A stretch of DNA of 64,000 bases from a virus. Under the pieces are notes generated by a model. The model was given only the letters and a program-made list of their open reading frames with translations, was not told the DNA's origin and ran no database searches. The stretch is taken from the IMG/VR virus record IMGVR_UViG_3300020045_007300, positions 30,893 through 94,892 of that record. The stretch is one strand, 5' to 3'. This document shows, piece by piece, positions 1 through 64,000 of the stretch; position 1 is the stretch's first letter, and the number at the start of each line of letters is the position of its first letter. The position numbers were made by a program, and so were the translations under genes.

Positions 1-32
1 GATGCAATGGCGGAAATTGGCGGGATATTTTA

Positions 33-509
33 ATGGACGATGCAAGCATTGAAAGAATGCAGTATAAGTGGGATATTAAGTTACTAACTAACTTCTTTAA
101 TGCGCCTAACTATAAAATATATTTCATATTCTTTAATTTTGTTCGTGATAATGATTTAAAGATTGAAGACTATAAAAAACTTAAAAGAATCCCCATTGCC
201 GACAATGCTTATGTCTATAAATCAACAGACGTTTACTTGTTTGTTGCGTCAAGACTAAAGCCGCTTTATAACTACATTGAAAGCAAAGACATAACAGATG
301 TTTTCGATATTGCTGATAAGTTAAAGGTATCAAATGTAGATACACGGTTACAAAGAGACCATTTTGATGATATAAAAAAAGAAAGGGATCAAGCAAAGCG
401 AAACGAAAATATGTTTAATAGGGATAGGAAGTTTTACAAGGATTTTGTAGAACACTCAAATGCAACAATCAGAAGCTCAGGCTTAAAAGTTAGGTCGATA
501 AGAACATGA
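33..509 (+). CDS. Hypothetical phage protein
   Basis: 158-aa ORF, no recognisable motif. Confidence 0.6.
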   Translation: MDDASIERMQYKWDIKLLTNFFNAPNYKIYFIFFNFVRDNDLKIEDYKKLKRIPIADNAYVYKSTDVYLFVASRLKPLYNYIESKDITDVFDIADKLKVSNVDTRLQRDHFDDIKKERDQAKRNENMFNRDRKFYKDFVEHSNATIRSSGLKVRSIRT

Positions 510-784
510 CAGATAGCAAGCAATTAATACAATGCGGCAGCTGCGACAAGTGCTTTACTCTTTACGAGCCTGTAAGCGAGTGTTACTGTCCGTATTGTGG
601 TGTAATCGATACGATTGAGGATGATGATGACAGTACCACCTCTTAACTTGCCAAATTATCATGCCCACAAAGAGTGGTTTGATAATAGCTTGTGGTTAAA
701 ACAACATAGCAAAGATACCGCTAACCGCACCAGCGTTGTACGCGCTGAAAATAAGAAGCCTTCCGATTTTATGAGAGACAGATA

Positions 785-1009
785 ATGAATTTAAGCAATA
801 CAGTTTTAACTTTAGCTACACCGAAAGAACTGCAAGACCTTATGATATTGTCTGTAGTCGGCAGAGTGACGGATGATATTTTATCGACAGTGCAAAGTAA
901 CGTAATTTATCGCGTCGTGATAACAATAGAATCAGAAATTAACATGATTGAGTGTAGATGCGATCAACGTGCCAACAGGATTGTTGAATTATGCTTGACT
1001 GGAAAATAG
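785..1009 (+). CDS. Hypothetical protein
   Basis: 74-aa ORF with GAGAG SD-like sequence, in an operon with downstream genes. Confidence 0.5.
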   Translation: MNLSNTVLTLATPKELQDLMILSVVGRVTDDILSTVQSNVIYRVVITIESEINMIECRCDQRANRIVELCLTGK

Positions 1010-1176
1010 CTCTTATTGTCATAGCTATCATTGTAATAGCATTCAGCTTATGGGTTGATTCAGAGATGTGTGCGTATCGGTTTAGTGATAACGGGATTGA
1101 GTCTAAGTATACGATCACTGATGGCTGTATGGTTTATGACGGTAAAGACTGGGTAACTGAAAGGGAGTTTTTGTAA
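991..1176 (+). CDS. Small membrane protein
   Basis: N-terminal hydrophobic helix; stop overlaps the next ATG (TAATG). Confidence 0.55.
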   Translation: MLDWKIALIVIAIIVIAFSLWVDSEMCAYRFSDNGIESKYTITDGCMVYDGKDWVTEREFL

Positions 1177-1814
1177 TGGCTGAAAAACGGGTTATTGATT
1201 GGGATGATATGTACCCTCATTGGTGCGCTGGAATAATTACTCTTAGTAATCTATCAAGGCAGTATGGTGTATCAAGACCAGCAATCGAAAAGCACTGGGA
1301 TAAACTTGGAGTGCCTAGAGACCTTACTGCAAAGATAAAAGCCAAGGCAGATTCTATGAGCGTGATGCGCGATGATTGGCGTAACGGGATTGTTTCCTTA
1401 TCTGATATGTCAAGAAAATACAATATAACTATTCCAGCAATAAAAAAATACTGGGGAGATTTAGGGATAGAAAGGATTGTTGTAGAACGTAGCGTTAATA
1501 ATTGCGGCGTTAAACTAATTGAAAAAGACGATTTTGATTGCTCAGGTTTTATTTATGTTATTTACATAGATACAGGGTTAGAACGGATTTATAAGATAGG
1601 TCTGGCAAAACATTTCAGCTCAAGATTTAATCAGCATCAATGTTCGTCGCCTTTCGATATATTTGTATCAATTGCTTATTTTGTTGAAAATATGAGATTA
1701 GAGGAAAGAACACTTCACAATATGTTTGATGATAAGCGAGTTCGTGGTGAATGGTTTAAACTTAATAGTGATGATTTGATAGAAATAGCAAAAAGGAGTT
1801 ATATCGGTGGCTAA
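1176..1814 (+). CDS. Tandem TerS-like HTH repeats fused to a T5orf172/MUG113-type GIY-YIG nuclease domain
   Basis: Two similar HTH units; C-terminal GFIYVI..YKIG..R...EERTLH....RVRGEWF motif. Confidence 0.8.
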   Translation: MAEKRVIDWDDMYPHWCAGIITLSNLSRQYGVSRPAIEKHWDKLGVPRDLTAKIKAKADSMSVMRDDWRNGIVSLSDMSRKYNITIPAIKKYWGDLGIERIVVERSVNNCGVKLIEKDDFDCSGFIYVIYIDTGLERIYKIGLAKHFSSRFNQHQCSSPFDIFVSIAYFVENMRLEERTLHNMFDDKRVRGEWFKLNSDDLIEIAKRSYIGG

Positions 1815-2352
1815 TATCAAACAGGTAAACTGGGAGTCCGTAGAACGCGAATACTCGCTAGGTGTTAGGTCTAATGTCGAGATAGGAAGTATCTTTAATA
1901 TCTCGGAGGCATCAATTAGAGCAAGATCTAAAAAGTTTGAATGGAAAAAAGACCTTAGTGCAAAAGTAAGAATTGCAGCAGAAAGTAAACTGCGAGAAGT
2001 AAACTGCGAATCAACATACGAAGATGTTGTAAATCGCAAGTTGACTGAAAAAGAACTAATTGAAAGCACTGCCAACATCCAAGCAACGGTAATCATAGAA
2101 GAGCGAGAAGACGTTAAACGGCTAACGCGGATATGTGAACTACTTGAAAAACAGCTTGAGACCATTGCTAACGACCCTGATAGCGCAGAAGACTTAGAAA
2201 AGAAAGCGCGTATAAATAAAACCCTTATTGAATCTCGTGACAAGGTTTTTAATATGCGTCGTAGAAACTATGGTATCAATGATAATGCGAATGGCGATGC
2301 TGATAAAGACGGTAGTTTTGAATCAATGTTAAATAAGCGTAATGGAAGATAG
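1807..2352 (+). CDS. terS: Terminase small subunit
   Basis: N-terminal HTH (VNWESVEREYSLG...ISEASIRARSKKFEWKKDL), directly upstream of and overlapping TerL. Confidence 0.8.
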   Translation: MANIKQVNWESVEREYSLGVRSNVEIGSIFNISEASIRARSKKFEWKKDLSAKVRIAAESKLREVNCESTYEDVVNRKLTEKELIESTANIQATVIIEEREDVKRLTRICELLEKQLETIANDPDSAEDLEKKARINKTLIESRDKVFNMRRRNYGINDNANGDADKDGSFESMLNKRNGR

Positions 2353-3871
2353 AGAGCAACAAGCGTTTAATAAGATCATTGATGACTTTGAAATATACGC
2401 CGAGGTCAATTTAAAGATTAAAACCAAAGAGGGTAAAATTTACCCTCTGGAGTTTAACGACCCGCAAAAATACATACACGCCCAGTTACAAAAACAACTG
2501 AGCGAAACAGGGAAAATAAGAGCCTTGCTTTTAAAGGGGAGGCAGCAAGGAGCAAGTACATACACCGAGGGGCGTTTTTATTGGCGAACATCAACTGGGT
2601 TTGGTAAACAGGCTTACATACTTACGCATGAGCAAGCGGCAACTGATAACCTTTTCATAATGGCTAAACGCTATCATGACAACGCTAACGACAAGCTAAA
2701 GCCAAGTGTGGGGGCATCTAACGCAAAAGAATTGCTTTTTAATAAGCTCGACTCAGGTTACAAAGTTGGCACAGCAGGAAGTAGGGCTGTAGGGCGGTCA
2801 GGAACAATCCAATTCTTTCACGGGAGTGAAATCGCTTTTTGGAATAACGCCGATGAACATTTTGCTGGTGTACTTCAATGCGTCCCCGATGGTAATGATT
2901 CAGACGGCACAGAAGTTATTTTAGAGTCAACGGCAAACGGCGTTGGTGGTAAGTTTTACGACCTATGGATTGAAGCGATTGCTGGTAAAAACGACTACAT
3001 AGCGGTCTTTGTGCCTTGGTTTTGGAGCAAAGAATACAGAAAAAGCGCGATTGATTTTGTGCCTACACCCGACGAGCTTAAAAAACAGGCATTATATGGC
3101 GTAGACAACGAACAGTTAGCGTGGCGTAGGTCAAAGATAACTGAACTTGGTAACGACCTTTGTAATCAAGAATACCCTTATTGCTGGGAAGAAGCATTTT
3201 TATCTACAGGGCGCACAGTTTTCGATAAAGACGCAATGGCAAAAGCCATGCTAGAATGCTACAACCCAATTAAGCACATGGTACTGGAAAACGGTAAGTT
3301 TGTTGCACGGAAAGACGGTTATTTGAAAGTATGGAGTGAACCAAAGGCGGGTATGCGATACGTCATAGGTGCGGATGTCGCCGAAGGGCTTAGCGATGGA
3401 GACTACTCAACAGCAACTGTACTAGATAAGCAAGGGTATCAAGTAGCACAGTATCACGGTCATATCGCCCCTGATTTGTTTGGTAAGCTATTAATAGCAC
3501 TGGGTAATATGTATAACTCAGCTCTACTGATACCTGAATGCAATAATCACGGATTACTAACTGCTACCGTTATTAGAGACTCATACTACCCATATTTGTA
3601 TGTGCAAAAGTCAGTTGATGATGGTTACACAGACAGCAAAGAGCAAACTAGGGTTGGCTGGTTGACGACCCGCAGAACAAAGCCGTTGATTATTGATACA
3701 CTAAGCGCGGCACTACGCGATGGTACGCATGGAATATGCGACAAAGAAGTGATAAAAGAATGCCAAAGTTACATTATCAATGATGATGGTAGCTACGGAG
3801 CGCAACGCAAGACGCATGATGATCGCGTAATGTCATACGCAATTAGTTTTTACGCCCTACGATTTATTTAA
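2342..3871 (+). CDS. terL: Terminase large subunit
   Basis: Walker A LKGRQQGAST, Walker B FFHGSE, ESTANG coupling motif, RNase H-like GADVAEG..GDYS and HDDRVMS. Confidence 0.97.
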   Translation: MEDREQQAFNKIIDDFEIYAEVNLKIKTKEGKIYPLEFNDPQKYIHAQLQKQLSETGKIRALLLKGRQQGASTYTEGRFYWRTSTGFGKQAYILTHEQAATDNLFIMAKRYHDNANDKLKPSVGASNAKELLFNKLDSGYKVGTAGSRAVGRSGTIQFFHGSEIAFWNNADEHFAGVLQCVPDGNDSDGTEVILESTANGVGGKFYDLWIEAIAGKNDYIAVFVPWFWSKEYRKSAIDFVPTPDELKKQALYGVDNEQLAWRRSKITELGNDLCNQEYPYCWEEAFLSTGRTVFDKDAMAKAMLECYNPIKHMVLENGKFVARKDGYLKVWSEPKAGMRYVIGADVAEGLSDGDYSTATVLDKQGYQVAQYHGHIAPDLFGKLLIALGNMYNSALLIPECNNHGLLTATVIRDSYYPYLYVQKSVDDGYTDSKEQTRVGWLTTRRTKPLIIDTLSAALRDGTHGICDKEVIKECQSYIINDDGSYGAQRKTHDDRVMSYAISFYALRFI

Positions 3872-4095
3872 AAATTTAAATTAAAATGCCTAATAAAGAA
3901 ATTGATAATTCTTGCAGTAAAAATGCCAAGGAATCCAGTGACTTAATTGATAGATGGTTTTTAGAAGATATTACTAAGTATGCAGAAAGAATAGCTGGTA
4001 AAATTCTTTTGATAAAAACCAAAAGAAAGCGAATTTATCGCTAAACAACACATAAATTGTCGCGACGACAATCAATCCCAAAGCTGGAATAGAAG

Positions 4096-6354
4096 ATGAA
4101 AGACATCGGTTTAGAGCTTGATACAAGCCCACCACAGGCACTACAAAACAATATCACTGTTCCAGATGATGACCAACTGGGGCAGACATTACAGAAGCGT
4201 TGGCAACAATGGTTTCAAGCCAAGCGCAACATCGAAGAAGAATGGCTGAAAGACTTACGCGCATTCAATCAGATAAACGACGCTGATGTTGCAGGAATAT
4301 CAAAGTTTCACAGTCATATTTACATCGGACTAACGCGCACTAAAGCAATGGCAGCTTATGCGCGTATTAGTGACTTAATGTTTCAAACTACTGCACGGCA
4401 CTGGACATTATCACCCACGCCTATTCCAGAAAATCAGCAATTAAATACTCAAGATACGTTCGAGCAAAGCAAGTTAAAAGCTGATGCGATGCAGAAAGAA
4501 ATTGACGACCAGTTGATTGACGTTGACTATGAATGCTCTGCTAAATCAGCAATTCTTGAGGCGTGTATTATTGGTACGGGTTGTGTAAAAGGTATTACCC
4601 CAAGTGTTAAGCAGGTAACGCGCTGGAGTAAGCAAGTATCAGAAGACGGCTTAAGTGAAGATTGGGTTGTTGTAAAAGAGGAAATCCCCGCCCCGAAAGG
4701 CGCAATTGTTTCTTGCTTTGATTTGTACCCAGACCCTTACGCCTCAAGCGTTGAGAACATGAGTGGCATTTATGAGCGTCACATTCTCAATCGCACTCAA
4801 TTTATTGCACTTAAAGACAATCCGCAATTTGATACCGATAAAATCAATGAGATTTTAGAACGTACTGACAAAGGAAATCACATACCACTTTATCATGAGG
4901 TGGATCGCAGAAACATTGCCAAAATAACCGACACCACAGCGGCACAGGCTGAGATGTACGATGTACTTGAATACTGGGGGCAGGTATCAGGAAGATTATT
5001 GACATTAGCAGGTGTTGAAGGTGTTAGCGAGACAGAGAGCGCGTGGTGTAATGTCTGGACGTGTTCAGGTGTTACCTTATTGGCTAAGGTTATGCCGATG
5101 GCTAAACAACGCATTCCGTACAACTTCTTTATCTATTCAAAAGTTCCATATCAATTTTGGGGCGTTCCACCTACACGCATGATGCGCCACACACAAGCCG
5201 TTGTGAATGGCAGTGTTCGTATTATGCTGGACGGTATGGCTATGTCTGCAATCCCAATGGCAGAAGTTAATACACTGATGCTTAAAGACGGGCAAGACCC
5301 TAAGGTCATGAAAGCTGGGCAGATATGGCTTAGAGACAAGGGCGACCAAGGCGAACCAGCAGTAAGATTCTTTCAGCCAAATGTGCCAACAGGTGCGTTA
5401 ATGGATATGATTCAACTATTCAAAGGTTATGCGGACGATGAAACATCGTTACCAGCGTACACCTATGGAGACAATTCAGGAGAGGTAAATCAAACGGCTA
5501 AAGGCTTGTCTATGCAATTAGGACAAGCAGCAATACCCATCAAACAAGTTATCAAAAACCTTGAGGACGGATTAATTAAGCCTTTCATTCAAAGTCTTTA
5601 TGACTGGAATATGCAATGGTCTGACAAAGAAGAATTAAAATCTGGAGATATGGAAATTCAGGTTCTTGGTTCATCTTCATTGATAGCTAAGGAAGCCAAG
5701 GTACAGTCGCTTATGCAATTCCTTAACATAGCATCATCTAACGCGCTGGTGGCTAAATTTACCGATGTACGCTACTTGGCTACAGAGATTGCTAAAAACA
5801 TGGACATTGATGCAGAAAAGGCAGTTCCTGAAATGCTACCAGAAGACCAGCAACCACAACCACCGCAAAATAATGTTGCTGATGAAGCGAGGGCTAAGTT
5901 ATACGAAGCTCAAGCGGTAACTGAACAGGAAAATGCCGAAAAGGTTAAGGAAGAAGTATTGACTCAAAAAGAAACTACTGAAAAAGTTAAGGCTGAACGC
6001 ATTAACACCAGTACCAAAACAGACTTTACCGCGATTGAAGTAGCTACCAAACTAAAAGAAGCGCAAATGTTAGCTCCTGATATTGTTGCCATTGCACAAA
6101 GCATTGAAGATTCGAATGGTAAGGTTGATGTTAATGGTACGCCATTGGCAACATTACCCGCTGCTACCCAGTCAATACCACAACACCAGCCTGAGCAATT
6201 ACCACCAATGGACGTTAATACATCCCCACAAGACCCAGCGTTGCCAGTTGGCAGTGAATCTTACACACCAGAGCCAGATGCGGTACAGGGCATGGATATT
6301 GGGCAAGGGCAAGATGGTATAGAAACTGTGGCTAATGAAGGATTGAGCCAATAA
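4096..6354 (+). CDS. Portal protein
   Basis: 752 aa after TerL; FDLYPDP, VLEYWG and TAKGLSM motifs; low-complexity Q/P C-terminus. Confidence 0.9.
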   Translation: MKDIGLELDTSPPQALQNNITVPDDDQLGQTLQKRWQQWFQAKRNIEEEWLKDLRAFNQINDADVAGISKFHSHIYIGLTRTKAMAAYARISDLMFQTTARHWTLSPTPIPENQQLNTQDTFEQSKLKADAMQKEIDDQLIDVDYECSAKSAILEACIIGTGCVKGITPSVKQVTRWSKQVSEDGLSEDWVVVKEEIPAPKGAIVSCFDLYPDPYASSVENMSGIYERHILNRTQFIALKDNPQFDTDKINEILERTDKGNHIPLYHEVDRRNIAKITDTTAAQAEMYDVLEYWGQVSGRLLTLAGVEGVSETESAWCNVWTCSGVTLLAKVMPMAKQRIPYNFFIYSKVPYQFWGVPPTRMMRHTQAVVNGSVRIMLDGMAMSAIPMAEVNTLMLKDGQDPKVMKAGQIWLRDKGDQGEPAVRFFQPNVPTGALMDMIQLFKGYADDETSLPAYTYGDNSGEVNQTAKGLSMQLGQAAIPIKQVIKNLEDGLIKPFIQSLYDWNMQWSDKEELKSGDMEIQVLGSSSLIAKEAKVQSLMQFLNIASSNALVAKFTDVRYLATEIAKNMDIDAEKAVPEMLPEDQQPQPPQNNVADEARAKLYEAQAVTEQENAEKVKEEVLTQKETTEKVKAERINTSTKTDFTAIEVATKLKEAQMLAPDIVAIAQSIEDSNGKVDVNGTPLATLPAATQSIPQHQPEQLPPMDVNTSPQDPALPVGSESYTPEPDAVQGMDIGQGQDGIETVANEGLSQ

Positions 6355-6412
6355 AAAACATCTCAATACTTCAAGATCAGAAATAAGCGGATAACTAAAG
6401 AGAGAAAATATA

Positions 6413-6601
6413 ATGAACCCACCAATACTAGCAAAACCGTGTTTTAAATGCGGAATAAGGACGAGTGAAACACAATCTGTCTTCGGAGTTGGTCATCAGC
6501 AGTGTTATGACCAAGCTATTGATAATGTGAGCAACGGAAAAGCTATTACGATTTATTTAACTAAAACCTATATTGAAATAAATGACCAAACAACAAGCTG
6601 A
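6413..6601 (+). CDS. Small putative Zn-binding hypothetical protein
   Basis: CxxC...HxxC; SD-like GAGAG. Confidence 0.45.
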   Translation: MNPPILAKPCFKCGIRTSETQSVFGVGHQQCYDQAIDNVSNGKAITIYLTKTYIEINDQTTS

Positions 6602-6794
6602 TAAAATCTACGCACTAACTTCCTCAAGCAACTGGCAGGCATTTGAGGAGGTTTTAAATGAGCAGTTACGCGCATATCAACATGAATTAGAGAGTTGCAG
6701 CGAAAACAGGCTGTATATTGCAAGAGGAGCAATAGCTCAGATTCGCACGACATTATCAATACGAAATAGCGCTGAGGAGTTGTTAGAAAAATAA
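6582..6794 (+). CDS. Small conserved head-module protein between portal and scaffold
   Basis: 70-aa helical protein with W..F...L and ARG motifs typical of this position. Confidence 0.65.
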   Translation: MTKQQADKIYALTSSSNWQAFEEVLNEQLRAYQHELESCSENRLYIARGAIAQIRTTLSIRNSAEELLEK

Positions 6795-6832
6795 TATATT
6801 GACTTTCGTAATTTATGGTATTATGAGCCATA

Positions 6833-6851
6833 AATTAAACATCGTTTAATT
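6833..6851. promoter_or_regulatory. Palindromic operator AATTAAAC-N3-GTTTAATT just downstream of a TG-extended -10
   Basis: Perfect palindrome; variants at 16937, 28333, 37286 and 39781. Confidence 0.6.
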
Positions 6852-6909
6852 ACCAGCAGAACCAAGGTTGAAATACCCTGCCCATGTCGAGAGACATACA
6901 AACACTTAG

Positions 6910-7872
6910 ATGGATAAATATAGAATGACGCAAGAAACAGATAAACGTTATCAGTCCCTAGAAGATGATGCTAATTCCCAGCTCAAAGCCATGTATGGTG
7001 ATGATTTACAGGGAATGGCAGAACCAGAAGAAAACTCCCCTGATGAAGGTACAGAGTCGGATAGCGACAACGAAGAAACCGAACAGGAGCTTGAGCAAAG
7101 TACACCTGAAAGCGAAAACGAACCGCAAAAAGATAATGAAGAATCTGAGCCAATGGTATCAGAATCACGTTATAAATCCGCCGTTGTTGCAATGAATAAA
7201 GCGCAGCAGGAAGCAGCAGATTTACGCAAATCAGTCCAAGCTTTACAGTCTGAAAATGAAGAATTGCAATCCATGCTTGAAGAGGCGTTGAATGGCGATG
7301 ATGACAAGAGTGCTGGTAATGATAGCGAAGAATATGATTTTGACAAAGCCATTGATGATTTGCCATTAATTATTAAGCAGAATAAAGAACTGGTTAATAA
7401 GGTGGCCAAACTTGAAACTGAGTTAGCAGGGGTTAAGACAACTACAGACAGAGTTCAAGAACAAGACAATAAAACAGCTCATCAAAGTTACTGGAATGAA
7501 ATTAAAGGGGCGCACGGTGACATCGACGGATTAGCCGAAGACCCAGCGTATAGCGAATGGTGGGCGCAACAGCCACAAGGCGTTAAGAGCTTGCTTACAT
7601 CCAGTGACGCACAAGAAGTTATCAAAGGTTTAAACCTGTTCCGCGCAGACGTACCACGCGCTACCGACACTAAAAAGCCATCGACTTCACGCAATGATAA
7701 GCTAGAAGCGGCTAGAAATGCCGATTCACCAACGATTCAAAAGCAATCCAAAGAGCCATCATCGGGTAAACGAACTTTTACAAATGCCGAGATTGCCAAA
7801 ATGTCACCCGCTGAATTTGCGCGTAACGAAAAAGCGATTGATGCGGCATTAGCTCGTGGCGATGTGATTTAA
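6910..7872 (+). CDS. Capsid scaffolding protein
   Basis: Acidic N-terminus, coiled coil, C-terminal EIAKMSPAEFARNEKAIDAA motif; precedes capsid. Confidence 0.85.
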   Translation: MDKYRMTQETDKRYQSLEDDANSQLKAMYGDDLQGMAEPEENSPDEGTESDSDNEETEQELEQSTPESENEPQKDNEESEPMVSESRYKSAVVAMNKAQQEAADLRKSVQALQSENEELQSMLEEALNGDDDKSAGNDSEEYDFDKAIDDLPLIIKQNKELVNKVAKLETELAGVKTTTDRVQEQDNKTAHQSYWNEIKGAHGDIDGLAEDPAYSEWWAQQPQGVKSLLTSSDAQEVIKGLNLFRADVPRATDTKKPSTSRNDKLEAARNADSPTIQKQSKEPSSGKRTFTNAEIAKMSPAEFARNEKAIDAALARGDVI

Positions 7873-8006
7873 ATGATTTAACTATCGTCGCGAGACGAAA
7901 GAACCTTTTATTCCCGCCAAGTGAGCGTGTTACTTGGTATAGCCACAAGGCTATAGATGGAGCGCACTAATTTAATTACTGTCGTGATGACAGAAAGGAA
8001 AAGACA

Positions 8007-8876
8007 ATGCCTACTAACGTAGCAAGAACTGGTAACAACTTACCTAACGGCAATTTTGCACCCGCTATCTGGTCGCAAAAATTGAATGCCAAGTATTACG
8101 CTCAAACTTGCCTGTTTGACATCACCAACTCTAAATGGGAAGGCGAGATTAAAGGTCAAGGCTCGCAAGTTGAGATTCGTAACCGTCCGACTGTTGCCAT
8201 CACTGATTATTCAGTGAATCAAGACATTCAGTATCAAGACATTATTGATGAAAAAATCACTTTGTTAATCGATAAAGCGAAATCTTTTTCATTCAAAGTT
8301 GATGATATTGACGCAGCTCAGTCAAACATTGCCATTATCGACGAATTGACCCAAGACAGCGCGTATCAGATGAAAATCGCTATTGATACACAGGTCTTAG
8401 GTTCGATTTACGCCGATGCTTCCAACGCTTTAGCTTCGATTACCATCGACAAAACCAATGTTCTTGATTGGATTATCGACGCGGAGGTGAAGATGGAAGA
8501 AAACAACCTGCCAAACGACAACCGCTGGATTATCATTCCACCTAAAGTCGCTGGTTACATCCAAAAATCTGATTTAAAAGTGGCTTCATTAACTGGTGAT
8601 TCTAAATCTATCATCCGTAGCGGCATGGATAACGGTCGTTTAGGTATGATTGGTGGTATCACTGTGTATGTCAGCAACAACCTATCTAAATCAGGGACTA
8701 CTTATCAGTGTATCGCTGGTCATAAATCAGCCGTCACTTATGCGTCACAAATCGTAAAGGTTGAGAGCTTACGCTTACAAACCAAATTTGGTGATGCAGT
8801 TCGGGGTCTCAATTGCTTCGGATATAAAACAGTAATCCCCAGCGGGCTCGTAAGTATGCCTGTAGTAGTGGTATAA
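8007..8876 (+). CDS. Major capsid protein (P22 coat-like HK97 fold)
   Basis: FAPAIWS, WEGEIK.QG..V.I, LLIDKAK.F.FKVDDID and FGDAVRGL..FGYK motifs. Confidence 0.93.
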   Translation: MPTNVARTGNNLPNGNFAPAIWSQKLNAKYYAQTCLFDITNSKWEGEIKGQGSQVEIRNRPTVAITDYSVNQDIQYQDIIDEKITLLIDKAKSFSFKVDDIDAAQSNIAIIDELTQDSAYQMKIAIDTQVLGSIYADASNALASITIDKTNVLDWIIDAEVKMEENNLPNDNRWIIIPPKVAGYIQKSDLKVASLTGDSKSIIRSGMDNGRLGMIGGITVYVSNNLSKSGTTYQCIAGHKSAVTYASQIVKVESLRLQTKFGDAVRGLNCFGYKTVIPSGLVSMPVVVV

Positions 8877-8885
8877 TACGGTTAA

Positions 8886-8968
8886 TGGTGGATAGGGCAT
8901 CGAACCCGAAAGACGGAAACCTACCGTTTGCCACCAAACTTTTTAGGTTGTTTTGAATAGGTATCAAA
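8886..8968 (+). promoter_or_regulatory. Structured leader (three-way junction with anti-SD loop), family A copy 1; TATAAT at 8872-8877 overlaps the capsid stop
   Basis: tggtgg/ccacca closing stem; loop aaccta complementary to downstream taggtt and taggta. Confidence 0.65.
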
Positions 8969-9457
8969 ATGTTGACACAAGAAAAGTTAAAAGAAGTTTT
9001 ACATTATAATGAAGAAACTGGTTATTTTACTTGGCTAATATCTAACTCAAATAGGGTTAAAATTGGCAGCAAGGCTGGCTCTAAAATGGCTAATGGTTAC
9101 ATGGAAATTCAAATTTTTAGCGAACGATTTACATTGCATAGACTGGCTTGGTTATATGTGAATGGTAAAATGCCAGACAATCATATAGACCACATTAATG
9201 GTGTTCGTGATGATAACAGAATATGTAATTTAAGACCCGTTAGTCGTGAATTGAATATGCAAAACATGAGAGAGCCAACAATAAGAAATGCACTAGGATT
9301 GCTTGGTGTTCATCTTGATAAAAGCCGAAACAAGTTCATTGCACAGATAATGTACAACGGAAAACATAAGCATCTTGGTCGATTTAATACCAAAGAAGAA
9401 GCGCATCAAGCATACTTAATTGCTAAGCGTGAATTTCATTCAACCTGTACAATTTAA
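8969..9457 (+). CDS. HNH homing endonuclease with AP2 domain
   Basis: HRLAW..IDHINGVRDDNRICNLR; C-terminal GV....KFIAQI..NGKHKHLGRF. Confidence 0.93.
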   Translation: MLTQEKLKEVLHYNEETGYFTWLISNSNRVKIGSKAGSKMANGYMEIQIFSERFTLHRLAWLYVNGKMPDNHIDHINGVRDDNRICNLRPVSRELNMQNMREPTIRNALGLLGVHLDKSRNKFIAQIMYNGKHKHLGRFNTKEEAHQAYLIAKREFHSTCTI

Positions 9458-9471
9458 TTTCAGGAAATATA

Positions 9472-9954
9472 ATGGCTACATATACACTTACAAAAACACC
9501 AACAACCGTTGCTCCTTTTTATCCTCATGCACAAGTTGTCAATGAAAGCCCCGTTAAAACAAGATCAGCGGTATTTGACGGCGCAAAAGCAGCGGCATTT
9601 AAAGGTTCAGCGATTGCCACAGCCGATGTGTTTGAATTGTTGACAATTCCAGCAGGTTCATTCGTGTTGTCAGTAACACATCAAGTTACCACAGCAGAAG
9701 GCGGAGCTTGTACTTTTGACATCGGTGACGGCACTGATGACAATGGTTATGTTGTTGCGGCAACTAACGGCAATGGCAATTCAACATCAACAAATTCAAA
9801 TTCGTTTAACGGTACAACAACACCCGCTTTTGGTGTTGGTAAATACTATTCAGCGGCTGATACAATTGACTTGACTCTGGTATCTGGCACAGCGGCAGCG
9901 GTTATCGTTAAGATTTCCGTAACTTATGTTGCAGTTAGTCCGTTAGCGGCTTAA
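9472..9954 (+). CDS. Capsid decoration / minor head protein
   Basis: A/T/G-rich beta protein with IPAG and DTID motifs, following capsid. Confidence 0.7.
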   Translation: MATYTLTKTPTTVAPFYPHAQVVNESPVKTRSAVFDGAKAAAFKGSAIATADVFELLTIPAGSFVLSVTHQVTTAEGGACTFDIGDGTDDNGYVVAATNGNGNSTSTNSNSFNGTTTPAFGVGKYYSAADTIDLTLVSGTAAAVIVKISVTYVAVSPLAA

Positions 9955-10004
9955 TTGATTTGGCTACTCGTCACTGGGTAGCCATTCTTTACAGGATTTA
10001 AAAA

Positions 10005-10583
10005 ATGTCACAATTTGAAGATTTAATTGTCGGTAAATTGACAATGACGGGCGGCGGCTTTATCGGCACACAAGCGGCTATTGCTGGCTTGTCGGTAGTT
10101 CATAAGCAAGTCGGTTTCTTACGTCAATCCGTGTTTACACTGGACAACGTAGCTCAGACTGTTGTAAATGGCACTGAATACCAAGGCACTAAACTCTATG
10201 ACTTTCCCGAAGGTCGTGTATTGGTACTGGGTGTTACCGCAAGATTGCAACAAAAAACAACTAGCGCACTGGCTGGCACACTGAACGCAAGTTCTACAGG
10301 TGCGGTATCATTAGGCACTGTAACGGCTTCGGCAACTACTTTAGCCACCACAATGGTTGATTTATTGCCATCTACTGCATTTACATCGTCAGCAACGGTA
10401 AACGTGGCAGGTACGGCAGTTGGTGCAGCATTAGCAGCTTCCGCGCAATTCGACGGCACAGCTACCGCAAAATCAATGTTCTTAAATAGCGCATTTGCGA
10501 CTACTACAGATGTTGATGGCGATGCAACTATTACATGGAGCGGTACTATTATCGTAACCCATATTGATTTAGGTGATTACTAA
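10005..10583 (+). CDS. Virion structural protein
   Basis: A/T/G-rich composition, virion operon context. Confidence 0.65.
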   Translation: MSQFEDLIVGKLTMTGGGFIGTQAAIAGLSVVHKQVGFLRQSVFTLDNVAQTVVNGTEYQGTKLYDFPEGRVLVLGVTARLQQKTTSALAGTLNASSTGAVSLGTVTASATTLATTMVDLLPSTAFTSSATVNVAGTAVGAALAASAQFDGTATAKSMFLNSAFATTTDVDGDATITWSGTIIVTHIDLGDY

Positions 10584-10858
10584 TGCTTGATATTAGCTCA
10601 TTAGACAAAGATGCTTTGGCTGATTATGCGCGTACCGTATTCAAAACTGAATTAGATATGCGTAAAAATCTTGAGTCTTTGCGTAAAGACGTAAAGGCTA
10701 TGCAGGATAAACCAGCAAAGCCAGATGAATTGCCATTAAAAAAGGCTTCTCATATCAAAAATAAAGCCAATGGTCGTGTATTTCCTTACACTCAGTTGTT
10801 AGTCGCCCATTTAGGCGATAACGCAATTCCATGTGATGAAAACGGCGAACCAGCATGA
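10583..10858 (+). CDS. Hypothetical head-module protein
   Basis: Translationally coupled at both ends. Confidence 0.65.
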   Translation: MLDISSLDKDALADYARTVFKTELDMRKNLESLRKDVKAMQDKPAKPDELPLKKASHIKNKANGRVFPYTQLLVAHLGDNAIPCDENGEPA

Positions 10859-11499
10859 GCATCGCAAGCCTAATTCAAGACGTTAGAGAGGACATAATTG
10901 ATGACGTTGGTCTTCAAAAAAGACTTTCTGATAGTCAATTGACTAGGTTTGCAAATGAAGCCATCAAGGAGGCGTGTATACGCGCCCCTTTGTTGGTGAC
11001 AACAAAAACTTTCAAGGTTATTGCAGGTAAATCTGAATATAAACTTGATGAATTTACCAGACAAATAATAGATGTTAAGTTCAGCCTGTCGCCACACCCG
11101 CTAAGACAAGAAACCGATGATGGATTATCACTCACTTACGGTAGCGATTGGAAACTACGCGCAGCACCACCGACACACTACACCCGATTAAACAGAGTAT
11201 TGCGGATATATCCAATTCCTGTTGTTGACGACGTGCTGTCAGTGAAAATGTCGCGCATTCCCGATGATGATTTTGATTTAGACGAAGACATAGACCCGTC
11301 TTATTACGACTCATTCAAGTATTACGTTGCTTACAAAGCATTTTCTCAACGTGATAATGATAATTACGATCCCGTTAAGGCATCAAGTTTTCTTGAGTTG
11401 TTTAACTCGATGTTTGGCACTAAGCATTCTGCAAAATATGACACTGTTAATTTTAATACACCCATGTATGCGACGGTAACGTCAGGCAGGATGTGTTGA
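10855..11499 (+). CDS. Head-tail adaptor protein
   Basis: LSDSQLTRFANEA, LRIYPIP and YYVAYKAF motifs typical of podoviral adaptors. Confidence 0.8.
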   Translation: MSIASLIQDVREDIIDDVGLQKRLSDSQLTRFANEAIKEACIRAPLLVTTKTFKVIAGKSEYKLDEFTRQIIDVKFSLSPHPLRQETDDGLSLTYGSDWKLRAAPPTHYTRLNRVLRIYPIPVVDDVLSVKMSRIPDDDFDLDEDIDPSYYDSFKYYVAYKAFSQRDNDNYDPVKASSFLELFNSMFGTKHSAKYDTVNFNTPMYATVTSGRMC

Positions 11500-12671
11500 A
11501 GCAGCCAACTACTCAAGTATTAGCCTTCCTAGGCTTACACAACAAAGCCCAGTCACGCCGTCAACCAAAAGGTGAAGGCGGCACACTGATTAGCATGGCA
11601 GATTGCCAGAACGTACAGCTGGATGACGAAGGCGGTGTAAGTAGTCGTGATGGCAATACGCTTGTAATGCCAACAACAGGCATTACAGCCGCGTTTAACA
11701 TTGAGAGTTACCAGTATGGCTACATTGTCGATAATGGCGTATTAAAGCGCGTCAATGGCGATTTAAGTACCGTAGACCTTGGAACTGTATCAACACAACA
11801 TACAGAATGGCTAGAAATCGGTACACGAGTGTTTATGTCCACTGGCTACTTGATTGATAATAACGTGTTAATGCCTTGGGTAACTCCAATACCAGTACAG
11901 CCTGACGTTATTATTGGCAATGGTTATTTAGCCGCTGGTCAATATCAATTAACAATCACATCAATATCACAAGACGGTAGAGAATCAGGTAGTTGTGAGG
12001 TTATTCCGTTAAATCTTCCTGATAACAGCGGGTTGGTATTAATTGGCACTGATAATTGCATGGTTTACATGACCGCATTAAACGGATCTGTGCTATATGA
12101 GATTGGTATCGGTGTTACTGTTATTGACAGTATTATTCAATTGACCGAAAAATCAATAAATGTTGATAGGCTAATAACCCAGTCAGTACCGCCAGTGGTT
12201 GATAAAATCGCGTACTACAATGAGTGTTTACACTGTTCTGTTTACGATAAATCAACCAACACCAGTTCTATATTCTACTCAAAATCATTCATGTTTAACG
12301 TATTCGACTGGTTTGAAGACGTTATCAGTGATATTGCTGGAGAAGTGCGCGGAATACTGGGTATACCAGAGGGTTTATTAATCGGTACAGACAGGGAAAT
12401 ACTACTGTATAATATCGACAGTGGAATAATTAAACTTGCTGGTTATGGTGTTGCAAGTGGTAAACCTATTAAACGAAACCGTGACGGACAGATATTTATT
12501 CAGTCATTGCGTGGAGTTTGTACGATGCCATTTAAAAATTTGACAGGTGATAAATACACCGCACCATTAGGCGGCGAATGTTCCACAGCAATGCTTGATT
12601 CATCGGGTACTGAGTTATTTGTAACGATTACTGATGGATTAGGAAAAACAGAAGACAGCGTTGACTTCTAA
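11493..12671 (+). CDS. Tail (nozzle/tubular) protein
   Basis: NV.LD..G...R.G N-terminus, beta-rich, follows adaptor. Confidence 0.7.
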   Translation: MLKQPTTQVLAFLGLHNKAQSRRQPKGEGGTLISMADCQNVQLDDEGGVSSRDGNTLVMPTTGITAAFNIESYQYGYIVDNGVLKRVNGDLSTVDLGTVSTQHTEWLEIGTRVFMSTGYLIDNNVLMPWVTPIPVQPDVIIGNGYLAAGQYQLTITSISQDGRESGSCEVIPLNLPDNSGLVLIGTDNCMVYMTALNGSVLYEIGIGVTVIDSIIQLTEKSINVDRLITQSVPPVVDKIAYYNECLHCSVYDKSTNTSSIFYSKSFMFNVFDWFEDVISDIAGEVRGILGIPEGLLIGTDREILLYNIDSGIIKLAGYGVASGKPIKRNRDGQIFIQSLRGVCTMPFKNLTGDKYTAPLGGECSTAMLDSSGTELFVTITDGLGKTEDSVDF

Positions 12672-12690
12672 GTTAATGTATAATGATTAT

Positions 12691-12775
12691 GTGGGCAGGT
12701 GTTGCAACACTGAGCTGATTATCCTAAGCTCAGCCCACGCCATTTTGGATAGATTATTTTTGGATTTGAAATAAA
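12691..12775 (+). promoter_or_regulatory. Family A structured leader copy 2 (TATAAT at 12679)
   Basis: gtggg/cccac stem; loop atcc complementary to two downstream ggat. Confidence 0.6.
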
Positions 12776-13498
12776 ATGAACGAATTAATTAAAAATACAG
12801 AGCAAACTATGTCCTTAAAAGACATAACAGACCTGCTTGAAACCCGCCATAATGATGCAATGAAAGTTGTTGAAAAAATGGCTGAAAGCCTTGAATTTGG
12901 TAGCGTTACGAAAATATCGTATCGCACAACACAAGGTAATGAGTATGATACTTACGCATTAGATAAGCGTCAGTCTGTTGCGGTATCAGCAAAGTTAAAC
13001 ACCGCATTGTTAATGCGTGTTATTGACAGATGGCAAGAGCTTGAGTCAGCACAGCCAAAAGTGCCAACTAATTTCATTGAAGCGATGCAATTAGCAACCG
13101 CTACTTTGATTGAAAATCAAGCATTACAGTTGAAAATTGACTATGATAAGCCAAAAGTTGAATTTGCCGAAAAAGTACGCGCTTTGGACGGCTCAATATC
13201 AGTTGGCGACTTTGCAAAGCTCATTGGCACAGGTCAAAACCGTTTATTTAAACGACTTCGTGACGATGGATATTTAATGGTTAATAATCATCCAATGCAA
13301 TCCGCTGTCGAACGAAAATTACTTGTTCAGATTGAGCAAACACCGTTCACTGATTCAAATGGTAAGTCACATCCAGCATTTCAAACAAGAATCACTGGTA
13401 CTGGTCAAGTTTATTTTGAAAAACGGTATCGCGTAGCTGTTAGTGAATCAGTGAAAGATAAAAAAGACTTAACTATTTTAGTAAGTAAAACAAGCTAA
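12776..13498 (+). CDS. Rha-like / ANT (KilAC) antirepressor
   Basis: TMS..DI..L...RH, RVIDRWQELE, PTNFIEA, KPKVEFA..V, GQNRLFKRLR, TRITGTGQ. Confidence 0.88.
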   Translation: MNELIKNTEQTMSLKDITDLLETRHNDAMKVVEKMAESLEFGSVTKISYRTTQGNEYDTYALDKRQSVAVSAKLNTALLMRVIDRWQELESAQPKVPTNFIEAMQLATATLIENQALQLKIDYDKPKVEFAEKVRALDGSISVGDFAKLIGTGQNRLFKRLRDDGYLMVNNHPMQSAVERKLLVQIEQTPFTDSNGKSHPAFQTRITGTGQVYFEKRYRVAVSESVKDKKDLTILVSKTS

Positions 13499-13606
13499 GA
13501 AATAGCTTTACAACAGGCGTAGGTTACGCCCATATCCCAAGCAGCCATAATGGCGTAGACGGAAAATTTAAACAACTAACGTCGTGATGACGTAAGGACA
13601 AATAAA

Positions 13607-14125
13607 ATGGCAAACGATTCAACAGGTTTTTTAAAAATGTTGCTGGGTAAATCAACACTAGTAACAGGCGCTAGTTCAGTAGGAGGTGTATTTGATGCCA
13701 GTGTGATTGATGTCTACGATGGCACACGCCCTGTAGATGCCGATGATGCTATTACCACGCAAACCCTATTGTGCAGAATTACTCTAAACGGCGGTGCATT
13801 TGTCGAAGGAACTGCTACTAATGGTCTTGTTTTTGGAACTCCTACGGTAGATGGAACAGGGGCTTCTAAGATTGGTCATTTATCCAAACCTGCGCTAACT
13901 TTATGGGCTGGAACAGCGGGAACTTTATCTGGTACAAAGACTGCCACATGGGCAAGATGGCGTGGAAATGCAGTTGATTCTGGTGGAGCTTCAACAACTT
14001 TGCCAAGAAAAGATTTAACTGTATCTGACGCAACAGGCACAGGCGAATTAAAACTAAGTACGGTTACATTCGTTACTGGCACGGAAGCACAGGTTGCATC
14101 ATTTAGTTACAACCAGGGCGTTTAG
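13607..14125 (+). CDS. Virion structural protein
   Basis: I..YDGTRP.DAD...TLL and TATWAR motifs; GNRA hairpin and SD upstream. Confidence 0.75.
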   Translation: MANDSTGFLKMLLGKSTLVTGASSVGGVFDASVIDVYDGTRPVDADDAITTQTLLCRITLNGGAFVEGTATNGLVFGTPTVDGTGASKIGHLSKPALTLWAGTAGTLSGTKTATWARWRGNAVDSGGASTTLPRKDLTVSDATGTGELKLSTVTFVTGTEAQVASFSYNQGV

Positions 14126-14127
14126 TC

Positions 14128-15156
14128 GTGGCATGGGGTGATGTTTGGGGTGGTGCAGCATGGGGCGATAGCTCTGGTAGCGCACCGCCTTTTGATATAG
14201 ACATTGTTATCAATGTTAGCGATGCAGTCATTACCTCATTGGCTGGTGGATTGAGTGTCGTTGCTTCAAAATCAAACATCACATCGTCGTCTGGAAACCT
14301 AGGCATTGTTAATGCTTATTTTAACGTTGACTCACTGGCAAGCGGTATCAGTAACGTATCGACAGCCAATCCAGAACTAATAAGCCGTGCAGGGGCATTC
14401 AGCAAAACATCAACCAATAGACCTACATTAAAAAGTTTGTCGGGTGGCTTTGGTGTCACTAATTCATCACTGCCAAGCGTTAAAAGCAATGCCGCTGGAT
14501 TATCTAATCTGGCAATGGCACGAATCAGCATTAATTCAACTGCCTACGATTTACTACCCAGTGATACAGGTGGTATTCGTGTCAGAAATCCGACCATCAC
14601 ATCAACAGCAAGTGGCAACAGCTCAATAGTCTCGCTAAAGCCGTCTATCAAGTCCTACGCCGCAGGTGCAAGCATTATTGTTGTACCAAGCTCTTATATC
14701 ATATCAGGCGTTGAGCAAGCGCGTGTTGCGTATGCAATGAATGTGCAAACTGCCGAAACAACCAAGTTTACCAATTATGATTTTATTGAAATAATCCGTA
14801 TCGGCTCAGATAAGTACGGCGTTAAACCCACAGGTCTTTATAAAATAGGCGGAATAACTGACAATGGAACAGCAATCAGTGCGAGCTTTACAACGCATGA
14901 AACGCGCTACGATACGAACTTACTTAAAAGAGTTCCTAAAGTATATCTTGATTCAGAAAGTGCCACGACGATACAGCCTATTATTGATGGTGTTTACCGT
15001 TATATTCATGATGCTAATTTTGGGGGACATAAGACACCAATAGGTCGTGGTTATATCGGTAAATGGTGGCAGTGGAAAATATCAAACAAAAACGGTGCAA
15101 GTATGCGCGTTGGTGCGATAGAAGCTATTATTGAAAATATGAGCAGGAGAGTGTAA
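14128..15156 (+). CDS. Virion/tail structural protein
   Basis: Ser-rich repeats; C-terminal AYAMN...T..TNYDF and GRGYIGKWWQ. Confidence 0.7.
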   Translation: MAWGDVWGGAAWGDSSGSAPPFDIDIVINVSDAVITSLAGGLSVVASKSNITSSSGNLGIVNAYFNVDSLASGISNVSTANPELISRAGAFSKTSTNRPTLKSLSGGFGVTNSSLPSVKSNAAGLSNLAMARISINSTAYDLLPSDTGGIRVRNPTITSTASGNSSIVSLKPSIKSYAAGASIIVVPSSYIISGVEQARVAYAMNVQTAETTKFTNYDFIEIIRIGSDKYGVKPTGLYKIGGITDNGTAISASFTTHETRYDTNLLKRVPKVYLDSESATTIQPIIDGVYRYIHDANFGGHKTPIGRGYIGKWWQWKISNKNGASMRVGAIEAIIENMSRRV

Positions 15157-15427
15157 TGCTGTGGGTAAAATTCTGGATATTATTTATCACAGTGCTTGCA
15201 ATTATTTTTATCGTGATAATTGGGTTATTAGAAATACTACAGTCCGCCTATCAATATAAAAAAGACAGGCGGTATAGTAGGTAGTTACCGATTCAGAACC
15301 AGTATATCCCGTTCATAATTGCGAACCATAACCATTTTTCTAGGAGGCTGAATATCCAGTGTGCATTTGCTTGGTGCATTAACCAATTGATTAAGGCGAT
15401 TAATCCATTGTGATTTTTTAGTTTTCA

Positions 15428-16084
15428 TTAGTCGTGATCATTATTATTACCGTTATTGCCGTTGCTTGAACTTCCAGTTACCGACACGCCGCCATTATTT
15501 GCACTGCCACCAAAAGCCGTAGACCCAGAGTTACTAGAGCCGCCTGTCGCGCCAGATGTTGAGTTGGACGCTCCGCCAAATGCTGTTGAGCCTGAATTAG
15601 ATGATCCGCCAGAAGCATTGCCGCCTGTAGCCGATGAAACACCGCCATTTCCACCTAAAGCACTAGATACACCGCCTTGACCACCAATGGCACTTCCACC
15701 TAATCCTGTTGAATTTGCTGTTGCCCCCGTTGCTATAGCTTGATTGTTGTTCGTAGCACTACTGCCAGAATTATTACTGACATTACTACCGCCGTTTTTC
15801 ACATTGGTAACATTTTTGGTTTGCGCAGGTTTGTACAATGGCGCAGCAGCTACACCGAATGTTGCAGCAGCACCTACTTTGGCGGATTCTTTTACCAATA
15901 TGCTTGCAATGCCATCACTTACGACGACCTGTTGAAGCGTTATTTTATTGTCATCGCCTCTCATAGTAACGCCAGTAATTGATGAGTCAAAAGCCCCCTC
16001 ATAGATAGCCAAATCCATGTTGCCAACTTTTTCAACATGAGTACACGCAGTTAAAAGTAAAGCTGAGATTAAAATTGTTTTCAT
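15428..16084 (-). CDS. Gly/Ser/Asn-rich lipoprotein
   Basis: MKTILISALLLTAC lipobox (probable start 16084); low-complexity G/S tail. Confidence 0.7.
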   Translation of the reverse strand: MKTILISALLLTACTHVEKVGNMDLAIYEGAFDSSITGVTMRGDDNKITLQQVVVSDGIASILVKESAKVGAAATFGVAAAPLYKPAQTKNVTNVKNGGSNVSNNSGSSATNNNQAIATGATANSTGLGGSAIGGQGGVSSALGGNGGVSSATGGNASGGSSNSGSTAFGGASNSTSGATGGSSNSGSTAFGGSANNGGVSVTGSSSNGNNGNNNDHD

Positions 16085-16252
16085 TTTGATTGCTCGCAAA
16101 GGTCTTGCGCGTCTGAAAAGTTAGAGCAAGGGTTATAGTGGTCTATCGCCATATTAAATGCGATAAATGCGATTATTACTAAGGTAACACACCCAAGTAC
16201 CATTAAAAAATCCATTAAGAATTTATATGTTTCTTTAAACATTTCTTACCCA

Positions 16253-16450
16253 TTATTTTTTTGCATTATTAAAAGATTCTTTTGCCACAGCATTCATCAT
16301 TTCTATTAATGAATCTTCTGTGTATATTCCTGTAGTTCCTGCAACGGAGGCGGCAATGCTTGTTAGAATTACTGGCAATAACGCTGGATTAACGCCTATT
16401 GTAGGTAACACATCAAGTACTCGTTTAACATCTTCTTTAAATGTATTCAT
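16253..16450 (-). CDS. Hypothetical protein
   Basis: 65-aa ORF with AAGGG SD, in a small minus-strand insert. Confidence 0.55.
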   Translation of the reverse strand: MNTFKEDVKRVLDVLPTIGVNPALLPVILTSIAASVAGTTGIYTEDSLIEMMNAVAKESFNNAKK

Positions 16451-17000
16451 TTTTACCCCTTAGATAAGTAATACAGCCTTTTACGGCATTTAATACAACA
16501 TCCTAGCCACTTTAAATTAGCATAAGCCTTAAATTCTTTTGGCTTATTGTTTGGATGGTCTGGATTCTGACAAATAAAATCTACTCGCTTACGAAGCAAA
16601 TTTAACTTTTTACCTGCGTCCATGTTTTGTGTTGTCCATGACTAAAAACGGGTTTCACGGATTCGATAGGGCATAAATGCAAATCGAATTGTAATAGTTC
16701 GAGAATTTCTTTGATTAACGCTTTCATTTCACACCTGCCGATTGGATTGCACGAATGTTAAAGCATGACATCACGCATTTATGATGCAGCATCTTTTTAC
16801 TTCTACGCTTAATTACTTTCAAAGTCTTCATTGTAAAACTCCTGAATAATCGGTATCAGAAATTGATAACGTGGCGATAGTAAATCACTGTTTTAACATT
16901 TACGCAAGCGTTAAATTAAACTTGTTTCAATATCATAATTAAACAGTGTTATAATACACCAAGCGTCGTGATGACGCGCAATCCCACAGCAGGAATTACC

Positions 17001-18731
17001 ATGTCAGATTATTCGGTTAGAGCCGATCAACAGTTTGCATTCGCAGAAAAGTACACCACAAAAGGCACTGATACTTTTAATGATGGCTTATCAAAGGCTA
17101 ATTTATTTGCCCAAGGTAACGTCGTTATTAAAGAGCGTGACGTTGGCATTCATACTCCTGCAAAGTTAAACCTTGAAACAGTTGAAGCGATTACCGCATT
17201 CAATATGCCAGCGGCTTACACATTAAGCACCACGGGTCTATTCCAAGCGAATCCGCCCGAAGGTACGGCAGGTGTATTCACCACGCCAGCACCCGAAACC
17301 GATTTTAACAAGATTGATTCCGTATTAAATAGCATTCCTGTTCCCGTGCTGGAAACGGTGGCAATGCCTACCATGCACGATATTAATATCAACCCTGTGC
17401 CTACGGTAAACCTTCCTGTATTCGACCCGAAAACCGTTGTCGAAGTCATTGATAAGCCTGTTAATCAGCAGCCTGCTTTAATATCTCAGTACGAACGTAT
17501 GCGCCCAGATGTTAAAAAGTGGGTTGATGATGGTGTTGATAGCTGGATAGCCAAGTACGCACCCAATTACAAAGAGCTGTTGGCAGCCGCACAAAACAAG
17601 CTCATGCAGGTTATGGCTAATGGCAAGATGCTACGCGAGGATTACCAGACTTATTTGCAAACTCAGTCACGCACCGCTATAGAAGACACCGCTACTGCCG
17701 CTATTAGTGGAATTATCAACGACCGCAGACGCGCAGGTGCAAACTCATTGCCACAGTCTATGACTGCGGGTATTGCCAAAGCCAAACAAGCGAAGTACAA
17801 CAACCAAGCCATTGCTAACACCACCATTGAGATAAAAATTATCGAAATGGAAACTGAAAACATTAAGTGGGCAGTAACCGAAGCGTTAAGACTTCAAGGT
17901 TCGCTTATGCAAGCCTTTTTAGGCTATGCGGGTGTGATGGTACAGGTTAATGAAGCTGCGTGGTCACAGGGTAAAATTTACTGTGATATGTACGCCCAGT
18001 ACTATGAAATGTTACTCAAGCGTTTGGGATTGCAATTGGACGCACTCAAAACCGAAGCGGCAATTTATGATACCCAGCTAAAAGCGGCGTTATCCGTATT
18101 AGACGGTTATCGGCTTGAACTGGACGCTAAAAAAACACTGGTGGCGATTGATGGTCAACGCCTAGATTTTGTCGGCAAACAGATACAAGTTCAACTTGCA
18201 AAGGTTCAAATCTACACCGCGTTATTGGGTAGTGTTGAAACCCGCGCGAACGTGGAAATGTCAAAGGTCAAACTGTTTGCCGAAGAAGTCAATGCCTACA
18301 ACTCACAATTGCAGGGTGACAAAATCCGCAATGACATATTCTTAGCTGGACAGTCAGGCGATATGAACAAGCTGAAAGCTAAAGAAATTGAGCTGGAAGC
18401 ATGGACTAAAACTACTGACGCACTGATTAAAGCCAAGCAGATTGATATTGCCACTAAATCATTTGGTATTGAAAAGAACAAGATGCTCATGTCTAAGTTT
18501 GGCTATGACCTTGACTCACTGAAAACAGAATATGAGCGTGATCGTTTATTAATCGCACAAGACCAGTTTAACGCCAAAATTATGACTGACGTGATGACCA
18601 ATCAGGTGCAATCAATCAATCAACATTATATGCAATTGGGCAATCTATACGCCCACGCAGGGCAGACTTATAGCACTATCGGCGCATCCGCCATTAACGC
18701 AGCAACATCATCAGTAACATTACAAGTTTAA
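17001..18731 (+). CDS. Virion structural protein with long coiled coil (probable start 17001)
   Basis: SD AGGAA before ATG 17001; Pro-rich N-half and helical C-half; GNRA hairpin upstream. Confidence 0.75.
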   Translation: MSDYSVRADQQFAFAEKYTTKGTDTFNDGLSKANLFAQGNVVIKERDVGIHTPAKLNLETVEAITAFNMPAAYTLSTTGLFQANPPEGTAGVFTTPAPETDFNKIDSVLNSIPVPVLETVAMPTMHDININPVPTVNLPVFDPKTVVEVIDKPVNQQPALISQYERMRPDVKKWVDDGVDSWIAKYAPNYKELLAAAQNKLMQVMANGKMLREDYQTYLQTQSRTAIEDTATAAISGIINDRRRAGANSLPQSMTAGIAKAKQAKYNNQAIANTTIEIKIIEMETENIKWAVTEALRLQGSLMQAFLGYAGVMVQVNEAAWSQGKIYCDMYAQYYEMLLKRLGLQLDALKTEAAIYDTQLKAALSVLDGYRLELDAKKTLVAIDGQRLDFVGKQIQVQLAKVQIYTALLGSVETRANVEMSKVKLFAEEVNAYNSQLQGDKIRNDIFLAGQSGDMNKLKAKEIELEAWTKTTDALIKAKQIDIATKSFGIEKNKMLMSKFGYDLDSLKTEYERDRLLIAQDQFNAKIMTDVMTNQVQSINQHYMQLGNLYAHAGQTYSTIGASAINAATSSVTLQV

Positions 18732-18746
18732 CAATAGGTATTAAAA

Positions 18747-18992
18747 ATGAACAAATTATTACTAGCACTCAAAGTATTACAATCAGGCGAATGCCTAGCA
18801 AACGCCGCCACATGGAAAAACAGACAGTTAAGAACTAATGCTTTACTGATTGTCGTCGGCGCAATACCACAGCTATTTGACGTGGATTTATCACCGTCTG
18901 ATGTGAGCTTAATCTCTTATGGCATAGCTGCCGTCGGTGGACTGTTCAATAGTTATTTGACCGTAGCAACCAGCGAGAAAGTCGGGTTCTAA
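18747..18992 (+). CDS. Small two-TM membrane protein (holin-like)
   Basis: Two hydrophobic segments; ends ATSEKVG. Confidence 0.5.
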   Translation: MNKLLLALKVLQSGECLANAATWKNRQLRTNALLIVVGAIPQLFDVDLSPSDVSLISYGIAAVGGLFNSYLTVATSEKVGF

Positions 18993-20644
18993 TGTTACCC
19001 CCTAAGCGTCAAAACCTATTCCCACCATTCGCCACTACGTTTGACGGCGACCCTGCTGAGTGTTCCAAGCACTTAGGCAGGGCAAGGGGTATGCTTAGCT
19101 TAATGTGCCGCAGTATGCCGCCTGTCAAGTCACGCACAGAAACTACGGCTGATGGTGTTGAGATACGGGTTACTACCAATCCTCATCATGTTTATATTAA
19201 GTCTGGTAGTACGTTATTTTGCACGTCATTTAATGAAGGCGATTTAGGTACGCAGATATATAAAAAACCATACCCTCCAGTAACAAGAGATGGTCTTATT
19301 TTAGATAGTGACAATCCCAATAAACTTGTCCTACCATCACCGACCTACAGCGCACGAGCTAATTATTGGGCAAATACTAGAGAAAATGCCACAGTTAGCT
19401 GGGATTATGTTGAGTATTTAGATATATTTTACCCTGTTGGTCACGCCAGCAGACTAAGAAAATACGGAAAAATAGCGGTAAATGGTATCGAAACTGACTT
19501 GCTATGGGGTAAGTTTTTAGAACCGTTGGTGTGCGCATTAATCGATAAAGATGCTGATGATTTGCCTGTTCAGCGGATTGTGATTATCTATGTTGATAGA
19601 CTTAATTATGCGGGGACGGGCAATAATAGATATATTGCGGTGTACGATTATCAGATAGACACAAGCGTTTCTTTAACGGAGATTTCAAAAACTAATTTTA
19701 ATGTGCTTGGCTACAGTACAAACACATTAATAGGATTTTTTGGTGATGCTAAACGGCTGGCTATATACAGCACTGTTGATAGGATTTATTACCCATCAGA
19801 TTACCCACTGGGAATTACAAAGCACGTTCCGACAATAAATGTTATTGATTTTAATAGCGCGTTTGTTATGGTCGTAAATGACGAAATTATTTACGAAGAA
19901 TCGCCAGAGGTAAGCCTTGGCTATAACTATGTATCAAGCGGCGAAACGACAACATTAGTCATCCCGTTTGAGCATATATCCAGCGCATTTATAGATGTAA
20001 GAGGCGAGTATATTTCTTTTTCTGCATCTAAGACTATTATAAAAATAACAATATTGGCTGCGGAAGTATCGTGGGAAGGCGGCATCTATCGTCCATATAA
20101 TAGTGATTCATCGACAGTGGAACATCACCTAGTATCGTGGTCAAAAAAAGACACTTTACAGAGATTACTTTTAAAAGCCACGTCAAGCAGTCACTCTGGA
20201 ACAACCACAGAGTCAGGCGGTCGGTTATTAAAGACGGGTATTTATTTAGAAAAATACATTTACTGTTCCCTGTTCTTAAAAAAGCAAAATGAATGTATTT
20301 ATGCTGAACATACGCAGTCAGGGACTAGCTCATCGGTAGAAGGTACAAAGCCAGCTGGTGATTGGGGAATAATCTCTAGCGAGTCAACGCAACGCAATCA
20401 AGTAGAAATAATATCAAAAAATCTTGGCGAATTATACACAAGTGACTTAACGCTTGGCGGTGATGGTTGGGTGGGGGATTATTCGTACACTAAAAGTACG
20501 CTGGTAGTATCAATATACGCATTTGATTATGATACAGAGGGCAATGAAACCGATAAATCATTTACGCTTGTTTCAAATATGAAAAGTAAGTACAAAATAA
20601 TACCTACGGAAGCTAAAAACATATCACTGACTAAATTTCCGTAA
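18992..20644 (+). CDS. Putative virion/tail-associated protein
   Basis: Coupled to previous gene; beta-rich variable body. Confidence 0.6.
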   Translation: MLPPKRQNLFPPFATTFDGDPAECSKHLGRARGMLSLMCRSMPPVKSRTETTADGVEIRVTTNPHHVYIKSGSTLFCTSFNEGDLGTQIYKKPYPPVTRDGLILDSDNPNKLVLPSPTYSARANYWANTRENATVSWDYVEYLDIFYPVGHASRLRKYGKIAVNGIETDLLWGKFLEPLVCALIDKDADDLPVQRIVIIYVDRLNYAGTGNNRYIAVYDYQIDTSVSLTEISKTNFNVLGYSTNTLIGFFGDAKRLAIYSTVDRIYYPSDYPLGITKHVPTINVIDFNSAFVMVVNDEIIYEESPEVSLGYNYVSSGETTTLVIPFEHISSAFIDVRGEYISFSASKTIIKITILAAEVSWEGGIYRPYNSDSSTVEHHLVSWSKKDTLQRLLLKATSSSHSGTTTESGGRLLKTGIYLEKYIYCSLFLKKQNECIYAEHTQSGTSSSVEGTKPAGDWGIISSESTQRNQVEIISKNLGELYTSDLTLGGDGWVGDYSYTKSTLVVSIYAFDYDTEGNETDKSFTLVSNMKSKYKIIPTEAKNISLTKFP

Positions 20645-20733
20645 ATACAAAACTGTATTTTAGCTTTTATGTGTAGCACACCCAAAGGCATCACCAACTC
20701 TCAGTAACACGCTTACCCAAAAAGGTATAAAAA

Positions 20734-21786
20734 ATGGCAACTAAAATAGTCTTTAGAGGACAACAAACAACAACCACTGCGTCAGGCACTAATTTAACGC
20801 TTATCGCAGCAGCGACTGGGTACGAGAACTTTAACCCTACTTGTGGAAACGGTGATTCTTTTTATGGCATACTTGAATTACAGGATAAGCAATGGGAAGC
20901 AGGGCTGTTTACCATCGTCGGCTTATATCCAACAGTAGTAAGTAGACCAACAACGCCTATCGCGTCAAGTACGACTTTTACGATGACGGCAGGCACACAC
21001 ACTTTAAAATGTTGTGATATGCAGGGTAGCGCATTCCCTGATCCGAACACGAGTAATTTTGATTTTCATAATGCCTATATATTAAACGCATACTTTAATA
21101 AAGCTAAAGGGCAATACGGAGATATAATTCGTAATGCAAATTCTGCTAGTGGTGTTTTAAATATGAATTACGGGGGGTTTTCGACAATAACCCTTAATGC
21201 AGATGTCAGCTACTCAAAAGAAACCACATTGCCAGACGCTACGGTAGCATTGCCTAATAGCGGCGAGGCTCAAACATTAATTATAGAGGTTATTCAAGAT
21301 AACGCAGGTGGACATACATTTACGCTAAATGCACCATTTGCTCCGTATACTGACGGAGATTCAGCAACCGTAGGAGTAAATATAGACCTTACCCCATATA
21401 GCAAAACGTACATAGTTCTGGTAAACAACGTGTACACTGTTATTAAAAAGCCGCATTTAGTTGTTAATAGCATCTTTGATGTAGACTATGATGTCTCTTT
21501 TCCAAAAGGGTTTGAAAACAGCATTGTACACCGAACCAGTGCAGACACTACAGCGCGAACGTGGACTATCCCTGCAAACTCAGCAGAACCCTTTCGTACA
21601 GGTACAAAAATGAGACTGTTAAACATGGGGGCATCTGGCAATGTTTCAGTACCAATTACTACTGACACGCTTAAATGGCTACCAACGGGCGGCACAGGAA
21701 CGCGCACTATCGCACCAAATGGTTATCTTGATATTGAAAAGATAACTGATACCATGTGGATTTGTTCAGGTGTTGGCGTGACTTAA
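20734..21786 (+). CDS. Tail fibre / receptor-binding protein
   Basis: QWEAGL N-terminus, QD..GGHT and TWTIPAN...F..GT...W...G C-terminal fibre motifs. Confidence 0.75.
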   Translation: MATKIVFRGQQTTTTASGTNLTLIAAATGYENFNPTCGNGDSFYGILELQDKQWEAGLFTIVGLYPTVVSRPTTPIASSTTFTMTAGTHTLKCCDMQGSAFPDPNTSNFDFHNAYILNAYFNKAKGQYGDIIRNANSASGVLNMNYGGFSTITLNADVSYSKETTLPDATVALPNSGEAQTLIIEVIQDNAGGHTFTLNAPFAPYTDGDSATVGVNIDLTPYSKTYIVLVNNVYTVIKKPHLVVNSIFDVDYDVSFPKGFENSIVHRTSADTTARTWTIPANSAEPFRTGTKMRLLNMGASGNVSVPITTDTLKWLPTGGTGTRTIAPNGYLDIEKITDTMWICSGVGVT

Positions 21787-21800
21787 TGCGGTAATGTGAA

Positions 21801-21824
21801 TTAAAGGGGCAACATTGCACCTTT
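21801..21824. promoter_or_regulatory. Imperfect copy of palindrome AAAGGTGCAACGTTGCACCTTT
   Basis: Two mismatches to the perfect palindrome at 42895-42920. Confidence 0.5.
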
Positions 21825-21840
21825 GTTTTCATCGATTTAG

Positions 21841-23173
21841 CTCCGAGATACCCCTTCCTTTAGGTGGGGGAGGAAAGGAGTGCTTTTGATTTTCGCTGCA
21901 CATAGTTAATTCCTAAAATATCTGTTGTGTTATCACATTTTTTAAATTAAAATGTGAGTTATGAAAAATAGAGCTTACAAATACCGCTTTTACCCAACGC
22001 CCGAACAAGAAACCTTGCTTGCTCAGACGTTTGGCTGTGTGCGTAAGGTCTACAACACCGTTTTGCGTTGGCGTACAGATATGTATTACCAAAGCAAGGA
22101 AAAAATAGGGTATATTCAAGCCAGTGCTAAATTGACTGAGCTTAAAAAACTTCCTGAACTCTCTTTCCTGAATGACGTTTCTTGTGTCCCATTGCAACAA
22201 TGCTTGAGGCATCAACAAACCGCGTTTAAAAACTTCTTTGAAGGTCGCGCTAACTATCCGACTTTCAAAAAGAAAAATAGAAAGCAATCCGCTGAATTTA
22301 CCAAAAGCGCATTTAAGCACATTGACGGTAAACTTTATATTGCCAAGTGCAAAGAACCGCTTAACATTCACTGGACAAAAAAGCGTGAAAGTTTGCCTTG
22401 CGAACCCAGTACGATAACTATTTCCAAAGACTGTGCAGGACGCTATTTTGTTTCGTGCCTGTGCGAGTTTGAAAACCAAATCCTGCCAAAAACTGATAAA
22501 ACCATCGGCATTGACGTAGGAATAAAGCATTTGTTTGTGACTAGCAACGGTCTCAAAATCGACAATCCCCGCCATACTGCTAACTTCGCGGTTCGATTGG
22601 CTAAAGCGCAACGCAGTCTGAGTAAGAAAAAACTCGGCTCTGCGAATCGCGCTAAAGCTAAATTGAGCGTTGCGCGACTTCATGCAAAAATCTCTGATTG
22701 CCGATTGGACAACTTACACAAGTTGACCCGTGAACTGATTAACGATAACCAAGTGGTTTGTGTTGAATCGTTGCGCGTAAAAAACATGATTAAAAACCCT
22801 AAGTTGAGCAAACATATTGCGGATGCAAGCTGGGGTAAGTTTGTCCAGCAATTGGAATACAAAGCCGATTGGGCAGGTCGAACACTGGCAAAAATAGACC
22901 AGTTTTTTCCTAGCTCAAAACGCTGCTCTTGTTGTGGGTATACCTTGCCCCGCTTATCTTTAAGCGTCCGCAACTGGGCGTGTCCAGAATGCTCAACAGA
23001 ACACGACCGCGATATTAACGCGGCTATAAACATCAAAACCGCAGGGCTTGCGGGGTTAGCCTTTGGAGAGACTGTAAGTCTTGTGTAGCTAGTCTGCATA
23101 AGCTGTTCTCGTTGAATTAGGAAGTCTTAGTAGTGATGCTAAGAATCCCCTACTCTTTAGGGGGGTATGTCAA
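21841..23173 (+). mobile_element. IS200/IS605-family tnpB-only (IS1341-like) element
   Basis: Left-end hairpin ccccttcctttaggtgggg after TTAG; right-end gaatcccc...gggg..TGTCAA; no tnpA. Confidence 0.85.
21961..23088 (+). CDS. tnpB: TnpB RNA-guided endonuclease
   Basis: AYKYRFYPT HTH; RuvC GIDVG / VESL / DRDINAA; CxxC-CxxC zinc finger. Confidence 0.97.
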   Translation: MKNRAYKYRFYPTPEQETLLAQTFGCVRKVYNTVLRWRTDMYYQSKEKIGYIQASAKLTELKKLPELSFLNDVSCVPLQQCLRHQQTAFKNFFEGRANYPTFKKKNRKQSAEFTKSAFKHIDGKLYIAKCKEPLNIHWTKKRESLPCEPSTITISKDCAGRYFVSCLCEFENQILPKTDKTIGIDVGIKHLFVTSNGLKIDNPRHTANFAVRLAKAQRSLSKKKLGSANRAKAKLSVARLHAKISDCRLDNLHKLTRELINDNQVVCVESLRVKNMIKNPKLSKHIADASWGKFVQQLEYKADWAGRTLAKIDQFFPSSKRCSCCGYTLPRLSLSVRNWACPECSTEHDRDINAAINIKTAGLAGLAFGETVSLV

Positions 23174-23193
23174 ATTAAATCTTGACAATAGTT
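23050..23193 (+). ncRNA. Putative TnpB omegaRNA (scaffold at right end, guide from the flank; 5' boundary approximate)
   Basis: Established position of omegaRNA at the IS605 right end. Confidence 0.55.
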
Positions 23194-23211
23194 ATTTGGT
23201 GGCATAATAAC

Positions 23212-23432
23212 AGTGGGCTTCAAAACTCAAATACCAAGCGTTACCCGCACACGAAAGTTACGCGGATATTTCACCTTTCTGTTTTCGCAAACCTATCCTT
23301 GTGGTAGACTTGCACTGCGATTGGGAGTGTCACGAATATATTGAATAAGTGCGCCACGCTTGGTAGTGGTTTTGAAACTCCTAATTGTACCCTTCGGGGC
23401 GTTTCAGTTCTTAGAATCACCAAGGATTCATC
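23212..23432 (+). ncRNA. C4-like antisense RNA with target sites, behind a TTGACA/CATAAT promoter
   Basis: ttcaaaac and taccaagcgt (23219-23241) are complementary to acgcttggta and gttttgaa (23356-23376); repeat target accaag at the SD. Confidence 0.6.
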
Positions 23433-23488
23433 ATGTCACAAGTAAATGTTGTGGATATGTGCTGAATGTAAAACAACTTTAAGTTAAA

Positions 23489-23704
23489 ATGACAATCCAA
23501 CTAAAACGCCATCACCGAGCAAGGCTTAAGCGCAATAGAAAATATCACTTTGGGCGCGATTTAAGCGATAAACACTTAAGTACGGCTATCAATACACCTA
23601 GACCGTGTTCATGCGTCATGTGTGGCAATCCTAGGCGTTATTTTGGCAATAAAACGCTTGCTGAGTTGCGTAATGCCGAATTATATAACGAACAGGAAAA
23701 TTAA
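23489..23704 (+). CDS. Small basic phage protein
   Basis: TPRPCSCVMCGNPRRYF motif. Confidence 0.7.
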   Translation: MTIQLKRHHRARLKRNRKYHFGRDLSDKHLSTAINTPRPCSCVMCGNPRRYFGNKTLAELRNAELYNEQEN

Positions 23705-23705
23705 A

Positions 23706-23936
23706 ATGAACGATTTGCTGTATGAAAAAGCAATGCAAGGAATGATACTACGGTCTTTCACCACTAAAGAAATAGTTGATTTTATGCGTAGCAAAGGATT
23801 TTACGCTGACATTGATAAAAAATGCGGGTTTGGAAGGATTTTTATAACATTTCACCATGAAGATGCCTTGATAAAAGATGTTGTACTTACTGTGGATTGG
23901 TATCGTGGAGGTATGATGTTGAGTCGCTTAAATTAA
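23706..23936 (+). CDS. Hypothetical protein (probable start 23706)
   Basis: AGGA SD before ATG. Confidence 0.55.
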   Translation: MNDLLYEKAMQGMILRSFTTKEIVDFMRSKGFYADIDKKCGFGRIFITFHHEDALIKDVVLTVDWYRGGMMLSRLN

Positions 23937-23978
23937 ATAATTCTTGAGCTTTACTAGAAATTCTGTATAATTGTTCAT

Positions 23979-24634
23979 AGGGTTTTCAGTATTTGTCTTG
24001 GGAAAGGCGTAAATACTGAAAACCCCGCAATAAAACGAATGCTTTGCAGCCTTTCCCATCTGGTAAAGCATTCGGAACAATAAAACCGTTTTGTGACACC
24101 TCTAGCAAAACGGATAACCTTTAAGAACCCGCGTTTGCTATTTTAGTAAACGCGGGTTTTTTTTAATGTCTAAAATTTGCCACCTAAGACGTGGTAATCA
24201 TAAAACCCCAAAAATGTACGAGACACACAGTGTAAGCCTAGACATGGGGCAGATTCTCAGAGTGCCATGCAACGCTAAATTGGATTAGCGACAAGACGGA
24301 TGAAGACATGGAAAAGCCTATGTGTGGCGGCAATACACAGAACATCAAGACTAATCGGGGAAGTATGAAATAGCCAACCCAGAGGGGTAACCACCCTCAC
24401 ACACGACATAATAGTGAACTGCCATAGGAGTATGGCACATAGAGTTATCGAGCTGAACTCACGCACTGCATTTGCGAAATACAGCTAGTCGGTTAATAGG
24501 TTTAGTTTGATTAGTCCATGTGAGTTGAATGGGTTATGTATTCTCTTGTCACTGTGTAACCATGCAGTAGTTTGTACAAGAGTTCACATACGGCTTAATT
24601 GATTACTATTGTCTAAATTTAAAGGTGGGTTAAA
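23979..24634 (+). ncRNA. Long structured non-coding leader/RNA copy 1 (kissing hairpins, terminator, conserved core)
   Basis: TATAAT at about 23966; loops tgggaaaggc / gcctttccca; homologous to 42246-42840 on the minus strand. Confidence 0.6.
24126..24164 (+). terminator. Intrinsic terminator/attenuator
   Basis: acccgcgtttgcta/tagtaaacgcgggt hairpin followed by a T-run. Confidence 0.85.
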
Positions 24635-26334
24635 ATGGAAAGAAGTTTAACAAGAATATCAAAACCTTTTGGAAAGGTAATTTTGGGTATTGATATGCAC
24701 GATTTTTTAGAAGTAGCCGCTATTTACGAGATAATAAAAGTAGGCGATGAATTAGTTCTAACTAAAATTGGCAGTACATCAATTCATGAACCTAAGCCAA
24801 TTGGCTCATTACATGGATATTCTATTCAGGAATTGGCTTTAGATGGCCGATACTTATTTACTGATGATGAATTAAAATGACCATACAAAATGAATTTATC
24901 GTTGCTGAATTGGATTTCACTCATGTTTTACGCAACCAATGCGTTCAAGAGCAAGGTATTATCACTTGCATACAAACTGGCAATAAAGGCTATTTTTGGT
25001 TAGAAGCGGGTAAATTTCCTTCTCGCCAAGACCTAGCGATTGTAAGCAATAAAAGAACTATTAAATTATCATGAATTAGGCGTGGATTGAAATGGTCTTA
25101 CTAGCAAAGAAGCATGACCTTTACCTAAAAAAATTAGGGGAAGCGATAAAAGAAAACATGAGTCTTATTATTGAGCTGCAAAAAACAGGCTCATTGTCAC
25201 CAGAATCTATTTTATGTAAAAACAAAATAGACGACAATTTAAAAAAATATAAAGAAAAGTGTTTTTCAGTGTCACCAGTTAAGGAAATTGATTTTTGCCG
25301 AAAACAATACTTAGCAGGTCAGTACAATAAAAGATTCATTGTGTCAGTAAGTGGGATTTATTTCAATATCTGGAGAAAAACAGGGAATGGCTTTTTTTTA
25401 CTGCCGATACAATACCCAAGAGACATATTTGTTGATAATATGTACTCGAACACATATCTGCTAGATATTTCATTTATGAAGGATGGGCGTTATTATGATG
25501 TTCATGGAAACGAGGATTTTGAGTGTTTTATTGATGATTCTTTCAAAGAAAACAGGAAGACGTTAGGAGGAATGCAGAAGGCACTGAACATTGAATTAGA
25601 TGGAATACCTACTATTTTAGGGTTTAACAACCAATTTCAGGTTTATAACCATCATTAAATGGCAAACAATTAATCAGTCAGTAATTGAAATTACACAAAG
25701 ACAAATTGAGTTTAACTGTGACCGATAAAATAATCAACTTCCCAGCATCAACCAGCCTAAATGTTGACCAAGCCTTAGCTAGTGCAGCGCAACTGAATAT
25801 GACCGATGTGCTGATTATTGGCTACGTCGGAAATGGTCTGTTGAAAATTAGAAGTTCAAAGATGGATAGAAAAAACGCCTTATGGCTTATTGAATCAGCA
25901 AAGAGAGAGATATTTAGTGATGAATAGATGTAAAGATTGCAATTACTTTGACGTGGACGGATTAACCAAGGCTATGTCAATAAGTGATAAGGGATTATGC
26001 GTACTTATTTCAACAAGCGAATATGGCTTAAAAAGCCTAGATTCAAATATAGCTGAATCAGTTTGTGTAAATGAAGGTATTGGTGGTGAATTAATTGTTT
26101 CTCCTGATTTTGGCTGTGTAGAGTGGACAAACAATGTTTGAATTATCATTTGACGCTACCCGATGCGTGGCGAAACAACCATGTGAACTTAAGCAATACT
26201 GCGCCAGATTTACATCAAAATGGCAACCAGAAGGACATCAAGGTTGTGTTGATGCTAGTAAGCTGTTAATTGACGGTAAAGACTGCGCGATGTTTGTTTC
26301 AAATAAGAATGAAGACCATGGTAACTACAAATGA
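24635..26334 (+). other. Run of small hypothetical early genes (24635-24880, 24877-25074, 25092-25658, ~25685-25927, ~25920-26141, 26134-26334)
   Basis: Overlapping start/stop junctions; no assignable motifs. Confidence 0.6.
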
Positions 26335-26425
26335 TAACTTCTACTTTTCGCACCGCCGTAGGGCTGTTCATGATGATTGTTTTACTGGGGTATTTAATGA
26401 TGATAGAACTTAGGCATAAAAAATA

Positions 26426-27094
26426 ATGACAACTGAAATTCAAAAGAAAATCACCGCATACAGAGTAGTTGATAAAAACGCAGAAGAACTGCCTGTTATT
26501 GCCGCAAATGAACTGCCTGAAATGATGCACGAAGGCTTATCACGCCCTGAAATACTCAAGGGTTCATCATACAAGATTAAAACGCCGCAGTCAGAACACG
26601 CACTGTATGTCACTATCAATGATATGGTGTTAAACGAAGGTACGGATAATGAAGAATTGCACCCTTATGAGATTTTCGTGAACTCAAAAAACATGGAAAA
26701 CTTTCAGTGGATAGTGGCATTAACACGGGTCACATCGGCTGTGTTTCGTAAAGGTGGCGATGTTGGCTTTTTGGTCGATGAATTAAAAGCGGTATTCGAT
26801 CCACAAGGCGGCTACTGGAAGAAAGGCGGTGTGTTTATGCCTTCTTTAGTAGCAGAGATAGGCTGCACCATTGAAACGCATTTAAAGTCCACTGGTCGCA
26901 TTAAAGTAGTGGTTGATGCTCATCAACAAGCGTTTATTTCAGCCAAGCGCAAAGAGTTTAATGAACGCGAAAGTGAGGAGTCTACTGGGTTTCCTGCTAA
27001 TGCGACAATGTGTAAGTCATGTTCAACAAAAGCGGTTATTTTAATGGATGGATGTGAAGTTTGCTTGTCGTGCGGCTCGTCTAAATGCAATTAG
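26426..27094 (+). CDS. nrdJb: NrdJb / TSCPD-domain protein (class II ribonucleotide reductase C-terminal subunit)
   Basis: RPEILKG.SYKIKTP, ALYVTIND, PYEIF.NSKNME.FQW..ALTR, VFDP.GGYW and C-terminal Zn ribbon CLSCGSSKC. Confidence 0.88.
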   Translation: MTTEIQKKITAYRVVDKNAEELPVIAANELPEMMHEGLSRPEILKGSSYKIKTPQSEHALYVTINDMVLNEGTDNEELHPYEIFVNSKNMENFQWIVALTRVTSAVFRKGGDVGFLVDELKAVFDPQGGYWKKGGVFMPSLVAEIGCTIETHLKSTGRIKVVVDAHQQAFISAKRKEFNERESEESTGFPANATMCKSCSTKAVILMDGCEVCLSCGSSKCN

Positions 27095-27290
27095 TTCTTA
27101 TTTAGGGAAAGAAAATGAACCACGCAGAACTATTAAGCTACTTACTCAGTGGTAAAACACTGATAAACAGAATATGCAAGACCATTAAAATAGAAAATGG
27201 TGTTTTAATGGAAGCCTCCCCGACGGGCGAACACTGGAAAGTTGACGACCTTAATCTTAACGATGATTGGAAATTACACGAGGAACAATA

Positions 27291-27638
27291 GTGCACGGAT
27301 TAACAACGCAATACGACAAACAGCTATCCATTGCCTTAGATTATGACGAAACTTTCACTGCTAATCGTGAGCTTTGGACTGGATTTATTGCCTTAGCAAA
27401 AAGCATGAATTGCAAGATTACGTTTGTTACGTTTAGAATGCAAAATGCGCATAATATGGATATTATTTATGATGCTCAGAAATTAGGATTAAATGTAATT
27501 TTTAGTAATGGAAAGCCTAAATCAAGCATATTTACCGCTGATATTTGGATAGATGATAGCCCTGTAACTATTCCTAGTTACGATGCAATGACCGAATTAC
27601 TTAACAATGTTTATGAGGAAACACAATGCCAAAAATAA
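27291..27638 (+). CDS. HAD-superfamily phosphatase-like protein
   Basis: IALDYDET motif I, VT.R motif II, DIWIDD motif IV. Confidence 0.75.
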   Translation: MHGLTTQYDKQLSIALDYDETFTANRELWTGFIALAKSMNCKITFVTFRMQNAHNMDIIYDAQKLGLNVIFSNGKPKSSIFTADIWIDDSPVTIPSYDAMTELLNNVYEETQCQK

Positions 27639-28171
27639 CAATCAAATACGAACATTCGCATGAATTAACTGATTTATTGGGTAAGTTAGCGCAAATTTAT
27701 GTTGTGCCAGAAGCTACTTGTGGTGTTGATGTTCCATATCCAGAAAATTATAATCAGGGTGATTCGGAATCTGTATTAGAAGCTAAGTTAAAAGGTATTG
27801 AAGCTACGACTAAATACCGCGATGTTCTTAATCAAATACATAATTTAATTATTGAGAGAGGCTTGCTAAAAGATGTCTCATTTGAGGATGGTATTAAGGA
27901 TTTTCCATTACTGATTAGCTGTATTTTCAGGGAAAATAGGGAAATGAGGAACTCGCTTAGACAATTGGGAGTTCCTATTTATACAAAAGACAATACCGCA
28001 TTTATTGCCGACACTGACAATCAATTATTCACACTCGAAGAAGCGGCTGAATACTTGGAGATTAACAAATTCAATGTTTTTAGTCTTATGAATGATGGTG
28101 ATTTGAAGTGCCAAGGTTTTTTATTATCAGACTTGCGAAAAGTAAAGAAAAGTTGGGAGGATAGTGTATAA
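27626..28171 (+). CDS. Hypothetical protein with C-terminal excisionase-like HTH
   Basis: LFTLEEAAEYLEI...V..L...G.L. Confidence 0.65.
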   Translation: MPKITIKYEHSHELTDLLGKLAQIYVVPEATCGVDVPYPENYNQGDSESVLEAKLKGIEATTKYRDVLNQIHNLIIERGLLKDVSFEDGIKDFPLLISCIFRENREMRNSLRQLGVPIYTKDNTAFIADTDNQLFTLEEAAEYLEINKFNVFSLMNDGDLKCQGFLLSDLRKVKKSWEDSV

Positions 28172-28269
28172 TCGCTACTTAGTTCATTACTTGTTGCTGG
28201 TTAATTTGGAGGTTGATATGTAACACGTTACCGCTTAAGTAAATCAAATTACTGCATTAGTAAATAAGA

Positions 28270-28310
28270 AACCTGTTAGTTTTGTGGATATTACTAACGG
28301 GTTTTTTATT
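28270..28310 (+). terminator. Intrinsic terminator
   Basis: acctgttagt/actaacgggt stem plus T-run. Confidence 0.75.
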
Positions 28311-28383
28311 GCCCATAAAAACGTGATACAATACCTGAACACTGTTTAATTACAACCACGCTGTGAAGCGCAAGGACATCACA

Positions 28384-30135
28384 ATGGCTACTATCGCCCC
28401 AAAACCAAATAAACCAACTATCGGCATGGTGCGCGGAGCTGGTACGCAAACTTCCGATAGCATTGACGCTAAATTATCAACTGGTGAATCCGTGCTTAAC
28501 GCAGGAGCTACCAAAGCACTCAAGGCGTTGCTTAAGAAAACAGGTGGCATGACCATTGATGAATTTAACGAACTTCACGCACCGAAAGACGCAGAAACTA
28601 AGGTAGTTGATGGTGTTCTTCATGCGGCACTTGGGGTAGACTTGGGCGCACAATCGAGGATAGATGAATTAACAGGGGTTGCAAAAAAGACAATGCCAAG
28701 TGCGATGCAATCCGCAAAAGCATTTGAACAAATGCCGCCAACTAGAGCCGCTACCGCCGCCGATGTTAATTTTGGTAATGGAATTAAACCAACTACCGCG
28801 CCAACAATCGGAACTCCATCGGCAACACTGGTAAACGACACTACTATTCCCGTTCCGAAAACTGGGTTTTTAAAAGGTGTTGCAAATAACCTAGGTGGCT
28901 CTATGTCGCTTGGAACTGGACTGGCTAGTGAGTACGCACCTAAAGTTTTTGATGCTGGAGTTCAGCAAGCAATGCAGTCTGGTGGATTATCAAAAGATGC
29001 TCCAAGTAGATTATTTGGAGGGAATCAGGTTAGCGACAATGGAGTTACAAATACCGTTGATATTGCAAGTTTAAGAACCCCAGAAACACAAGCTAAGATT
29101 GATGCCATGCCTAAAGCTCCAATAGCATCAATTGCCCCACCAACAGCCGTAACCGCACCAGATGCAACGGCGAAAGTAGCTCCTCAAGTTGGAGCGAATG
29201 ATGGAATTGTAGCTAATTCGTTTAACACTGCAAAGGCTACTAGGGATGTAATTACCCCTGATAGATTAGCTCCTGTAGCAACTATGGCAAGTAACACACA
29301 AGCCCCTTCTCAAGAAGAAGTTAAGCCTGTTATGGTCGGTCAAGACCTTACTGGCAGAGGGATTACTAAAAGTGAAGGTGTTGGCAAGAATGGCTCTACA
29401 TTGTACTCAGATGGTGGGATGGCTAATTTAGCCACCGCTCCGCAAGTTGGAGCGCAACCACAAAAAAGATTATCAGAGGAGCAAGTTAGACAACTATACC
29501 GTGAATTACCCGCAGATTCATTTAGTGCGGCTGGTATGGGTGGAACAACAACACAGCAGCGTTATGACAAACAACAATTACCTGAAAATAGATTAAATCT
29601 TGCGCCACAAGTTGACCCGAACGCACAACGTAACGCACTAATCGCGCAAACCAAGCAATCTGGAAACATTGGCGATAAGGCTATTCGTGATTCAGCAAAC
29701 GCGCAATTAGCCGCACTGGATGCTAACGCCAGAAGCGACCAAGATAATAAATATAAAATGGCTTCATTAGGTCAAAACGCCAGCCAGTTTGAACAGCAAC
29801 AACAAGTGGCTATGGCTACGGCTAAGAATGAAGCCAATAAGTACGCCAACGAACAAGCATTAAAAGAAAAAGAGTTTTCCCTAAAAAGCGAGGGTGGAAC
29901 TACTGCTATTGAAAAAGAAGACGGAACAACGGAATATCGGACAACAGGACGTGCTGGAGAAAGAAAAGCGTATGTCAATGAAGCAATGACGGGGTTAGAA
30001 ACCAACCCTGAATATCTTGGTGGTGTTAATAAATTAATGAAAGAACGTGGCATGAGTCAGGTAGAAGCCGAGGCAGCAGCTAAAGACGCTTATAGACGAC
30101 ACCACTTAGAGATATTTAATAAAGGTGGTAAGTAA
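28384..30135 (+). CDS. Internal virion / DNA-ejection protein (probable start 28384)
   Basis: GG-like VRGAGTQTSDSIDAKLSTGESVL motif; A/P/Q-rich; Cys-free; coupled to giant A. Confidence 0.8.
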   Translation: MATIAPKPNKPTIGMVRGAGTQTSDSIDAKLSTGESVLNAGATKALKALLKKTGGMTIDEFNELHAPKDAETKVVDGVLHAALGVDLGAQSRIDELTGVAKKTMPSAMQSAKAFEQMPPTRAATAADVNFGNGIKPTTAPTIGTPSATLVNDTTIPVPKTGFLKGVANNLGGSMSLGTGLASEYAPKVFDAGVQQAMQSGGLSKDAPSRLFGGNQVSDNGVTNTVDIASLRTPETQAKIDAMPKAPIASIAPPTAVTAPDATAKVAPQVGANDGIVANSFNTAKATRDVITPDRLAPVATMASNTQAPSQEEVKPVMVGQDLTGRGITKSEGVGKNGSTLYSDGGMANLATAPQVGAQPQKRLSEEQVRQLYRELPADSFSAAGMGGTTTQQRYDKQQLPENRLNLAPQVDPNAQRNALIAQTKQSGNIGDKAIRDSANAQLAALDANARSDQDNKYKMASLGQNASQFEQQQQVAMATAKNEANKYANEQALKEKEFSLKSEGGTTAIEKEDGTTEYRTTGRAGERKAYVNEAMTGLETNPEYLGGVNKLMKERGMSQVEAEAAAKDAYRRHHLEIFNKGGK

Positions 30136-33100
30136 TGAGTTCTTTTAATGATTTTCTCGACAAACAATATGCGGAAAAACCAGAGGCGGCAAGCACCACT
30201 AAGGTAAAGTCATTTAATGATTTCCTAGATGAGCAGTACAAGGGAGTAGAGCCAGAAAAACCAAAAGCCAGCGGTGGCGTAGTAGCCGATATAGGGAAAG
30301 CCATAGTTCGCGGCGTGGCGAAAGCCCCCGATGCAATAGCAGGGTTAGCGCATACTGCTTTATCAGATAGTGCCATAGTAGGTGATGCAGCACTGGGCAA
30401 CATGGATTCTTCCAGAATATCACCAGCACAAGCAGCTATTGATTATGGCTTAGGAACGGCAAGGGATAATACCACCCGTGCGTTTGCCGATAAAGTAGCA
30501 AAGGAGTTGCCGTATTCACAAGAAACACTGGATGCTTCTGACAGGCAGCAATCCGATAAAGCCGAGCGACTAAAGCAGATTGACATTGATACGCCTAAAA
30601 TTAAGTCTGATGGCTTAATTCAAGATTTAAACGCTAACAATGCGTGGCGTACTGCCAAGCAAATAGGCGCGGGGGCAATTGCTGGATTAAGCGAACCACG
30701 CAGCTTAATCCCCAGTGTTATTGAATCAATTCCTGAATTTGTCGCATTAGCGGCAGGTTCAAAAGGTGCGGGCATTGCTAAGGGCGCAGGTGGATTGGGC
30801 GATGCTTCTGTATTGGCAGAAAAGGCTAGGTTGGCGGGGGCTGGTGAATCGGTATCTGCTAAAGAAATGGCTAAACACACTGCGAAAGTAGATGGTTTGG
30901 CTACAAAATTAGATAATGCAAAATTAGCAGGTGATACCGCGCTTGAAGCGGATATTAGCGCAAGAATAAGGAAAGCTAACGAATGGACAGCTAAAAAAGA
31001 ACTAGCTAATAATGCAGAAAAAGCAGCTACCAGACAAGATTTAGCGATTGCTGGGTTAGGTAACTTTACCCTTGAGGGGCAAGGTGCGTCCGATAGCGCA
31101 AGACAACAGTTTAATAACTTACCCGATGATGAATTAAGAAAAAATCCTGAGTTCGTTAATTTAGAAAATCAATACGGTTTTGAGCAAGCCAAAAAGATTG
31201 CCAGTGAAGCAACGGGTAATAAAGCCTATGCACCAGCGGCGGCACTTGGTTCTGTAGCATCACTTGGAACAGGTGGCGGCTTAGAAGGTGCGTTAATGCG
31301 TGGTTTCAAAGACACTGCCAAAGACGGAATTGTTAAAGCAGGTCTAAAAGGCGGATTTAAAGAGGGTTCAGAGGAATTTATTCAAGGCGGATCAGGTCAA
31401 TTTGCAGAGAACACAGCATTAAACCCTTACACTGGCGTTGACTCAATGGAAGGCGTAGCGGCTGCCGCAGGTGAAGGCGCAGCTATGGGATTCTTGACAG
31501 GCGGCGGCGGAAGTGTCGTGGGTGCAGCTTATGATAAATATGCTCAGTCTAAAGCGCAGGCTGATATTTTAAAAAAACAGGCATTATCTCAAACTGGATT
31601 ATCAGCAGCAGCTACGCAAGGACAAGCAGCATCAGCTCAAGCTGATGCTGATACACACCTAGCTAATGCACAAGGCTTGCAAGACGGCACAATAGCACCT
31701 GTTCAACCTGAACCAGTAGCCGAAGCTCCAAGTGCATTACCAAAAATAACACCTGACGTACACACGCATATTAGTAATGTACTGGATAGTTCATATCAAG
31801 ATTATGTGAAAAAAGGCGACAAGGCGGCACTTAATAAAGGAGCAATTCAATCGGCAGCAAATGATTTGGGTGTTAGTTACGATCCATCAAAGGAATCAAC
31901 AGCCGATATTTTAGTAAAATCCAGAAAAGCACTGCAAAACTACAATATTGCCAATATCGACCCTGTAGCAATTGAACACGCACAAGATACAATTTCCAAG
32001 ATTAACGAAAAATCAGCGCAAGGATTGCCACCGACTAATGTAGATAACTACAATCTATCCATTGCCGCTGAGAAATTAGGTACAAAACCAGATTTAAACG
32101 CACTCCAATCAACCATTGATAAGCACCTTGAACTAAATGCAAAACCAGCACCAGAAAACCCTGTTAGCCCTACAGCAACAAATCCACTCGCAGACGGAAG
32201 CACTGAGTCGAGCTTACAGCCAGATTCAAATGCTGGAGTTACAAGTGAAGCAAAGCCAGCACCAGTTGGAAAAGCTGATACTGCAAAGCCAATCACGCCA
32301 AAATGGATAGAAAGGCAAGCGGATTCTGATGTTATTAAAAATCCAAATAATTTTGGAAACTTGTCGTTTAAAACCACGAAAGAAGCAAATGATTTTATTG
32401 CTACACACGGATTAAAAAATCATTCACCAGCTAAAGATGGTTATGGCGGTTATGAAATTCACAGTAAAAAGTTTGCCGAAGCCAATAAGCAAAAGCAAGA
32501 CGCTGATATTCCAGACGCATTGAAGCCAAGCGGTGAATATCACTCAGCGATACCTTCATTGCTTAATGATTTGGAAAAAGGTGGCGGAATTGTTGTTGAT
32601 AGTAATAATCGCCGCAGTCAATCTGTTAATCCAACTTGGTTTAAAGATGGATTTATTCTTGATGGGAACACAACGCCTGAAAAAGTTACAACCATTACGG
32701 ACGCTATCCAAAAGTACGCCGACATTAAGGATGGAAAAAGAAAGGATGATTTAACAGGAAAAGACCATCGTATCCTGCAAAAACTTACCGATATTCTTAC
32801 AGAAGATGAACGCGCAAACAGTGTTGAATCCGAAGACATCCGCAGCGATGAAGTTAAATCAGCTCATAAATTTATTGATGAATATGAAAATGGCGATTAC
32901 GATCAAGAGCAATCAATAGGTCAAGACCTGTTGCATGCAAGAGCGACAGATAATAAAATCAATCCAGAAGATTATCGTAATTCTACTGGAATTTATGATA
33001 ACTCAGAGATTTACAAAGAACTTAAACGTAAAACAGGCTACAACACAAACAATGCAACAGATACACAACCTAATACAGCACAACCTGAATCACCGCGAAC

Positions 33101-36100
33101 AAGTGAGAATACCGCCGATTCTGGTAACGTTGGCACACAAGAAAAACAAACCGTCAGTGATGACACGATTAATCAACCAACTAACAAGGCACAAAATGGC
33201 GAAGGCACGGACACAACCACGCAAACCACCAAGAAGAAAGTAGATGAAGCCACTGCACAATATTCAAAACCCGATGAAGAAACGACTGCGGCACAGGACG
33301 GCGTGGTACAAACTGCCGAAAGTGGTAGTGATGCTAGTACGCAATCGAGCAAGACAACGGCTGAAATCAAACAGAACGCCGTATCACCTGACAATGTAGA
33401 ACAGCCAGAAGGTATTGATACATTAACCGATGAGCTAAAACAGTATCTTGTTGATAAAGGTATTTTTACCGCTCAAAAGCGTAACGGGAAATGGACTGCT
33501 TTAATTGCCAGCCCAGACTTGCCTAAATTCTTAACCGACCATCAAATAAACTCGCTTATTCAGCAGGTAAAACAGGATGTGTCGCCAGATAAAACGGCAA
33601 ACAAAGTATTCAATGAGCTTGGCTTTGATAGCAATAAAATCAAAGCCATTAATACGCTATCGAATGCGTTAGCTGTTACCTCAGAAGACCGCATTAGAAA
33701 CGAACATCTAATTAAGCAATCTATCATTGAATTACAGGCAATGCGTGACAATGGCGATATTAGCGAAGACGAATTTAACACGCTAACCTCCGATGCTTTT
33801 GAAAGTAACCAAGTAATTACTAAAGAATTGCAGGCGGCAATTAGTGCAATCAATAATGACGCTAAGAATGCTGGACTGGGCGATTGGGTTAAAAAAGGCA
33901 AGTCTGATTACATTGTCCACGTTCAACCATTAGATTCAACTAGAAAGCGTCTTAAATCGGAAGCATCTAGTGAAATTAAAGGGCTATCGGCTAAAGAGCT
34001 GTCCGATAAGATTAAAAGCTCAAGCCAGAACATAGGCTTAATCGAAAGAACTATGGAACAATTGAAAAAACTGTTTCATAAACTCTTTTCATTAAGTAAA
34101 AACATATCCAATGAAAATACATTCGAGCCTATTAAATGGCTTTCTGATGATGGTAAAACTATGTTTACCGTGCAGAAAGCACCAAAGACATTTTTATTTT
34201 TCAGTGATGAGCAACTGGCATCACCCGACAAAATAGCACAAGCAAATGAGTTAAAAGCTAACATTAAAGCGTTAAAAAGTGATGATTTAAAAGTCAGTAA
34301 AACATCGGCGAATGTATCTGGAAAACTTGACGGAGCAACATTTGATTTTGATGATAGTTTATTGGGAAACAACCCCTATTTAAAAACTATTAATCGTGTC
34401 GTTAATCACGAAGACAAACGAGTGCCGTTAAAGGGATTTAATGACGTTAGTCCAGATAACATCCCTGACTTCATTAGCGCAAACGATACTGAGATAAGAT
34501 TGCTTGAATCAGCGTTATCAAATGCAAAAAAAGGGATTTCAGACCAAAAAAACATTACTCCTAAAATCGCTAGACAAGGAGCTACAGCCACTATAAAGCT
34601 GTTGATGGCTCATAAAAAATCAGGAGAAGGCGAAGCAATAACACATCATTATCGTGGCTTAGAGTTGACGATTTATAGCGACAATGGCGCAGATTATTTA
34701 AAAGTAGGAGAATCGACTGCTTTTGAAATAAACATTAATGAACTGACAAAAGTTAGCGCGTTGACTCCAAAAATTGACGTGCGAATAGACTCATTAGCTA
34801 AAAAAGACTTTGCAGGTGAATTAAACTCTATAAGCCAACAAATAGCAGAAGTTAAGCAAACTAAGCGTGAACTTGCTCAAATTTTAGCGAACTCAGGTTT
34901 TAAGCAATACAAGACTGACCAAGCAAAAAAAGCCCAAGAATCACGATGGATTAGTCAGCAAGCCAAACATGGGAAACCAGAACCAGATGCTGGAGTAACG
35001 CCAGAGGTTAAACCTAAAAAACCTAGTGGTGAATGGTCTTTATTTGAAGATGATTTTAATAAAAAACAAAATGCAATTAATTTAATTCATAGTGAACAGT
35101 GGGCTAATAGACGCAAGAGTCTTGGCTTAGATAAATTAAAATATGGCTACAAAGTTGTTGAGGATGATAACGGGAAATTCTCAATTTTATCAAAGCCAAT
35201 TAATCTTCTTACGGCACAAGATAAATCAGATATTACCAAGGACTTTAATTATGTTAGCGAGGATATTAAGCCTAAAAAACAAGCCCAGCAACCAGATAGA
35301 AACAGTGTAGACCAATTTATTGAGATTAAAAATCTAAATCCAATGAGAAAGGGGTTGCTTACTAAACAGCTAAATAATCCTACTAGCATTAAGGATGATA
35401 TAAAGCCTTTGTATCTTCATATTGAAAACATGATTTTCAATGGTGAAAAGACTCGTACTCGCGAAGAAAATGTAATTAAGGATATGTCTCGTAGGACATA
35501 TAACAATGCAACCCAAGAACAGCAAGACCTTCATGAAAAAAGACAAAAAGAAGCTGGCACAAGAACTGTTTATGTTGTTGGAGGGTATGATTTAGGGAAA
35601 ACCGCCTATGATTATGCCGACTACTTGATAAAGCAGAAAGACCTTGTTCAACAATCCGAAGTGTTCACTAATAATGAGCAGGTCGAAATAGTGAACACAC
35701 CAGCCGACAAACCAGTCAAGCCGACTAATAACGGCACTGACAAAGTCTCTTCCAGTGAAGTAATGAAGCAGATAGACGCTGATATTGATGATATTTTAGG
35801 TGACATTGGTCGTCATCTAATGGGTAAAATGGGTAAAAGCATTGTACCAACTGAGGCTGATACTGAGCTAATGATGCTAGTGGCTAAATTAATGAGGCTG
35901 GTATTTCAGAAAGGATATTTGACATTTAAGGAAGCCGCTGGATTTGTCATGCAAAAAATGAGAGAAAATCTAGGTGACGAATCAGCAAATATGCTTTCTA
36001 TTAAAGATTTGCAAGCAAGTTATATCCAAGCAAATGGTAAAGACTTTGCTGGCATGGCTGAATACACTGATAAGACTGTTTCCGATTTAGAAGCGGATTA

Positions 36101-37283
36101 TGCCAAGTATGTTGATGATTTAATCAATAAAGCCAAGGATGAAATTAAGGCTGAAAAATATAATTACATCGAATTCGATGGAATTAAACCAATCGAAAAA
36201 CCAATATGGGAAATGACAAAAAGCGAGTTCCAAAAAGCTGTTACTTTAAAAGACGAACCAAATCAAAATCTTCCTAACCGCAAAAACGCTTATATTAATG
36301 GTAAATATATTGCCCAAGGGAATTTTACTAAAAACTGGTGGCTAGATGGACATACAGAGGACGATGCAAAAGAAGTTATCCATCGCAACACAATTAATGG
36401 AGTTTTGTCAGATGGAATAAAAATACCAGAAAACGTATTAAATGAATATCCAGAGTTAAAAAGCAAATATTCTTTATACAGCAATAAACCTGCGTCCACC
36501 GAAAGCGAGGTAATTAAAACCAAAGCACCACGCACTAAAAAACAAATCGAACACGCTGAAAACGTATTAGACGAATCAGGAGTAACAGGTGATTTATTCG
36601 CCTTTGCCGAAAGTGTGATAATTCCTGTAACCAATAGCAGCATGGTTTCACCAGAAGCATTACACAAAACACCAGTCGACGAATTAACAGAATCGGAAGC
36701 CGAAACCTATTTTGATAACTTAGCGGCTGATATTATTATCCAAGCCGAAGCAGAAGGAATACCCGATGTTGACACCAAAGAAGAAGCACGAATTATTGAA
36801 ACTCTGGCAGAAAATGTACCCGCTGGAGCGATCGCCAAAGCAAGAAGCCAGAACGCCGCACAGAAGCCAACGCGCACATTAACAACCGTAGACGGCGAAT
36901 CAATACCCGTTTATGAAAATGATGATGGAATGTGGCAATCGGTAGCCAAAAACGAAGACGGTTATTATCAGAAATTTCCAAAGGATGACGACCAAATTGA
37001 CAGCGTTAAGGCGATTAGTGAAGACACCAACACAATCACCATAGACGGAAAAGAAATCGCAGTAGCGGATGTTTTTAAACGGCTAAAGGGTAAGTCGGTT
37101 GAACGTAACCAAATTACCGAGCTACTTAACAATCATCCTGATAAACAGATGGTAGCGCGAATAATGGCAATCAATGAAGGAGTGGGCACAAAGAACCGTA
37201 CAGAACTACCGATACTTGAGGCACTTGTTAAACTTGGACGACATAGCAAAGAAAATACGCGCGGTTTCTCTATGGATTGTTAA
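30135..37283 (+). CDS. Giant internal virion / ejection protein A (2382 aa)
   Basis: Gly/Ala-rich membrane-type N-terminal region with EG.EE..Q motif; single Cys is the last residue. Confidence 0.85.
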   Translation: MSSFNDFLDKQYAEKPEAASTTKVKSFNDFLDEQYKGVEPEKPKASGGVVADIGKAIVRGVAKAPDAIAGLAHTALSDSAIVGDAALGNMDSSRISPAQAAIDYGLGTARDNTTRAFADKVAKELPYSQETLDASDRQQSDKAERLKQIDIDTPKIKSDGLIQDLNANNAWRTAKQIGAGAIAGLSEPRSLIPSVIESIPEFVALAAGSKGAGIAKGAGGLGDASVLAEKARLAGAGESVSAKEMAKHTAKVDGLATKLDNAKLAGDTALEADISARIRKANEWTAKKELANNAEKAATRQDLAIAGLGNFTLEGQGASDSARQQFNNLPDDELRKNPEFVNLENQYGFEQAKKIASEATGNKAYAPAAALGSVASLGTGGGLEGALMRGFKDTAKDGIVKAGLKGGFKEGSEEFIQGGSGQFAENTALNPYTGVDSMEGVAAAAGEGAAMGFLTGGGGSVVGAAYDKYAQSKAQADILKKQALSQTGLSAAATQGQAASAQADADTHLANAQGLQDGTIAPVQPEPVAEAPSALPKITPDVHTHISNVLDSSYQDYVKKGDKAALNKGAIQSAANDLGVSYDPSKESTADILVKSRKALQNYNIANIDPVAIEHAQDTISKINEKSAQGLPPTNVDNYNLSIAAEKLGTKPDLNALQSTIDKHLELNAKPAPENPVSPTATNPLADGSTESSLQPDSNAGVTSEAKPAPVGKADTAKPITPKWIERQADSDVIKNPNNFGNLSFKTTKEANDFIATHGLKNHSPAKDGYGGYEIHSKKFAEANKQKQDADIPDALKPSGEYHSAIPSLLNDLEKGGGIVVDSNNRRSQSVNPTWFKDGFILDGNTTPEKVTTITDAIQKYADIKDGKRKDDLTGKDHRILQKLTDILTEDERANSVESEDIRSDEVKSAHKFIDEYENGDYDQEQSIGQDLLHARATDNKINPEDYRNSTGIYDNSEIYKELKRKTGYNTNNATDTQPNTAQPESPRTSENTADSGNVGTQEKQTVSDDTINQPTNKAQNGEGTDTTTQTTKKKVDEATAQYSKPDEETTAAQDGVVQTAESGSDASTQSSKTTAEIKQNAVSPDNVEQPEGIDTLTDELKQYLVDKGIFTAQKRNGKWTALIASPDLPKFLTDHQINSLIQQVKQDVSPDKTANKVFNELGFDSNKIKAINTLSNALAVTSEDRIRNEHLIKQSIIELQAMRDNGDISEDEFNTLTSDAFESNQVITKELQAAISAINNDAKNAGLGDWVKKGKSDYIVHVQPLDSTRKRLKSEASSEIKGLSAKELSDKIKSSSQNIGLIERTMEQLKKLFHKLFSLSKNISNENTFEPIKWLSDDGKTMFTVQKAPKTFLFFSDEQLASPDKIAQANELKANIKALKSDDLKVSKTSANVSGKLDGATFDFDDSLLGNNPYLKTINRVVNHEDKRVPLKGFNDVSPDNIPDFISANDTEIRLLESALSNAKKGISDQKNITPKIARQGATATIKLLMAHKKSGEGEAITHHYRGLELTIYSDNGADYLKVGESTAFEININELTKVSALTPKIDVRIDSLAKKDFAGELNSISQQIAEVKQTKRELAQILANSGFKQYKTDQAKKAQESRWISQQAKHGKPEPDAGVTPEVKPKKPSGEWSLFEDDFNKKQNAINLIHSEQWANRRKSLGLDKLKYGYKVVEDDNGKFSILSKPINLLTAQDKSDITKDFNYVSEDIKPKKQAQQPDRNSVDQFIEIKNLNPMRKGLLTKQLNNPTSIKDDIKPLYLHIENMIFNGEKTRTREENVIKDMSRRTYNNATQEQQDLHEKRQKEAGTRTVYVVGGYDLGKTAYDYADYLIKQKDLVQQSEVFTNNEQVEIVNTPADKPVKPTNNGTDKVSSSEVMKQIDADIDDILGDIGRHLMGKMGKSIVPTEADTELMMLVAKLMRLVFQKGYLTFKEAAGFVMQKMRENLGDESANMLSIKDLQASYIQANGKDFAGMAEYTDKTVSDLEADYAKYVDDLINKAKDEIKAEKYNYIEFDGIKPIEKPIWEMTKSEFQKAVTLKDEPNQNLPNRKNAYINGKYIAQGNFTKNWWLDGHTEDDAKEVIHRNTINGVLSDGIKIPENVLNEYPELKSKYSLYSNKPASTESEVIKTKAPRTKKQIEHAENVLDESGVTGDLFAFAESVIIPVTNSSMVSPEALHKTPVDELTESEAETYFDNLAADIIIQAEAEGIPDVDTKEEARIIETLAENVPAGAIAKARSQNAAQKPTRTLTTVDGESIPVYENDDGMWQSVAKNEDGYYQKFPKDDDQIDSVKAISEDTNTITIDGKEIAVADVFKRLKGKSVERNQITELLNNHPDKQMVARIMAINEGVGTKNRTELPILEALVKLGRHSKENTRGFSMDC

Positions 37284-37314
37284 TTAATTAAACGCCGTTT
37301 AATGGTATAATTAA

Positions 37315-37399
37315 GTGTGGCTAGGTTATCGAGACCGAAAACGTAATCCAGTACGACTGCCACACACCTATCTGGAATAATTTAACTTGGATTTAAATA
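37315..37399 (+). promoter_or_regulatory. Family A structured leader copy 3 (TATAAT at 37306)
   Basis: gtgtgg/ccacac stem; loop aatccag complementary to ctgga and tggatt. Confidence 0.65.
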
Positions 37400-38044
37400 A
37401 TGAAAACTCTAATTGAAACACTTAACAACCCTACCGAAGATGGACTTTATTCACTTAAAGCATTAGCCAAAGCAAGCGGAAAATGGGATATAAAAAAGCC
37501 AAGCCAGTTTTTAAGACTGCAATCTACAATTGATGAAATTAAATTTTTGTCAAGTGAAGAATTTGCACCACGGGCAATAATGCGGTCTGAGCGGTATAAT
37601 ACATCAGGAGGTGACACGTTTGTTTGCCGTGATTTAGTCTATTCTTATGCTCAATGGATAAGTCCTGCATTTAAGTTCTTGGTAATTAGAACTTTTGACC
37701 AGTTAGCAAACGCCACCACTTCGCAAGAAGTCATTGACTTAAAGTTCAAGCTCGATAACGCACTTCAACAAGACCTATTCACAAAAGCACAACAACCACG
37801 CGACAAAAACTGCTTACAGGTTTTAATGAATGTTTCGCCATTTCAAGTTGAACATTTCTTTACCGAACTTGAAAGTATCGGCGAGGTGAAAAGTAGATTA
37901 GTTCCACAACCACCAAAACGGATATTTGAAGCGACAGCGGAATCAAAATACATCATTGGTAAAAAAGGCGATACACTGTTATTTGATGAATCGGTTTCTG
38001 AATTATTCCCTGCTCAACAAGATTGGACGGAATGTCAGACATAG
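37400..38044 (+). CDS. KilA-N domain protein
   Basis: YSL..L.KASG...KPSQFLRLQST...GDTFVCRDLVYSYAQWISPAF...VIRTFD. Confidence 0.9.
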   Translation: MKTLIETLNNPTEDGLYSLKALAKASGKWDIKKPSQFLRLQSTIDEIKFLSSEEFAPRAIMRSERYNTSGGDTFVCRDLVYSYAQWISPAFKFLVIRTFDQLANATTSQEVIDLKFKLDNALQQDLFTKAQQPRDKNCLQVLMNVSPFQVEHFFTELESIGEVKSRLVPQPPKRIFEATAESKYIIGKKGDTLLFDESVSELFPAQQDWTECQT

Positions 38045-38149
38045 AGTTTTTACTATCGCGCAAACCAGACGCCGATGAAAATGAGATTGAACGCTACCTT
38101 GAACGGGTAGCTATCATGATTGAGTGTGGTGGGATTAATGAGGATAGGG

Positions 38150-39329
38150 CTAGATTGATGGCTTTGTGATGGTTGTTTTTACCTTGCTATTACACTTAGT
38201 AGGCGATCCATTGGTATTGTTGATAAGTGATATTAATCTAATGCCGCCATCAATTTTCTTCTGCATATCCTCATCAATAACAATCGGCTTTATTGTCGGG
38301 AATAGAACCGTGGGGAAACCTTCGCCAGTAGCTCTAAATATTTCATTTTCGACTATAAGTTTTTTATTCCACATTATTTTTAATTCTTCTGTTATCATTT
38401 TAATTCCCCTTGTTATGGTTTTGTGACGCTACTGCGTTGTGCAATAGCATCAGCATGAAACTTATGCTTTTTCATTAAATTTGATTCACGGTTCATTGCC
38501 GTTAATGAGTTACCAAATACCATATTGGCTATTCTGTTGGCAATATCACTTTTTATTTTGCCAACGGTGTTTTCTGAAAGAAAGCCTGAACTTAACTCAT
38601 ATTGAGATAATTCGTTTTCTATCACTACCTCTTTCCCGTTAATAATAACAAGCGTCCGACATCCTACGTTATAGGTTAGCTGGTCAATGTACGCATAAGA
38701 TTTACAGTCTATCAGCGTATCTTCAATACCTTCCATCAATACAATGCCATCCATTACTGATTTAAGCGCGTCTTGTCTTTGTTCAAGCAACGACAACTTG
38801 TTTTCGGTACTGATAAGTTCGTTTAGTTTTTTGGATATGTCCATGTTAATTCCTGTTTCTATTAAGATTGTACGCCACAATGCTTTGTTTCTTCGCCATA
38901 AGTATAGTCTTTAAATTCAGCAAGCAGCCTGTTAATAACCCCAGCGACTTCCCTGTCTTTTAGCATTGATTGTAACACGGTTACAAGTTCTATTTTATTG
39001 GAGCATATTTTTTTATTATTAAGAAGATTGAATTGAATACTGCATGGATAGCCGCCATCAAATCTAATAAACGCAATATTATGTTTTTGCGTATTAATTA
39101 TGCTATTGCCACGACTTCCGCAAGATTGTACAGATAATGGATATGTTTTCGTGTGAAAACCCTGATTTTCTAATCTAACAACAATCTTGCTATCCGTTGC
39201 ACTAGAAATGCTTTTTATCAGGTCATCAATAACTGATTTAATCTCTTTAACTTGGCTATCAAGCGAACCCGCTTTCTCTTGACCCTCAAAGAAGTATTTT
39301 GTGAAATCTGTCATTTTAAATTCCTGCAT
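38150..39329 (-). other. Three hypothetical minus-strand genes (38150-38398, 38413-~38844, 38862-~39314)
   Basis: SD-preceded ORFs in a minus-strand operon. Confidence 0.6.
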
Positions 39330-39382
39330 TGATTATGTGTAAATAGGCAACTTGCGATATTACAAGTTTCCATATTGGTTGA

Positions 39383-39622
39383 TTAAAATTCCATGCTTTC
39401 AACTAATGCTAACTGCCTTTTTAATGAGCCAATTTTCTTTTTCTTCATCTTTTCAGCATGAGCAATGGCTAACTCTTTTTTCTCATGCCAGTCGTCGCCG
39501 TGTAAATCCATATTGTCGGTATAAACATAATTTGGATTGTCCGATTCACTAACATCCTATTGAAAAATACCTTTCGTAAAAAGATATTTTGTTACCCATA
39601 CTTTTTTAGTTTTTGTAGTCAT
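39383..39622 (-). pseudogene. Disrupted small phage gene
   Basis: KVWVTKY.. / TKGIFQ*..GDDWHEKKELAIAHAEKM / IGSLKRQL..MEF can be joined only across two frameshifts and a TAG. Confidence 0.5.
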
Positions 39623-39810
39623 TTCTAAATTCCAATAAAAAGCCACACTCCTTAAAAATACGTTCGCGTGGCAGAAATTACCCGTATTTAAAAAATGTAG
39701 CTTTGTTATATTTCTGATGGTGACGCGAATCACAGGTTCACTATATCAAACAAACCATCACAACGCAATGTGTTATAATCACATAAACACAGTTTAATTA
39801 AGGAACATCC

Positions 39811-40287
39811 ATGCTAATCTCAAAAACATCACTAGCTATTATAAATGAAGCAATCCAAGCCGAACTGGACGCTTTCTACCTGTACAATCACCTTGCCAAC
39901 CAAACACAGCGTTTAGGATTATTCGGCGCATCATCCTACTTTCACAAAGAAAGTGTCGGTGAAATGAGTCATTACCAGCTTCACGCCGACTTTCTGAATG
40001 ATCGCGGCACAGTGGCAGAATTACCCACTATTGAAGAAATTACCGACGGTGTAGGCGGTTTAATGGACGCACTAAAAACCGCGCTACAGGCTGAAATGGA
40101 CTTGGGCGATAAGTACGCCAATTGGTACGGTGAAACAGCGATTAAAGACCCGATGACAGGACAGCATTTACTACAGTTTATTGAAATTCAGCGCAAGTCT
40201 ATTGGTGAATACGGGGATTGGATTCAACGGTTGACTATGGCGAATGGTGCAGTTATTTTGATTGACCAAGAGCTAGGTAATAAATAA
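39811..40287 (+). CDS. ftnA: Ferritin (non-haem, FtnA-like)
   Basis: 158 aa; INEAIQAELDAFYLY, GASSYF.KES.GE..H...FLNDRG, LQAE, LQFIEIQ ferroxidase pattern. Confidence 0.88.
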   Translation: MLISKTSLAIINEAIQAELDAFYLYNHLANQTQRLGLFGASSYFHKESVGEMSHYQLHADFLNDRGTVAELPTIEEITDGVGGLMDALKTALQAEMDLGDKYANWYGETAIKDPMTGQHLLQFIEIQRKSIGEYGDWIQRLTMANGAVILIDQELGNK

Positions 40288-40468
40288 TGCTATTAATTAA
40301 ATACATCATCCTTTTATTTTTAATAACCGTGTGTAATTATCTTATTATTGGTACACATGATATAAGATCCATCATACTTGGAATTATTATTATCGGCATT
40401 TTATCTGAAAGAGCGTGTGCATTCTTTGTAAGAAAAATTACGACTAAAGTACATTTGTAAGTAAAAGA

Positions 40469-40497
40469 AAAGCCACTGCTTAGGTGGCTTTTTTGTT
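40469..40497. terminator. Bidirectional intrinsic terminator
   Basis: aaagccac/gtggcttt with A- and T-runs between convergent units. Confidence 0.8.
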
Positions 40498-40498
40498 T

Positions 40499-40879
40499 CT
40501 ACGCTTCGAGTAAAATACGTTCTCTTTCTTTAATGGAATGATGTAATTGCATTTGTAGGCGTTTTATTTCAACCAGTTCAGGCGAGAAGTCTGCGTATGT
40601 AATTTTATGACATCTACACACTTTAAATTGTGATAGCAATCTCTTCACCATGTGATTTGCAAAAATATTTTTTTTCCTGCTTTTGTTGTTAATAGTAAGC
40701 CTTGAGCTTTTATTATTCTTATTCCATTTACGCGCCCTATTTCTTGCGCACTCTTTATTTTTTTGCAAAGAATTAAATTTATCGCGTGATTTCTTAGCGC
40801 ATATCTTGCACGCTCTACTTTTCTCATACCGATCAGTAGAACCGCATTTCTTACAAGGCTTCACCGTCAATGTAGTCAT
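40499..40879 (-). CDS. Basic Zn-ribbon phage protein
   Basis: KPCKKCG...CKIC; C-terminal PELVEIKRLQMQL. Confidence 0.65.
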   Translation of the reverse strand: MTTLTVKPCKKCGSTDRYEKSRACKICAKKSRDKFNSLQKNKECARNRARKWNKNNKSSRLTINNKSRKKNIFANHMVKRLLSQFKVCRCHKITYADFSPELVEIKRLQMQLHHSIKERERILLEA

Positions 40880-41069
40880 GTTCAATAACCTTTTGCGCAT
40901 TATCTGGAGTCGCTTTAGTCGCAGCAATTTCAACTAACCACGAATTAATCACCCCGTTAGCCAAGTTGCTCACTACCTTAGCCTGATTGATTGACACTGT
41001 GCCATTTTGTACGCCTTCAATTTCAGCTAAAAGCCGTTCGCGTAATGCTGTCATATCAGGGATATTCAT
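40851..41069 (-). CDS. Small phage protein
   Basis: LRERL...G.V....AK...NLA..VINS motif; coupled to neighbours. Confidence 0.65.
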   Translation of the reverse strand: MNIPDMTALRERLLAEIEGVQNGTVSINQAKVVSNLANGVINSWLVEIAATKATPDNAQKVIEHDYIDGEAL

Positions 41070-41503
41070 ACTTTAATCTCTCTAAATTCTTCGACATCCG
41101 CAATTCTACCCGCGGCATAAGCCTTGTCTTTGGCAGTAACCACACTGGCAATACTACCATCAAGGTTTACTCTGTTTTCGCTGTCAATAACACCTTTGTG
41201 ATAGGACGGTCTTGAGGTGTACCAATAAATAGCATTTCTTATCCGCTTTCTTGAAAAACCTGTTTCAGCATCGAATAATTGCTTATGGATGCCGTAAGCC
41301 AATGGTAATTTGTCTTCTTTTGCACCAAAAAACGCAAGAGGGAATAGTTTTTTTAGTTTTCTGATAGTTCCAGCGTTAGTGACTTTTTTTGCCTTGGCAG
41401 GTGATTCAATAACGGGTATCACTTCCACAGTTTTAACTACTGGAGGAATAACCACTTTTGGTTTCAGTGATAAAATCGGTCTGTTGCTGTTTGGTGTTGT
41501 CAT
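41066..41503 (-). CDS. proQ: ProQ/FinO-domain RNA chaperone (probable start 41503)
   Basis: LFPLAF...PLAYGIHKQL....SRKRIRNAI.WYTSRPSY......RVNLDG....V; SD AGGAA. Confidence 0.88.
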   Translation of the reverse strand: MTTPNSNRPILSLKPKVVIPPVVKTVEVIPVIESPAKAKKVTNAGTIRKLKKLFPLAFFGAKEDKLPLAYGIHKQLFDAETGFSRKRIRNAIYWYTSRPSYHKGVIDSENRVNLDGSIASVVTAKDKAYAAGRIADVEEFREIKV

Positions 41504-41543
41504 TTTGTAATTCCTAGGTTGATGGTTGTTTTTTTGTGAGTGA

Positions 41544-42245
41544 TTATCTAAAATCGGTATCATCCCAAGCCCCTTTCCCGATATTGCAGTCGGAGCAAAG
41601 GACTTGCAGGTTATCAAGGCATAATTCAAGCTCTGGATAACGTGAACGTGGTTTAATATGGTCAACGTGAATTTGCACCCCATTACCTGCTTTAGCCCCG
41701 CAACACTGACACAATACACCATTGTTTTTTAATGCAAGATAGCGCAGTTGTTTCCATGCAGTTGAATTATAAAAATCCTTGTATTCGGTCTTGCCAAGTA
41801 ATGGGTGTGAGTATTTAGGTAGGTTTGTTTTAGGAGCAACAGTCTTTACAATTAAGGATTCTGGATGTCTAAAGCTATAACTTGTTGTGCTTTTTTTGTA
41901 CGGAGCTATGCCAAAGATTAGTGGTTTTTCGCTAAGATATTTCGATATAGCATCTTTTGGAGTCAATCCACTCCATCCAAAATGACAAATTAACTTTTCA
42001 CCAACAGCTTTTTTACCTACATTACCAGCCATTCCTAACTTGTGTGCCAGCTTACACAAAGACCCGTTAGTAATCTTTTTTATAGTCCTAATACTTCCCA
42101 AGTCACCAGTAAAAACCCATTTCATTATTGGTTGAAAATCAGGCTGGCAATTAATAAACCAAATACCATTTTTCTTATCTTTTTTACAACCCAATTCTAT
42201 TGCTTGTTGCAATTCACAATCTGGTATTTTTAGCCATATTTTCAT
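41544..42245 (-). CDS. HNH endonuclease
   Basis: FYNS.AW..LRY..L, CQCCG, HVDHIKP...LDNLQVLC.DCNIGK. Confidence 0.92.
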   Translation of the reverse strand: MKIWLKIPDCELQQAIELGCKKDKKNGIWFINCQPDFQPIMKWVFTGDLGSIRTIKKITNGSLCKLAHKLGMAGNVGKKAVGEKLICHFGWSGLTPKDAISKYLSEKPLIFGIAPYKKSTTSYSFRHPESLIVKTVAPKTNLPKYSHPLLGKTEYKDFYNSTAWKQLRYLALKNNGVLCQCCGAKAGNGVQIHVDHIKPRSRYPELELCLDNLQVLCSDCNIGKGAWDDTDFR

Positions 42246-42840
42246 AATTACTTCCTATTCTGTTAACTAAGTAAAGCAGAAATATACTTTCCCTATTAGC
42301 CTGTTGGTATATCCAAGCAAGAACTCCCCCTACCCCAAACACTAGATAAGTGATGGTTAGTTTTGGCTTAGTTATTACTGAAAACTACCTGTTAAATTCC
42401 AAGTCGGATTCCCGAACCATGAGCTTAGTATAGAGTGCTTTCCCCTCTATATCCCCTCGACCCTCATGTCAACCAGTCGGATGGATTCTTAACGATTTGC
42501 ACGCGGTGACATGATTAAAATGCCCCTTACCATCTAAATCACTCAGAAGCACAATTATGAGTGCCTTATTTCCTTTTCCGCCATACTCTTTTCATTATGG
42601 ATGTGCATAGCTTCCTGATAATCTGCCCCATGCAAAGGCTTAAACTAAAGTGTATCGGACTGCACATAGGTTATTTATGGCTAAATAGCAGACATAAAAA
42701 AACCCGCATACTGAGTTCAGCAAGCGGGTTTCAAAATTTATACGCTGTGCTGAAATCTAGCGGGACTTTCACAACGGTTTATTTTAACTGGTTACTTCTC
42801 TATTTATTGTCCCGCTAAGAACAAATAGAGAAGTAACCAC
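42246..42840 (-). ncRNA. Long structured non-coding leader/RNA copy 2
   Basis: TTGAAA/TATAAT promoter; loops tagcgggac / gtcccgcta; terminator 42696-42731; core homologous to 24216-24271. Confidence 0.6.
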
Positions 42841-42894
42841 AGCTCAATTATAGCGACCTTTCGTTATTTTTCAAGGATTATTTTCAATTTCCAA

Positions 42895-42920
42895 TTAAAG
42901 GTGCAACGTTGCACCTTTAA
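42895..42920. promoter_or_regulatory. Perfect 26-bp palindrome TTAAAGGTGCAACGTTGCACCTTTAA
   Basis: Direct observation; about 22 bp upstream of a -35 box. Confidence 0.65.
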
Positions 42921-42925
42921 ATTAC

Positions 42926-43507
42926 CTATAACCCTTTAAGATGACTCTCATATTGCGCCGTTCCAGAAAAGTTAATCGTCTTAAACCACTCTATTTTTTC
43001 ATCATCACTCATTCTAACTGAGTGCGGCATGGATATTTCATGAGAGACAATGTTATACCCATTTATAAGTCTTGATAAATCACATGGTAATTCTGAGTAA
43101 AGAAAATCAACGTCATCTATGTTCACGGAAAATTTACCACTAAGAAAGTCAATTATAGTCATAATCCGTTGTTTACCATCAATCACTTCATACTTAAAAA
43201 AGTGAGGTAATTCAGTTAGTCCTTCTTGTTGAAATTTCTTCCATTCCTCATTTGTGAATGGACAAGTATTTCGGAGGATAGATACACTGCCTATGCTAAT
43301 TCCCTTTAGTATTGAGTAAATAAGCTCTTGTTTTTGATGGTGCGACCAAATAAAATTACGTTGCAGGTTTTTTCCTCGTGATGGTAAAAAGACATTAAAG
43401 TCAATTTCATTTTTCAATGAATAACCTAAAAAATCCAGTGTACTTTCCTTGTAATCGGATAGGCGATTAAGTAATTCTCTGTGCGAGAATATTTCTGATG
43501 CTTTCAT
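42926..43507 (-). CDS. DUF262 (ParB/GmrS-like) domain protein
   Basis: LQRNFIWS, LIYSILKGI.IG, EVIDGKQR..TI, F..IN.SG. Confidence 0.88.
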   Translation of the reverse strand: MKASEIFSHRELLNRLSDYKESTLDFLGYSLKNEIDFNVFLPSRGKNLQRNFIWSHHQKQELIYSILKGISIGSVSILRNTCPFTNEEWKKFQQEGLTELPHFFKYEVIDGKQRIMTIIDFLSGKFSVNIDDVDFLYSELPCDLSRLINGYNIVSHEISMPHSVRMSDDEKIEWFKTINFSGTAQYESHLKGL

Positions 43508-43597
43508 TTTAAACCCTTAATTTAAAATAGACCTTGAATGATAGCGTGGGCAGTTTGTCAAGGTAACAAATCTTCAACCGCTAAGTCTATCCCACAC
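43508..43597 (-). promoter_or_regulatory. Family A structured leader copy 4
   Basis: gtgtggg/cccacgc stem; loop accttg complementary to caaggt and taaggg. Confidence 0.6.
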
Positions 43598-43674
43598 TGT
43601 TATTGTAACACACAAAACCATGTTACAATAAACCCATAAACCCAAACTATCGCCGCAAGGTGAAAGGAATACTC

Positions 43675-46600
43675 ATGTCTAACTGTATCTACACATTCAA
43701 CGACCCTCTGAACGGCGACAAGCAAATCACTATTGAAGGTTTGCCAGCACTCAAGGCTTATCTGTTTAAGGGTGGGGCAGAGGCTTTGCTTGGTAATGTT
43801 GCTGGTGAACTAGGTATTCCTGTGTTTGGAGTTATTAAGCAAGGCGTAGCTAAAGAAAACAGTAAGTCAGAAATAGGTAAGAAGCCAAAACTCGGAAATA
43901 ATGTTAGCATTGAAATAAGGAGCTTTTCTAGGTTTAATAGTGATGAAGACAAAAATGAATACGTTAAGTCTTTAATTAATAATGGGTTTAATTCTGACAA
44001 GTTACAAAAAGAGGTAGATAATACTGCAAAAGCATCCGAATATTTTTCGAAAGGTGGTGACGCAGGATATGCGGAAGCAACAAATTATGCCGCAACAGTT
44101 GGTAGAGATTTGCTTAATAGACTAATTTTCGCAGAAACACAATCAGCACCAAGCAAATATACACAAGAGCTTAAAAATACACCACAGAAATTGTCACCAC
44201 TACACACCGCAATAAACAACGGCAACACAACCGCCGTCCTAGAGCATATCAAAGCAAATAGTGCAACGCCGCTACACCAAATACTAGCTGATAAGCTCAC
44301 TGGAATACTGCCAGACGGAATAAACATAACCATTTCCGATACGCTGAAAAACAATCGCGGCGAATCTGGCATAATGAATTATGACTACGCATCCAAAACC
44401 GTGTCTGTTAATTTATCTGCAATCGCAAAGCTAAAGGAAAATACCACTGAGAAAGCCTTTATTCACGAGCTGATTCACGCGGTAACGGGCGAAAAGATTA
44501 ACGCCATTATGAGCAAGAATGAATCAACGCTAACCAAAGACGAAAAAATAGCGCGTACTCAACTTAAACTGATTGCTAATCTAATTGCCAAGCACGTTGA
44601 AAAAAATAGCATTACGGGCGATTTAAAGAAAATATCTGCATTAACAAGCGAAAACCTACGCGAACTTATCACCTACGGATTAACCGAACCAGCATTCCAA
44701 AAGATGCTTGCTGATATTAAAATTGGCAAAGATAAAACCGCGTGGACTCAATTTGTTCACGCCGTTGCCAAATTACTTGGCATTGAGCTTAACGAAGAAC
44801 AAGAAACCGCACTATCGGCTTTGTTGATGGTTGGTGATAGTTTGCTGGGTGATGCTCTGGCTAATATGGAAAATAATGACGCTATCGAACCGTCCCGCAC
44901 TGACATCCTTGCCAAAATAAAATTAGCCAACAAAGAAATGTTGTCGTTAGTTAATAGATTGAAAAATGGAGAAAGTGCTAAATCGCTAAATTATAGTGAA
45001 AAACTCAAAGAATTTGAAGCTGAAAAAGACCGTTTAGCAATCCTATATGACAACTCTATTGATAATGAACAAAAAAACTATCCAAACGGAATTACTCAAG
45101 AATTAATTGACGAAGTAAAAACTCATTTATCAGATAAGGTTCATAATGGATGGAATGGAGACTTTTTACCAAAAGTTAGGGTTACAAAAGGTCTCATATA
45201 CTCAATTACACTGGATGAAGAAAAAACAGAGCAAATATACCAAATTCTAAAAAATGAGCAGGATACACTGGAAAGCATTGACCAAGAAAGAAGTATTTTT
45301 AAAAATATCGTACCTAAAAAACGGCAAAATGTATGGGAAGAAGATAAGCCTTATCGTGAGTCTGGAGCAAGTCATTTTGACATCTCAGGAACGCAACGCG
45401 CATTAATGAGTGGCAGAGCTAAAGACAAGTTCGATAAGGAGGTCGCGAAAGGAACGGACAATAAAAGGAGTCTGGCTACTGGGTGGTATGACAAATTAAT
45501 ACGCGCTTATGAGAACGAGGAGTTCAGCCTTGAAACTAAAGGATTAAGTCTTGACGCAAGGAATTATATCGCTAGGCATATTGCTGATTTAAAAGCAGAA
45601 GGGGAAGATAGTGCAACCAATGAATCACAACCCGCCAACACCGAAGAATCGGCACAGCTCGTTGCGCCAAAAAACAAAATATCTAAATCAGCTAGACAAA
45701 ATCTTTATGTAGCATTGCTAAGAGCTGGATTCAAAGAGAGGTACGGTTCAGCGACACCTATTGGTAACTTGTTAATTAACGGCGAATCTTACAGCGATAC
45801 AAACATCTTAAAAAATAGCGACCTTAAGCAAAATTTTACAATTCAAACTATTAAAGACGGTAAAGTTGGAAGAATTGAGTTAACACCGCATCAATTAGTT
45901 AAAGCGGCTAAATCAGCAGGTAATCCTGTTTTTGATAAAGTTGATGGCATTGATAGTATCAAACCATCAAAATCAACCACGCCAACAAACGCCCACACCA
46001 AAACCACACTAACCAGCGCATTACGCACAGTGATGGATCGTGAATATGGCAGTGGATGGACTCAGAGGTTGTTGGCTACTGGGAAGTTCGAGGTAATGAC
46101 TCGCGCCGAAGCGCAAGCACTTGAACCCACAGCCAATCTTGATAACGTACAGGGCTATTATTCTGCTAAGCACGATAAAACCATCCTGATTGCTGAACAG
46201 ATTGCAAAGGGTAAAGATTTAAAGGGTTTAATGTTGCATGAAATCGGTGTTCACGCGCAAAACTTAAATCTTGAGCAAAAAGAATTTAATGAAATTTTAA
46301 ACCAGCTTGAACGAATGAGAAAATTTAGCAAACCCGTCCAAGCGGCATACATTAGAGCGTTAAACTCTTTTAGTCTTAGCTCTATGCCTATCGATAGCGT
46401 TCCACAAACAAGCATAAGAAACGCCTATTCTAGTAGCGACATCTCTAATGCTAAGACCGCTATCAATAAGCTGATAAATAACATTGAAATCATAATTGGT
46501 TCTGGTGTACGCAGGGGTATAAGCACCAATAACGTCAAGAACCCTTCTAACAGAGCTTGGGTGGCAATTAAGAATCTTTCCAATCTCAGTGTACTTGAGA

Positions 46601-48780
46601 CCAGACTCAACAAGAATCTTGGCTTTGTCGGTATCAATAAAGCTAGGATTATGGTGTCTAGCATGAGAGATATTGTCAGTAATGACGAGATTTTCAATTC
46701 TATTATCGAGTTTATTCCCATTGATATGATGAATATGCTCATCAACGGAAAGCTTTCTGCCAATGGACATCTCTACGATATGTCTATGCTCATAGATAGT
46801 CTTCCCGTTAATACTGATAACTCTATATCCTCTTTTTCCGACATACCCATTAGGATTGCTATGAATGTATTTAATTCTGCAATCTCTGGAGCAGCAAACA
46901 ACCCCCTTGAGTTTAGTAAATCTAGCGGGATTGACATGAAAGATATTTCCGCATTGAACGCAAGGCTTGCTGGAGTTAATTCTGTCGTTGGCACGAAGGA
47001 AAGTAGCGGAGCAAGACTGACTGCAAAAAACATCAGTGGATTTTATGCTGCTAGGCTGTCTAATTACATCGACACCGCAATTAGCGCATTGGAAAACAAT
47101 GGATTTATTAGTAAAGATACCTCTGCACGAATTAGAACAAAAGAACAATCCAGATTTACAAACTCTAATCTGGGTGTTGGTTCTAGTGAGAATGGTATTG
47201 CAGGTGGTACAATTGACAATAGGCATGATGTTACTCCGAATAGTAATGTTATGTCAGGTGATAAACCTGTTGAAGCAGACTTATCACCGACTATTATATC
47301 AAAAAAAGATGTTATGCACGAGGTATTAGCTTATTTAGTTGAGTACCATCCTAAATTATCAATCAATCAAAAATTCCTAGCATGGTTTAAATCAAAGTTG
47401 CGCGCATTGGGCAAAGCATTACCTAAGTTGGAACAGTTGAAGTGGGTGCGTTGGGCAAATTCGCTAAATGAGCAAGATTTAGTGTCTGTGGCAAGTAGTG
47501 CATTACGAAACGCACCCAATGATCTGATGTTTGATAATGTGGGGCGTGGTGATGAAGTGGTTAAGTTGTCGGAACAGCAAGCACGGTTTTACTCAGCTCT
47601 ACGAAAAGCGTTTTTATTAGCACCTGAAAAAGTATTTACCAACGGCGCAGCAGTAAAGGCTTGGATTAATGGTAATGCTGGTAAATTTGAGGTCAAGAAA
47701 GATGAAATTTACTGGTCTGGATTAAATGAATTTTTAGATATGCAGGGCAAGGTTAGCCGTGATGATGTGGTTCGGTTCTTGGATACTAATGGCGTGAAAG
47801 TTGATACCATTGAATTAAACGGAATTCCTGTTTATCCAAAAGGTTCATACATGGATGATGACGGCGATGTAAGACAACAGGAAGAATGGAGGGTAACTAA
47901 TGAAGGTGACGAATTATCAGATGATGAACTGGACGATTTATTATCTGAAATGACGGACGTATCTGGCAATTATGTTGAAGGAGAGGGCGGTAATGCTATT
48001 AATTCAGATGATTGGCTAAAGCAGGAAGGTGGAGAAAATTACAGGGAATTAATTGTTACTGCACCTCAAGCTGAATCATATAACGAAAATGATCGTATGC
48101 ACTATGGAGAAATTAGCGATGGTCAAGCTATTGTATGGTCAAGGCTTACTGATAGAGAAACTAATAATGGTGAAAAGATACTGTTTGTTGAAGAAATACA
48201 ATCACAAAGAGCGGATGATTATCGAGCTAAATATAAAGGAAAGCCATTAATAGAGAATAATTATAGGGATGAAAAGTATTTGGATGATAGTGAAAAAATA
48301 CCAGAAGCCCCTTTTATCTCGTCATCAAGTAAAACCCCATCAACAGCTTATATAACACTTATATTAAAAAAGATAGTTTCTAGTGCGATTGATAACAATC
48401 AGTCTATTGTTGCTTGGGCTACTGCTGAACAAATGCCAAGTAGTGAGAATGTGGAGTCATGGGGAAATGCAATGTATGGAAACCAATATGGATTGGATGA
48501 AAAAGAAAATCCAGCATTAATTACCTTGGTGGCACGGGAAATAGCGCGTAAATTTGGTGGTAAAATCGGCACGGTTAATTTGAGTACAGGAACACAACCA
48601 GCATTGATTATCACGCCTGAGATGCGTCAGAAAGTGATTAATGAGGGTATGCCCTTGTTTAGCAAAGCACAGCCAAAAGATAACGACTTGCAATCAAAAA
48701 TCACCGACGCAATTGACGCAGAATGGTTGAATATCGTCAATGAAATGAAGCGTCAGGGAGTGATCAAAATACGGTGTTAG
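43675..48780 (+). CDS. Giant polyvalent virion protein B (probable start 43675, MSNC...): two zincin metallopeptidase-like domains and a C-terminal EEIQS-motif domain
   Basis: HELIH at 44464, HEIGVH at 46237, LFVEEIQS; SD AAGGA plus GNRA hairpin; Cys only at residue 4 and the last residue. Confidence 0.88.
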   Translation: MSNCIYTFNDPLNGDKQITIEGLPALKAYLFKGGAEALLGNVAGELGIPVFGVIKQGVAKENSKSEIGKKPKLGNNVSIEIRSFSRFNSDEDKNEYVKSLINNGFNSDKLQKEVDNTAKASEYFSKGGDAGYAEATNYAATVGRDLLNRLIFAETQSAPSKYTQELKNTPQKLSPLHTAINNGNTTAVLEHIKANSATPLHQILADKLTGILPDGINITISDTLKNNRGESGIMNYDYASKTVSVNLSAIAKLKENTTEKAFIHELIHAVTGEKINAIMSKNESTLTKDEKIARTQLKLIANLIAKHVEKNSITGDLKKISALTSENLRELITYGLTEPAFQKMLADIKIGKDKTAWTQFVHAVAKLLGIELNEEQETALSALLMVGDSLLGDALANMENNDAIEPSRTDILAKIKLANKEMLSLVNRLKNGESAKSLNYSEKLKEFEAEKDRLAILYDNSIDNEQKNYPNGITQELIDEVKTHLSDKVHNGWNGDFLPKVRVTKGLIYSITLDEEKTEQIYQILKNEQDTLESIDQERSIFKNIVPKKRQNVWEEDKPYRESGASHFDISGTQRALMSGRAKDKFDKEVAKGTDNKRSLATGWYDKLIRAYENEEFSLETKGLSLDARNYIARHIADLKAEGEDSATNESQPANTEESAQLVAPKNKISKSARQNLYVALLRAGFKERYGSATPIGNLLINGESYSDTNILKNSDLKQNFTIQTIKDGKVGRIELTPHQLVKAAKSAGNPVFDKVDGIDSIKPSKSTTPTNAHTKTTLTSALRTVMDREYGSGWTQRLLATGKFEVMTRAEAQALEPTANLDNVQGYYSAKHDKTILIAEQIAKGKDLKGLMLHEIGVHAQNLNLEQKEFNEILNQLERMRKFSKPVQAAYIRALNSFSLSSMPIDSVPQTSIRNAYSSSDISNAKTAINKLINNIEIIIGSGVRRGISTNNVKNPSNRAWVAIKNLSNLSVLETRLNKNLGFVGINKARIMVSSMRDIVSNDEIFNSIIEFIPIDMMNMLINGKLSANGHLYDMSMLIDSLPVNTDNSISSFSDIPIRIAMNVFNSAISGAANNPLEFSKSSGIDMKDISALNARLAGVNSVVGTKESSGARLTAKNISGFYAARLSNYIDTAISALENNGFISKDTSARIRTKEQSRFTNSNLGVGSSENGIAGGTIDNRHDVTPNSNVMSGDKPVEADLSPTIISKKDVMHEVLAYLVEYHPKLSINQKFLAWFKSKLRALGKALPKLEQLKWVRWANSLNEQDLVSVASSALRNAPNDLMFDNVGRGDEVVKLSEQQARFYSALRKAFLLAPEKVFTNGAAVKAWINGNAGKFEVKKDEIYWSGLNEFLDMQGKVSRDDVVRFLDTNGVKVDTIELNGIPVYPKGSYMDDDGDVRQQEEWRVTNEGDELSDDELDDLLSEMTDVSGNYVEGEGGNAINSDDWLKQEGGENYRELIVTAPQAESYNENDRMHYGEISDGQAIVWSRLTDRETNNGEKILFVEEIQSQRADDYRAKYKGKPLIENNYRDEKYLDDSEKIPEAPFISSSSKTPSTAYITLILKKIVSSAIDNNQSIVAWATAEQMPSSENVESWGNAMYGNQYGLDEKENPALITLVAREIARKFGGKIGTVNLSTGTQPALIITPEMRQKVINEGMPLFSKAQPKDNDLQSKITDAIDAEWLNIVNEMKRQGVIKIRC
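46360..47226 (-). CDS. Zn-finger-repeat HNH endonuclease with C-terminal HTHs, nested antisense in giant B
   Basis: Repeated CxxC/FCS..C, YEHRHIVE..IGRKL..EHIHHINGNKLDNRIENL; own GGAG SD and TGnTATAAT at about 47293-47301. Confidence 0.9.
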   Translation of the reverse strand: MPIVNCTTCNTILTRTNTQIRVCKSGLFFCSNSCRGIFTNKSIVFQCANCGVDVIRQPSSIKSTDVFCSQSCSATFLRANDRINSSKPCVQCGNIFHVNPARFTKLKGVVCCSRDCRIKYIHSNPNGYVGKRGYRVISINGKTIYEHRHIVEMSIGRKLSVDEHIHHINGNKLDNRIENLVITDNISHARHHNPSFIDTDKAKILVESGLKYTEIGKILNCHPSSVRRVLDVIGAYTPAYTRTNYDFNVIYQLIDSGLSIRDVATRIGVSYACLWNAIDRHRAKTKRV

Positions 48781-48785
48781 GAGAT

Positions 48786-48813
48786 AACCCGCCTTAATCG
48801 GGCGGGTGTTTTT
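48786..48813. terminator. Intrinsic terminator after giant B
   Basis: acccgcc/ggcgggt plus T-run. Confidence 0.8.
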
Positions 48814-48822
48814 CTTGACTAT

Positions 48823-50727
48823 TTAGGATAAATCATCCAGTGAAAACACAATCCCATAGCAATACACATCATCATCTTCCATTACCTTAAACTCAGCATG
48901 AGTAATATCGGTTTTGTATGACCATGAGCAATTACGGTCTTTGTCATCCCAGATAGCATCGACTTTGCTGCATTTATTTTTTTCTGATATTGAGTATTTG
49001 CACTCGCATTCACATTCTTCAAAAAGACCGATATTGCTGATAAATACAGTCGCACCCTCCCACGCACTAACCTCATCACGAATAGCACCGCGAAACTCTA
49101 TTAAGTCATCGCTAGAGCCGAATACGATAACCATGTTATTCTCCTTTGCCATTTCTATTATTTCTTGACTAGGGTCATCTGGGTATTCCAGACCGTCCAG
49201 CATTTCTGCTACCTTGTTAATCATTTTTTACCACCTTGATAGTGTGCGTTAGTAGTGGGCATTTAGGGTGCCTAGCGTCTCTCATTGAATATGTTGAACA
49301 AAACAACTGCTTATTTAATACACACCCATCTCCCTCTTGGTCAAAATCATATTGTAAAAAAATACAATCATGACATCCAGACGATACTATTACTTTTTCT
49401 GGTAATTCACTCATCGCCATACTCCTCACTAGCCGAACATTCAACACACCACCCAGCTTCCAATTCATCACCGCACACGGTGCAATAACATTCCATACAC
49501 AGCCTATCTTCACTGACTTGATGGCATTTGTCGCAGGTATATTGTTCTTTAGCAGGTAAATCAATCAATGGACAATCGCTGTGCGGAATAGTAAAACCAT
49601 AGTCACTTTCTCTAAGAACCTCAATAGGTTTCGACCAGTGGCACACTGACACGCCAGTAATACCAATGCTCGCAAAAACGCATTGACCTTCTTTATTTGC
49701 ACAGGTACGGCGCGTACCATCTTTAGTAAAGAATACTGGTATTTGTAGCGAAACGTAATTAATCATGATTGCACCAATAAATTAGCAGAATCAATAAAAT
49801 CACCACAAACATAATCACGCTTTGTGCTTATGTGAGAAGCAACGTCAACCAAAGAGCAATTTTCTATTCCAGAAAAAGCCAATGACTCTGCACTACTAAC
49901 TGGGGCGCGTCTTGTGCAGTCTCCAACCAGAGAATTATGCCACCGCCACCAGTCACAACCAGCGCAACATGGTTTTCCGTGTTTTACATAAAACTTATCG
50001 ACAAAATCTTGCGTACATTTATTAATCATGATTGCACCAACCCCTTGTTTTCAATTCTAGCCAAGTCATTAATGTGGTCAAAACCAATCCGTTGAGCAGT
50101 TGCGGTAATGTAATATTCGACCTCAACTTTAGCATCATGGGTCGCTGCATCCAATGCTTCTTCTGCTTGCTGCACAGTAAACGCAACATTTGACGGCATA
50201 TTGTCCACAGTGCATTTTAACGAATGATGCAATTGTTGCAGTTGTTTCTTCGTTGGCTTTCCAGCTATCAATTCCTCAAGTTCGGCAACTTGGCTTTTCA
50301 TCCTTTCAATAGCTTTTGAACAGCTATCTTTAATTTCTTGCCGATGAGTTTGATGTTTTGTTTCTATTTTCTCTATGTACGGAGCTAATAGGCGCGATCC
50401 ATTTTCATCGCGGTAAACCTCAAGCGTAACAGGTGTACCACTGCCATTACCATTGCTGGTTATAAATCTGGAAAATTGAGCATGACTCATTGAAAATTCA
50501 CACACGGTTTCAGTGCCATGATTCCAATCATTACTTAAATGACGGTGATGCTCCGCTTGCTCAATCTTTATTGAGATACATTGATTATGCCCAATATCAG
50601 AACCGAATAACGAAGTGTTACCACCGTTACGAGTAGTCATTGTGATTAATCCGTATGCAGGATGGGTAAATACTTGGTTGTCTGGAGTTGATTTTTCAGA
50701 CGGTGTTGGTTTTTGTGAGTTTTTCAT
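48823..50727 (-). other. Minus-strand operon of hypothetical phage genes (48823-49224, 49217-~49414, 49407-49766, 49763-50029, 50026-50727)
   Basis: ATGA-coupled ORFs, several Cys-rich. Confidence 0.7.
49758..50040. repeat. 20-bp perfect direct repeat ATTAATCATGATTGCACCAA (49758-49777 and 50021-50040)
   Basis: Direct observation; brackets ORF 49763-50029. Confidence 0.85.
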
Positions 50728-50832
50728 TTTGAAATCCTTGAACGTGGATAAAGTGGTTTGAACAAATTAGAACTACGGAAACGCTTGTTCAAGGCGCGTT
50801 AGGTCGGGTAATTAGTCTGACCATATCCGTAG
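50728..50832 (-). promoter_or_regulatory. Family A-like structured leader copy 5
   Basis: ctacgga/tccgtag stem; loop ccttgaacaa complementary to ttgttcaa and gttcaagg. Confidence 0.55.
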
Positions 50833-50875
50833 GTGATATAATAATAGCTCAATCAACAACATTTGAATACAAATA

Positions 50876-52330
50876 ATGAATAAAATCACTAAATTAATTT
50901 TTACCTTGTTCGTATTGCTTTCATTTCAAGCAAGTGCGGCAACCTATTATGTATCACCAACGGGTAGTGATTCCAGCAATGGCACAGCATTATCCACACC
51001 GCTAAAAACTATCGGAAATGCCTTATCAAAAGCGAAACCAGCCGATACTGTTTACGTCATGACAGGTGTTTACGGAGAAACCGTATCGATGGATAAAAAC
51101 AACATCACCTTGTCGGCATACCAGAACAATACGCCTGTCATTGACGGAGGCGGCTCACTACCAAAAGGTAACTGGGGCGTTATGTTGGCAGTCAATGGTA
51201 ATAACAACAATATTTCAGGATTTGAGGTAAAGAACTCAAATACATCGGGTATAAATCAGGGCGGCTACGGTATCCAAGTGGCAGGGGCGCATAACTTAAT
51301 ATCCCACATGAATGTCCATCACTCATGGGAACAAGGCGTTATTATTAACGGCGATTACAACACCGTTGAAGACTCTATCGTATGGCAGAACGCACGACAA
51401 AATTCAGCTAAAGCGGGTTCTGGTGGCTGGGGAACTGGCATGAGTGCGGCTAGAAATGTCGATGCGTCTGCATTGAAAGCTGGCATTACCTCTTACGCTA
51501 CGTTTAGACGTAACACGGTTTTTAACAACTGGGGCGAAGGCTTATCATGCTTTGAAGCTGAATTTTGTACAATGGAAGATAATGTTGTTTATGACAACTG
51601 GACTATCAACTTGTACATTTCAGATACCAGTAACAGCTTAATTCAACGCAACCTTGTCTATGTGTCGTCAAATCCAGCTATTCCTATGCGATACAAGGGC
51701 AATAGCACGCTCACGTTAGCCGATGAACGGACAAATAAACCACGCTCCACAAATAACACAATTATCAATAATTTTATGTACGGTGGTGGCGTTGACGCTT
51801 TCGAGTGGACAGAGGTTAATGGTCCTGGTTTGGTCGGTGCATTAATTGCCAATAACACGATTATCGGTGATTTTTCCACAGGTAGCATTAACTCAAACTC
51901 GATTATCAAAAATAACTTGGTTGTTGGTGGTGTAAATATCCCGTCAAAAAATGGCTTGGCATTATCAAATAACAGCTGGGATTTTAACGCTGATCCATTA
52001 TTAGCTAAGTCTGGTTCTGTGCAAAGTGGCTTATTAACCAGTGATTATTTCAGACTGCTACCCAGTTCACCGATGATTGGCAAAGGCATTGCATTGGCAG
52101 CAGTAAAGGATGACTTCTTTAAATCTGTGCGTAAAGCAATACCTGATATTGGCGCACATGAGTTTGGTGATTCTATTGTACCTCCACCGCCCCCAGTTGA
52201 TAAAAACGTACAAGTTAGCGTGACAATGCCAACATCAGTGCGTGACGCTATTAAAACTGATTCAAAAGAAAAAAACACTACGATGTCTAAAAATATCACT
52301 GCAATTTTAAGTGTATATTTGAAAAAGTAG
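50876..52330 (+). CDS. Secreted right-handed beta-helix (pectate lyase-like) protein
   Basis: Signal peptide ending ASA-A, YYVSPTGSD.N.GT..P.KTI, Asn-ladder repeats, PDIGAHEF. Confidence 0.88.
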   Translation: MNKITKLIFTLFVLLSFQASAATYYVSPTGSDSSNGTALSTPLKTIGNALSKAKPADTVYVMTGVYGETVSMDKNNITLSAYQNNTPVIDGGGSLPKGNWGVMLAVNGNNNNISGFEVKNSNTSGINQGGYGIQVAGAHNLISHMNVHHSWEQGVIINGDYNTVEDSIVWQNARQNSAKAGSGGWGTGMSAARNVDASALKAGITSYATFRRNTVFNNWGEGLSCFEAEFCTMEDNVVYDNWTINLYISDTSNSLIQRNLVYVSSNPAIPMRYKGNSTLTLADERTNKPRSTNNTIINNFMYGGGVDAFEWTEVNGPGLVGALIANNTIIGDFSTGSINSNSIIKNNLVVGGVNIPSKNGLALSNNSWDFNADPLLAKSGSVQSGLLTSDYFRLLPSSPMIGKGIALAAVKDDFFKSVRKAIPDIGAHEFGDSIVPPPPPVDKNVQVSVTMPTSVRDAIKTDSKEKNTTMSKNITAILSVYLKK

Positions 52331-52395
52331 GTTATAATTATGTTCGGTTGTGAAGTAGCTACGGAATTTGGGGCGACAATTATATCAATCATAAA

Positions 52396-52676
52396 TAGCC
52401 TATTAACCATGTGTTGAAAAATTTACGATGCCGTCATTAATGGCGTTATCAGCAATAAAATCTATTAAAGCCGTCTATGATTTACCCTAAATCAATGTGA
52501 GACGATACGCTTAGGCGTTAAAAGTATCGTCAATGAGGGTTTATGTGAGTCGCTATCACTGTGTCATTGGACTAGGTGGCTTTATTTTTTAGCCTATTAA
52601 CCATGTGTTGAAAAAGTTACGATGCCGTTATTGGTGAAAGTGTACCTTAAGTGGTGACAATGACGTTATCAGAAAT
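52396..52676 (+). repeat. Duplicated non-coding unit (52396-52456 and 52590-52676)
   Basis: 43-nt repeat with 2 mismatches plus shared aatgRcgttatcagMaat. Confidence 0.85.
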
Positions 52677-52912
52677 TGAAAGTAACGAGTCCGCTAGTCA
52701 CGGAAACAGCATTGATGACTTATATGTGCTTCGACTATTTTCAATGCAATACCAGCAACTAACGGTTCATCGGCTCAGAGCGACAGACGTTAAATTGCAA
52801 GTAACCCCGTTCGCTAAAGTAATGGGGAATTTTAAAGCTAATTCGATTGATTCTTGACCTGTAGCGCGTAAAGATGCGGTGGCTACCGATTGAGTTAGTT
52901 TTAAAATTAAAT

Positions 52913-53009
52913 ACAGGTCTCTGGTGGGTTGTAGATGCGGTTCGATTCCGTTAATGTGTTCTGGTGACATGGGAGACGTAATACTGGCAGTTCGATTCTG
53001 TCCGCCTGT
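52913..53009 (+). ncRNA. tRNA-like RNA with two T-loop hairpins
   Basis: acagg/cctgt closing stem; gcggTTCGATTccgt and ggcagTTCGATTctgtc. Confidence 0.5.
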
Positions 53010-53026
53010 TTTTAAGTTATAATTAT

Positions 53027-53098
53027 CAGAGTGTATTTCAGTGGTAGAATGAACGCCTTGGAAGCGTTCGGTCGTTGGTTCGAGTCCAGCCACTCTGA
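53027..53098 (+). tRNA. tRNA-Pro(TGG)
   Basis: cagagtg/cactctg acceptor, aacgc-cttggaa-gcgtt anticodon arm, TTCGAGT T-loop; CCA not encoded. Confidence 0.9.
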
Positions 53099-53172
53099 TA
53101 ATTATAATTTGCTTTATTTGTTCTACTCAAGTAAAATACCATTTTTAATTATCAATTAATGGTATTATTTTC

Positions 53173-53709
53173 ATGAAAGTAACCGAAAAACAGATTTTAA
53201 ACTTCTGGAAGAAGGTTTTAAAAATAGATGATGGCTGCTGGGAGTGGCAAGGATCAAGGCTTCCTAGTGGTTACGGAACAATACACCTAAGAGGGTGCGG
53301 CGAAAATGAAAACCATAGAACACATAGATTAAGTTGGTTTATTCACTTCGGAATTATCCAAAATGACACGCTAGTTCTTCATAAGTGTGATAATCCAAGG
53401 TGCTGCAATCCAGAGCATTTGTTTTTAGGAAGTCATCTTGATAATATGCTGGATATGGCTAAAAAAGGAAGATTTAGCAAGGTTTTAATGAATCCAGATA
53501 AGCAAAAAGAAATATCCGACCTTGCTAGAAGTAGCTGTGCCAGAGAAAAGAGAAAAAACACCATGTTAAAGAATAATCATCAGCAGGGTGAAAAAAATTC
53601 TAACTACGGTACTTATTGGCTAACCAATGGAATCGTAAGTATAAAATGGAGTGATTCAAAAGGGGATTTTCCTAGTGGATTTTCAAAAGGTAGAGTGATT
53701 AAAAAGTAA
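53173..53709 (+). CDS. HNH endonuclease within the tRNA array
   Basis: CWEWQG...GYG, THRLSW, VLHKCDNPRCCNPEHLFLG...NM.DM. Confidence 0.93.
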   Translation: MKVTEKQILNFWKKVLKIDDGCWEWQGSRLPSGYGTIHLRGCGENENHRTHRLSWFIHFGIIQNDTLVLHKCDNPRCCNPEHLFLGSHLDNMLDMAKKGRFSKVLMNPDKQKEISDLARSSCAREKRKNTMLKNNHQQGEKNSNYGTYWLTNGIVSIKWSDSKGDFPSGFSKGRVIKK

Positions 53710-53720
53710 GTTGTAGTTTT

Positions 53721-53791
53721 GCGAATATACAAAGGTTGTTAGCTTGCCTTCCAAGCAGGTCACTCGAGTTCGATTCTGGGTTGTCTCTCCA
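53721..53791 (+). tRNA. Degenerate tRNA-Gly(TCC)
   Basis: cttgc-cttccaa-gcagg arm, TTCGATT loop and TCCA end, but mismatched acceptor stem. Confidence 0.5.
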
Positions 53792-53797
53792 ATTTTT

Positions 53798-53875
53798 GCA
53801 AAGATAGCTTAAGTTAAAGCATGAGCCTACCTAAAATTGGCTGATACTAAGCACGGCACTTAGTTCTTTGCTCCA
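53798..53875 (+). tRNA. Degenerate tRNA-like RNA (anticodon unassignable)
   Basis: Perfect gcaaaga/tctttgc acceptor plus TCCA, D arm present, non-canonical T-loop. Confidence 0.45.
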
Positions 53876-53877
53876 AG

Positions 53878-53975
53878 TTTTTTAGTAGTTCAATTGGGAG
53901 AACACCCTAACTCTTAGGGAATCGTATTAACCTTATAGTTATAAGAGTTGCTGTTTTGAGTCCAGCCTAAAAAAA
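53878..53975 (+). tRNA. Degenerate tRNA-like RNA with expanded anticodon/variable region
   Basis: tttttag/ctaaaaa acceptor, TAGTTCAATTGGGAGAAC D arm, T-arm-like gctg..gagtccagc. Confidence 0.4.
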
Positions 53976-54140
53976 CAGAACTCAAAACTGTATAAAAATT
54001 TAATTAATATGGAAATACCATTGCCTACTTGATAGACAATGAAAATCTAAGATCCTAGTAAAGTGGGAGTTTTCCTAATAGACTTTATACAAAAAGTCAG
54101 CCAATGTTAATACCGAAGCGGGTTTTTTATTGCCTAAGAT

Positions 54141-54836
54141 TTAACCCCAAGCCACTAAAATATCTCTAACGATACCGTGCCTAACAATATCATCCAAGGT
54201 AAATTCAACCACGCTCACTCCATCTAAATTCCTTAATTTATCAACTGCACAAGTAAGACCATTTTTCTGTCTTAAATCGCTCTGAGCTGTATCACCTGTA
54301 ATAATAACTTTGCAGTTTTTACCTGTGCGGGTTAGGAACATTTTAACCTGCTCTGGAGTAGAGTTTTGAGCTTCGTCTAAAATAACTACGCAGTCATCAA
54401 AGGTAACTCCCCGCATAAACTCTAACGGTTTGATGACAATCTTACCGTTTTTTACAAGGTTCCGAACAAAACTTACACCCAATTGTTTATCAAGCAAGTT
54501 CATTAATGGTTCGACGTAAGGGTTGTATTTATCCGCTAATTCGCCTGGTAATGCACCAAGGTTTCTACCTGTTTCACACACTGGGCGAGTGATGATAATT
54601 TTTTCTGTTTTGTACTCGCGCAGCATATCAGCTGCAACACCTGCGGCGACGTGCGTCTTGCCAGACCCGCTCACTCCAATGCCAAAAGTAACGATATTGC
54701 TCTTTATCGCCTTAATGTACCGCTCCTGCGCCTTGTTCATCGGCTTGGTAGGCTCAATAGCAGGTTTTTCGTGATAATCAGTGTAGGTCGTTTCTGTTTC
54801 GGTGTAACGTACTTTTTTGCGCTTAACTTTTAACAT
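54141..54836 (-). CDS. phoH: PhoH-family ATPase
   Basis: G..GSGKT, IIITRP, LG.LPG.L.DK, FMRG.TF, ILDEAQN, GD..Q.D, DIVRH. Confidence 0.96.
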   Translation of the reverse strand: MLKVKRKKVRYTETETTYTDYHEKPAIEPTKPMNKAQERYIKAIKSNIVTFGIGVSGSGKTHVAAGVAADMLREYKTEKIIITRPVCETGRNLGALPGELADKYNPYVEPLMNLLDKQLGVSFVRNLVKNGKIVIKPLEFMRGVTFDDCVVILDEAQNSTPEQVKMFLTRTGKNCKVIITGDTAQSDLRQKNGLTCAVDKLRNLDGVSVVEFTLDDIVRHGIVRDILVAWG

Positions 54837-54876
54837 TGTATTTCCTTTTTGATTAAAATCTATCTTAGGTAATTAT

Positions 54877-55269
54877 TTACTTCAACGCCATTTTACCACT
54901 AGCAAACTCATTACGAACACAGTTAGCAAAATCAGTTAGGTAGTTAGTATCATCTGATGCCACACAAAACCCCATGAGAGTATCTCCAGCTATTAATTCT
55001 CTATTACGAACCGCAAGCCTAATCAACTGGTATAAATACCAAAGCTGATTAATTGTTGTCGTACCACCTGATGCGTGGACAATCGCGTGGCAACGAACGC
55101 ACAACGGAATTGTTAAGCTATCAGGCTGCTTACTTCCCATTGATCCGCCTAGCCCACAAGAAATCAAATGATGTGCGACTATATCAAGGTTAGTTCCGCA
55201 GTGACAGCACGGCTTTGTTCTAATCCAAGCAAGGTGTTTTTTGCTTCGGTATGGTTTAATTTTTTGCAT
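54877..55269 (-). CDS. DUF968-like / HNH-like Zn-binding protein
   Basis: RSKKHLAWIRTKPCCHCG...AHH....MG.K..D..TIPLC..CH. Confidence 0.8.
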   Translation of the reverse strand: MQKIKPYRSKKHLAWIRTKPCCHCGTNLDIVAHHLISCGLGGSMGSKQPDSLTIPLCVRCHAIVHASGGTTTINQLWYLYQLIRLAVRNRELIAGDTLMGFCVASDDTNYLTDFANCVRNEFASGKMALK

Positions 55270-55474
55270 TGTCGTTGCCTGCCTTATTTGCACGAATATC
55301 AATAATATCGGCATCACTGCAATTTATCTCGTTAGCAAATTTATCGCTAATTAACTCATGTTTATATGATTTTCCATTCTTGTTTTTCACGAACAGTCTG
55401 TTTTCTTCTATGGAATCGCCTATCACAATATAGATATAACCATCATCACAGAAGTATTCTGTTTTTATACTCAC
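55256..55474 (-). CDS. Hypothetical protein
   Basis: Coupled ORF in the minus-strand operon. Confidence 0.55.
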   Translation of the reverse strand: MSIKTEYFCDDGYIYIVIGDSIEENRLFVKNKNGKSYKHELISDKFANEINCSDADIIDIRANKAGNDNAKN

Positions 55475-55821
55475 AACTCCACCTCATAACCATAAACACT
55501 AGCAACCACGCACCGACAGATAGCTTGTTGCGGAGTTTTGCCTAAGCCAACATCTTCACCTTCATTTGTATTTTCATCATAGCAAGTAGCCGACCAAAAT
55601 CCATCCTCTTCAAATGTTAGACTGATATTGAATTTATCAATCAATTCACCACATTGTGACCAGTCGTGTTCAGGGTCGTAGAATTGAATTGCACACATGA
55701 CGTTACCGTCTTTATTCGCATAAACAGGAAAGCCAAATTTTATAGACTCACTCCAGTCTTGAGCCAATGCCAAGGCACGTTTAAGATTGTCACCCGTCAA
55801 CTCTCTTGTTTTAAATTTCAT
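55471..55821 (-). CDS. NinX / DUF2591-like protein
   Basis: ELTG..L..A.A.A, YDP..DWSQCG.LI, G.TP..AICRC.V. Confidence 0.8.
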   Translation of the reverse strand: MKFKTRELTGDNLKRALALAQDWSESIKFGFPVYANKDGNVMCAIQFYDPEHDWSQCGELIDKFNISLTFEEDGFWSATCYDENTNEGEDVGLGKTPQQAICRCVVASVYGYEVEL

Positions 55822-56210
55822 TATAATTTCTCATTTGGTAGTGGAATATAAAGCCCTAGTTCTTCTGCTACATATCGACACACGCAATCAATAAAGGCAT
55901 TAAATTCTACAGTGTCAAGCTCAGTTGTGCTAATTGTACGCTCAAATGTTTTACTTCCAATTATAACTGTTTTCTTTGGTAAATAGGCATCGCTGAATAG
56001 GTCATGGGCTTCTAATTTTGTATTCCCAGTGTATTCACAGATATGCTTTAACACAACACCCCAGTAATAACGGTTTTGCGGTAGCGTCCTATCCTTTTTA
56101 AATGGAATGATGGAAACGTCCATAATTGGCTTTTTGCTAGAATCAATTGCCATTATGAAATTTATACAGTTTTGCTTTGCCGTAGTTGAGTTTATGGTGA
56201 ATTTAGTCAT
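55821..56210 (-). CDS. NinB/Orf-like recombination protein
   Basis: RTLPQNRYYW, STTEL...EF..FI..V. Confidence 0.8.
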   Translation of the reverse strand: MTKFTINSTTAKQNCINFIMAIDSSKKPIMDVSIIPFKKDRTLPQNRYYWGVVLKHICEYTGNTKLEAHDLFSDAYLPKKTVIIGSKTFERTISTTELDTVEFNAFIDCVCRYVAEELGLYIPLPNEKL

Positions 56211-56387
56211 CTTTGCGCCTTAGTTTTTGCATGGTCATTATTGTTATTCCATCTCGTCATCACTTTAAGGTTGTAAATATCTTGTCGGAGAATATGCAGT
56301 CCATAGCTTTTTTTTGCCGCGATTCGTAAACTATCCAGTATCTTTTATTTAGGAATCTTTCAAGCGGCATAAATTCAATGTATTTAG

Positions 56388-56813
56388 TCATACATCATAC
56401 TCAATTATTAGTAGAATTGGCTTTGCTTGGATATTACAATCTAAACAATGCTCACGGTAATCTGAAAAGCGATAAAACACACCTACTTTCAATCTCCTTG
56501 ATGACATCTCAACCATTAATGAAGCCTTTTTAGGTAGTTTTAACGGTAAAACAATACAAGTTTTTGTATGACCATCAATATGCCAGTCAACACCACCATC
56601 AATTTTCATAAATTGAAAACTTAATTTATTTATGTTTATTTTGAACGGCAAAGACCTATAAACTAATCGCCTTATATCACTTTGCACAGCATCGGCATAT
56701 TCGTGTTGTTTCCATGAACAAACCTCCCCTAAATCAGTATTAAATGAATATGACTCTTTAGTGTTTAAGCTCAATAATGTAATTATTTTATTGATAGGTA
56801 TGGTTTTATTTGG
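56388..56813 (-). CDS. Cupin / 2OG-Fe(II) oxygenase-like protein (start uncertain)
   Basis: V.WHID...VLPL...G.FY.F....EH facial-triad pattern. Confidence 0.55.
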   Translation of the reverse strand, partial: PNKTIPINKIITLLSLNTKESYSFNTDLGEVCSWKQHEYADAVQSDIRRLVYRSLPFKININKLSFQFMKIDGGVDWHIDGHTKTCIVLPLKLPKKASLMVEMSSRRLKVGVFYRFSDYREHCLDCNIQAKPILLIIEYDV

Positions 56814-56823
56814 TTTGTACGCC

Positions 56824-58654
56824 CTAATCATCATCAACCCCATGTACACGCTTATAAGCCGCTACTGGACTTTGACTAGAAATATCTGCTAACTCAGGTG
56901 CAATAGCATTTAACGCATTCCACTCCCAAGCACGATGTTTATGAGGACAATCGCAAAAATATTGTATTTCAGTTAGGCTTTCCAAAAGTGACTGCATTGC
57001 TTTGTCGGTCATTGCGGGTATTTCAGCTTTTGGCACATATTCAATGCCGTCAATTATTACTTTTTTCATAAGCTACTCCCAACAAAACATGATTAAATCA
57101 TTACTAATTACAGTATCTCCGAACGGATTAACCGCTTCGCCAGTTTCAGGACACCAGAAAGAATTATTGCTAATTCCATCTATGTTTCCAATTATTATTT
57201 TATTATCATACCCAAAAAAACCAGAAATTTTTACTTGGTGTTTGTAGGTTTTAGTGAAATACAACGCCCCATTACAAGGGTATTTGAATGGCTTTTGTAT
57301 CAGAGTCAGTTGTTTGCTGCTAATCAAGTCATTCATTTTTTCTTGAGCGCATTGATATTGCAAATCCCCAACTGGATCGGAATTATCAATACCTTTACTT
57401 TCAACGACACTATCATCTCTATTGTCACTCTTTATTAAACCGAGCAATAGCTTCTTAGCGTAAGCCTGCCTTTCCTTGTCAATAACAATATCTTGACTAG
57501 CAATTGCATTATTCGCTCTTAACAGAAGCGTCCGTATTGATGTACCAGCTTTATTTATACCGCTACCTATCTTAATGTCACATGGTAATTTACGATTTAA
57601 AAATTCTTCTTCGGTTTCTGGTTGCTGCCAGTCTTTGCCGATAGGTTTATTAGTATCGTACCACTCAAGATTTTCAATAATAGGAGAACTGTTATCAAGT
57701 AATTTAATGCTTAAACCGTCACTTCTAAGCCAAAATAAACCGCTTAATGGACTAACGCAGCTCCAATACCCAAGCCCATAATCAATGGCTAATTTGTCCA
57801 TCGGTTTATTTATTCCTAATTGCTTACTCATTTCGCCACCCCATTAAACTCATTCCAAATTAATAAAGCCTTTTGCGCATCAATTACACCATGATCATTA
57901 CGGCTACGCATACGCCACCCTGTTTCACGATTGTACTTTGTTGATGAATCCAGTGATTGACCGTCGGCTTTCAGTTCAATCCATTTTTTATCAACACTGA
58001 TAATACGGGTTATTCTGCCTGAATAGTCAATCTTTTCATAAATCGGTGACTTTGATTCAAGCAATTCAAGATTTGCTTTACCTATCAATCCACCAAGATT
58101 GTTGCTCCACATATCACGACCGACTAACGCCTTATGCCTGTCAAGGAGTTCTTTTTGCTCATCGGCGAGTTTCTTTTTTAAGCTGTCAATTTCATCGAAT
58201 CGAGAATTTACCGCTTCAAGTTCAGCTTGCAATACGTCTAATTCTGCTTGTATTTGTTCAGTTGTTTTCATAACATTACCAATTAAAGCTCAATTTTTTC
58301 AATCGTCACAACACCGTTATCAACAGTAATTCTATCTATAGAATCGCCACCCTCCCAAACTCTTACAGCCACTAATTTTCCAGTGCTATCTTGAAATGCA
58401 GGATTAACAATAATGTCGACTACCGATCCGCTACCTTCGCCATATATGTCGATTTCAGATACAGTAATCACTCCATCAATTACGGTTCCTATAATGTATG
58501 ACTCCTCATCAAAAAGATTAATCCTCACTAGATTATCATTAAGTTCTTCGGCTTGTGGATGCCAGTCTGCTCTTTCGCTTTTATAAAACGAAGCCACTGG
58601 TATTTTTAAATCAGTTAATTCTTTTGTTTTCCAGAATGTAATGTTGTATGACAT
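56824..58654 (-). other. Hypothetical minus-strand genes (56824-57069, 57073-57831, 57828-58271, 58283-58654)
   Basis: Tightly packed ORFs with SD-like motifs. Confidence 0.7.
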
Positions 58655-58671
58655 AACCTTACCTATTTGAT

Positions 58672-58697
58672 AAAGACCGCACAGTGACGGTCTTTGT
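58672..58697. terminator. Intrinsic terminator downstream of the antirepressor
   Basis: aaagaccg/cggtcttt hairpin. Confidence 0.7.
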
Positions 58698-58702
58698 TGT
58701 GA

Positions 58703-59443
58703 TTAAACGGTGATTAATTCAATAACCGATTCAAACCATTTTATCTGTTTTATCGGTGTGCCATCACTGTGTTTTTTAGGCGTGTCGAATAGTTCAAATA
58801 AATTACTAGCCTTATCAGTTGGAGGCCAATACAGCACATTCTTTGGCGCTCGATAATCAACCTGATAACCAGCATCTTTTAACAACTGATTAACCTTTTG
58901 ACCCGATATCCCACCGATACGCACACCAATTTCAGAAGGAGTAAGCGCAAGCTGTTTCACTGGTGCAATAAGCTCAAAACCGAAGTATTCAACACAGTCA
59001 ATTCCAGTTTTATTCTTTGTTGCTTTATTGGCTGACAATAACGCTTGATTGCCAGAAAAACCAAATAGATTGGCTATTTTTATCGCGCCTTCTAATTCGG
59101 TAGCAACGGTTACTAGGCTTACTGGTTGTTTTTCCAATTCTAGGAAGTAATTACGATACTCATGACCCCTTGTAGTCTTGGCCATCATTGATATGTGCTT
59201 AGCAAAATCAATACTGATTGCGTAGTCTTTTGGCGGATTGGGAATGTTTGCGCTCGTATTTGTAACGAGTTTAATAAAATCAACGCCTTGCGAAAAAAAC
59301 TCGTTTTGTTCGATATTTAAAGCAGACCACTTTGCCCAGTTAGATTTATCGAACCCTAGTCCTAGGTATAATTCACGCGCAGAAACGGCATTAACTTCAC
59401 TATTTCCAATTACATTTTTACTTACTTCAATTAACTTTTTCAC
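58703..59443 (-). CDS. AntA/AntB-family antirepressor
   Basis: VSARELYLGLG...W, DYAISIDFAKHISMM...G.EYRNYF..LEK; C-terminal LTPSEIG...Q.KW. Confidence 0.9.
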   Translation of the reverse strand: MKKLIEVSKNVIGNSEVNAVSARELYLGLGFDKSNWAKWSALNIEQNEFFSQGVDFIKLVTNTSANIPNPPKDYAISIDFAKHISMMAKTTRGHEYRNYFLELEKQPVSLVTVATELEGAIKIANLFGFSGNQALLSANKATKNKTGIDCVEYFGFELIAPVKQLALTPSEIGVRIGGISGQKVNQLLKDAGYQVDYRAPKNVLYWPPTDKASNLFELFDTPKKHSDGTPIKQIKWFESVIELITV

Positions 59444-59642
59444 TTTATTTTACTCGCAAAAAAAGGTGTTCTATTTTTCAGGTCGTAGAGGGTGCAATAA
59501 CTTACCCAACTGAAAAACAAAAAACACCTTTGTTTGATTGCTGCTTATGGCTACGACACCAACTACATTATAACACCATTTCCCATTTATGATACAATAA
59601 CCCATAAATTTATTAATCGCTGCGAAGCGCAAAGGAACGACA

Positions 59643-62600
59643 ATGGCTTGTGTGTATATATTCCCCGATGGCAAAAAACTATCAGTTGCAGACATGGACG
59701 ATTATTTAAAGTCATTGCCGCATGAAACCTTGGCTAAATTTTCGCCAGTTGTGGCGGCTTTGTTGGGTGAAGCTAATAGTGGTGTTAGGTTTAGTAAATC
59801 TCCAGATAATGATGTGGCGTCTCAAGCAAAGTCATACGGAATTAATGTAAAACAGAATTCCGACGGAAGCATAATTCTTTATCATGGGGCTTCCAAGAAA
59901 GCAGCCGAAAGCATAGATAAATCGCAGTCATTCAATGAGCAATCGTATTTTTCACACGCTAAAACAACAACTGGTTTTGGTGACAGTAGTCCATTGTATT
60001 ATGCGACTATTAAGAATAAAGACGGCAAGCTATTTAAAATAAATGTAGACCCAAGCGCAATATCATTTAATGGCGGAACTGGTGAGTTTTACGCAGAAGA
60101 TGGGTTAAGGTTTGATAGCAATTCTGGTATATGGATTGCTGGAACTAATCAAACAGAAAATAAGCCATCAAAACAGCCTGAATTTAAAGTAGACGATGTT
60201 TATGGTGACCAAGTTCAGATAAATGGTAATTGGTATCATGCCGAGCGTGTGCTAGGCAAAAAAGCCAGTGAATTTAAAGTTGGTGATTCAGTCAAATTCA
60301 GCAAATCCCCCCAACAAACCACATCATCAACAGTCGCACAGGTTAAATCTTGGCTACCAAAACTAGTACAAGGTATGCTGGATAATGGAAAATTGCGCGT
60401 GGTTCAGTCGGTTAATGATTTGCCAGCGCATTTGAGAGAAGCAGGTGCGGCTATGCTTCATCAAGTATGGCACGGAAGTCCTCATGACCATAATAAGTTT
60501 GATAGTGCTAAGATTGGTACGGGAGAAGGTAACGCAATGTACGGATACGGACATTATTTTACCGACTTAAAAGATATTGCCGAGTGGTACAGGAATAATT
60601 TAGCAGATTCAAAAAACAACGGAAAGCTGTATGAAGTTGAGCTTTCCCCTACACAAGACCAATACCTAGACTGGGATAAAAAGCCAAAAAAACAACTTAT
60701 TAATAAGATAATAAAATCGCTGAACAATAATGGATATGAAGTTTTTTCTTATGGCAATACAATAAGATATAAAAAAGGAAATGCTGAATATAGCATAGAT
60801 TTGTACAATGGAGGCTCAGTATACAACGGTGTTGCCGAGATATTTAGCTGGGACGAAAAGGCTGCGAGTGAGTTTCTTCACAGCATAGGTGTCAGAGGTA
60901 TACGCTACAAAGCCGACCAAGGTAAAACAGATACTAACAACTACGTCATATTCTCAGACGATGACATCATAATTACCAACAAATACAGCGAGCTAAACGG
61001 TATTCAAGGGTTGTATGATGCCACCAGCGACAAAACCTATTTAGTAGCCGATATGCTCACTAAAGATAATACAAACATCGTATTATCGCATGAGCTATTT
61101 CACCGTTTCTACGCCACCGATCCAAAAGCTAAAGCCGTCATGAGCAAAATGATGTTTAGTGCGCGTGAATCGTTTGACCAAGCATCGCGCGGCAAAGGTA
61201 CTAAAACTGAATTATCGGCTTATCAGCGCGTTATTAATGCCAAGACACCTGAAAAAGACCAGATTGAAGAATATCTGGCTTACCAAATATCGAGCTTTTT
61301 AGAGAATCCAAAAAACGTAACCCCATCACTAGCCAATCTTATCAAAAACTGGATAGCCAGTATCAGAATGGCACTGTTACGCTATGGCATTGATATGGGA
61401 TTTGTGCGTAGCTTAACGCCGCGTGACTTGGTTGCGCTTAGTCAGTATGGGGCTAAGGTTGATGCTATTGCTAATCCAACGGGTAACGCTGTTTTAATGA
61501 AAGCCAGTAAAGCAGGTTACGAAGGCAGTGATACTGGAGAAGCGTTTGAATGGCTTAGAGCTGTTGCTAAAGGATTGGACATGTCACAAGAGGCTAGGAT
61601 GGCTAGAGCTAAGGACATGGGGTTTGATGTTGATAAGATTTGGTTTCATGGCTCAAAGTCGGATTTTAATGAGTTTGATAAAAACAAAATAAATGAAGAT
61701 TTTAATTTATTTGGAAAAGGTTTTTATTTTGCATCCATGTACAGCCACGCTAGTGAGCATGGAAAGGTTAATAATTTCTTATTAAAAGCCAATAACAGTG
61801 CTAAATATACATTAACACTGCAAAAAGAAGCTGATGATATGGGCATTAATGTAAGTGACTATGTAAAACTAAAAGGTTTTGATTCGATAATTCAAGGTGA
61901 TAGATTTAATGCTCAAATTGTTATTTTTGACTCTAATAAAATTAGGAGTGAAGACGCAGCATTCGACCCAGACTTTGCAGATAGCCATAACCTTCTAGCC
62001 AGCACATCAGATAAAGACCTAGAAACCCTGTTATCCACTTACGCCAATGAAAACGGCGCACCATCAAGAGTTGAACTTGCCGAAGCACTAAGACAATACC
62101 GCACAATTGAATCACAGTATTTCAACGCCGATGGTACGCCTAAAGAGGGGGCCATGGTCGCACCTAATGGCAAACCCACCAATCTAAACCGTCAGCAATG
62201 GATTGCTGTTAGGACTGAGAATTTTAAGAATTGGTTTGGGCGGTGGGATAGTGATCCTGAAAACTCGAGTAAAGTTATTGATGATAATGGTGATCCATTA
62301 GTGGTTTATCATGGTACAGATGCTGATTTTTCAGAGTTCAACTTAAATTACTTTGGAAAATCTGATGTAGGATTAATAGGTAAGGCTTTTTATTTTGCAT
62401 CAAAAATGCCAGTTATTAATATGATTTACGCCAACAAGAGTAATGGATTGGCTATGCCAGTATTTTTGAATATATCGTCACCGTACACTTTTTTAAATGG
62501 AAAATCTAGTGATGGGACTGGATTAATGAAAACGTATGGAAGTAAAGTTTTTGCAAAAAAGATGCAATCAAAAGGTTACGACGGAGTGGCGTTTAGCGAC

Positions 62601-64000
62601 CAAGGTGATATAGAGCAGTACGCTGTTTTTAACCAGAACCAAATAAAATCCGCCACAGCAAACACAGGAGTATTCGGAAAATCAAACGACATTCGTTTCT
62701 CATTTGCAGGTGAAAACGCCCAAACAGCCGATAAATATCAACTTGCTACCGCTAAGGAACGCTTAGCCAATGGCGAGGATAAGGAAGTTGTGCGCAGGGA
62801 TACTGGGTGGTTTATGGATGCTAAGGACAAGAAATGGAAGTTTGAGATTGATGATAGTGATGCTTCATTGAAACCATCATTAAAAACACTGTCAAAGGGA
62901 GGTAGCAATAGTGGGTTAATGCAGTCTATTTCATACAAGAAAAATGACGATGGAACTTTTACTATAGATATGACAAAAAAAGACCCAAAAACATCGGGTG
63001 ATTTTATTAGCCTTGTCTCAGTATCAAGAGGGTTTATTAATTCTGTTTTACCAAAAAATATAATTGACCTAATTAATAAAAACCAAGGGGAAGATGATTA
63101 TGTTGGTGACTTTGAAAATGCAAAGGGCATAACTCAGGATTTTACAACGGAAGATTTTAACGCTATTCAGTTGGATGATGTACTAAATCACCCTACTTTA
63201 TTTGCAGCATATCCTAAGTTAAAAAACACAATGGTTACTGTTGATCCAAAAATGCAAGGAGCTAATTTTTATCAAGATGATGATGGGGATAATGTAATTA
63301 CACTTGGTAATGCTAATCAGTTAAGTAGTATTTTACACGAAATTCAACACGCCATACAAACTAAAGAGGGGTTTGCTAGTGGCGGAAGTCCAGGGCAATT
63401 TAATTACACGCAAGCACAAAAAGACGAGTTCACAAGAATAGAAGATGCCTTGGTTGTTAAAAGAATGGGTAGGAGTGATGGCGTATCCGAAGGAATTAAA
63501 AGATTTACTGAAATGGAGGGGCGACCACCTATTATTGGGGCGGCTGGTTTGGCAGATAGGACAGATGTAAAAAAACTATCTGAAATGTATCAGCAAGTAA
63601 AAACAAAATTAGGAAAACCAGAGGATAATAACCACGTTAAATATGAAAAACTAGCAGGTGAAATAGAAGCCCGTAACACCCAAGCCAGACTAGGATTAAC
63701 CGCAGAACAACGCCGTAACACACCCATAGCTGATACACAGGATATTCCAGATTCAGAGGCTATTGTGGTTTGGAATGGTAAAACGATGAATAATTCAATA
63801 CCACCTGCTAACGCATACCCCAGCAACTACTACAGTGTAGCTGAAAGATTCAATATCCCAGTTCAAGCGGTAGCAGAGATAGCGAATACACCAGTTGAGA
63901 TAATGGTCGATAACTGGAAAAATTCAATGTACCCGTCAGACACCGACAAGCCTACGGAATTTAATATAATTCCTATGGGTACTGTTGCATTATCTGGATA
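59643..64000 (+). CDS. Giant polyvalent virion protein C (partial, at least 1452 aa): four ADP-ribosyltransferase-like domains, zincin metallopeptidase, LPD23-like domain
   Basis: Hand-translated open frame from MACVYIF to the window end; YHG/WHG motifs at about 59880, 60468, 61641 and 62307; HELFH 61089; FAGENA..TGWF..WKFEIDD..HEIQH..GEIEAR. Confidence 0.9.
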   Translation, partial: MACVYIFPDGKKLSVADMDDYLKSLPHETLAKFSPVVAALLGEANSGVRFSKSPDNDVASQAKSYGINVKQNSDGSIILYHGASKKAAESIDKSQSFNEQSYFSHAKTTTGFGDSSPLYYATIKNKDGKLFKINVDPSAISFNGGTGEFYAEDGLRFDSNSGIWIAGTNQTENKPSKQPEFKVDDVYGDQVQINGNWYHAERVLGKKASEFKVGDSVKFSKSPQQTTSSTVAQVKSWLPKLVQGMLDNGKLRVVQSVNDLPAHLREAGAAMLHQVWHGSPHDHNKFDSAKIGTGEGNAMYGYGHYFTDLKDIAEWYRNNLADSKNNGKLYEVELSPTQDQYLDWDKKPKKQLINKIIKSLNNNGYEVFSYGNTIRYKKGNAEYSIDLYNGGSVYNGVAEIFSWDEKAASEFLHSIGVRGIRYKADQGKTDTNNYVIFSDDDIIITNKYSELNGIQGLYDATSDKTYLVADMLTKDNTNIVLSHELFHRFYATDPKAKAVMSKMMFSARESFDQASRGKGTKTELSAYQRVINAKTPEKDQIEEYLAYQISSFLENPKNVTPSLANLIKNWIASIRMALLRYGIDMGFVRSLTPRDLVALSQYGAKVDAIANPTGNAVLMKASKAGYEGSDTGEAFEWLRAVAKGLDMSQEARMARAKDMGFDVDKIWFHGSKSDFNEFDKNKINEDFNLFGKGFYFASMYSHASEHGKVNNFLLKANNSAKYTLTLQKEADDMGINVSDYVKLKGFDSIIQGDRFNAQIVIFDSNKIRSEDAAFDPDFADSHNLLASTSDKDLETLLSTYANENGAPSRVELAEALRQYRTIESQYFNADGTPKEGAMVAPNGKPTNLNRQQWIAVRTENFKNWFGRWDSDPENSSKVIDDNGDPLVVYHGTDADFSEFNLNYFGKSDVGLIGKAFYFASKMPVINMIYANKSNGLAMPVFLNISSPYTFLNGKSSDGTGLMKTYGSKVFAKKMQSKGYDGVAFSDQGDIEQYAVFNQNQIKSATANTGVFGKSNDIRFSFAGENAQTADKYQLATAKERLANGEDKEVVRRDTGWFMDAKDKKWKFEIDDSDASLKPSLKTLSKGGSNSGLMQSISYKKNDDGTFTIDMTKKDPKTSGDFISLVSVSRGFINSVLPKNIIDLINKNQGEDDYVGDFENAKGITQDFTTEDFNAIQLDDVLNHPTLFAAYPKLKNTMVTVDPKMQGANFYQDDDGDNVITLGNANQLSSILHEIQHAIQTKEGFASGGSPGQFNYTQAQKDEFTRIEDALVVKRMGRSDGVSEGIKRFTEMEGRPPIIGAAGLADRTDVKKLSEMYQQVKTKLGKPEDNNHVKYEKLAGEIEARNTQARLGLTAEQRRNTPIADTQDIPDSEAIVVWNGKTMNNSIPPANAYPSNYYSVAERFNIPVQAVAEIANTPVEIMVDNWKNSMYPSDTDKPTEFNIIPMGTVALSG

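Follow-up and report, generated by a model that had tools for sequence, protein, structure and literature searches.

Five phage add-on genes appear to carry leaders of the int-alpA RNA family, candidate translational governors with one loop complementary to two downstream sites

Within a 64,000-nucleotide stretch of DNA from a lake or wastewater phage (the window; positions 30,893 to 94,892 of IMG/VR record IMGVR_UViG_3300020045_007300) we assign five elements, from their sequence, as 5′ leaders of the int-alpA RNA family. The assignment rests on conserved sequence in three of them and on architecture only in the other two. All five are predicted to belong to self-contained cassettes, composed of a sigma-70-type −10 box, the leader and an add-on gene. 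We suggest, with a probability of roughly 55%, that the leader is a cis translational governor, which limits the protein output of the add-on gene.

At all five sites a −10 box is followed by a closing stem enclosing two hairpins (HP1 and HP2), as described in the earlier note; the positions given there (8886, 12691, 37315, 43597 minus and 50832 minus) mark the base at which each closing stem begins. Two sites further downstream, T1 and T2, are complementary to the loop of HP2 (L2), and all the loop/target pairs listed in that note are present. T2 sits within the loop of a third hairpin (HP3) beside the start codon, a feature missing from that list. Copies 1–5 (s1–s5) lead genes identified correctly before as HNH_3+AP2, Rha+ANT, KilA-N, GmrSD_N/DUF262 and one ORF of unknown function (50026-50727). 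No further copy was found in the 94.9-kb genome. The features, together with a phage ProQ gene considered below, are as follows.

8872..8971, plus: copy 1, leader of the HNH_3+AP2 gene (8969-9457; start codon 8969)
8872-8877, plus: copy 1, −10 box TATAAT, straddling the capsid gene stop codon
8886-8891 / 8931-8936, plus: copy 1, closing stem; HP1 at 8895-8907
8913-8927, plus: copy 1, HP2, with L2 AAACCUA at 8917-8923
8944-8949, plus: copy 1, T1 UAGGUU
8949-8971, plus: copy 1, HP3, with T2 UAGGU at 8958-8962 within its loop
12679..12778, plus: copy 2, leader of the Rha+ANT gene (12776-13498); −10 box at 12679-12684
12691-12696 / 12733-12738, plus: copy 2, closing stem; HP1 at 12699-12710
12711-12732, plus: copy 2, HP2, with L2 GAUUAUCCUA at 12717-12726
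12747-12752, plus: copy 2, T1 GGAUAG
12754-12774, plus: copy 2, HP3, with T2 GGAU in its loop (12761-12767)
37306..37402, plus: copy 3, leader of the KilA-N gene (37400-38044)
37306-37311, plus: copy 3, −10 box with TG extension
37315-37321 / 37359-37365, plus: copy 3, closing stem; HP1 at 37324-37336
37342-37355, plus: copy 3, HP2, with L2 AAUCCAGU at 37345-37352
37372-37376, plus: copy 3, T1 CUGGA
37380-37398, plus: copy 3, HP3, with T2 UGGAUU at 37388-37393 in its loop
41066..41722, minus: phage ProQ/FinO-domain gene (PF04352, 73.5-75.2 bits), candidate RNA chaperone
43505..43607, minus: copy 4, leader of the GmrSD_N/DUF262 gene (42926-43507, minus); −10 box TACAAT at 43607-43602
43597-43591 / 43550-43544, minus: copy 4, closing stem; HP1 at 43587-43576
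43570-43554, minus: copy 4, HP2, with L2 UACCUUG at 43565-43559
43537-43531, minus: copy 4, T1 UCAAGGU
43529-43505, minus: copy 4, HP3, with T2 UAAGG(G) at 43519-43514 in its loop
50725..50843, minus: copy 5, leader of ORF 50026-50727
50843-50838, minus: copy 5, −10-like TATTAT, back to back with a plus-strand TGaTATAAT at 50837
50832-50826 / 50779-50773, minus: copy 5, closing stem; HP1 at 50822-50802
50798-50782, minus: copy 5, HP2, with L2 CCUUGAACAA at 50794-50785
50765-50758, minus: copy 5, T1 UUGUUCAA
50749-50734, minus: copy 5, HP3, with T2 GUUCAAGG at 50743-50736

RNAfold predicts the closing stem and both hairpins in the minimum-free-energy (MFE) structures of copies 1, 2, 3 and 5, the three-way junction being the MFE fold in copy 2 (z −2.59) and in copy 5. 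In copy 4 the closing stem is present in the MFE and centroid structures and the second hairpin only in the centroid. Complementarity of L2 was taken as the longest runs at two sites, and its significance as the chance of both runs in shuffled tails. The runs are 6+5 nt in copy 1 (P 0.0014), 6+5 nt in copy 3 (P 0.0002), 6+4 nt in copy 4 (P 0.0018) and 8+8 nt in copy 5 (P < 0.0002), whereas the 5+4 nt of copy 2 are not above chance alone (P 0.22). The two-site complementarity claimed for all five copies is supported by the shuffle tests in four of them (P 0.0002-0.002) and not in copy 2. The L2/target sets differ among the five copies of the genome. In the loop-by-tail matrix the own tail is the best match for each loop except that of copy 3, which the tail of copy 2 matched as well as its own (6/5).

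The same architecture recurs in a family sample of 89 non-redundant leaders from IMG/VR, and base-pair covariation argues that this three-way-junction RNA family is real. In the covariation alignment (A9), made with MAFFT and not fitted to structure, 12 of 14 pairs show changes on both sides; 90.4% of alignment cells pair, against 62% in shuffled and about 38% in slid controls. The earlier statement that loop and targets change together extends to these 89 leaders, in which L2 covaries with both T1 and T2. Complementarity of L2 to its own tail is 11.26 nt versus 8.00 ± 0.16 nt for permuted tails, with 5.85 versus 3.82 for T1 alone and 5.36 versus 4.00 for T2 alone, and the T2 result persists in the 68 leaders whose T1 is not SD-like. 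The L2/target types are limited in number and recurrent, differing by few covarying bases. Thus L2 ..CAUUAC accompanies T1 GUAAUGA and T2 UAAUGA at loci L025 and L171, and L2 ..CGUUAC accompanies T1 GUAACGA and T2 UAACGA at L107; at L184 the latter L2 is found with T2 UAACGA and with T1 still GUAAUGA, through a G-U pair.

In the 89 leaders T1 starts 8 nt (IQR 7-9) after the closing stem, and T2 follows at a spacing of 15 nt (13-16). The median distance from the end of T2 to the start codon is 8 nt (7-11), in agreement with the earlier placement of the distal site at the Shine-Dalgarno (SD) sequence. HP3 is found in 22/27 and 64/89 leaders (72-81%), whereas among 774 control gene starts the figure is 21.6% (Mann-Whitney P 2.5e-10). 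Its loop holds T2 in 56 of these 64, and T1 abuts the hairpin, ending 0-2 nt before it. The predicted duplex is stronger for L2-T1 in 51/79 leaders and in copies 1-4. In most copies the L2-T1 and L2-T2 states are predicted to be nearly isoenergetic, about 1 kcal/mol apart.

The motif is not new: the earlier note had named prior description of the family as what would count against its proposal, and int-alpA (RF02996) is already described in Rfam. As in the present leaders, int-alpA has a closing stem, two hairpins and the junction bases UAG / CGAAAA / CUG, and its consensus L2 (AaaCCuUua) complements AgGG at the 3′ end of the model, which aligns with T1. The model ends at T1, without T2 or the third hairpin, both of which are present here, and L2 and its targets are highly variable in the phage leaders, unlike in the consensus. 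Against the curated gathering cut-off of 35.8 bits, copy 1 scores 29.1 bits over the full model and copy 3 scores 28.1 bits over model positions 1-71 (E 0.00023, local search), both as full-length matches but below it; copies 2, 4 and 5 have no match at E <= 10. Phage leaders pass the cut-off at 6/20 loci of class A, the core of copies 1 and 3 (TAGG..ATCGA..CCGAAA in copy 1), and at 2/14 loci of class B, the core of copy 4 (37.4 and 37.1 bits), which gives 8/34 tested, at 36.8-48.7 bits. Copy 4, itself undetected by RF02996 and by model R2, matches exactly the class B core TAGnCTTAGCGGnTGAA, a pattern with at least 118 IMG/VR matches, and locus L190 has a tail nearly identical to that of copy 4 behind a canonical class B core. 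On these scores the copies in the window are relatives that fall short of the threshold, in a family in which other members reach it.

The junction bases UAG / GAAA(A) / CUG are better conserved than any other part across both core classes, while the helices covary freely and the HP1 loops differ between the classes. The junction reads UAG, GAAAG, UUG in copy 1, UAG, GAAAA, CUG in copy 3 and UAG, GAAGA, CUG in copy 4. These bases are absent in copy 2 (AG, no J2) and copy 5 (UAU, UAA, UU). Copy 2 has no int-alpA core and is undetected by RF02996 and model R2; its geometry is the family norm, with T1 lying 8 nt beyond the stem, T2 another 15 nt on and a third hairpin, and in another phage (L102/L163) a Rha/ANT homologue of 51% identity is preceded by a class B int-alpA leader. 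Copy 5 (model R2 9.1 bits, E 6.4) exceeds the norm in its T1-to-T2 spacing of 22 nt and its T1-to-HP3 gap of 8 nt. Its L2/target set (CUUGAACAA, with GUUCAA in both T1 and T2) is also seen in other phages behind canonical cores of class A and B, for instance in L031, L043, L116, L163 and L201.

Int-alpA, which we take to come from the candidate motifs of Weinberg et al. 2017 (NAR 45:10811; PMC5737381), is typed in Rfam as 'Gene; sRNA' and not as a cis element. The main text of that paper does not discuss it, and a full-text literature search found no tested or proposed function, the name occurring only in table listings or as gene names. Apart from int-alpA no other Rfam family matched the five sites at E <= 10; there is no match to riboswitch or ribozyme classes, and only tRNA passes a gathering threshold. 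On inspection the junctions of the five copies lack the hammerhead core (CUGANGA ... GAAA ... UH).

The family takes its name from an integrase/alpA neighbourhood, whereas the context here is phage homing-endonuclease and moron genes, and neither integrase nor alpA lies downstream of the five copies (HNH-AP2, Rha/ANT, KilA-N, DUF262 and unknown). In agreement with the earlier idea of a portable module, the leader brings a −10 box of its own and accompanies genes that are unrelated to one another. In 58/89 cases a −10 box stands 2-10 nt upstream of the leader, versus 2.9% background, and the only recognisable one is upstream of the whole fold. Since 62/78 class B copies have an SD and an ORF within the next 20-75 nt, the element would be a leader rather than a free-standing gene. 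The downstream proteins are HNH, GIY-YIG or NUMOD nucleases in at least 14 of 24 class A cases and in most of 58 class B cases, and some downstream genes in IMG/VR are Rha/Bro/ANT regulators. Judging by the window and about 90 relatives, int-alpA is mainly a promoter-proximal leader of free-standing homing endonuclease or antirepressor-like genes. The description of all five genes as inserted is demonstrated for copy 1 only: its HNH cassette is missing from all 10 related contigs, and the homologue of 9472-9954 comes 13 nt after the capsid gene in the two closest relatives. Behind copy 5 there appear to be four or five minus-strand ORFs in a row (50727 down to 48823) rather than one gene.

We suggest the following course of events for the governor. 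Transcription would start at the closing stem of the three-way junction, or a base or two inside it. L2 could pair with T1, the single-stranded site about 8 nt past the junction, or alternatively with T2, about 15 nt beyond T1 in the loop of the weak HP3. T2 overlaps the SD 7-11 nt upstream of the start codon, and the L2-T2 kissing complex would hide the ribosome-binding site. The L2-T1 pseudoknot would be the competing state, with the ribosome-binding site left exposed in the HP3 loop; since T1 abuts HP3, stacking of the L2-T1 helix on HP3 is conceivable. A low, promoter-independent output would follow from the balance between these states, as would be fitting for nucleases and regulators placed within heavily transcribed virion operons. 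Of the alternative pseudoknots in the earlier proposal the two-site pairing stands, but T2, lying in the HP3 loop, is no free strand; for the 'off' state this would mean a kissing complex between two loops and not a plain second pseudoknot. We infer a control of translation by the pairing, the identity of the on state and an action in cis; the on/off assignment and the silencing of inserts are to be read likewise.

Several observations speak against the governor. Mere presentation of a loop would leave the strong conservation of the junction bases (UAG, GAAA(A), CUG) unaccounted for. Since L2-T1 is usually predicted to be stronger, the SD-blocking state may be a minority in cis, and T1-favoured pairing may make simple repression less obvious. 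Also to be set against it are the filing of int-alpA as an sRNA gene, the chance-level complementarity of copy 2 and the lack of the conserved core in copies 2 and 5. A search for the phage among RNA sequencing runs found no run that contains it. If the governor is true, it would explain how nucleases sit harmlessly inside highly expressed virion operons and would provide a natural set of orthogonal loop/target pairs usable as translational controllers.

The main rival, which we consider possible though unlikely, is a leader-derived antisense RNA acting also in trans, like P1/P7 C4, P4 CI and N15 CA. Cleavage or termination within the pyrimidine-rich linker that precedes T1 would free the 5′ three-way junction; this RNA would build up, and through its free L2 it would pair with T1 and T2 of newer transcripts, with dose-dependent shut-off and possible cross-talk between cassettes or co-infecting phages as the outcome. 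One loop with two targets, the SD-side one in a hairpin loop, is the usual antisense kissing layout, and because T1 usually wins in cis, pairing with T2 better suits an RNA without its own T1. The different sets in the five copies and the few recurrent types are also in line with it; P1 and P7 C4 specificities reportedly differ by few covarying bases in the same way. The RF02996 consensus has a U-run directly 3′ of the closing stem, which together with the sRNA entry type favours a released RNA; however, the U-run is inconsistent in the phage copies (none in copies 3 and 4), and most copies directly precede an ORF. Several downstream genes are Rha/ANT/KilA-N/Bro regulators, and C4 controls the P1 antirepressor Ant (PMC8201110). 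The window gives no Rfam C4 match at E <= 10, and the equal fit of the copy 3 loop to the copy 2 tail speaks against strict orthogonality. In a broader form, on which we are doubtful, int-alpA leaders would be a modular, reprogrammable kissing-loop riboregulator travelling with selfish phage genes, whose 5′ junction RNA is also trans-acting. If the trans reading is true, each L2/T1/T2 specificity type would be an RNA-level dosage or immunity circuit, able to silence cognate cassettes in the same genome (copy 3 loop, copy 2 targets) or in co-infecting phages, and C4/CI-like logic would have spread beyond temperate P1/P4 phages, among homing endonuclease genes.

The strong conservation of the junction bases beside freely covarying helices, and two states as nearly isoenergetic as expected of a switch, would fit a sensor, in which the junction binds a small molecule or protein (host Hfq, ProQ or S1, or a phage factor) or responds to Mg2+ or temperature and so chooses T1 or T2. 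We regard this as improbable. No Rfam riboswitch class matches, the HP1 loops differ between the two core classes, and the pseudoknot bases vary freely; in SD-sequestering riboswitches such bases usually contact the ligand. The phage does encode a ProQ/FinO protein, but this domain is present in 0/40 other motif-bearing phage records (18 of them at least 90% complete), so the dependence on phage ProQ raised earlier is unlikely as a general rule, as is phage ProQ as a general partner of the leader. Quite improbable is a structural 5′ cap, that is, a compact triphosphate-terminated fold acting against 5′-end-dependent decay or insulating the ribosome-binding site without switching: the fold does start where transcription is predicted to, the leader is compact, and with T1 abutting HP3 the helices could stack, but covariation of T2 with L2 at the SD would be left unexplained. 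We give hardly any credence to a DNA-level element, in which the inverted L2 copy and the direct copies T1 and T2 would be protein-binding or recombination sites of a mobile cassette. A short word does occur three times in fixed arrangement at the edge of a mobile cassette; however, the stems show compensatory covariation, L184 has a G-U intermediate, the orientation to promoter and SD is fixed, and the downstream proteins are unrelated, so that no common DNA-binding specificity is expected.

Compared with known systems, the governor shares with the hok and H. pylori aapA1 type I toxin mRNAs the use of alternative pairings, which in those mRNAs are metastable and keep the SD unavailable. There several anti-SD strands face one SD in a processing-dependent manner, whereas here one anti-target loop faces two targets. 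C4, said to have been described by Citron and Schuster in 1990, and P4 CI are reportedly small structured RNAs from the leader of the operon they control. Both are cut from the transcript by RNase P and carry a loop complementary to duplicated target sites, one of them at the ribosome-binding site; they control antirepressor-type genes, and their specificity shifts via covarying loop and target bases. Unlike in the present leaders, C4 uses two loops, not one, and the C4/CI target copies flank the RNA gene rather than both lying downstream. C4 regulates ant (PMC8201110). The window holds no sequence or structure match to the C4 antisense RNA (RF01695) at E <= 10.

In T4-like phages, structures sequestering the ribosome-binding site control I-TevI, I-TevII/III, Aeh1 mobE and T4 segB, and in I-TevI a late promoter inside the structure lets late transcripts escape sequestration (PMC3014915). 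The present leaders depart from this type, the SD being in the loop of HP3 and not in a stem, and the −10 box lying upstream of the whole fold. The T4-like structures are simple local hairpins, whereas here the SD is in a loop that would be contacted by a distant loop, with a decoy. As proposed here for the governor, in the T4-like homing endonuclease hairpins an RNA structure at the initiation region limits translation of a selfish nuclease lodged among heavily transcribed phage genes (PMC3014915).

The earlier note described, before five genes of the window, a -10 box followed by a closing stem that encloses two hairpins, with the loop of the second hairpin (L2) complementary to a proximal, decoy target (T1) and to a distal target at the SD (T2). 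The box and the fold are present at all five sites:

8886, plus strand: copy 1, box TATAAT with TG extension, before an HNH_3+AP2 gene
12691, plus strand: copy 2, box TATAAT, before a Rha+ANT gene
37315, plus strand: copy 3, box TATAAT with TG extension, before a KilA-N gene
43597, minus strand: copy 4, box TACAAT with TG extension, before a GmrSD_N/DUF262 gene
50832, minus strand: copy 5, box TATTAT, before a gene for an unknown 233-aa protein

The closing stem begins 3-8 nt past the box in each copy. The minimum free energy structure in RNAfold is the three-way junction for copies 1, 2, 3 and 5; for copy 4 the closing stem is recovered, and the centroid additionally contains hairpin 2. As had been listed, the two sites complementary to L2 follow the junction and precede the start codon, and in shuffled tails both runs are rarely matched for copy 1 (6+5 nt, P 0.0014), copy 3 (6+5 nt, P 0.0002), copy 4 (6+4 nt, P 0.0018) and copy 5 (8+8 nt, P < 0.0002), while copy 2 is at chance level (5+4 nt, P 0.22). 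When every loop is compared with every tail, its own tail is the best fit, with the exception of the copy 3 loop, which fits the copy 2 tail equally. This loop (37345-37352) is complementary to both copy 2 targets (12745-12767) over 6+5 nt, as to its own, and fits them better than the copy 2 loop does; the match could be cross-regulation or chance.

The IMG/VR phage record (94.9 kb, of which the window is bases 30893-94892) is 89% complete according to CheckV. No cultured phage matches the window region in megablast, and the best tblastn identity of the capsid is 37%, i.e. there is no close cultured relative. The sequencing runs listed for 8000-13600 of the window include no RNA run, only DNA runs with a small share each.

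The motif is already described. In a permissive Rfam scan RF02996 (int-alpA) matches copy 3 over the whole model with 28.1 bits (cut-off 35.8), and on the whole genome also copy 1 with 29.1 bits. Its consensus runs from the closing stem through UA, hairpin 1 starting with G, CGAAAA, hairpin 2 with the loop AaaCCuUua, CU and the closing stem to a U-rich linker and AgGG, which is the plan of the window leaders. The core of copies 1 and 3, TAGG..ATCGA..CCGAAA (class A), was found at 55 IMG/VR loci, of which about 40 have the complete architecture. The second core type, TAGnCTTAGCGGnTGAA (class B), was first seen before the Rha/ANT homologue of another phage; it matches copy 4 exactly and occurs at at least 118 IMG/VR loci. 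Of 20 class A loci 6 pass the RF02996 cut-off, as do 2 of 14 loci of class B, and others fall slightly short of it. The int-alpA family is thus already catalogued and the window copies are further members. By their sub-threshold scores or by cores shared with loci that pass the cut-off, copies 1, 3 and 4 are assigned to int-alpA as sub-threshold members. In a literature search we found no paper giving int-alpA a function.

Copies 2 and 5 lack the conserved junction bases and have only the architecture in common with the family. A model built on copy 1 as a single sequence and a model built on 20 class A leaders each return only copies 1 and 3 from the genome; the latter leaves copies 2 and 4 undetected and scores copy 5 at 9.1 bits. 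As neither it nor RF02996 detects copies 2 and 5, their homology is judged on architecture alone. The exact L2, T1 and T2 word set of copy 5 is found again behind canonical cores in other phages. The genes of copies 4 and 5 have no relatives in IMG/VR, so there are no orthologous leaders against which these copies can be checked. In a joint alignment of both classes the two core types fall out of register. Loose architecture descriptors proved unspecific on the whole genome (29 matches vs 18 in shuffles), and in a contig scan with the canonical int-alpA word chance matches predominate among the matches listed, only the loci L233 and L327 looking real.

Behind the leaders examined, 24 of class A and 58 of class B, the majority of encoded proteins are nucleases (HNH_3, HNH, HNH_4, HNH_5, Endonuclease_7, GIY-YIG, T5orf172, NUMOD), with a second group of Rha, Bro-N, ANT and DUF1376 and one Dam; the gene set of the window is typical of the family. 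Not every HNH gene of the window has a three-way-junction leader: 41544-42245 and 53173-53709 lack one; the latter begins 4 nt past a TGgTATTAT box and adjoins tRNA-Pro (53026-53099). A second recurrent leader type precedes large virion-type ORFs (window 28327-28375 and 59593-59640; 30384-30432 in the separate genome coordinates, G000). It consists of TGnTAyAAT, an A/T-rich, ttaatta-like stretch and a short GNRA-type hairpin (CGCU-GUGA-AGCG or GCGA), directly followed by an AAGG SD. A 67-nt palindrome, UGGUGG ... CCACCA (G000 20405-20471; L015 4605-4671), matches the single-sequence model weakly on both strands and is probably a bidirectional terminator or hairpin rather than a leader copy.

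A dependence on the phage ProQ had been named earlier as a point to check. A ProQ/FinO gene is present here (41066-41722, minus strand), but the domain occurs in 0 of 40 other phage records with the motif, 18 of them at least 90% complete; ProQ cannot be a general requirement of the leader. The ProQ frame of 218 aa, with the domain at residues 119-212, shares about 180 nt with the 3' end of the HNH ORF 41544-42245, and the true ProQ start is probably internal.

Twenty class A leaders were aligned with MAFFT, with no fitting to a structure; in this alignment 90.4% of cells pair, compared with 62% in shuffles and about 38% in slid controls, and both sides change in 12 of 14 pairs. For 89 non-redundant leaders with an SD and an ORF behind them, the best two stretches of complementarity between hairpin 2 and the leader's own tail add up to 11.26 nt, vs 8.00 ± 0.16 nt with permuted tails. 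Taken singly, both sites are significant (T1, 5.85 vs 3.82; T2, 5.36 vs 4.00). The T2 signal persists in leaders whose T1 is not SD-like, hence L2 is more than a generic anti-SD loop. The spacing is regular: T1 starts 8 nt past the closing stem (IQR 7-9), T2 starts 15 nt past T1 (13-16) and ends 8 nt upstream of the start codon (7-11). Loop and both targets covary at one position, with L2 ..CAUUAC and sites GUAAUGA and UAAUGA in loci L025 and L171, ..CGUUAC with GUAACGA and UAACGA in L107, and ..CGUUAC with GUAAUGA (a G-U pair) and UAACGA in L184. Enrichment of G-U pairs beside the shorter target was uninformative (GU share 0.12 vs 0.14). Recurring loop/target types are limited in number, for example ..UUCAUUAC.., ..CUUCAAUCA.. 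and ..CUUGAACAA.. in IMG/VR loci (L025, L107, L171, L184; L028, L144, L145, L168, L174; L031, L043, L116, L163, L201), and are common to both core classes and to unrelated downstream genes.

T2 is not a free strand. It is presented by the loop of a further hairpin (HP3), built mostly of A-U pairs and absent from the earlier description; the 3' strand of HP3 reaches the start codon or stops just short of it. Such a hairpin is found in all five window copies, in 22 of 27 and in 64 of 89 leaders, compared with 21.6% of 774 control gene starts on the same contigs (P 2.5e-10). T2 overlaps its loop in 56 of the 64, and T1 ends 0-2 nt upstream of its 5' strand. HP3 is predicted to be weak (0 to -3.5 kcal/mol). 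The L2-T2 pairing would thus be a loop-loop kissing complex, and the L2-T1 helix could stack on HP3. HP3 also occurs outside phages: on a bacterial contig (L327, about 5287, minus strand), a canonical int-alpA copy presents GAAGG, its target on the SD side, within the loop that a GCGCU/AGCGC stem closes just upstream of a GTG start.

In 58 of 89 leaders the closing stem is preceded at a distance of 2-10 nt (median 5 nt) by a -10 box, compared with a background of 2.9%, which places the RNA start at the fold. The description of copy 1 as preceding an inserted gene is supported: the cassette, leader and gene together, is absent from 10 related contigs, and the two closest relatives, with 96-97% capsid identity, have a 13-nt spacer between the capsid gene and the homologue of 9472-9954. 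The cassette stands exactly in place of this spacer and, from this comparison, is a real insertion. Its -10 box (8872-8877) spans the last capsid codon and the stop, gta taa t here and gtt taa in relatives (L003 3755-3775). In related phages the capsid gene itself is divided by an insert resembling a group I intron (L009 5192-6185, encoding an ORF of 255 aa whose start is LAGLIDADG-like; L010 4116-5109, of equal size; L011 10138-10442, about 300 nt without an ORF); that of the window phage is uninterrupted.

We suggest, with a probability of roughly 0.55, that the leader is a translational governor acting in cis. L2-T2 pairing would hide the ribosome-binding site, L2-T1 pairing would compete with it, and the ratio of the two would fix protein output at a low level irrespective of transcript abundance. 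In predicted energy the two duplexes differ by about 1 kcal/mol or less; T1 forms the stronger one in 51 of 79 leaders and in copies 1-4, and T2 in copy 5. A low fixed output would be useful because, as for copy 1, expression of the downstream head genes probably requires read-through of the cassette.

The main rival, which we consider unlikely, is that an RNA derived from the leader would act in trans as an antisense, much as P1 C4 does. It would account for the conservation of T2, a target that usually loses in cis, and for the diversified loop/target types. A sensor role of the conserved junction is ranked lower again, a purely protective 5' fold is more doubtful than that, and an element acting at the DNA level seems very improbable. 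Sequence inspection led us to drop ribozymes, the hammerhead among them, as well as a tRNA-like fold and an intrinsic terminator, the U-run not being consistent from copy to copy.

Among known systems, structures that sequester the ribosome-binding site are documented for I-TevI, mobE and segB (PMC3014915), and the trans-acting alternative would stand beside the P1 C4 antisense RNA (PMC8201110).

Follow-up and report, generated by a model that had tools for sequence, protein, structure and literature searches.

We suggest that two loci heading two gene blocks of a freshwater phage are cis-acting leaders, which would govern the passage of RNA polymerase through their own terminator and would also yield a small RNA, in the manner of HK022 put, lambda PR'-tR' or P4 CI/IsrK, and that a constrained non-coding module forms the tail behind one of the terminators. 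This reading, drawn from sequence and folding, has in our estimate about an even chance of being right. The window analyzed is a 64,000-nt stretch of the IMG/VR virus record IMGVR_UViG_3300020045_007300 (positions 30,893 to 94,892), and each gene block is headed by one promoter-leader-terminator unit. Both loci have a sigma70-type promoter, a multi-hairpin RNA, an intrinsic terminator and then about 450 ORF-poor nt (Table 1). The single layout given in the preliminary description holds for the promoter, the kissing loops, the terminator and the ORF-poor tail, but not for the hairpins before the terminator, which number three in copy 1 and two in copy 2.

Table 1. Positions of the features of the two loci and of associated genes (window coordinates).
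Feature	Position	Strand	Basis or remark
Copy 1 promoter, TTGAGC-16-TATAAT	23944-23971	+	sigma70 consensus matches 10/12; predicted start ~23978
Copy 1 hairpin 1, loop L1 at 23996-24010	23980-24025	+	folding, loop-duplex energy
Copy 1 hairpin 2, loop L2 at 24048-24062, 10-nt complement of L1	24036-24074	+	folding, loop-duplex energy
Copy 1 hairpin 3, 3' arm a candidate antiterminator	24086-24113	+	folding, alternative-pairing energy
Copy 1 intrinsic terminator, 18-pair stem and eight T	24123-24165 (stem 24123-24161)	+	sequence, folding
Copy 1 tail, non-coding module	24165-24609	+	~99% conserved in relatives outside the cassette
Copy 1 core/cassette	24213-24272	+	shared with copy 2; sequence comparison with relatives
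RBS and start codon of the first gene (81 aa, 24635-24880)	24622-24637	+	sequence
Copy 2 promoter, TTGAAA-16-TATAAT	42874-42847	-	sigma70 consensus matches 11/12; predicted start ~42840
Copy 2 hairpin 1, loop L1 at 42820-42808	42789-42839	-	folding, loop-duplex energy
Copy 2 hairpin 2, loop 42769-42753 complementary to L1	42743-42776	-	folding, loop-duplex energy
Copy 2 intrinsic terminator, stem 42728-42703 and seven T	42693-42732	-	sequence, folding
Copy 2 core	42604-42660	-	alignment to copy 1
Copy 2 tail beyond core	42246-42603	-	ORF-poor; dissimilar to copy 1 tail
FinO/ProQ-domain protein gene, second gene of copy 2 block	41066-41722	-	PF04352, E = 1.6e-20, 73.5 bits vs cut-off 27

The leader RNA is 145-185 nt long, multi-hairpin and very stable at both loci: the first 193 nt of copy 1 fold at -78 kcal/mol (z = -8.8 against shuffles) and the first 150 nt of copy 2 at -58.7 kcal/mol (z = -9.8). 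In each copy the loops of the first two hairpins can pair over 10 bp, with energies of -19.3 kcal/mol in copy 1 (shuffle mean -7.7) and -18.9 kcal/mol in copy 2 (shuffle mean -5.4). No more than 0.06% of the trials with shuffled loops equalled the observed energy, and a shuffled genome is expected to contain 0.1 loop-loop matches of 10 nt. Loops of different copies cross-pair at only about -7 kcal/mol. When the loop pairs are aligned by reading on their common TCTT prefix, 7/9 pairs are changed on both sides between the copies; this covariation is based on two paralogues and on two shorter leaders, in which the matches, of 7-8 nt, are each no better than background. The earlier claim of kissing loops with differing letters and preserved pairing is upheld. 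The kissing hairpin of copy 2, which adjoins the terminator, aligns by sequence with the third, non-kissing hairpin of copy 1; the kissing hairpin of copy 1 does not adjoin the terminator, and one mechanism must suit both layouts. The three indels listed for the leader of the X1 relative avoid the stems, by reading: one is in a spacer, one in a loop and one in the T run.

The two shorter promoter-proximal leaders lie in the same genome and precede Ant-like genes; in both, the first-hairpin loop is complementary to an unpaired patch of the leader's own terminator hairpin. Downstream of a third early promoter (genome 17388, minus strand) there are likewise a structured RNA, two terminators and a long spacer.

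The promoters and terminators described earlier were confirmed at both loci. Metagenomic relatives retain the -10 region of copy 1, as seen in the loose ends of record 1 (X1) and record 8 (X3); in the loose end of the X2 relative both arms of the terminator stem read as shortened. No further sigma70-like promoter with at least 10/12 matches was detected in either tail. The terminator sits between the sole recognizable promoter and the first gene, which supports the attenuation/antitermination reading. The terminator 5' arm is predicted to pair alternatively with the 3' arm of hairpin 3 in copy 1 (-11.1 kcal/mol, p = 0.013 against shuffles) and with the 3' arm of hairpin 2 in copy 2 (-15.6 kcal/mol, p = 0.002), so that the mutually exclusive pairing of a classical attenuator is predicted in both copies, although it might merely reflect similar hairpin and terminator arms, as after duplication. 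An attenuation or antitermination leader, one of the two functions proposed before, is the best reading of the loci; the large structured RNA family to which it had been attached is not supported. The region of the first-gene RBS and start codon also pairs weakly, at long range, with 24168-24201 (-24.2 vs -18.9 +/- 2.4 kcal/mol, p = 0.037).

By sequence, host RNA polymerase is expected to start at the near-consensus promoter and to make at first an RNA of 145-185 nt with two or three long hairpins, in which the 5' hairpin loop pairs over 10 bp with the downstream hairpin loop, giving a compact fold directly before the strong terminator. We propose that the downstream block would be expressed only by polymerases that pass the terminator, and that the kissing fold would decide this passage. 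It may act as an attenuator, locking a hairpin whose 3' arm would otherwise form the antiterminator, or in the way of HK022 put, the folded nascent RNA rendering the polymerase terminator-resistant. Terminated transcripts would accumulate as a stable small RNA, and the FinO-domain protein of the copy 2 block is its candidate partner; the two features expected of a FinO-dependent sRNA, a gene for such a protein and a transcript ending in a terminator hairpin plus U tail, are both predicted here. The different loop letters probably keep the two leaders from pairing with each other. The search for an antiterminator protein was negative: neither of the Q families PF03589 and PF06530 came up in six frames of the 89%-complete record.

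Past the terminators the copies share the core noted previously (24217-24271 vs 42660-42604; 79% identity over 43 nt, 24229-24271 in copy 1), which is the longest inverted repeat in the window (local score 42 vs 15.2 +/- 2.3 in shuffles). Significant similarity is confined to this core of ~57 nt, the promoter/UP region matching weakly; neither the tails beyond it (score 23 vs 19.3 +/- 2.4 in shuffles) nor the hairpin regions (19 vs 15.3 +/- 2.5) could be aligned, and the loci are not the two homologous elements of ~600-650 nt that had been described. The second proposed motif, agaggggWaaScacYct, is at chance level (by estimate, ~0.6 matches of 14/17 expected between two 450-nt stretches) and occupies different hairpins in the two copies, and the reported G-tract of copy 2 consists of just two G runs. 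In relatives from X1, X2 and X3 the segment 24213-24272 is swapped for an unrelated 60-mer. Both cassette versions hold, by reading, a 5-bp inverted repeat at the same place, ~15-17 bp apart. The folding z of the core is ~0 on both strands, i.e., it is conserved as sequence and not as structure. We propose that the core is an exchangeable cassette, most likely a recognition site for a phage-specific factor on DNA or RNA.

The same data can be read differently: the promoter-to-terminator units would be stand-alone genes of trans-acting small RNAs, perhaps acting with the FinO-domain protein, while the downstream genes would be transcribed from an unrecognized promoter in the tail, the core being that promoter or the site of its regulator. 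We regard this as unlikely. The strong terminators at both loci agree with it, as do the FinO-domain gene within the copy 2 block and a core which is kept as sequence, carries the inverted repeat, is present at both loci and is swapped in relatives, as expected of a phage-specific recognition site. However, the tails have no sigma70-like promoter with at least 10/12 matches, and by eye the core is not a sigma54 promoter and matches a T7-type promoter weakly. Neither an RNA polymerase nor a sigma factor of the phage was identified, and for the loop sequences the remainder of the genome has no more targets longer than 10 nt than chance would give.

The copy 1 tail was compared with relatives on contigs that come from four metagenome studies of freshwater or wastewater. 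In these relatives it occupies the same position and follows a homologous terminator. The upstream leader and the downstream DNA diverge (81-90% identity or unalignable), also within single contigs (upstream in X2 record 7 and X3 record 9, downstream in X1 record 3 and X3 record 15), and the neighboring genes drift by 10-16%. Conservation breaks off sharply at both ends of the tail, at a 14-nt imperfect direct repeat (24164-24177 and 24607-24620), which alone is near chance for a 480-nt region (estimate). The tail is near-invariant in relatives and is therefore functional in some way, not as had been proposed; it appears to be a strongly constrained non-coding module, but the near-identity could instead mean recent spread. 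Rather doubtfully, we also suggest that the ~445-nt tail may be a new phage non-coding element, in which a near-invariant scaffold would carry an exchangeable specificity cassette of ~60 nt, matching between both operon leaders of one genome and different between related phages, read by a phage-specific factor that would coordinate or insulate the two gene blocks.

Recent spread would apply if the tails were non-coding insertions between terminator and first gene, either mobile or recombination-spread modules or decayed genes, whose near-identity does not reflect function. The abrupt conservation ends coinciding with the direct repeat, the divergence on either side within single contigs and the HNH endonuclease gene that follows copy 2 speak for such insertions. 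We consider them improbable: the tail keeps its place in relatives and the repeat is near chance, no terminal inverted repeats were seen by eye, blastn of the tails against TnpB element ends gave no similarity, and the record holds no integrase or resolvase. Two exact 27-29-mers from the tail are absent from species-representative bacterial genomes, and the 27-mer of the two has no match in IMG/VR. The cassette shows 1-nt insertions and deletions at scattered places, which speaks against the coding remnant considered previously.

Still a little less probable is that each ~600-nt stretch forms a single large structured RNA of one family, as first proposed. The ~99% conservation of the copy 1 tail between diverging flanks and some long-range complementarities within this tail are compatible with it. 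The two tails are, however, unalignable outside the core and fold no better than shuffles (z = -1.9 for copy 1 and +1.25 for copy 2; a further z-score is -1.4), and the Rfam search recommended earlier gave no matching family for leaders or tails. Eight variant positions were seen in relatives, of which four lie outside predicted pairs, two retain their pair as a wobble and two disrupt it, and the strong terminator parts the hairpins from the tail. In our preferred reading the ~450-nt tails are long 5' untranslated regions, not one RNA family.

An RNA-primed, R-loop-forming origin of the ColE1 RNA II or T4 ori type, the other function proposed, is very improbable: it shares with the loci only the surface layout of a promoter, 5' stem-loops and ~550 non-coding nt, and is not needed because the genome holds, outside the window, an O-like replication initiator gene (genome 21469-22494) with iteron-like repeats inside it (21828-21914), while the tails have neither iterons nor an AT-rich unwinding block. 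The ColE1-type origin was rejected as a candidate, since it has an uninterrupted primer and an opposite-strand antisense RNA, and here a strong terminator ~150-185 nt past the predicted start would cut off any primer RNA and the opposite strand has no promoter from which an RNA I-like antisense RNA could be made.

Phages without N- or Q-type proteins still must pass the terminators before early or accessory genes. If the termination-control reading is true, the phage would have a compact orthogonal control device, a gate made of RNA alone that works through a loop-loop contact and uses private letters in each operon. This kissing-loop leader design, without an Rfam model, appears to be uncatalogued. 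The cassette, if it is a recognition site, would mark an unknown phage-specific regulator, and it poses a second puzzle, being swapped between phages yet common to two loci of one genome.

Class C group II introns, which begin with GUGYG and contain a domain V, insert after terminators; such an intron was rejected here, with no group II model match at E <=10 and a tail beginning with AAUGUCU. FinO-family proteins bind terminator hairpins and accelerate pairing begun at kissing loops (PMC9977716). As in FinP/traJ-FinO and Inc/repZ-FopA, the phage would have terminator-ended structured RNAs with kissing loops and a FinO-domain gene nearby, the encoded protein being a possible partner of the terminated RNAs; unlike those systems, which use an opposite-strand antisense RNA, both loops are on one sense transcript. 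In P4 CI (seqB with seqA/seqC), P1/P7 c4 and Gifsy-1 IsrK, complementary pairs within a transcript control termination or translation and set specificity (PMC4825925). The leaders here resemble them in having complementary pairs within a phage operon leader, as a 10-bp loop-loop match in both copies, and, for c4 and IsrK, in the two shorter leaders preceding anti-repressor-like genes, but the pairing is between hairpin loops in cis. The Rfam C4 model gave no match at its gathering score anywhere in the genome, window included, and none at E <=10 when run on the two leaders and on one of the Ant leaders.

The lambda-type PR'-tR' unit makes a short RNA (6S RNA or StxS), and its downstream genes need read-through (PMC7547250). 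It has in common with the present loci a strong promoter, an intrinsic terminator within ~150-200 nt and a short stable RNA as the predicted default product; in contrast, the search for a Q-family gene was negative here, another 450 nt separate the terminator from the first gene, and PR'-tR' is not described as having kissing loops. The put RNA of HK022 binds the beta-prime zinc-binding domain of RNA polymerase and suppresses termination in cis. The putL and putR elements are ~70 nt long, with bulged stems and a triplex, and need no dedicated antiterminator protein (PMC9378689). The leaders here differ in their long perfect stems and 10-bp loop-loop helix and in having 95-135 nt before the terminator vs ~70 nt; like putL and putR, they are predicted to be two RNA elements just 3' of two promoters and upstream of terminators, with stem-loops that contact each other.

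At both loci, copy 1 and copy 2, we detected a near-consensus sigma70 promoter followed by a leader of promoter-proximal hairpins and a terminator, each heading a gene block. The leaders fold well below shuffled sequences in energy (z = -8.8 for the first 193 nt of copy 1 and z = -9.8 for the first 150 nt of copy 2). In both copies the hairpin 1 loop pairs with that of a hairpin further downstream, with duplex energies of -19.3 (copy 1) and -18.9 kcal/mol (copy 2); shuffled loops average -7.7 and -5.4 kcal/mol, respectively. Cross-pairing of the loops between copies reaches about -7 kcal/mol, i.e. the copies do not cross-pair, and when the loops are aligned on the common TCTT prefix, 7 of the 9 pairs are changed on both sides. 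According to the hairpin scan of the whole genome and its shuffled versions, 0.1 10-nt loop-loop matches are expected per genome, so the kissing-loop observation stands. The common layout and the covarying kissing loops of the preliminary description were thereby largely confirmed. Loop or core sequence targets elsewhere in the genome were chance-level 8-11-mers only.

Coordinates of the leaders and other features (window coordinates unless marked genome, i.e. whole record)
Feature	Position	Strand	Description
Copy 1 leader	from ~23978	+	three hairpins before a terminator (stem of 18 pairs, eight T)
Copy 2 leader	from ~42840	-	two hairpins before a terminator (seven T)
Copy 1 tail	24165-24609	+	ORF-poor, between terminator and first gene
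Core (cassette)	24213-24272; 42604-42660		common to copy 1 and copy 2
14-nt direct repeat	24164-24177; 24607-24620		imperfect
TnpB gene	21961-23088	+	IS605 OrfB / Cas12f-like, ~900 nt upstream of copy 1
FinO-domain gene	41066-41722	-	copy 2 block
Loop-loop match, 10 nt	43500-43660		divergent intergenic region before GmrSD_N-like gene (hairpin scan)
43-nt direct repeat	52396-52438; 52590-52632		95% identical, spacing 194 nt, intergenic before tRNA-Pro gene
Polyvalent protein gene	59643-63998; genome 80-2248		giant; ART-PolyVal, LPD23, DUF3990 domains
13-bp box ACACTGTTTAATT	28339; 16949 (-); 39787; genome 30366; genome 3223		0-1 mismatch, intergenic, beside -10-like elements
Ant leaders	genome 3208-3090 (-); genome 20396-20495 (+)		short, promoter-proximal, each before Ant-like anti-repressor gene
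Third consensus promoter and leader	genome 17388-16817	-	TTGACA-16-TATACT, outside window
O-like replication initiator	genome 21469-22494		outside window
Tandem repeats, ~22 nt	genome 21828-21914		TTTTTGTCAAAT..., iteron-like, within O-like initiator gene

The two loci had been described as homologous elements, which overstates the relationship. Local alignment gave significant scores for the core (42 vs 15.2 +/- 2.3 in shuffles) and the promoter/UP region (24 vs 14.3 +/- 2.4), but not for the hairpin regions (19 vs 15.3 +/- 2.5) or the tails beyond the core (23 vs 19.3 +/- 2.4), and a second shared motif is at chance level by our own estimate. Judging from these alignments, copy 1 and copy 2 are homologous in part only.

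The copy 1 tail was searched for relatives in several collections. A blastn comparison with 50,697 phage records gave no match for copy 1, the core pattern was not found in IMG/VR, and two exact 27-29-mers from the tail were absent from species-representative GTDB genomes, as was the 27-mer from IMG/VR; a single JGI metagenome match to the core pattern, located in the signal-peptide region of a receptor gene with high GC, was rejected as chance. Protein-anchored IMG/VR searches with three neighbouring genes as anchors detected no relatives. Portal relatives were short contigs or distant phages, five records of which have no similar DNA, and the 81-aa first gene after the tail has one relative (78%), on a 10,147-bp JGI contig. 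Every public run listed by word index as containing parts of the copy 1 stretch comes from water (fresh, drinking or waste water), and no RNA run is among those listed.

Contigs from four of the public metagenome runs (X1-X4) were aligned to 23700-25100, covering the copy 1 region only. Few differences were detected across 24165-24212 and 24273-24559 in X2 record 7 and X3 record 9, five across 24315-24609 in X1 record 3, and one across 24315-24541 in X4 record 16. Similarity is lost abruptly after 24609 in X1 and X3, and the 14-nt imperfect direct repeat coincides with the ends of this conserved island. Upstream, the terminator of the X2 and X3 records is too diverged for alignment at 80%; the loose end of the X2 contig, as we read it, contains a recognisable homologue of the terminator whose stem is shortened on both arms. 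In X1, the leader hairpins are ~89% identical (estimated from difference counts), the three listed insertions/deletions falling, by our reading, in a spacer, a loop and the T run, and the flanking genes show 84% and 90% identity. Eight tail positions vary among the relatives, without weight for or against the predicted pairs.

In X1, X2 and X3 the core is replaced by an unrelated 60-mer of equal length, and the replaced stretch is exactly the one common to copies 1 and 2. A version close to the window's own is present on another X1 contig. The core is thus a distinct cassette that can be exchanged. The divergent version, rebuilt from the differences listed for the relatives' contigs, has, by our reading, an inverted repeat of 5 bp whose halves lie about 15-17 bp from each other, in the same place as in the window's version. 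In the contigs compared, the cassette is common to two loci of this genome and different between orthologous loci of related phages. The near-invariant tail with a swappable cassette matching between the genome's two loci is the new part of the findings.

The proposal of a large structured RNA family was not supported: the predicted folds of the tails are no more stable than those of shuffled sequence (z = -1.9 for copy 1, +1.25 for copy 2), the core has z near 0 on both strands, and an Rfam search with a cut-off of E = 10, covering the two loci and one Ant leader, matched no known family in leader, tail or core, with tRNA-Pro as the only hit in the whole genome at gathering score. The RNA-primed origin proposed as an alternative was likewise not supported, given the O-like initiator with iteron-like repeats elsewhere in the genome, where the replication origin likely lies. 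Masking of the first-gene ribosome-binding site by the tail is weak in copy 1 (p = 0.037) and not significant in copy 2. A small peptide encoded across the core is unlikely; the two open frames (24 and 33 codons) both contain MGQI-[LI]-R but lack a ribosome-binding site, just two of the nine nucleotide differences between them are synonymous, and the relatives' cassette has no start codon and shows scattered 1-nt insertions/deletions. Also rejected were recoded stop codons (all three stop kinds occur in every frame but one, which has none within one 69-codon stretch), a diversity-generating retroelement (differences not adenine-specific), an integration attachment site (no integrase or resolvase found) and a promoter of the sigma54 or T7-like kind within the core (judged by eye, the matches are poor). 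For C-rich Rho-loading sites, the tails have G > C, as in the rest of the genome. The ends of the TnpB element show no similarity to either tail.

The IMG/VR virus record (94,892 bp, 39% G+C, rated 89% complete) encodes in the window, bases 30893-94892, a terminase, a portal with only 27-34% identity to cultured podoviruses, three giant virion or polyvalent proteins, TnpB and one tRNA-Pro. The 1706-aa giant protein has a weak match to an internal virion protein, and none of the giant proteins is recognisable as an RNA polymerase. The polyvalent gene seemingly spans the record ends, which would mean that the contig is circularly permuted. The early region outside the window is lambda-like, with two Ant-like genes and a leftward operon for exonuclease, Sak4-like protein, SSB and dUTPase. 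Behind the consensus promoter of this operon come a structured RNA rich in GGA, a long AT-rich hairpin, a tandem pair of intrinsic terminators and ~250 further ORF-free nt before the exonuclease gene, an overall layout like that of copies 1 and 2, with no sequence similarity. In both Ant leaders the terminator hairpin has an unpaired stretch that is complementary to the loop of the first hairpin (TTCGAGT or GTGGTGGA); taken alone, these matches of 7-8 nt do not rise above background. The region before the GmrSD_N-like gene has no clear layout match to the copy 1 and copy 2 leaders. The 13-bp late-promoter box ACACTGTTTAATT is absent from the copy 1 and copy 2 leaders and marks a promoter class distinct from theirs.

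Antitermination or attenuation, also put forward in the preliminary description, is the best supported role for the leaders. Downstream of the terminator we found no other good promoter ahead of the first gene at either locus, so expression of the blocks should require read-through of the terminator. The hairpin just before the terminator can pair alternatively, its 3' arm with the terminator 5' arm (p = 0.013 in copy 1, p = 0.002 in copy 2), which is classical attenuator logic. In a put-like version, the folded nascent RNA would make RNA polymerase terminator-resistant. The short RNAs of such terminated units can themselves act as regulators, as do StxS (PMC7547250), IsrK and P4 CI (PMC4825925). 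FinO family proteins bind terminator hairpins and promote pairing begun at kissing loops (PMC9977716), and the FinO-domain protein encoded in the copy 2 block may by analogy be linked to the leader RNAs. The layout of both leaders mirrors that of HK022 putL and putR, where the folded nascent RNA alone renders RNA polymerase resistant to terminators (PMC9378689).

Follow-up and report, generated by a model that had tools for sequence, protein, structure and literature searches.

The closest published case to the arrangement described here is the ShiLan domain, a ‘hidden HNH’ insertion element in the mycobacteriophage DNA methylase gp65; on prediction, the inserted stretch loops out from its host (Arsenault, Gosselin and Gogarten 2025, Genes 16:178, PMC11855218). 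The terms ‘antisense’, ‘reverse’, ‘opposite’ and ‘complement’ are never used in that paper, and when we searched the literature for homing endonuclease genes lying antisense and in frame, nothing else of relevance came up. The window that we analysed, a 64,000-nucleotide stretch of viral DNA (positions 30,893 to 94,892 of IMG/VR record IMGVR_UViG_3300020045_007300), resembles ShiLan in that an insertion conceals an HNH_3 gene, the host frame remains stop-free and intron or intein features are lacking. Indeed, the two HNH proteins are homologous, with 38% identity over 117 residues (E 8e-18). The differences are nevertheless considerable. The ShiLan HNH gene lies on the same strand as its host and out of frame (an offset of 2, confirmed from the record coordinates), whereas the gene nested within the open reading frame that we term giant B is antisense and in register; the former has no detectable ribosome-binding site, whereas the latter carries its own promoter-like box and Shine-Dalgarno sequence; and the ShiLan host is a methylase rather than a Cys-free, polyvalent-type giant protein. 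On the HNH_3 tree, both ShiLan and a ShiLan-type metagenomic example (L053, in an N6_N4 methylase) fall apart from the nested group. What is new here is the test of cysteine and aromatic codons, the recovery of insert-bearing and insert-free alleles, and the assignment of the nested genes to a single lineage.

Free-standing phage HNH genes and T4-type mob/seg genes are found between genes or splitting one gene into two products. The nested gene shares with these its own promoter and Shine-Dalgarno sequence and an architecture of HNH plus DNA-binding module, but the giant B frame is continuous. With intron- and intein-borne homing genes it has in common a site-specific, selfish type of nuclease gene at a conserved coding site, a host gene that is not destroyed and a patchy presence. 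The difference is that no splicing element accompanies it; harmlessness would instead be achieved by recoding the gene so that its complement is acceptable to the host protein.

Giant B occupies positions 43660 to 48780 of the plus strand as a stop-free frame of 1706 codons counted from a GTG; the probable start is the ATG at 43675 (MSNC), yielding 1701 residues and matching public protein P0003. The nested gene (46360 to 47226, minus strand) encodes a 288-residue endonuclease with three N-terminal Zn-ribbon-like CxxC...CxxxC repeats, an HNH_3 domain (PF13392; 38.5 bits against a cut-off of 24.8, E 8.8e-10; 41.5 bits in the genome scan) and two HTH modules, with a Pfam match to HTH_23 at E 5.4e-9 and matches to several PHROG HNH families. 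The catalytic motif, with its His/Asn/His core, is conserved: when nested and related genes are aligned, eleven positions never vary, namely E146, H147, R148, H166, H167, N169, D174, N175, E178, N179 and H188. In both giant B and the nested gene, the first base of every codon has a position that leaves a remainder of 1 on division by 3, which places the two frames triplet for triplet, and the TAA stop of the nested gene is the complement of host Leu901. An earlier note, made from the sequence alone, had described a Zn-finger/HNH/HTH gene of this length lying codon-to-codon with an open giant B, and the coordinates, Pfam and PHROG bear that description out. The expression signals that it listed (TGnTATAAT, a leader hairpin and GGAG) could likewise all be located on the minus strand: an extended -10 box, TGATATAAT, at 47293 to 47301; a hairpin of 13 bp at 47257 to 47288 (dG -17.1, z -3.2); and GGAG at 47234 to 47237, seven bases upstream of the ATG. 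The same box recurs in L039, and L020, a diverged relative bearing the same insert, has TGATACAAT, AGGAG and, at the equivalent place, a hairpin of different sequence. There is no clear Shine-Dalgarno sequence ahead of the HNH ATG of a second such relative, L001, and a consensus promoter scan did not list the box at 47293 to 47301, there being no -35 match. The whole cassette (46360 to 47301) spans a multiple of three bases and corresponds to host codons 901 to 1214, the host frame of which is Ser/Asn/Ile-rich and Cys-free. It adds 308 residues relative to insert-free homologues (308-314 codons overall), in keeping with the roughly 310 codons first estimated, and empty-site relatives possess 4-12 residues at its position; intermediate alleles with 33 residues also exist.

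Evidence that both strands are constrained comes from codon usage. The nested gene specifies 14 Leu, 25 Ser, 19 Thr and 12 Ala without a single TTA, CTA, TCA, ACA or GCA, in exact agreement with the counts and the five avoided codons previously noted. For this gene alone, the probability of an open host frame is 10^-7.9 if codons are drawn at the background frequencies of the window. In the 94.9-kb record we found two other HNH_3 genes, not the three other HNH genes that had been supposed, and their codon frequencies give a probability of 10^-7.4 for an open frame and 10^-5.9 for one without Cys. These two genes contain 9 and 12 TTA, CTA or TCA codons. The codon-shuffle test that had been proposed gave a significant result: synonymous resampling produced no stop-free frame in 200,000 attempts, with a mean of 14.8 stops. 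The open host frame is not due to chance.

A comparison by codon family, in which 15 nested genes were set against 52 free-standing relatives, revealed which host residues are avoided. Stop-complement codons are absent from the nested genes (0/334), with TCA at 0/116 against 32% in free-standing relatives, CTA at 0/167 against 20% and TTA at 0/51 against 58%; every one of the 52 relatives has between 1 and 20 such codons (median 7). Cys-complement codons are equally absent (0/343; ACA 0/172 against 35%, GCA 0/171 against 26%), both being missing from all 15 genes. Complements of Trp and Tyr are depleted (CCA 8% against 35%, GTA 5% against 27%, ATA 5% against 41%), as are those of Phe (AAA 34% against 67%, GAA 40% against 64%), whereas the complements of Ser and Leu (GGA, CGA, AGA and CAA) do not differ significantly between the two groups. 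Because codons that would generate stops, Cys or aromatic residues are absent or depleted while those generating Ser or Leu are normal, the amino acids of the host frame are under selection, which in turn argues for read-through translation. A general bias against A-ending codons, due to foreign origin, can be ruled out, as the nested genes show no significant difference from their free-standing relatives in GGA, CGA, AGA and CAA, and usage is normal in the other minus-strand genes of the window. General avoidance of host codons one step from a stop is also ruled out: AAG, GAG, AAA, GAA, AGA and GGA are common in the host frame, matching the frequent use by the nested gene of their complements CTT, CTC, TTT, TTC, TCT and TCC. 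Divergence at individual sites shows that selection acts primarily on the HNH frame, base identity at its three codon positions being 0.62, 0.72 and 0.48 and amino-acid identity 0.50 in the HNH frame against 0.34 in the host frame. As judged from sequence comparison, then, selection acts foremost on the nuclease and also on the residues of the host frame.

The same insert occurs at the same site in two diverged IMG/VR phages, L001 and L020 (HNH gene at 1411 to 2031 in the latter), in register and with open host frames; flank identity is 37-49% and HNH identity 48-52%. A second nested HNH_3 gene lies at another site of the same L020 gene. In total, the site is occupied in the window, L001, L020, P0126 and P0181 and empty in L012, P0178 and P0186. 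The insert-free alleles that the earlier note had asked for occur, at the protein level, among close relatives of giant B, in P0178 (flanks 67-84% identical) and P0186, and P0127, 80-87% identical to giant B elsewhere, is also without the HNH gene. Locus searches with the empty-site allele P0178 in viral and genome contigs found no relative, and those with P0127 found nothing beyond distant loci already included in the comparison. Megablast of 45800-47900 against phage records gave no match, and a homologue search with the host-frame insert peptide, restricted to proteins of 551-2000 residues, returned only giant B's own protein.

Among about 95 relatives, we identified thirteen more nested HNH_3 genes, every one of them antisense in this same register and not in either of the other two, within host open frames of 694-2799 codons. 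All 15 nested genes fall in one group of the HNH_3 tree with a single change (SH-aLRT 84; none of 500 shuffles as low), and the sub-lineages occupy different insertion sites. A single origin is suggested with only moderate support from the tree, and the shared recoding could itself bias a tree built on amino acids. It is tempting to speculate that one lineage of HNH_3 homing endonucleases has specialised for backwards residence in genes for giant Cys-free phage polyvalent proteins, its members being pre-adapted cassettes whose in-register complement already obeys the composition of the host (no stop, no Cys, few aromatics), such that new loops can be invaded without splicing machinery. We lean towards this proposal, though with appreciable reservation.

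The insertion falls within a module of giant B bearing an HExxH motif. HEIGVH (46237 to 46254, plus strand) lies upstream of the insert, in a predicted helix (55-69 of the model) preceded by three strands. The host sequence resuming after the insert, KKDVMHEVLAYLV (47302 to 47340, plus strand), includes the conserved Glu of an ExLAY motif (47320 to 47322). The uninterrupted SAYQRVINAKTPEKDQIEEYLAY of giant C aligns across the junction, as had been observed previously. In the insert-free model of L012, the insertion site is an AGTP loop between two helices, and AlphaFold placed fairly confident helices in parts of the host-frame insert; going by these predictions, the insert may not be a plain disordered loop. 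The earlier interpretation of a split zincin domain stands as far as position is concerned, the insert indeed separating HEIGVH from the downstream Glu, but zincin identity was not demonstrated. Foldseek searches of the pdb and the VIA wide library with the insert-bearing module, and of both fold libraries with the insert-free L012 module, returned no peptidase, the matches being generic helical ones with Z <7; a PDB profile search with the module gave no hits, and Pfam assigned it to no peptidase family. That the module is a zincin is therefore an inference from its motif and from published metallopeptidases of polyvalent proteins. Giant B itself has no above-threshold Pfam polyvalent domain, only a sub-threshold SprT-like match. 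Polyvalent proteins have been described with zincin-like metallopeptidase modules (PMC5512222), and the likeness of giant B to them rests on the domains of its kin: homologues sharing its HExxH module bear ART-PolyVal or LPD1, and hosts of the other nested genes carry ART-PolyVal, LPD1, LPD5, LPD38, PBECR5 or RadC.

Taken together, these findings suggest a model in which a mobile cassette, consisting of an extended -10 promoter, a leader hairpin, a Shine-Dalgarno sequence and an HNH_3-HTH gene, would be placed backwards in a surface loop of the HExxH module. Such a route would exploit the genetic code. In this register, host-frame stops arise only as complements of TTA, CTA and TCA, Leu and Ser codons that all have synonyms, and therefore the nuclease protein can be kept while the host frame stays open. 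Host mRNA would be translated straight through, the loop gaining roughly 310 residues, rich in Ser, Asn and Ile, poor in aromatics and lacking Cys, with neither RNA nor protein splicing involved, and the nuclease would be expressed from its own signals on the opposite strand. We regard this model as a whole as very probable, while acknowledging that there are no expression or proteomic data. Cleavage of empty sites by the nuclease, and its spread by homing, are inferred in the absence of activity data; a difference in timing between expression of the two strands, and continued function of the host protein despite the insert, are likewise inferences. The principal suggestion of the earlier note, that an HNH gene of homing type resides on the antisense strand of a coding gene and does without intron or intein by making its complement a tolerated Cys-free stretch, gains support from the same-site inserts, the thirteen further cases, the codon contrasts and the absence of Rfam and Hint matches.

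The usual homes of homing endonuclease genes are introns, inteins or split genes, as in T4-type phages, and it has to be considered whether the insert is removed from the RNA as an unrecognised intron, or whether a free-standing endonuclease gene separates two genes that only look like a single giant B, in which case the open frame would be incidental. An Rfam search of 45800-47900 on both strands gave no intron match at E<=1, which does not by itself exclude an undescribed ribozyme. The upstream half ends without a stop, no start is conserved for a downstream half, and an alignment of the three insert-bearing genes shows no conserved Met at the downstream junction. Moreover, both versions leave unexplained why 15 genes lack stop- and Cys-generating codons and are depleted in aromatic ones while A-ending codons that generate Ser or Leu are normal; we consider either highly improbable. 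An intein is not indicated, since the Pfam scan of giant B found no Hint or intein family and the insert, which has no Cys and ends in ...TIIS|KK with no His-Asn, fails to meet intein junction criteria (Cys, Ser or Thr as first residue, and His-Asn followed by Cys, Ser or Thr at the C-terminal junction). Codon signals require translation of the insert, not its retention, and so leave room for a product that is translated with the host and then excised or clipped by the HExxH peptidase of the polyvalent protein or by another protease, the mature module consisting of two associated pieces or having the insert trimmed off. Polyvalent proteins have been proposed to undergo processing by their own zincin-like peptidases (Iyer et al. 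2017, PMC5512222), and the insert sits within a putative module of that kind. The junctions of the three same-site inserts show no conserved motif for cleavage, however, and avoidance of Cys and aromatics makes most sense if the peptide stays in, or travels with, the protein. Clipping thus remains possible but unlikely.

At about 50% identity, the HNH proteins have diverged to much the same extent as the flanks (37-49% identical), and long vertical co-descent with losses fits these values no less than recent homing does. The nested gene may no longer be selfish: the nuclease may have been domesticated, as an endonuclease or DNA-binding protein, or the host-frame peptide may have gained a function, with vertical inheritance thereafter. 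The HNH frame is under purifying selection at a divergence equal to that of the flanks, as vertical descent predicts, and the nested genes belong to one old lineage. Against this, presence is patchy, the close relatives P0178, P0186 and P0127 being without the HNH gene that the distant L001 and L020 possess, the sub-lineages sit at different sites, and a single L020 gene carries two copies. We accordingly give domestication little credence, and the nested gene is probably a selfish element.

Should the antisense read-through model be correct, it would add a third option to introns and inteins by which selfish nuclease genes can inhabit coding DNA, and would be a natural case of a single DNA stretch selected for protein on both strands. 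The contrast between codon families offers a sign of antisense-frame translation that needs nothing but sequence, and may be usable as a general detector of dual coding. The nested HNH protein is missing from a set of 5.8 billion proteins in which the giant ORF is included; gene callers thus miss these nested genes, and phage annotation undercounts them systematically.

The claim that the complement is Cys-free generalises beyond this locus to a host family that is almost devoid of cysteine. Giant B has two Cys among 1706 residues, both terminal (residue 4, in MSNC, and the last residue); the L001 host has none in 3281 and the insert-free L012 protein none in 3721, and the remaining nested-gene host frames have none, except for one near the N-terminus in L020. 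The nested gene was said to support the terminal-Cys hypothesis, but it bears on it only indirectly: the data support selection against internal Cys, and a disulfide chain would be conjecture. Iyer et al. (2017, PMC5512222) make no mention of cysteine, homing, antisense or inteins, and the near absence of Cys from polyvalent-type giant proteins, which bears on packaging or delivery, is a new property of the host family; among its best 150 representatives, 85 contain no cysteine at all.

Giant B, encoded on the plus strand of this 94.9-kb uncultured virus record (bases 30893-94892 of which form the window), is an open frame of 1706 codons (43660..48780). Within it, on the minus strand, lies a 288-amino-acid ORF (46360..47226); codon starts of both are congruent to 1 modulo 3, so the two genes share their triplets. 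The minus ORF matches HNH_3 (E 8.8e-10) and HTH_23 (E 5.4e-9) in Pfam and numerous PHROG HNH families, and on these matches we regard it as a genuine member of a gene family. Three Zn-ribbon-like repeats lie N-terminal to its HNH and HTH parts. Upstream of its ATG, GGAG (47234-47237, minus) and TGATATAAT (47293-47301, minus, as the complement) can be read directly, as can a 13-bp hairpin (47257-47288, minus; z -3.2). The earlier note's description of an antisense, in-register Zn-finger/HNH/HTH gene under an open plus frame, with its own -10-like box, leader hairpin and GGAG, is thus borne out. In a collection of 5.8 billion proteins, giant B is represented as one protein of 1701 aa and the nested nuclease has no entry; evidently, gene callers drop nested genes of this kind. 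The large terminase of the virus is nearest, among the matches listed, to that of Roseobacter phage CRP-7 (37% identity), the remaining ones being mostly from Vibrio phages.

In an in-register antisense frame, a stop arises solely from TTA, CTA or TCA. Each of these has synonyms, and a gene can therefore clear stops from its complement while its own protein is unchanged. The nested gene contains none of the three among its 14 Leu and 25 Ser codons, nor ACA or GCA among its 19 Thr and 12 Ala codons, exactly as had been claimed. In the window's other genes, TTA and CTA together account for about half of the Leu codons, about 30% of the Ser codons are TCA, and the record's two other HNH_3 genes contain 9 and 12 of the stop-giving triplets. 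Chance is a poor explanation: the probability of an open host frame is 10^-7.9 under background codon use, and not one of 200,000 synonymous resamplings of the nested gene was stop-free. The codon shuffle proposed earlier, run with the codon use of those two HNH_3 genes, likewise finds the avoidance significant (10^-7.4).

The arrangement recurs. Two further IMG/VR loci, L001 and L020, have this insert at giant B's site, again antisense, in register and with the host frame open; across this trio the flanks are 37-49% and the HNH proteins 48-52% identical. The HNH genes of L001 and L020 have one Zn-ribbon repeat each and are about 81 residues shorter than that of the window, and insert length varies in step with HNH length among the same-site genes. 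The window's gene has three CxxC...CxxxC repeats (46972-47226, minus) against one in each of the others, from which we infer that an internal duplication lengthened it by some 81 codons, throughout which the host frame would have remained open and Cys-free. L020 holds a second nested HNH_3 gene (493-990, plus; 165 aa, E 1.4e-11), also antisense and in register. It occupies the same giant ORF (L020:1-4479, minus), some 140 host codons further downstream than the first, and belongs to a different sub-lineage. Scanning metagenomes with an alignment of the nested proteins and screening every locus in six frames revealed 13 further HNH_3 ORFs, each wholly within an open frame of 694-2799 codons that is antisense to it and in register. 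A longer nested HNH ORF in L077 (914-1930, plus; 339 aa by the first-start rule) has a Cys-free host frame (L077:2-4168, minus) with a GGDEF domain. The screen of all loci found no nested case in the other two antisense registers, where a stop spans two codons and dipeptides are constrained, which explains why the in-register form is the sole antisense one seen.

Domains of the hosts of the other nested genes (ART-PolyVal, LPD1, LPD5, LPD38, PBECR5 and RadC) identify them, at the level of sequence, as polyvalent proteins. Relatives sharing giant B's HExxH-bearing, putatively zincin-like module possess ART-PolyVal or LPD1. Searching 1.84 billion representatives with the insert-free module of locus L012 gave 1439 relatives, mostly giant proteins; among the best 150, about 10 contain an antisense-HNH-like peptide, of the kind the earlier note had proposed seeking in polyvalent proteins, and in P0126 and P0181 it lies at giant B's site.

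In the same-site trio, the three HNH codon positions show base identities of approximately 0.6/0.7/0.45, and amino-acid identity is approximately 0.49 in the HNH frame versus 0.32 in the host frame; on this comparison, it is the nuclease frame that is primarily coding. Constraint also acts on the host frame, beyond the avoidance of stops. We pooled 15 nested genes and compared their codon families with those of 52 free-standing relatives. The stop-giving TCA, CTA and TTA occur at 0/116, 0/167 and 0/51 in nested genes versus 32%, 20% and 58% in free-standing ones, and ACA and GCA, whose complements encode Cys, at 0/172 and 0/171 versus 35% and 26%. Triplets with Trp (CCA, 8% versus 35%), Tyr (GTA, 5% versus 27%; ATA, 5% versus 41%) and Phe complements (AAA, 34% versus 67%; GAA, 40% versus 64%) are also depleted. 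Plain compositional bias could be ruled out as the cause, because four A-ending codons with Ser or Leu complements are used normally: GGA (29% versus 31%), CGA (19% versus 22%), AGA (73% versus 69%) and CAA (60% versus 69%), none differing significantly.

The host proteins are almost free of cysteine. Giant B has two, both terminal; L001 has none in 3281 residues and L012 none in 3721, and the remaining host frames of nested genes have none, except for one near the N-terminus in L020. Of the best 150 of the 1439 module-family representatives, 85 lack Cys and 137 have two or fewer. As nested genes also lack Cys-giving codons, the insert obeys its host protein's own composition rule. In the absence of RNA or protein evidence, we take this composition as the strongest available evidence that translation of the host protein includes the insert.

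The alternative, that the insert is spliced out, finds no signal. There was no Rfam match at E<=1 on either strand of the insert region and no Hint domain in giant B by Pfam, and the insert has neither Cys nor a His-Asn junction. The upstream half of giant B has no terminating stop, and alignment of the same-site genes revealed no conserved Met at the downstream junction. Within the reach of these checks, and again without RNA or protein data, the insert would appear to contain no splicing element.

The nearest published case is the ShiLan domain, in which a mycobacteriophage methylase gene conceals an HNH lying out of frame on its own strand, and the methylase frame stays open without splicing motifs (PMC11855218). 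We confirmed the ShiLan frame offset and found its HNH homologous to the nested one here; both systems share the open host frame and the lack of splicing motifs, whereas the window's HNH is antisense and in register. Antisense cases are absent from that paper (PMC11855218), an account of polyvalent proteins mentions neither cysteine, homing nor antisense (PMC5512222), and a literature search for antisense in-frame homing endonuclease genes found nothing closer than ShiLan. Our screen of all loci also gave three sense, out-of-frame nested HNH_3 genes, including metagenomic L053 (3983-4462, plus), which resembles ShiLan in lying within an N6_N4 DNA methylase ORF (L053:3420-5186, plus) and groups with the ShiLan HNH on our tree.

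That tree comprised 73 HNH_3 proteins, with nesting habit mapped as changes and compared with 500 label shuffles. All 15 nested genes fell in one group, requiring a single change (SH-aLRT 84; 0/500 shuffles as low), with ShiLan and L053 placed elsewhere; the same-site trio was grouped at 99 and the second L020 copy with L034, L035 and L039 at 97. This fits a backwards habit that arose once and then radiated to new sites, although the grouping has moderate support and the recoding common to nested genes might have biased the tree.

Alleles without the insert exist. Giant C, a related protein of the same window, is uninterrupted at giant B's site, in agreement with the original alignment, and L012 aligns with residues 829-900 of giant B and then from 1221 onward, with 12 residues between. 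Insert-free close relatives of giant B, which the earlier note had proposed seeking, were found at the protein level (P0178, whose flanks are 67-84% identical, and P0186), with no DNA of the empty alleles. AlphaFold modelling of the module without an insert places the site at AGTP, a loop of four residues that joins helices 82-93 and 98-112 and lies 40 residues past the HExxH helix. P0127 is 80-87% identical to giant B over most of its length, in the N- and C-terminal parts, but only 41-46% within the module left of the insert. Given this mosaic, recombination may have swapped the module together with its insert. P0127 (residues ~1280-1315) and P0180 (residues ~1090-1125) carry at the site a 33-residue stretch that lacks an HNH core and whose termini resemble those of the insert; known from protein sequence only, these intermediate alleles could be either deletion scars or long-loop target alleles.

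Neighbouring gene blocks lie on the minus strand, the same strand as the nested gene. We infer that the nuclease would be expressed from its own promoter on that strand, probably with timing different from that of the host gene; it would cleave empty sites, repair of which would then spread the cassette.

In several giant proteins (window 30135-37283, 43675-48780 and 59643-63998; P0127, P0178, P0180, P0186 and P0189), Cys is confined to residues 3-7, sometimes with another as the very last residue, and the N-terminal context is often M-x-x-C-[TIV]-Y. Among 149 family representatives having at most two Cys, 24 carry the N-terminal one, and at least five also end in Cys; this recurrence bears on the separate terminal-cysteine idea of the earlier note.
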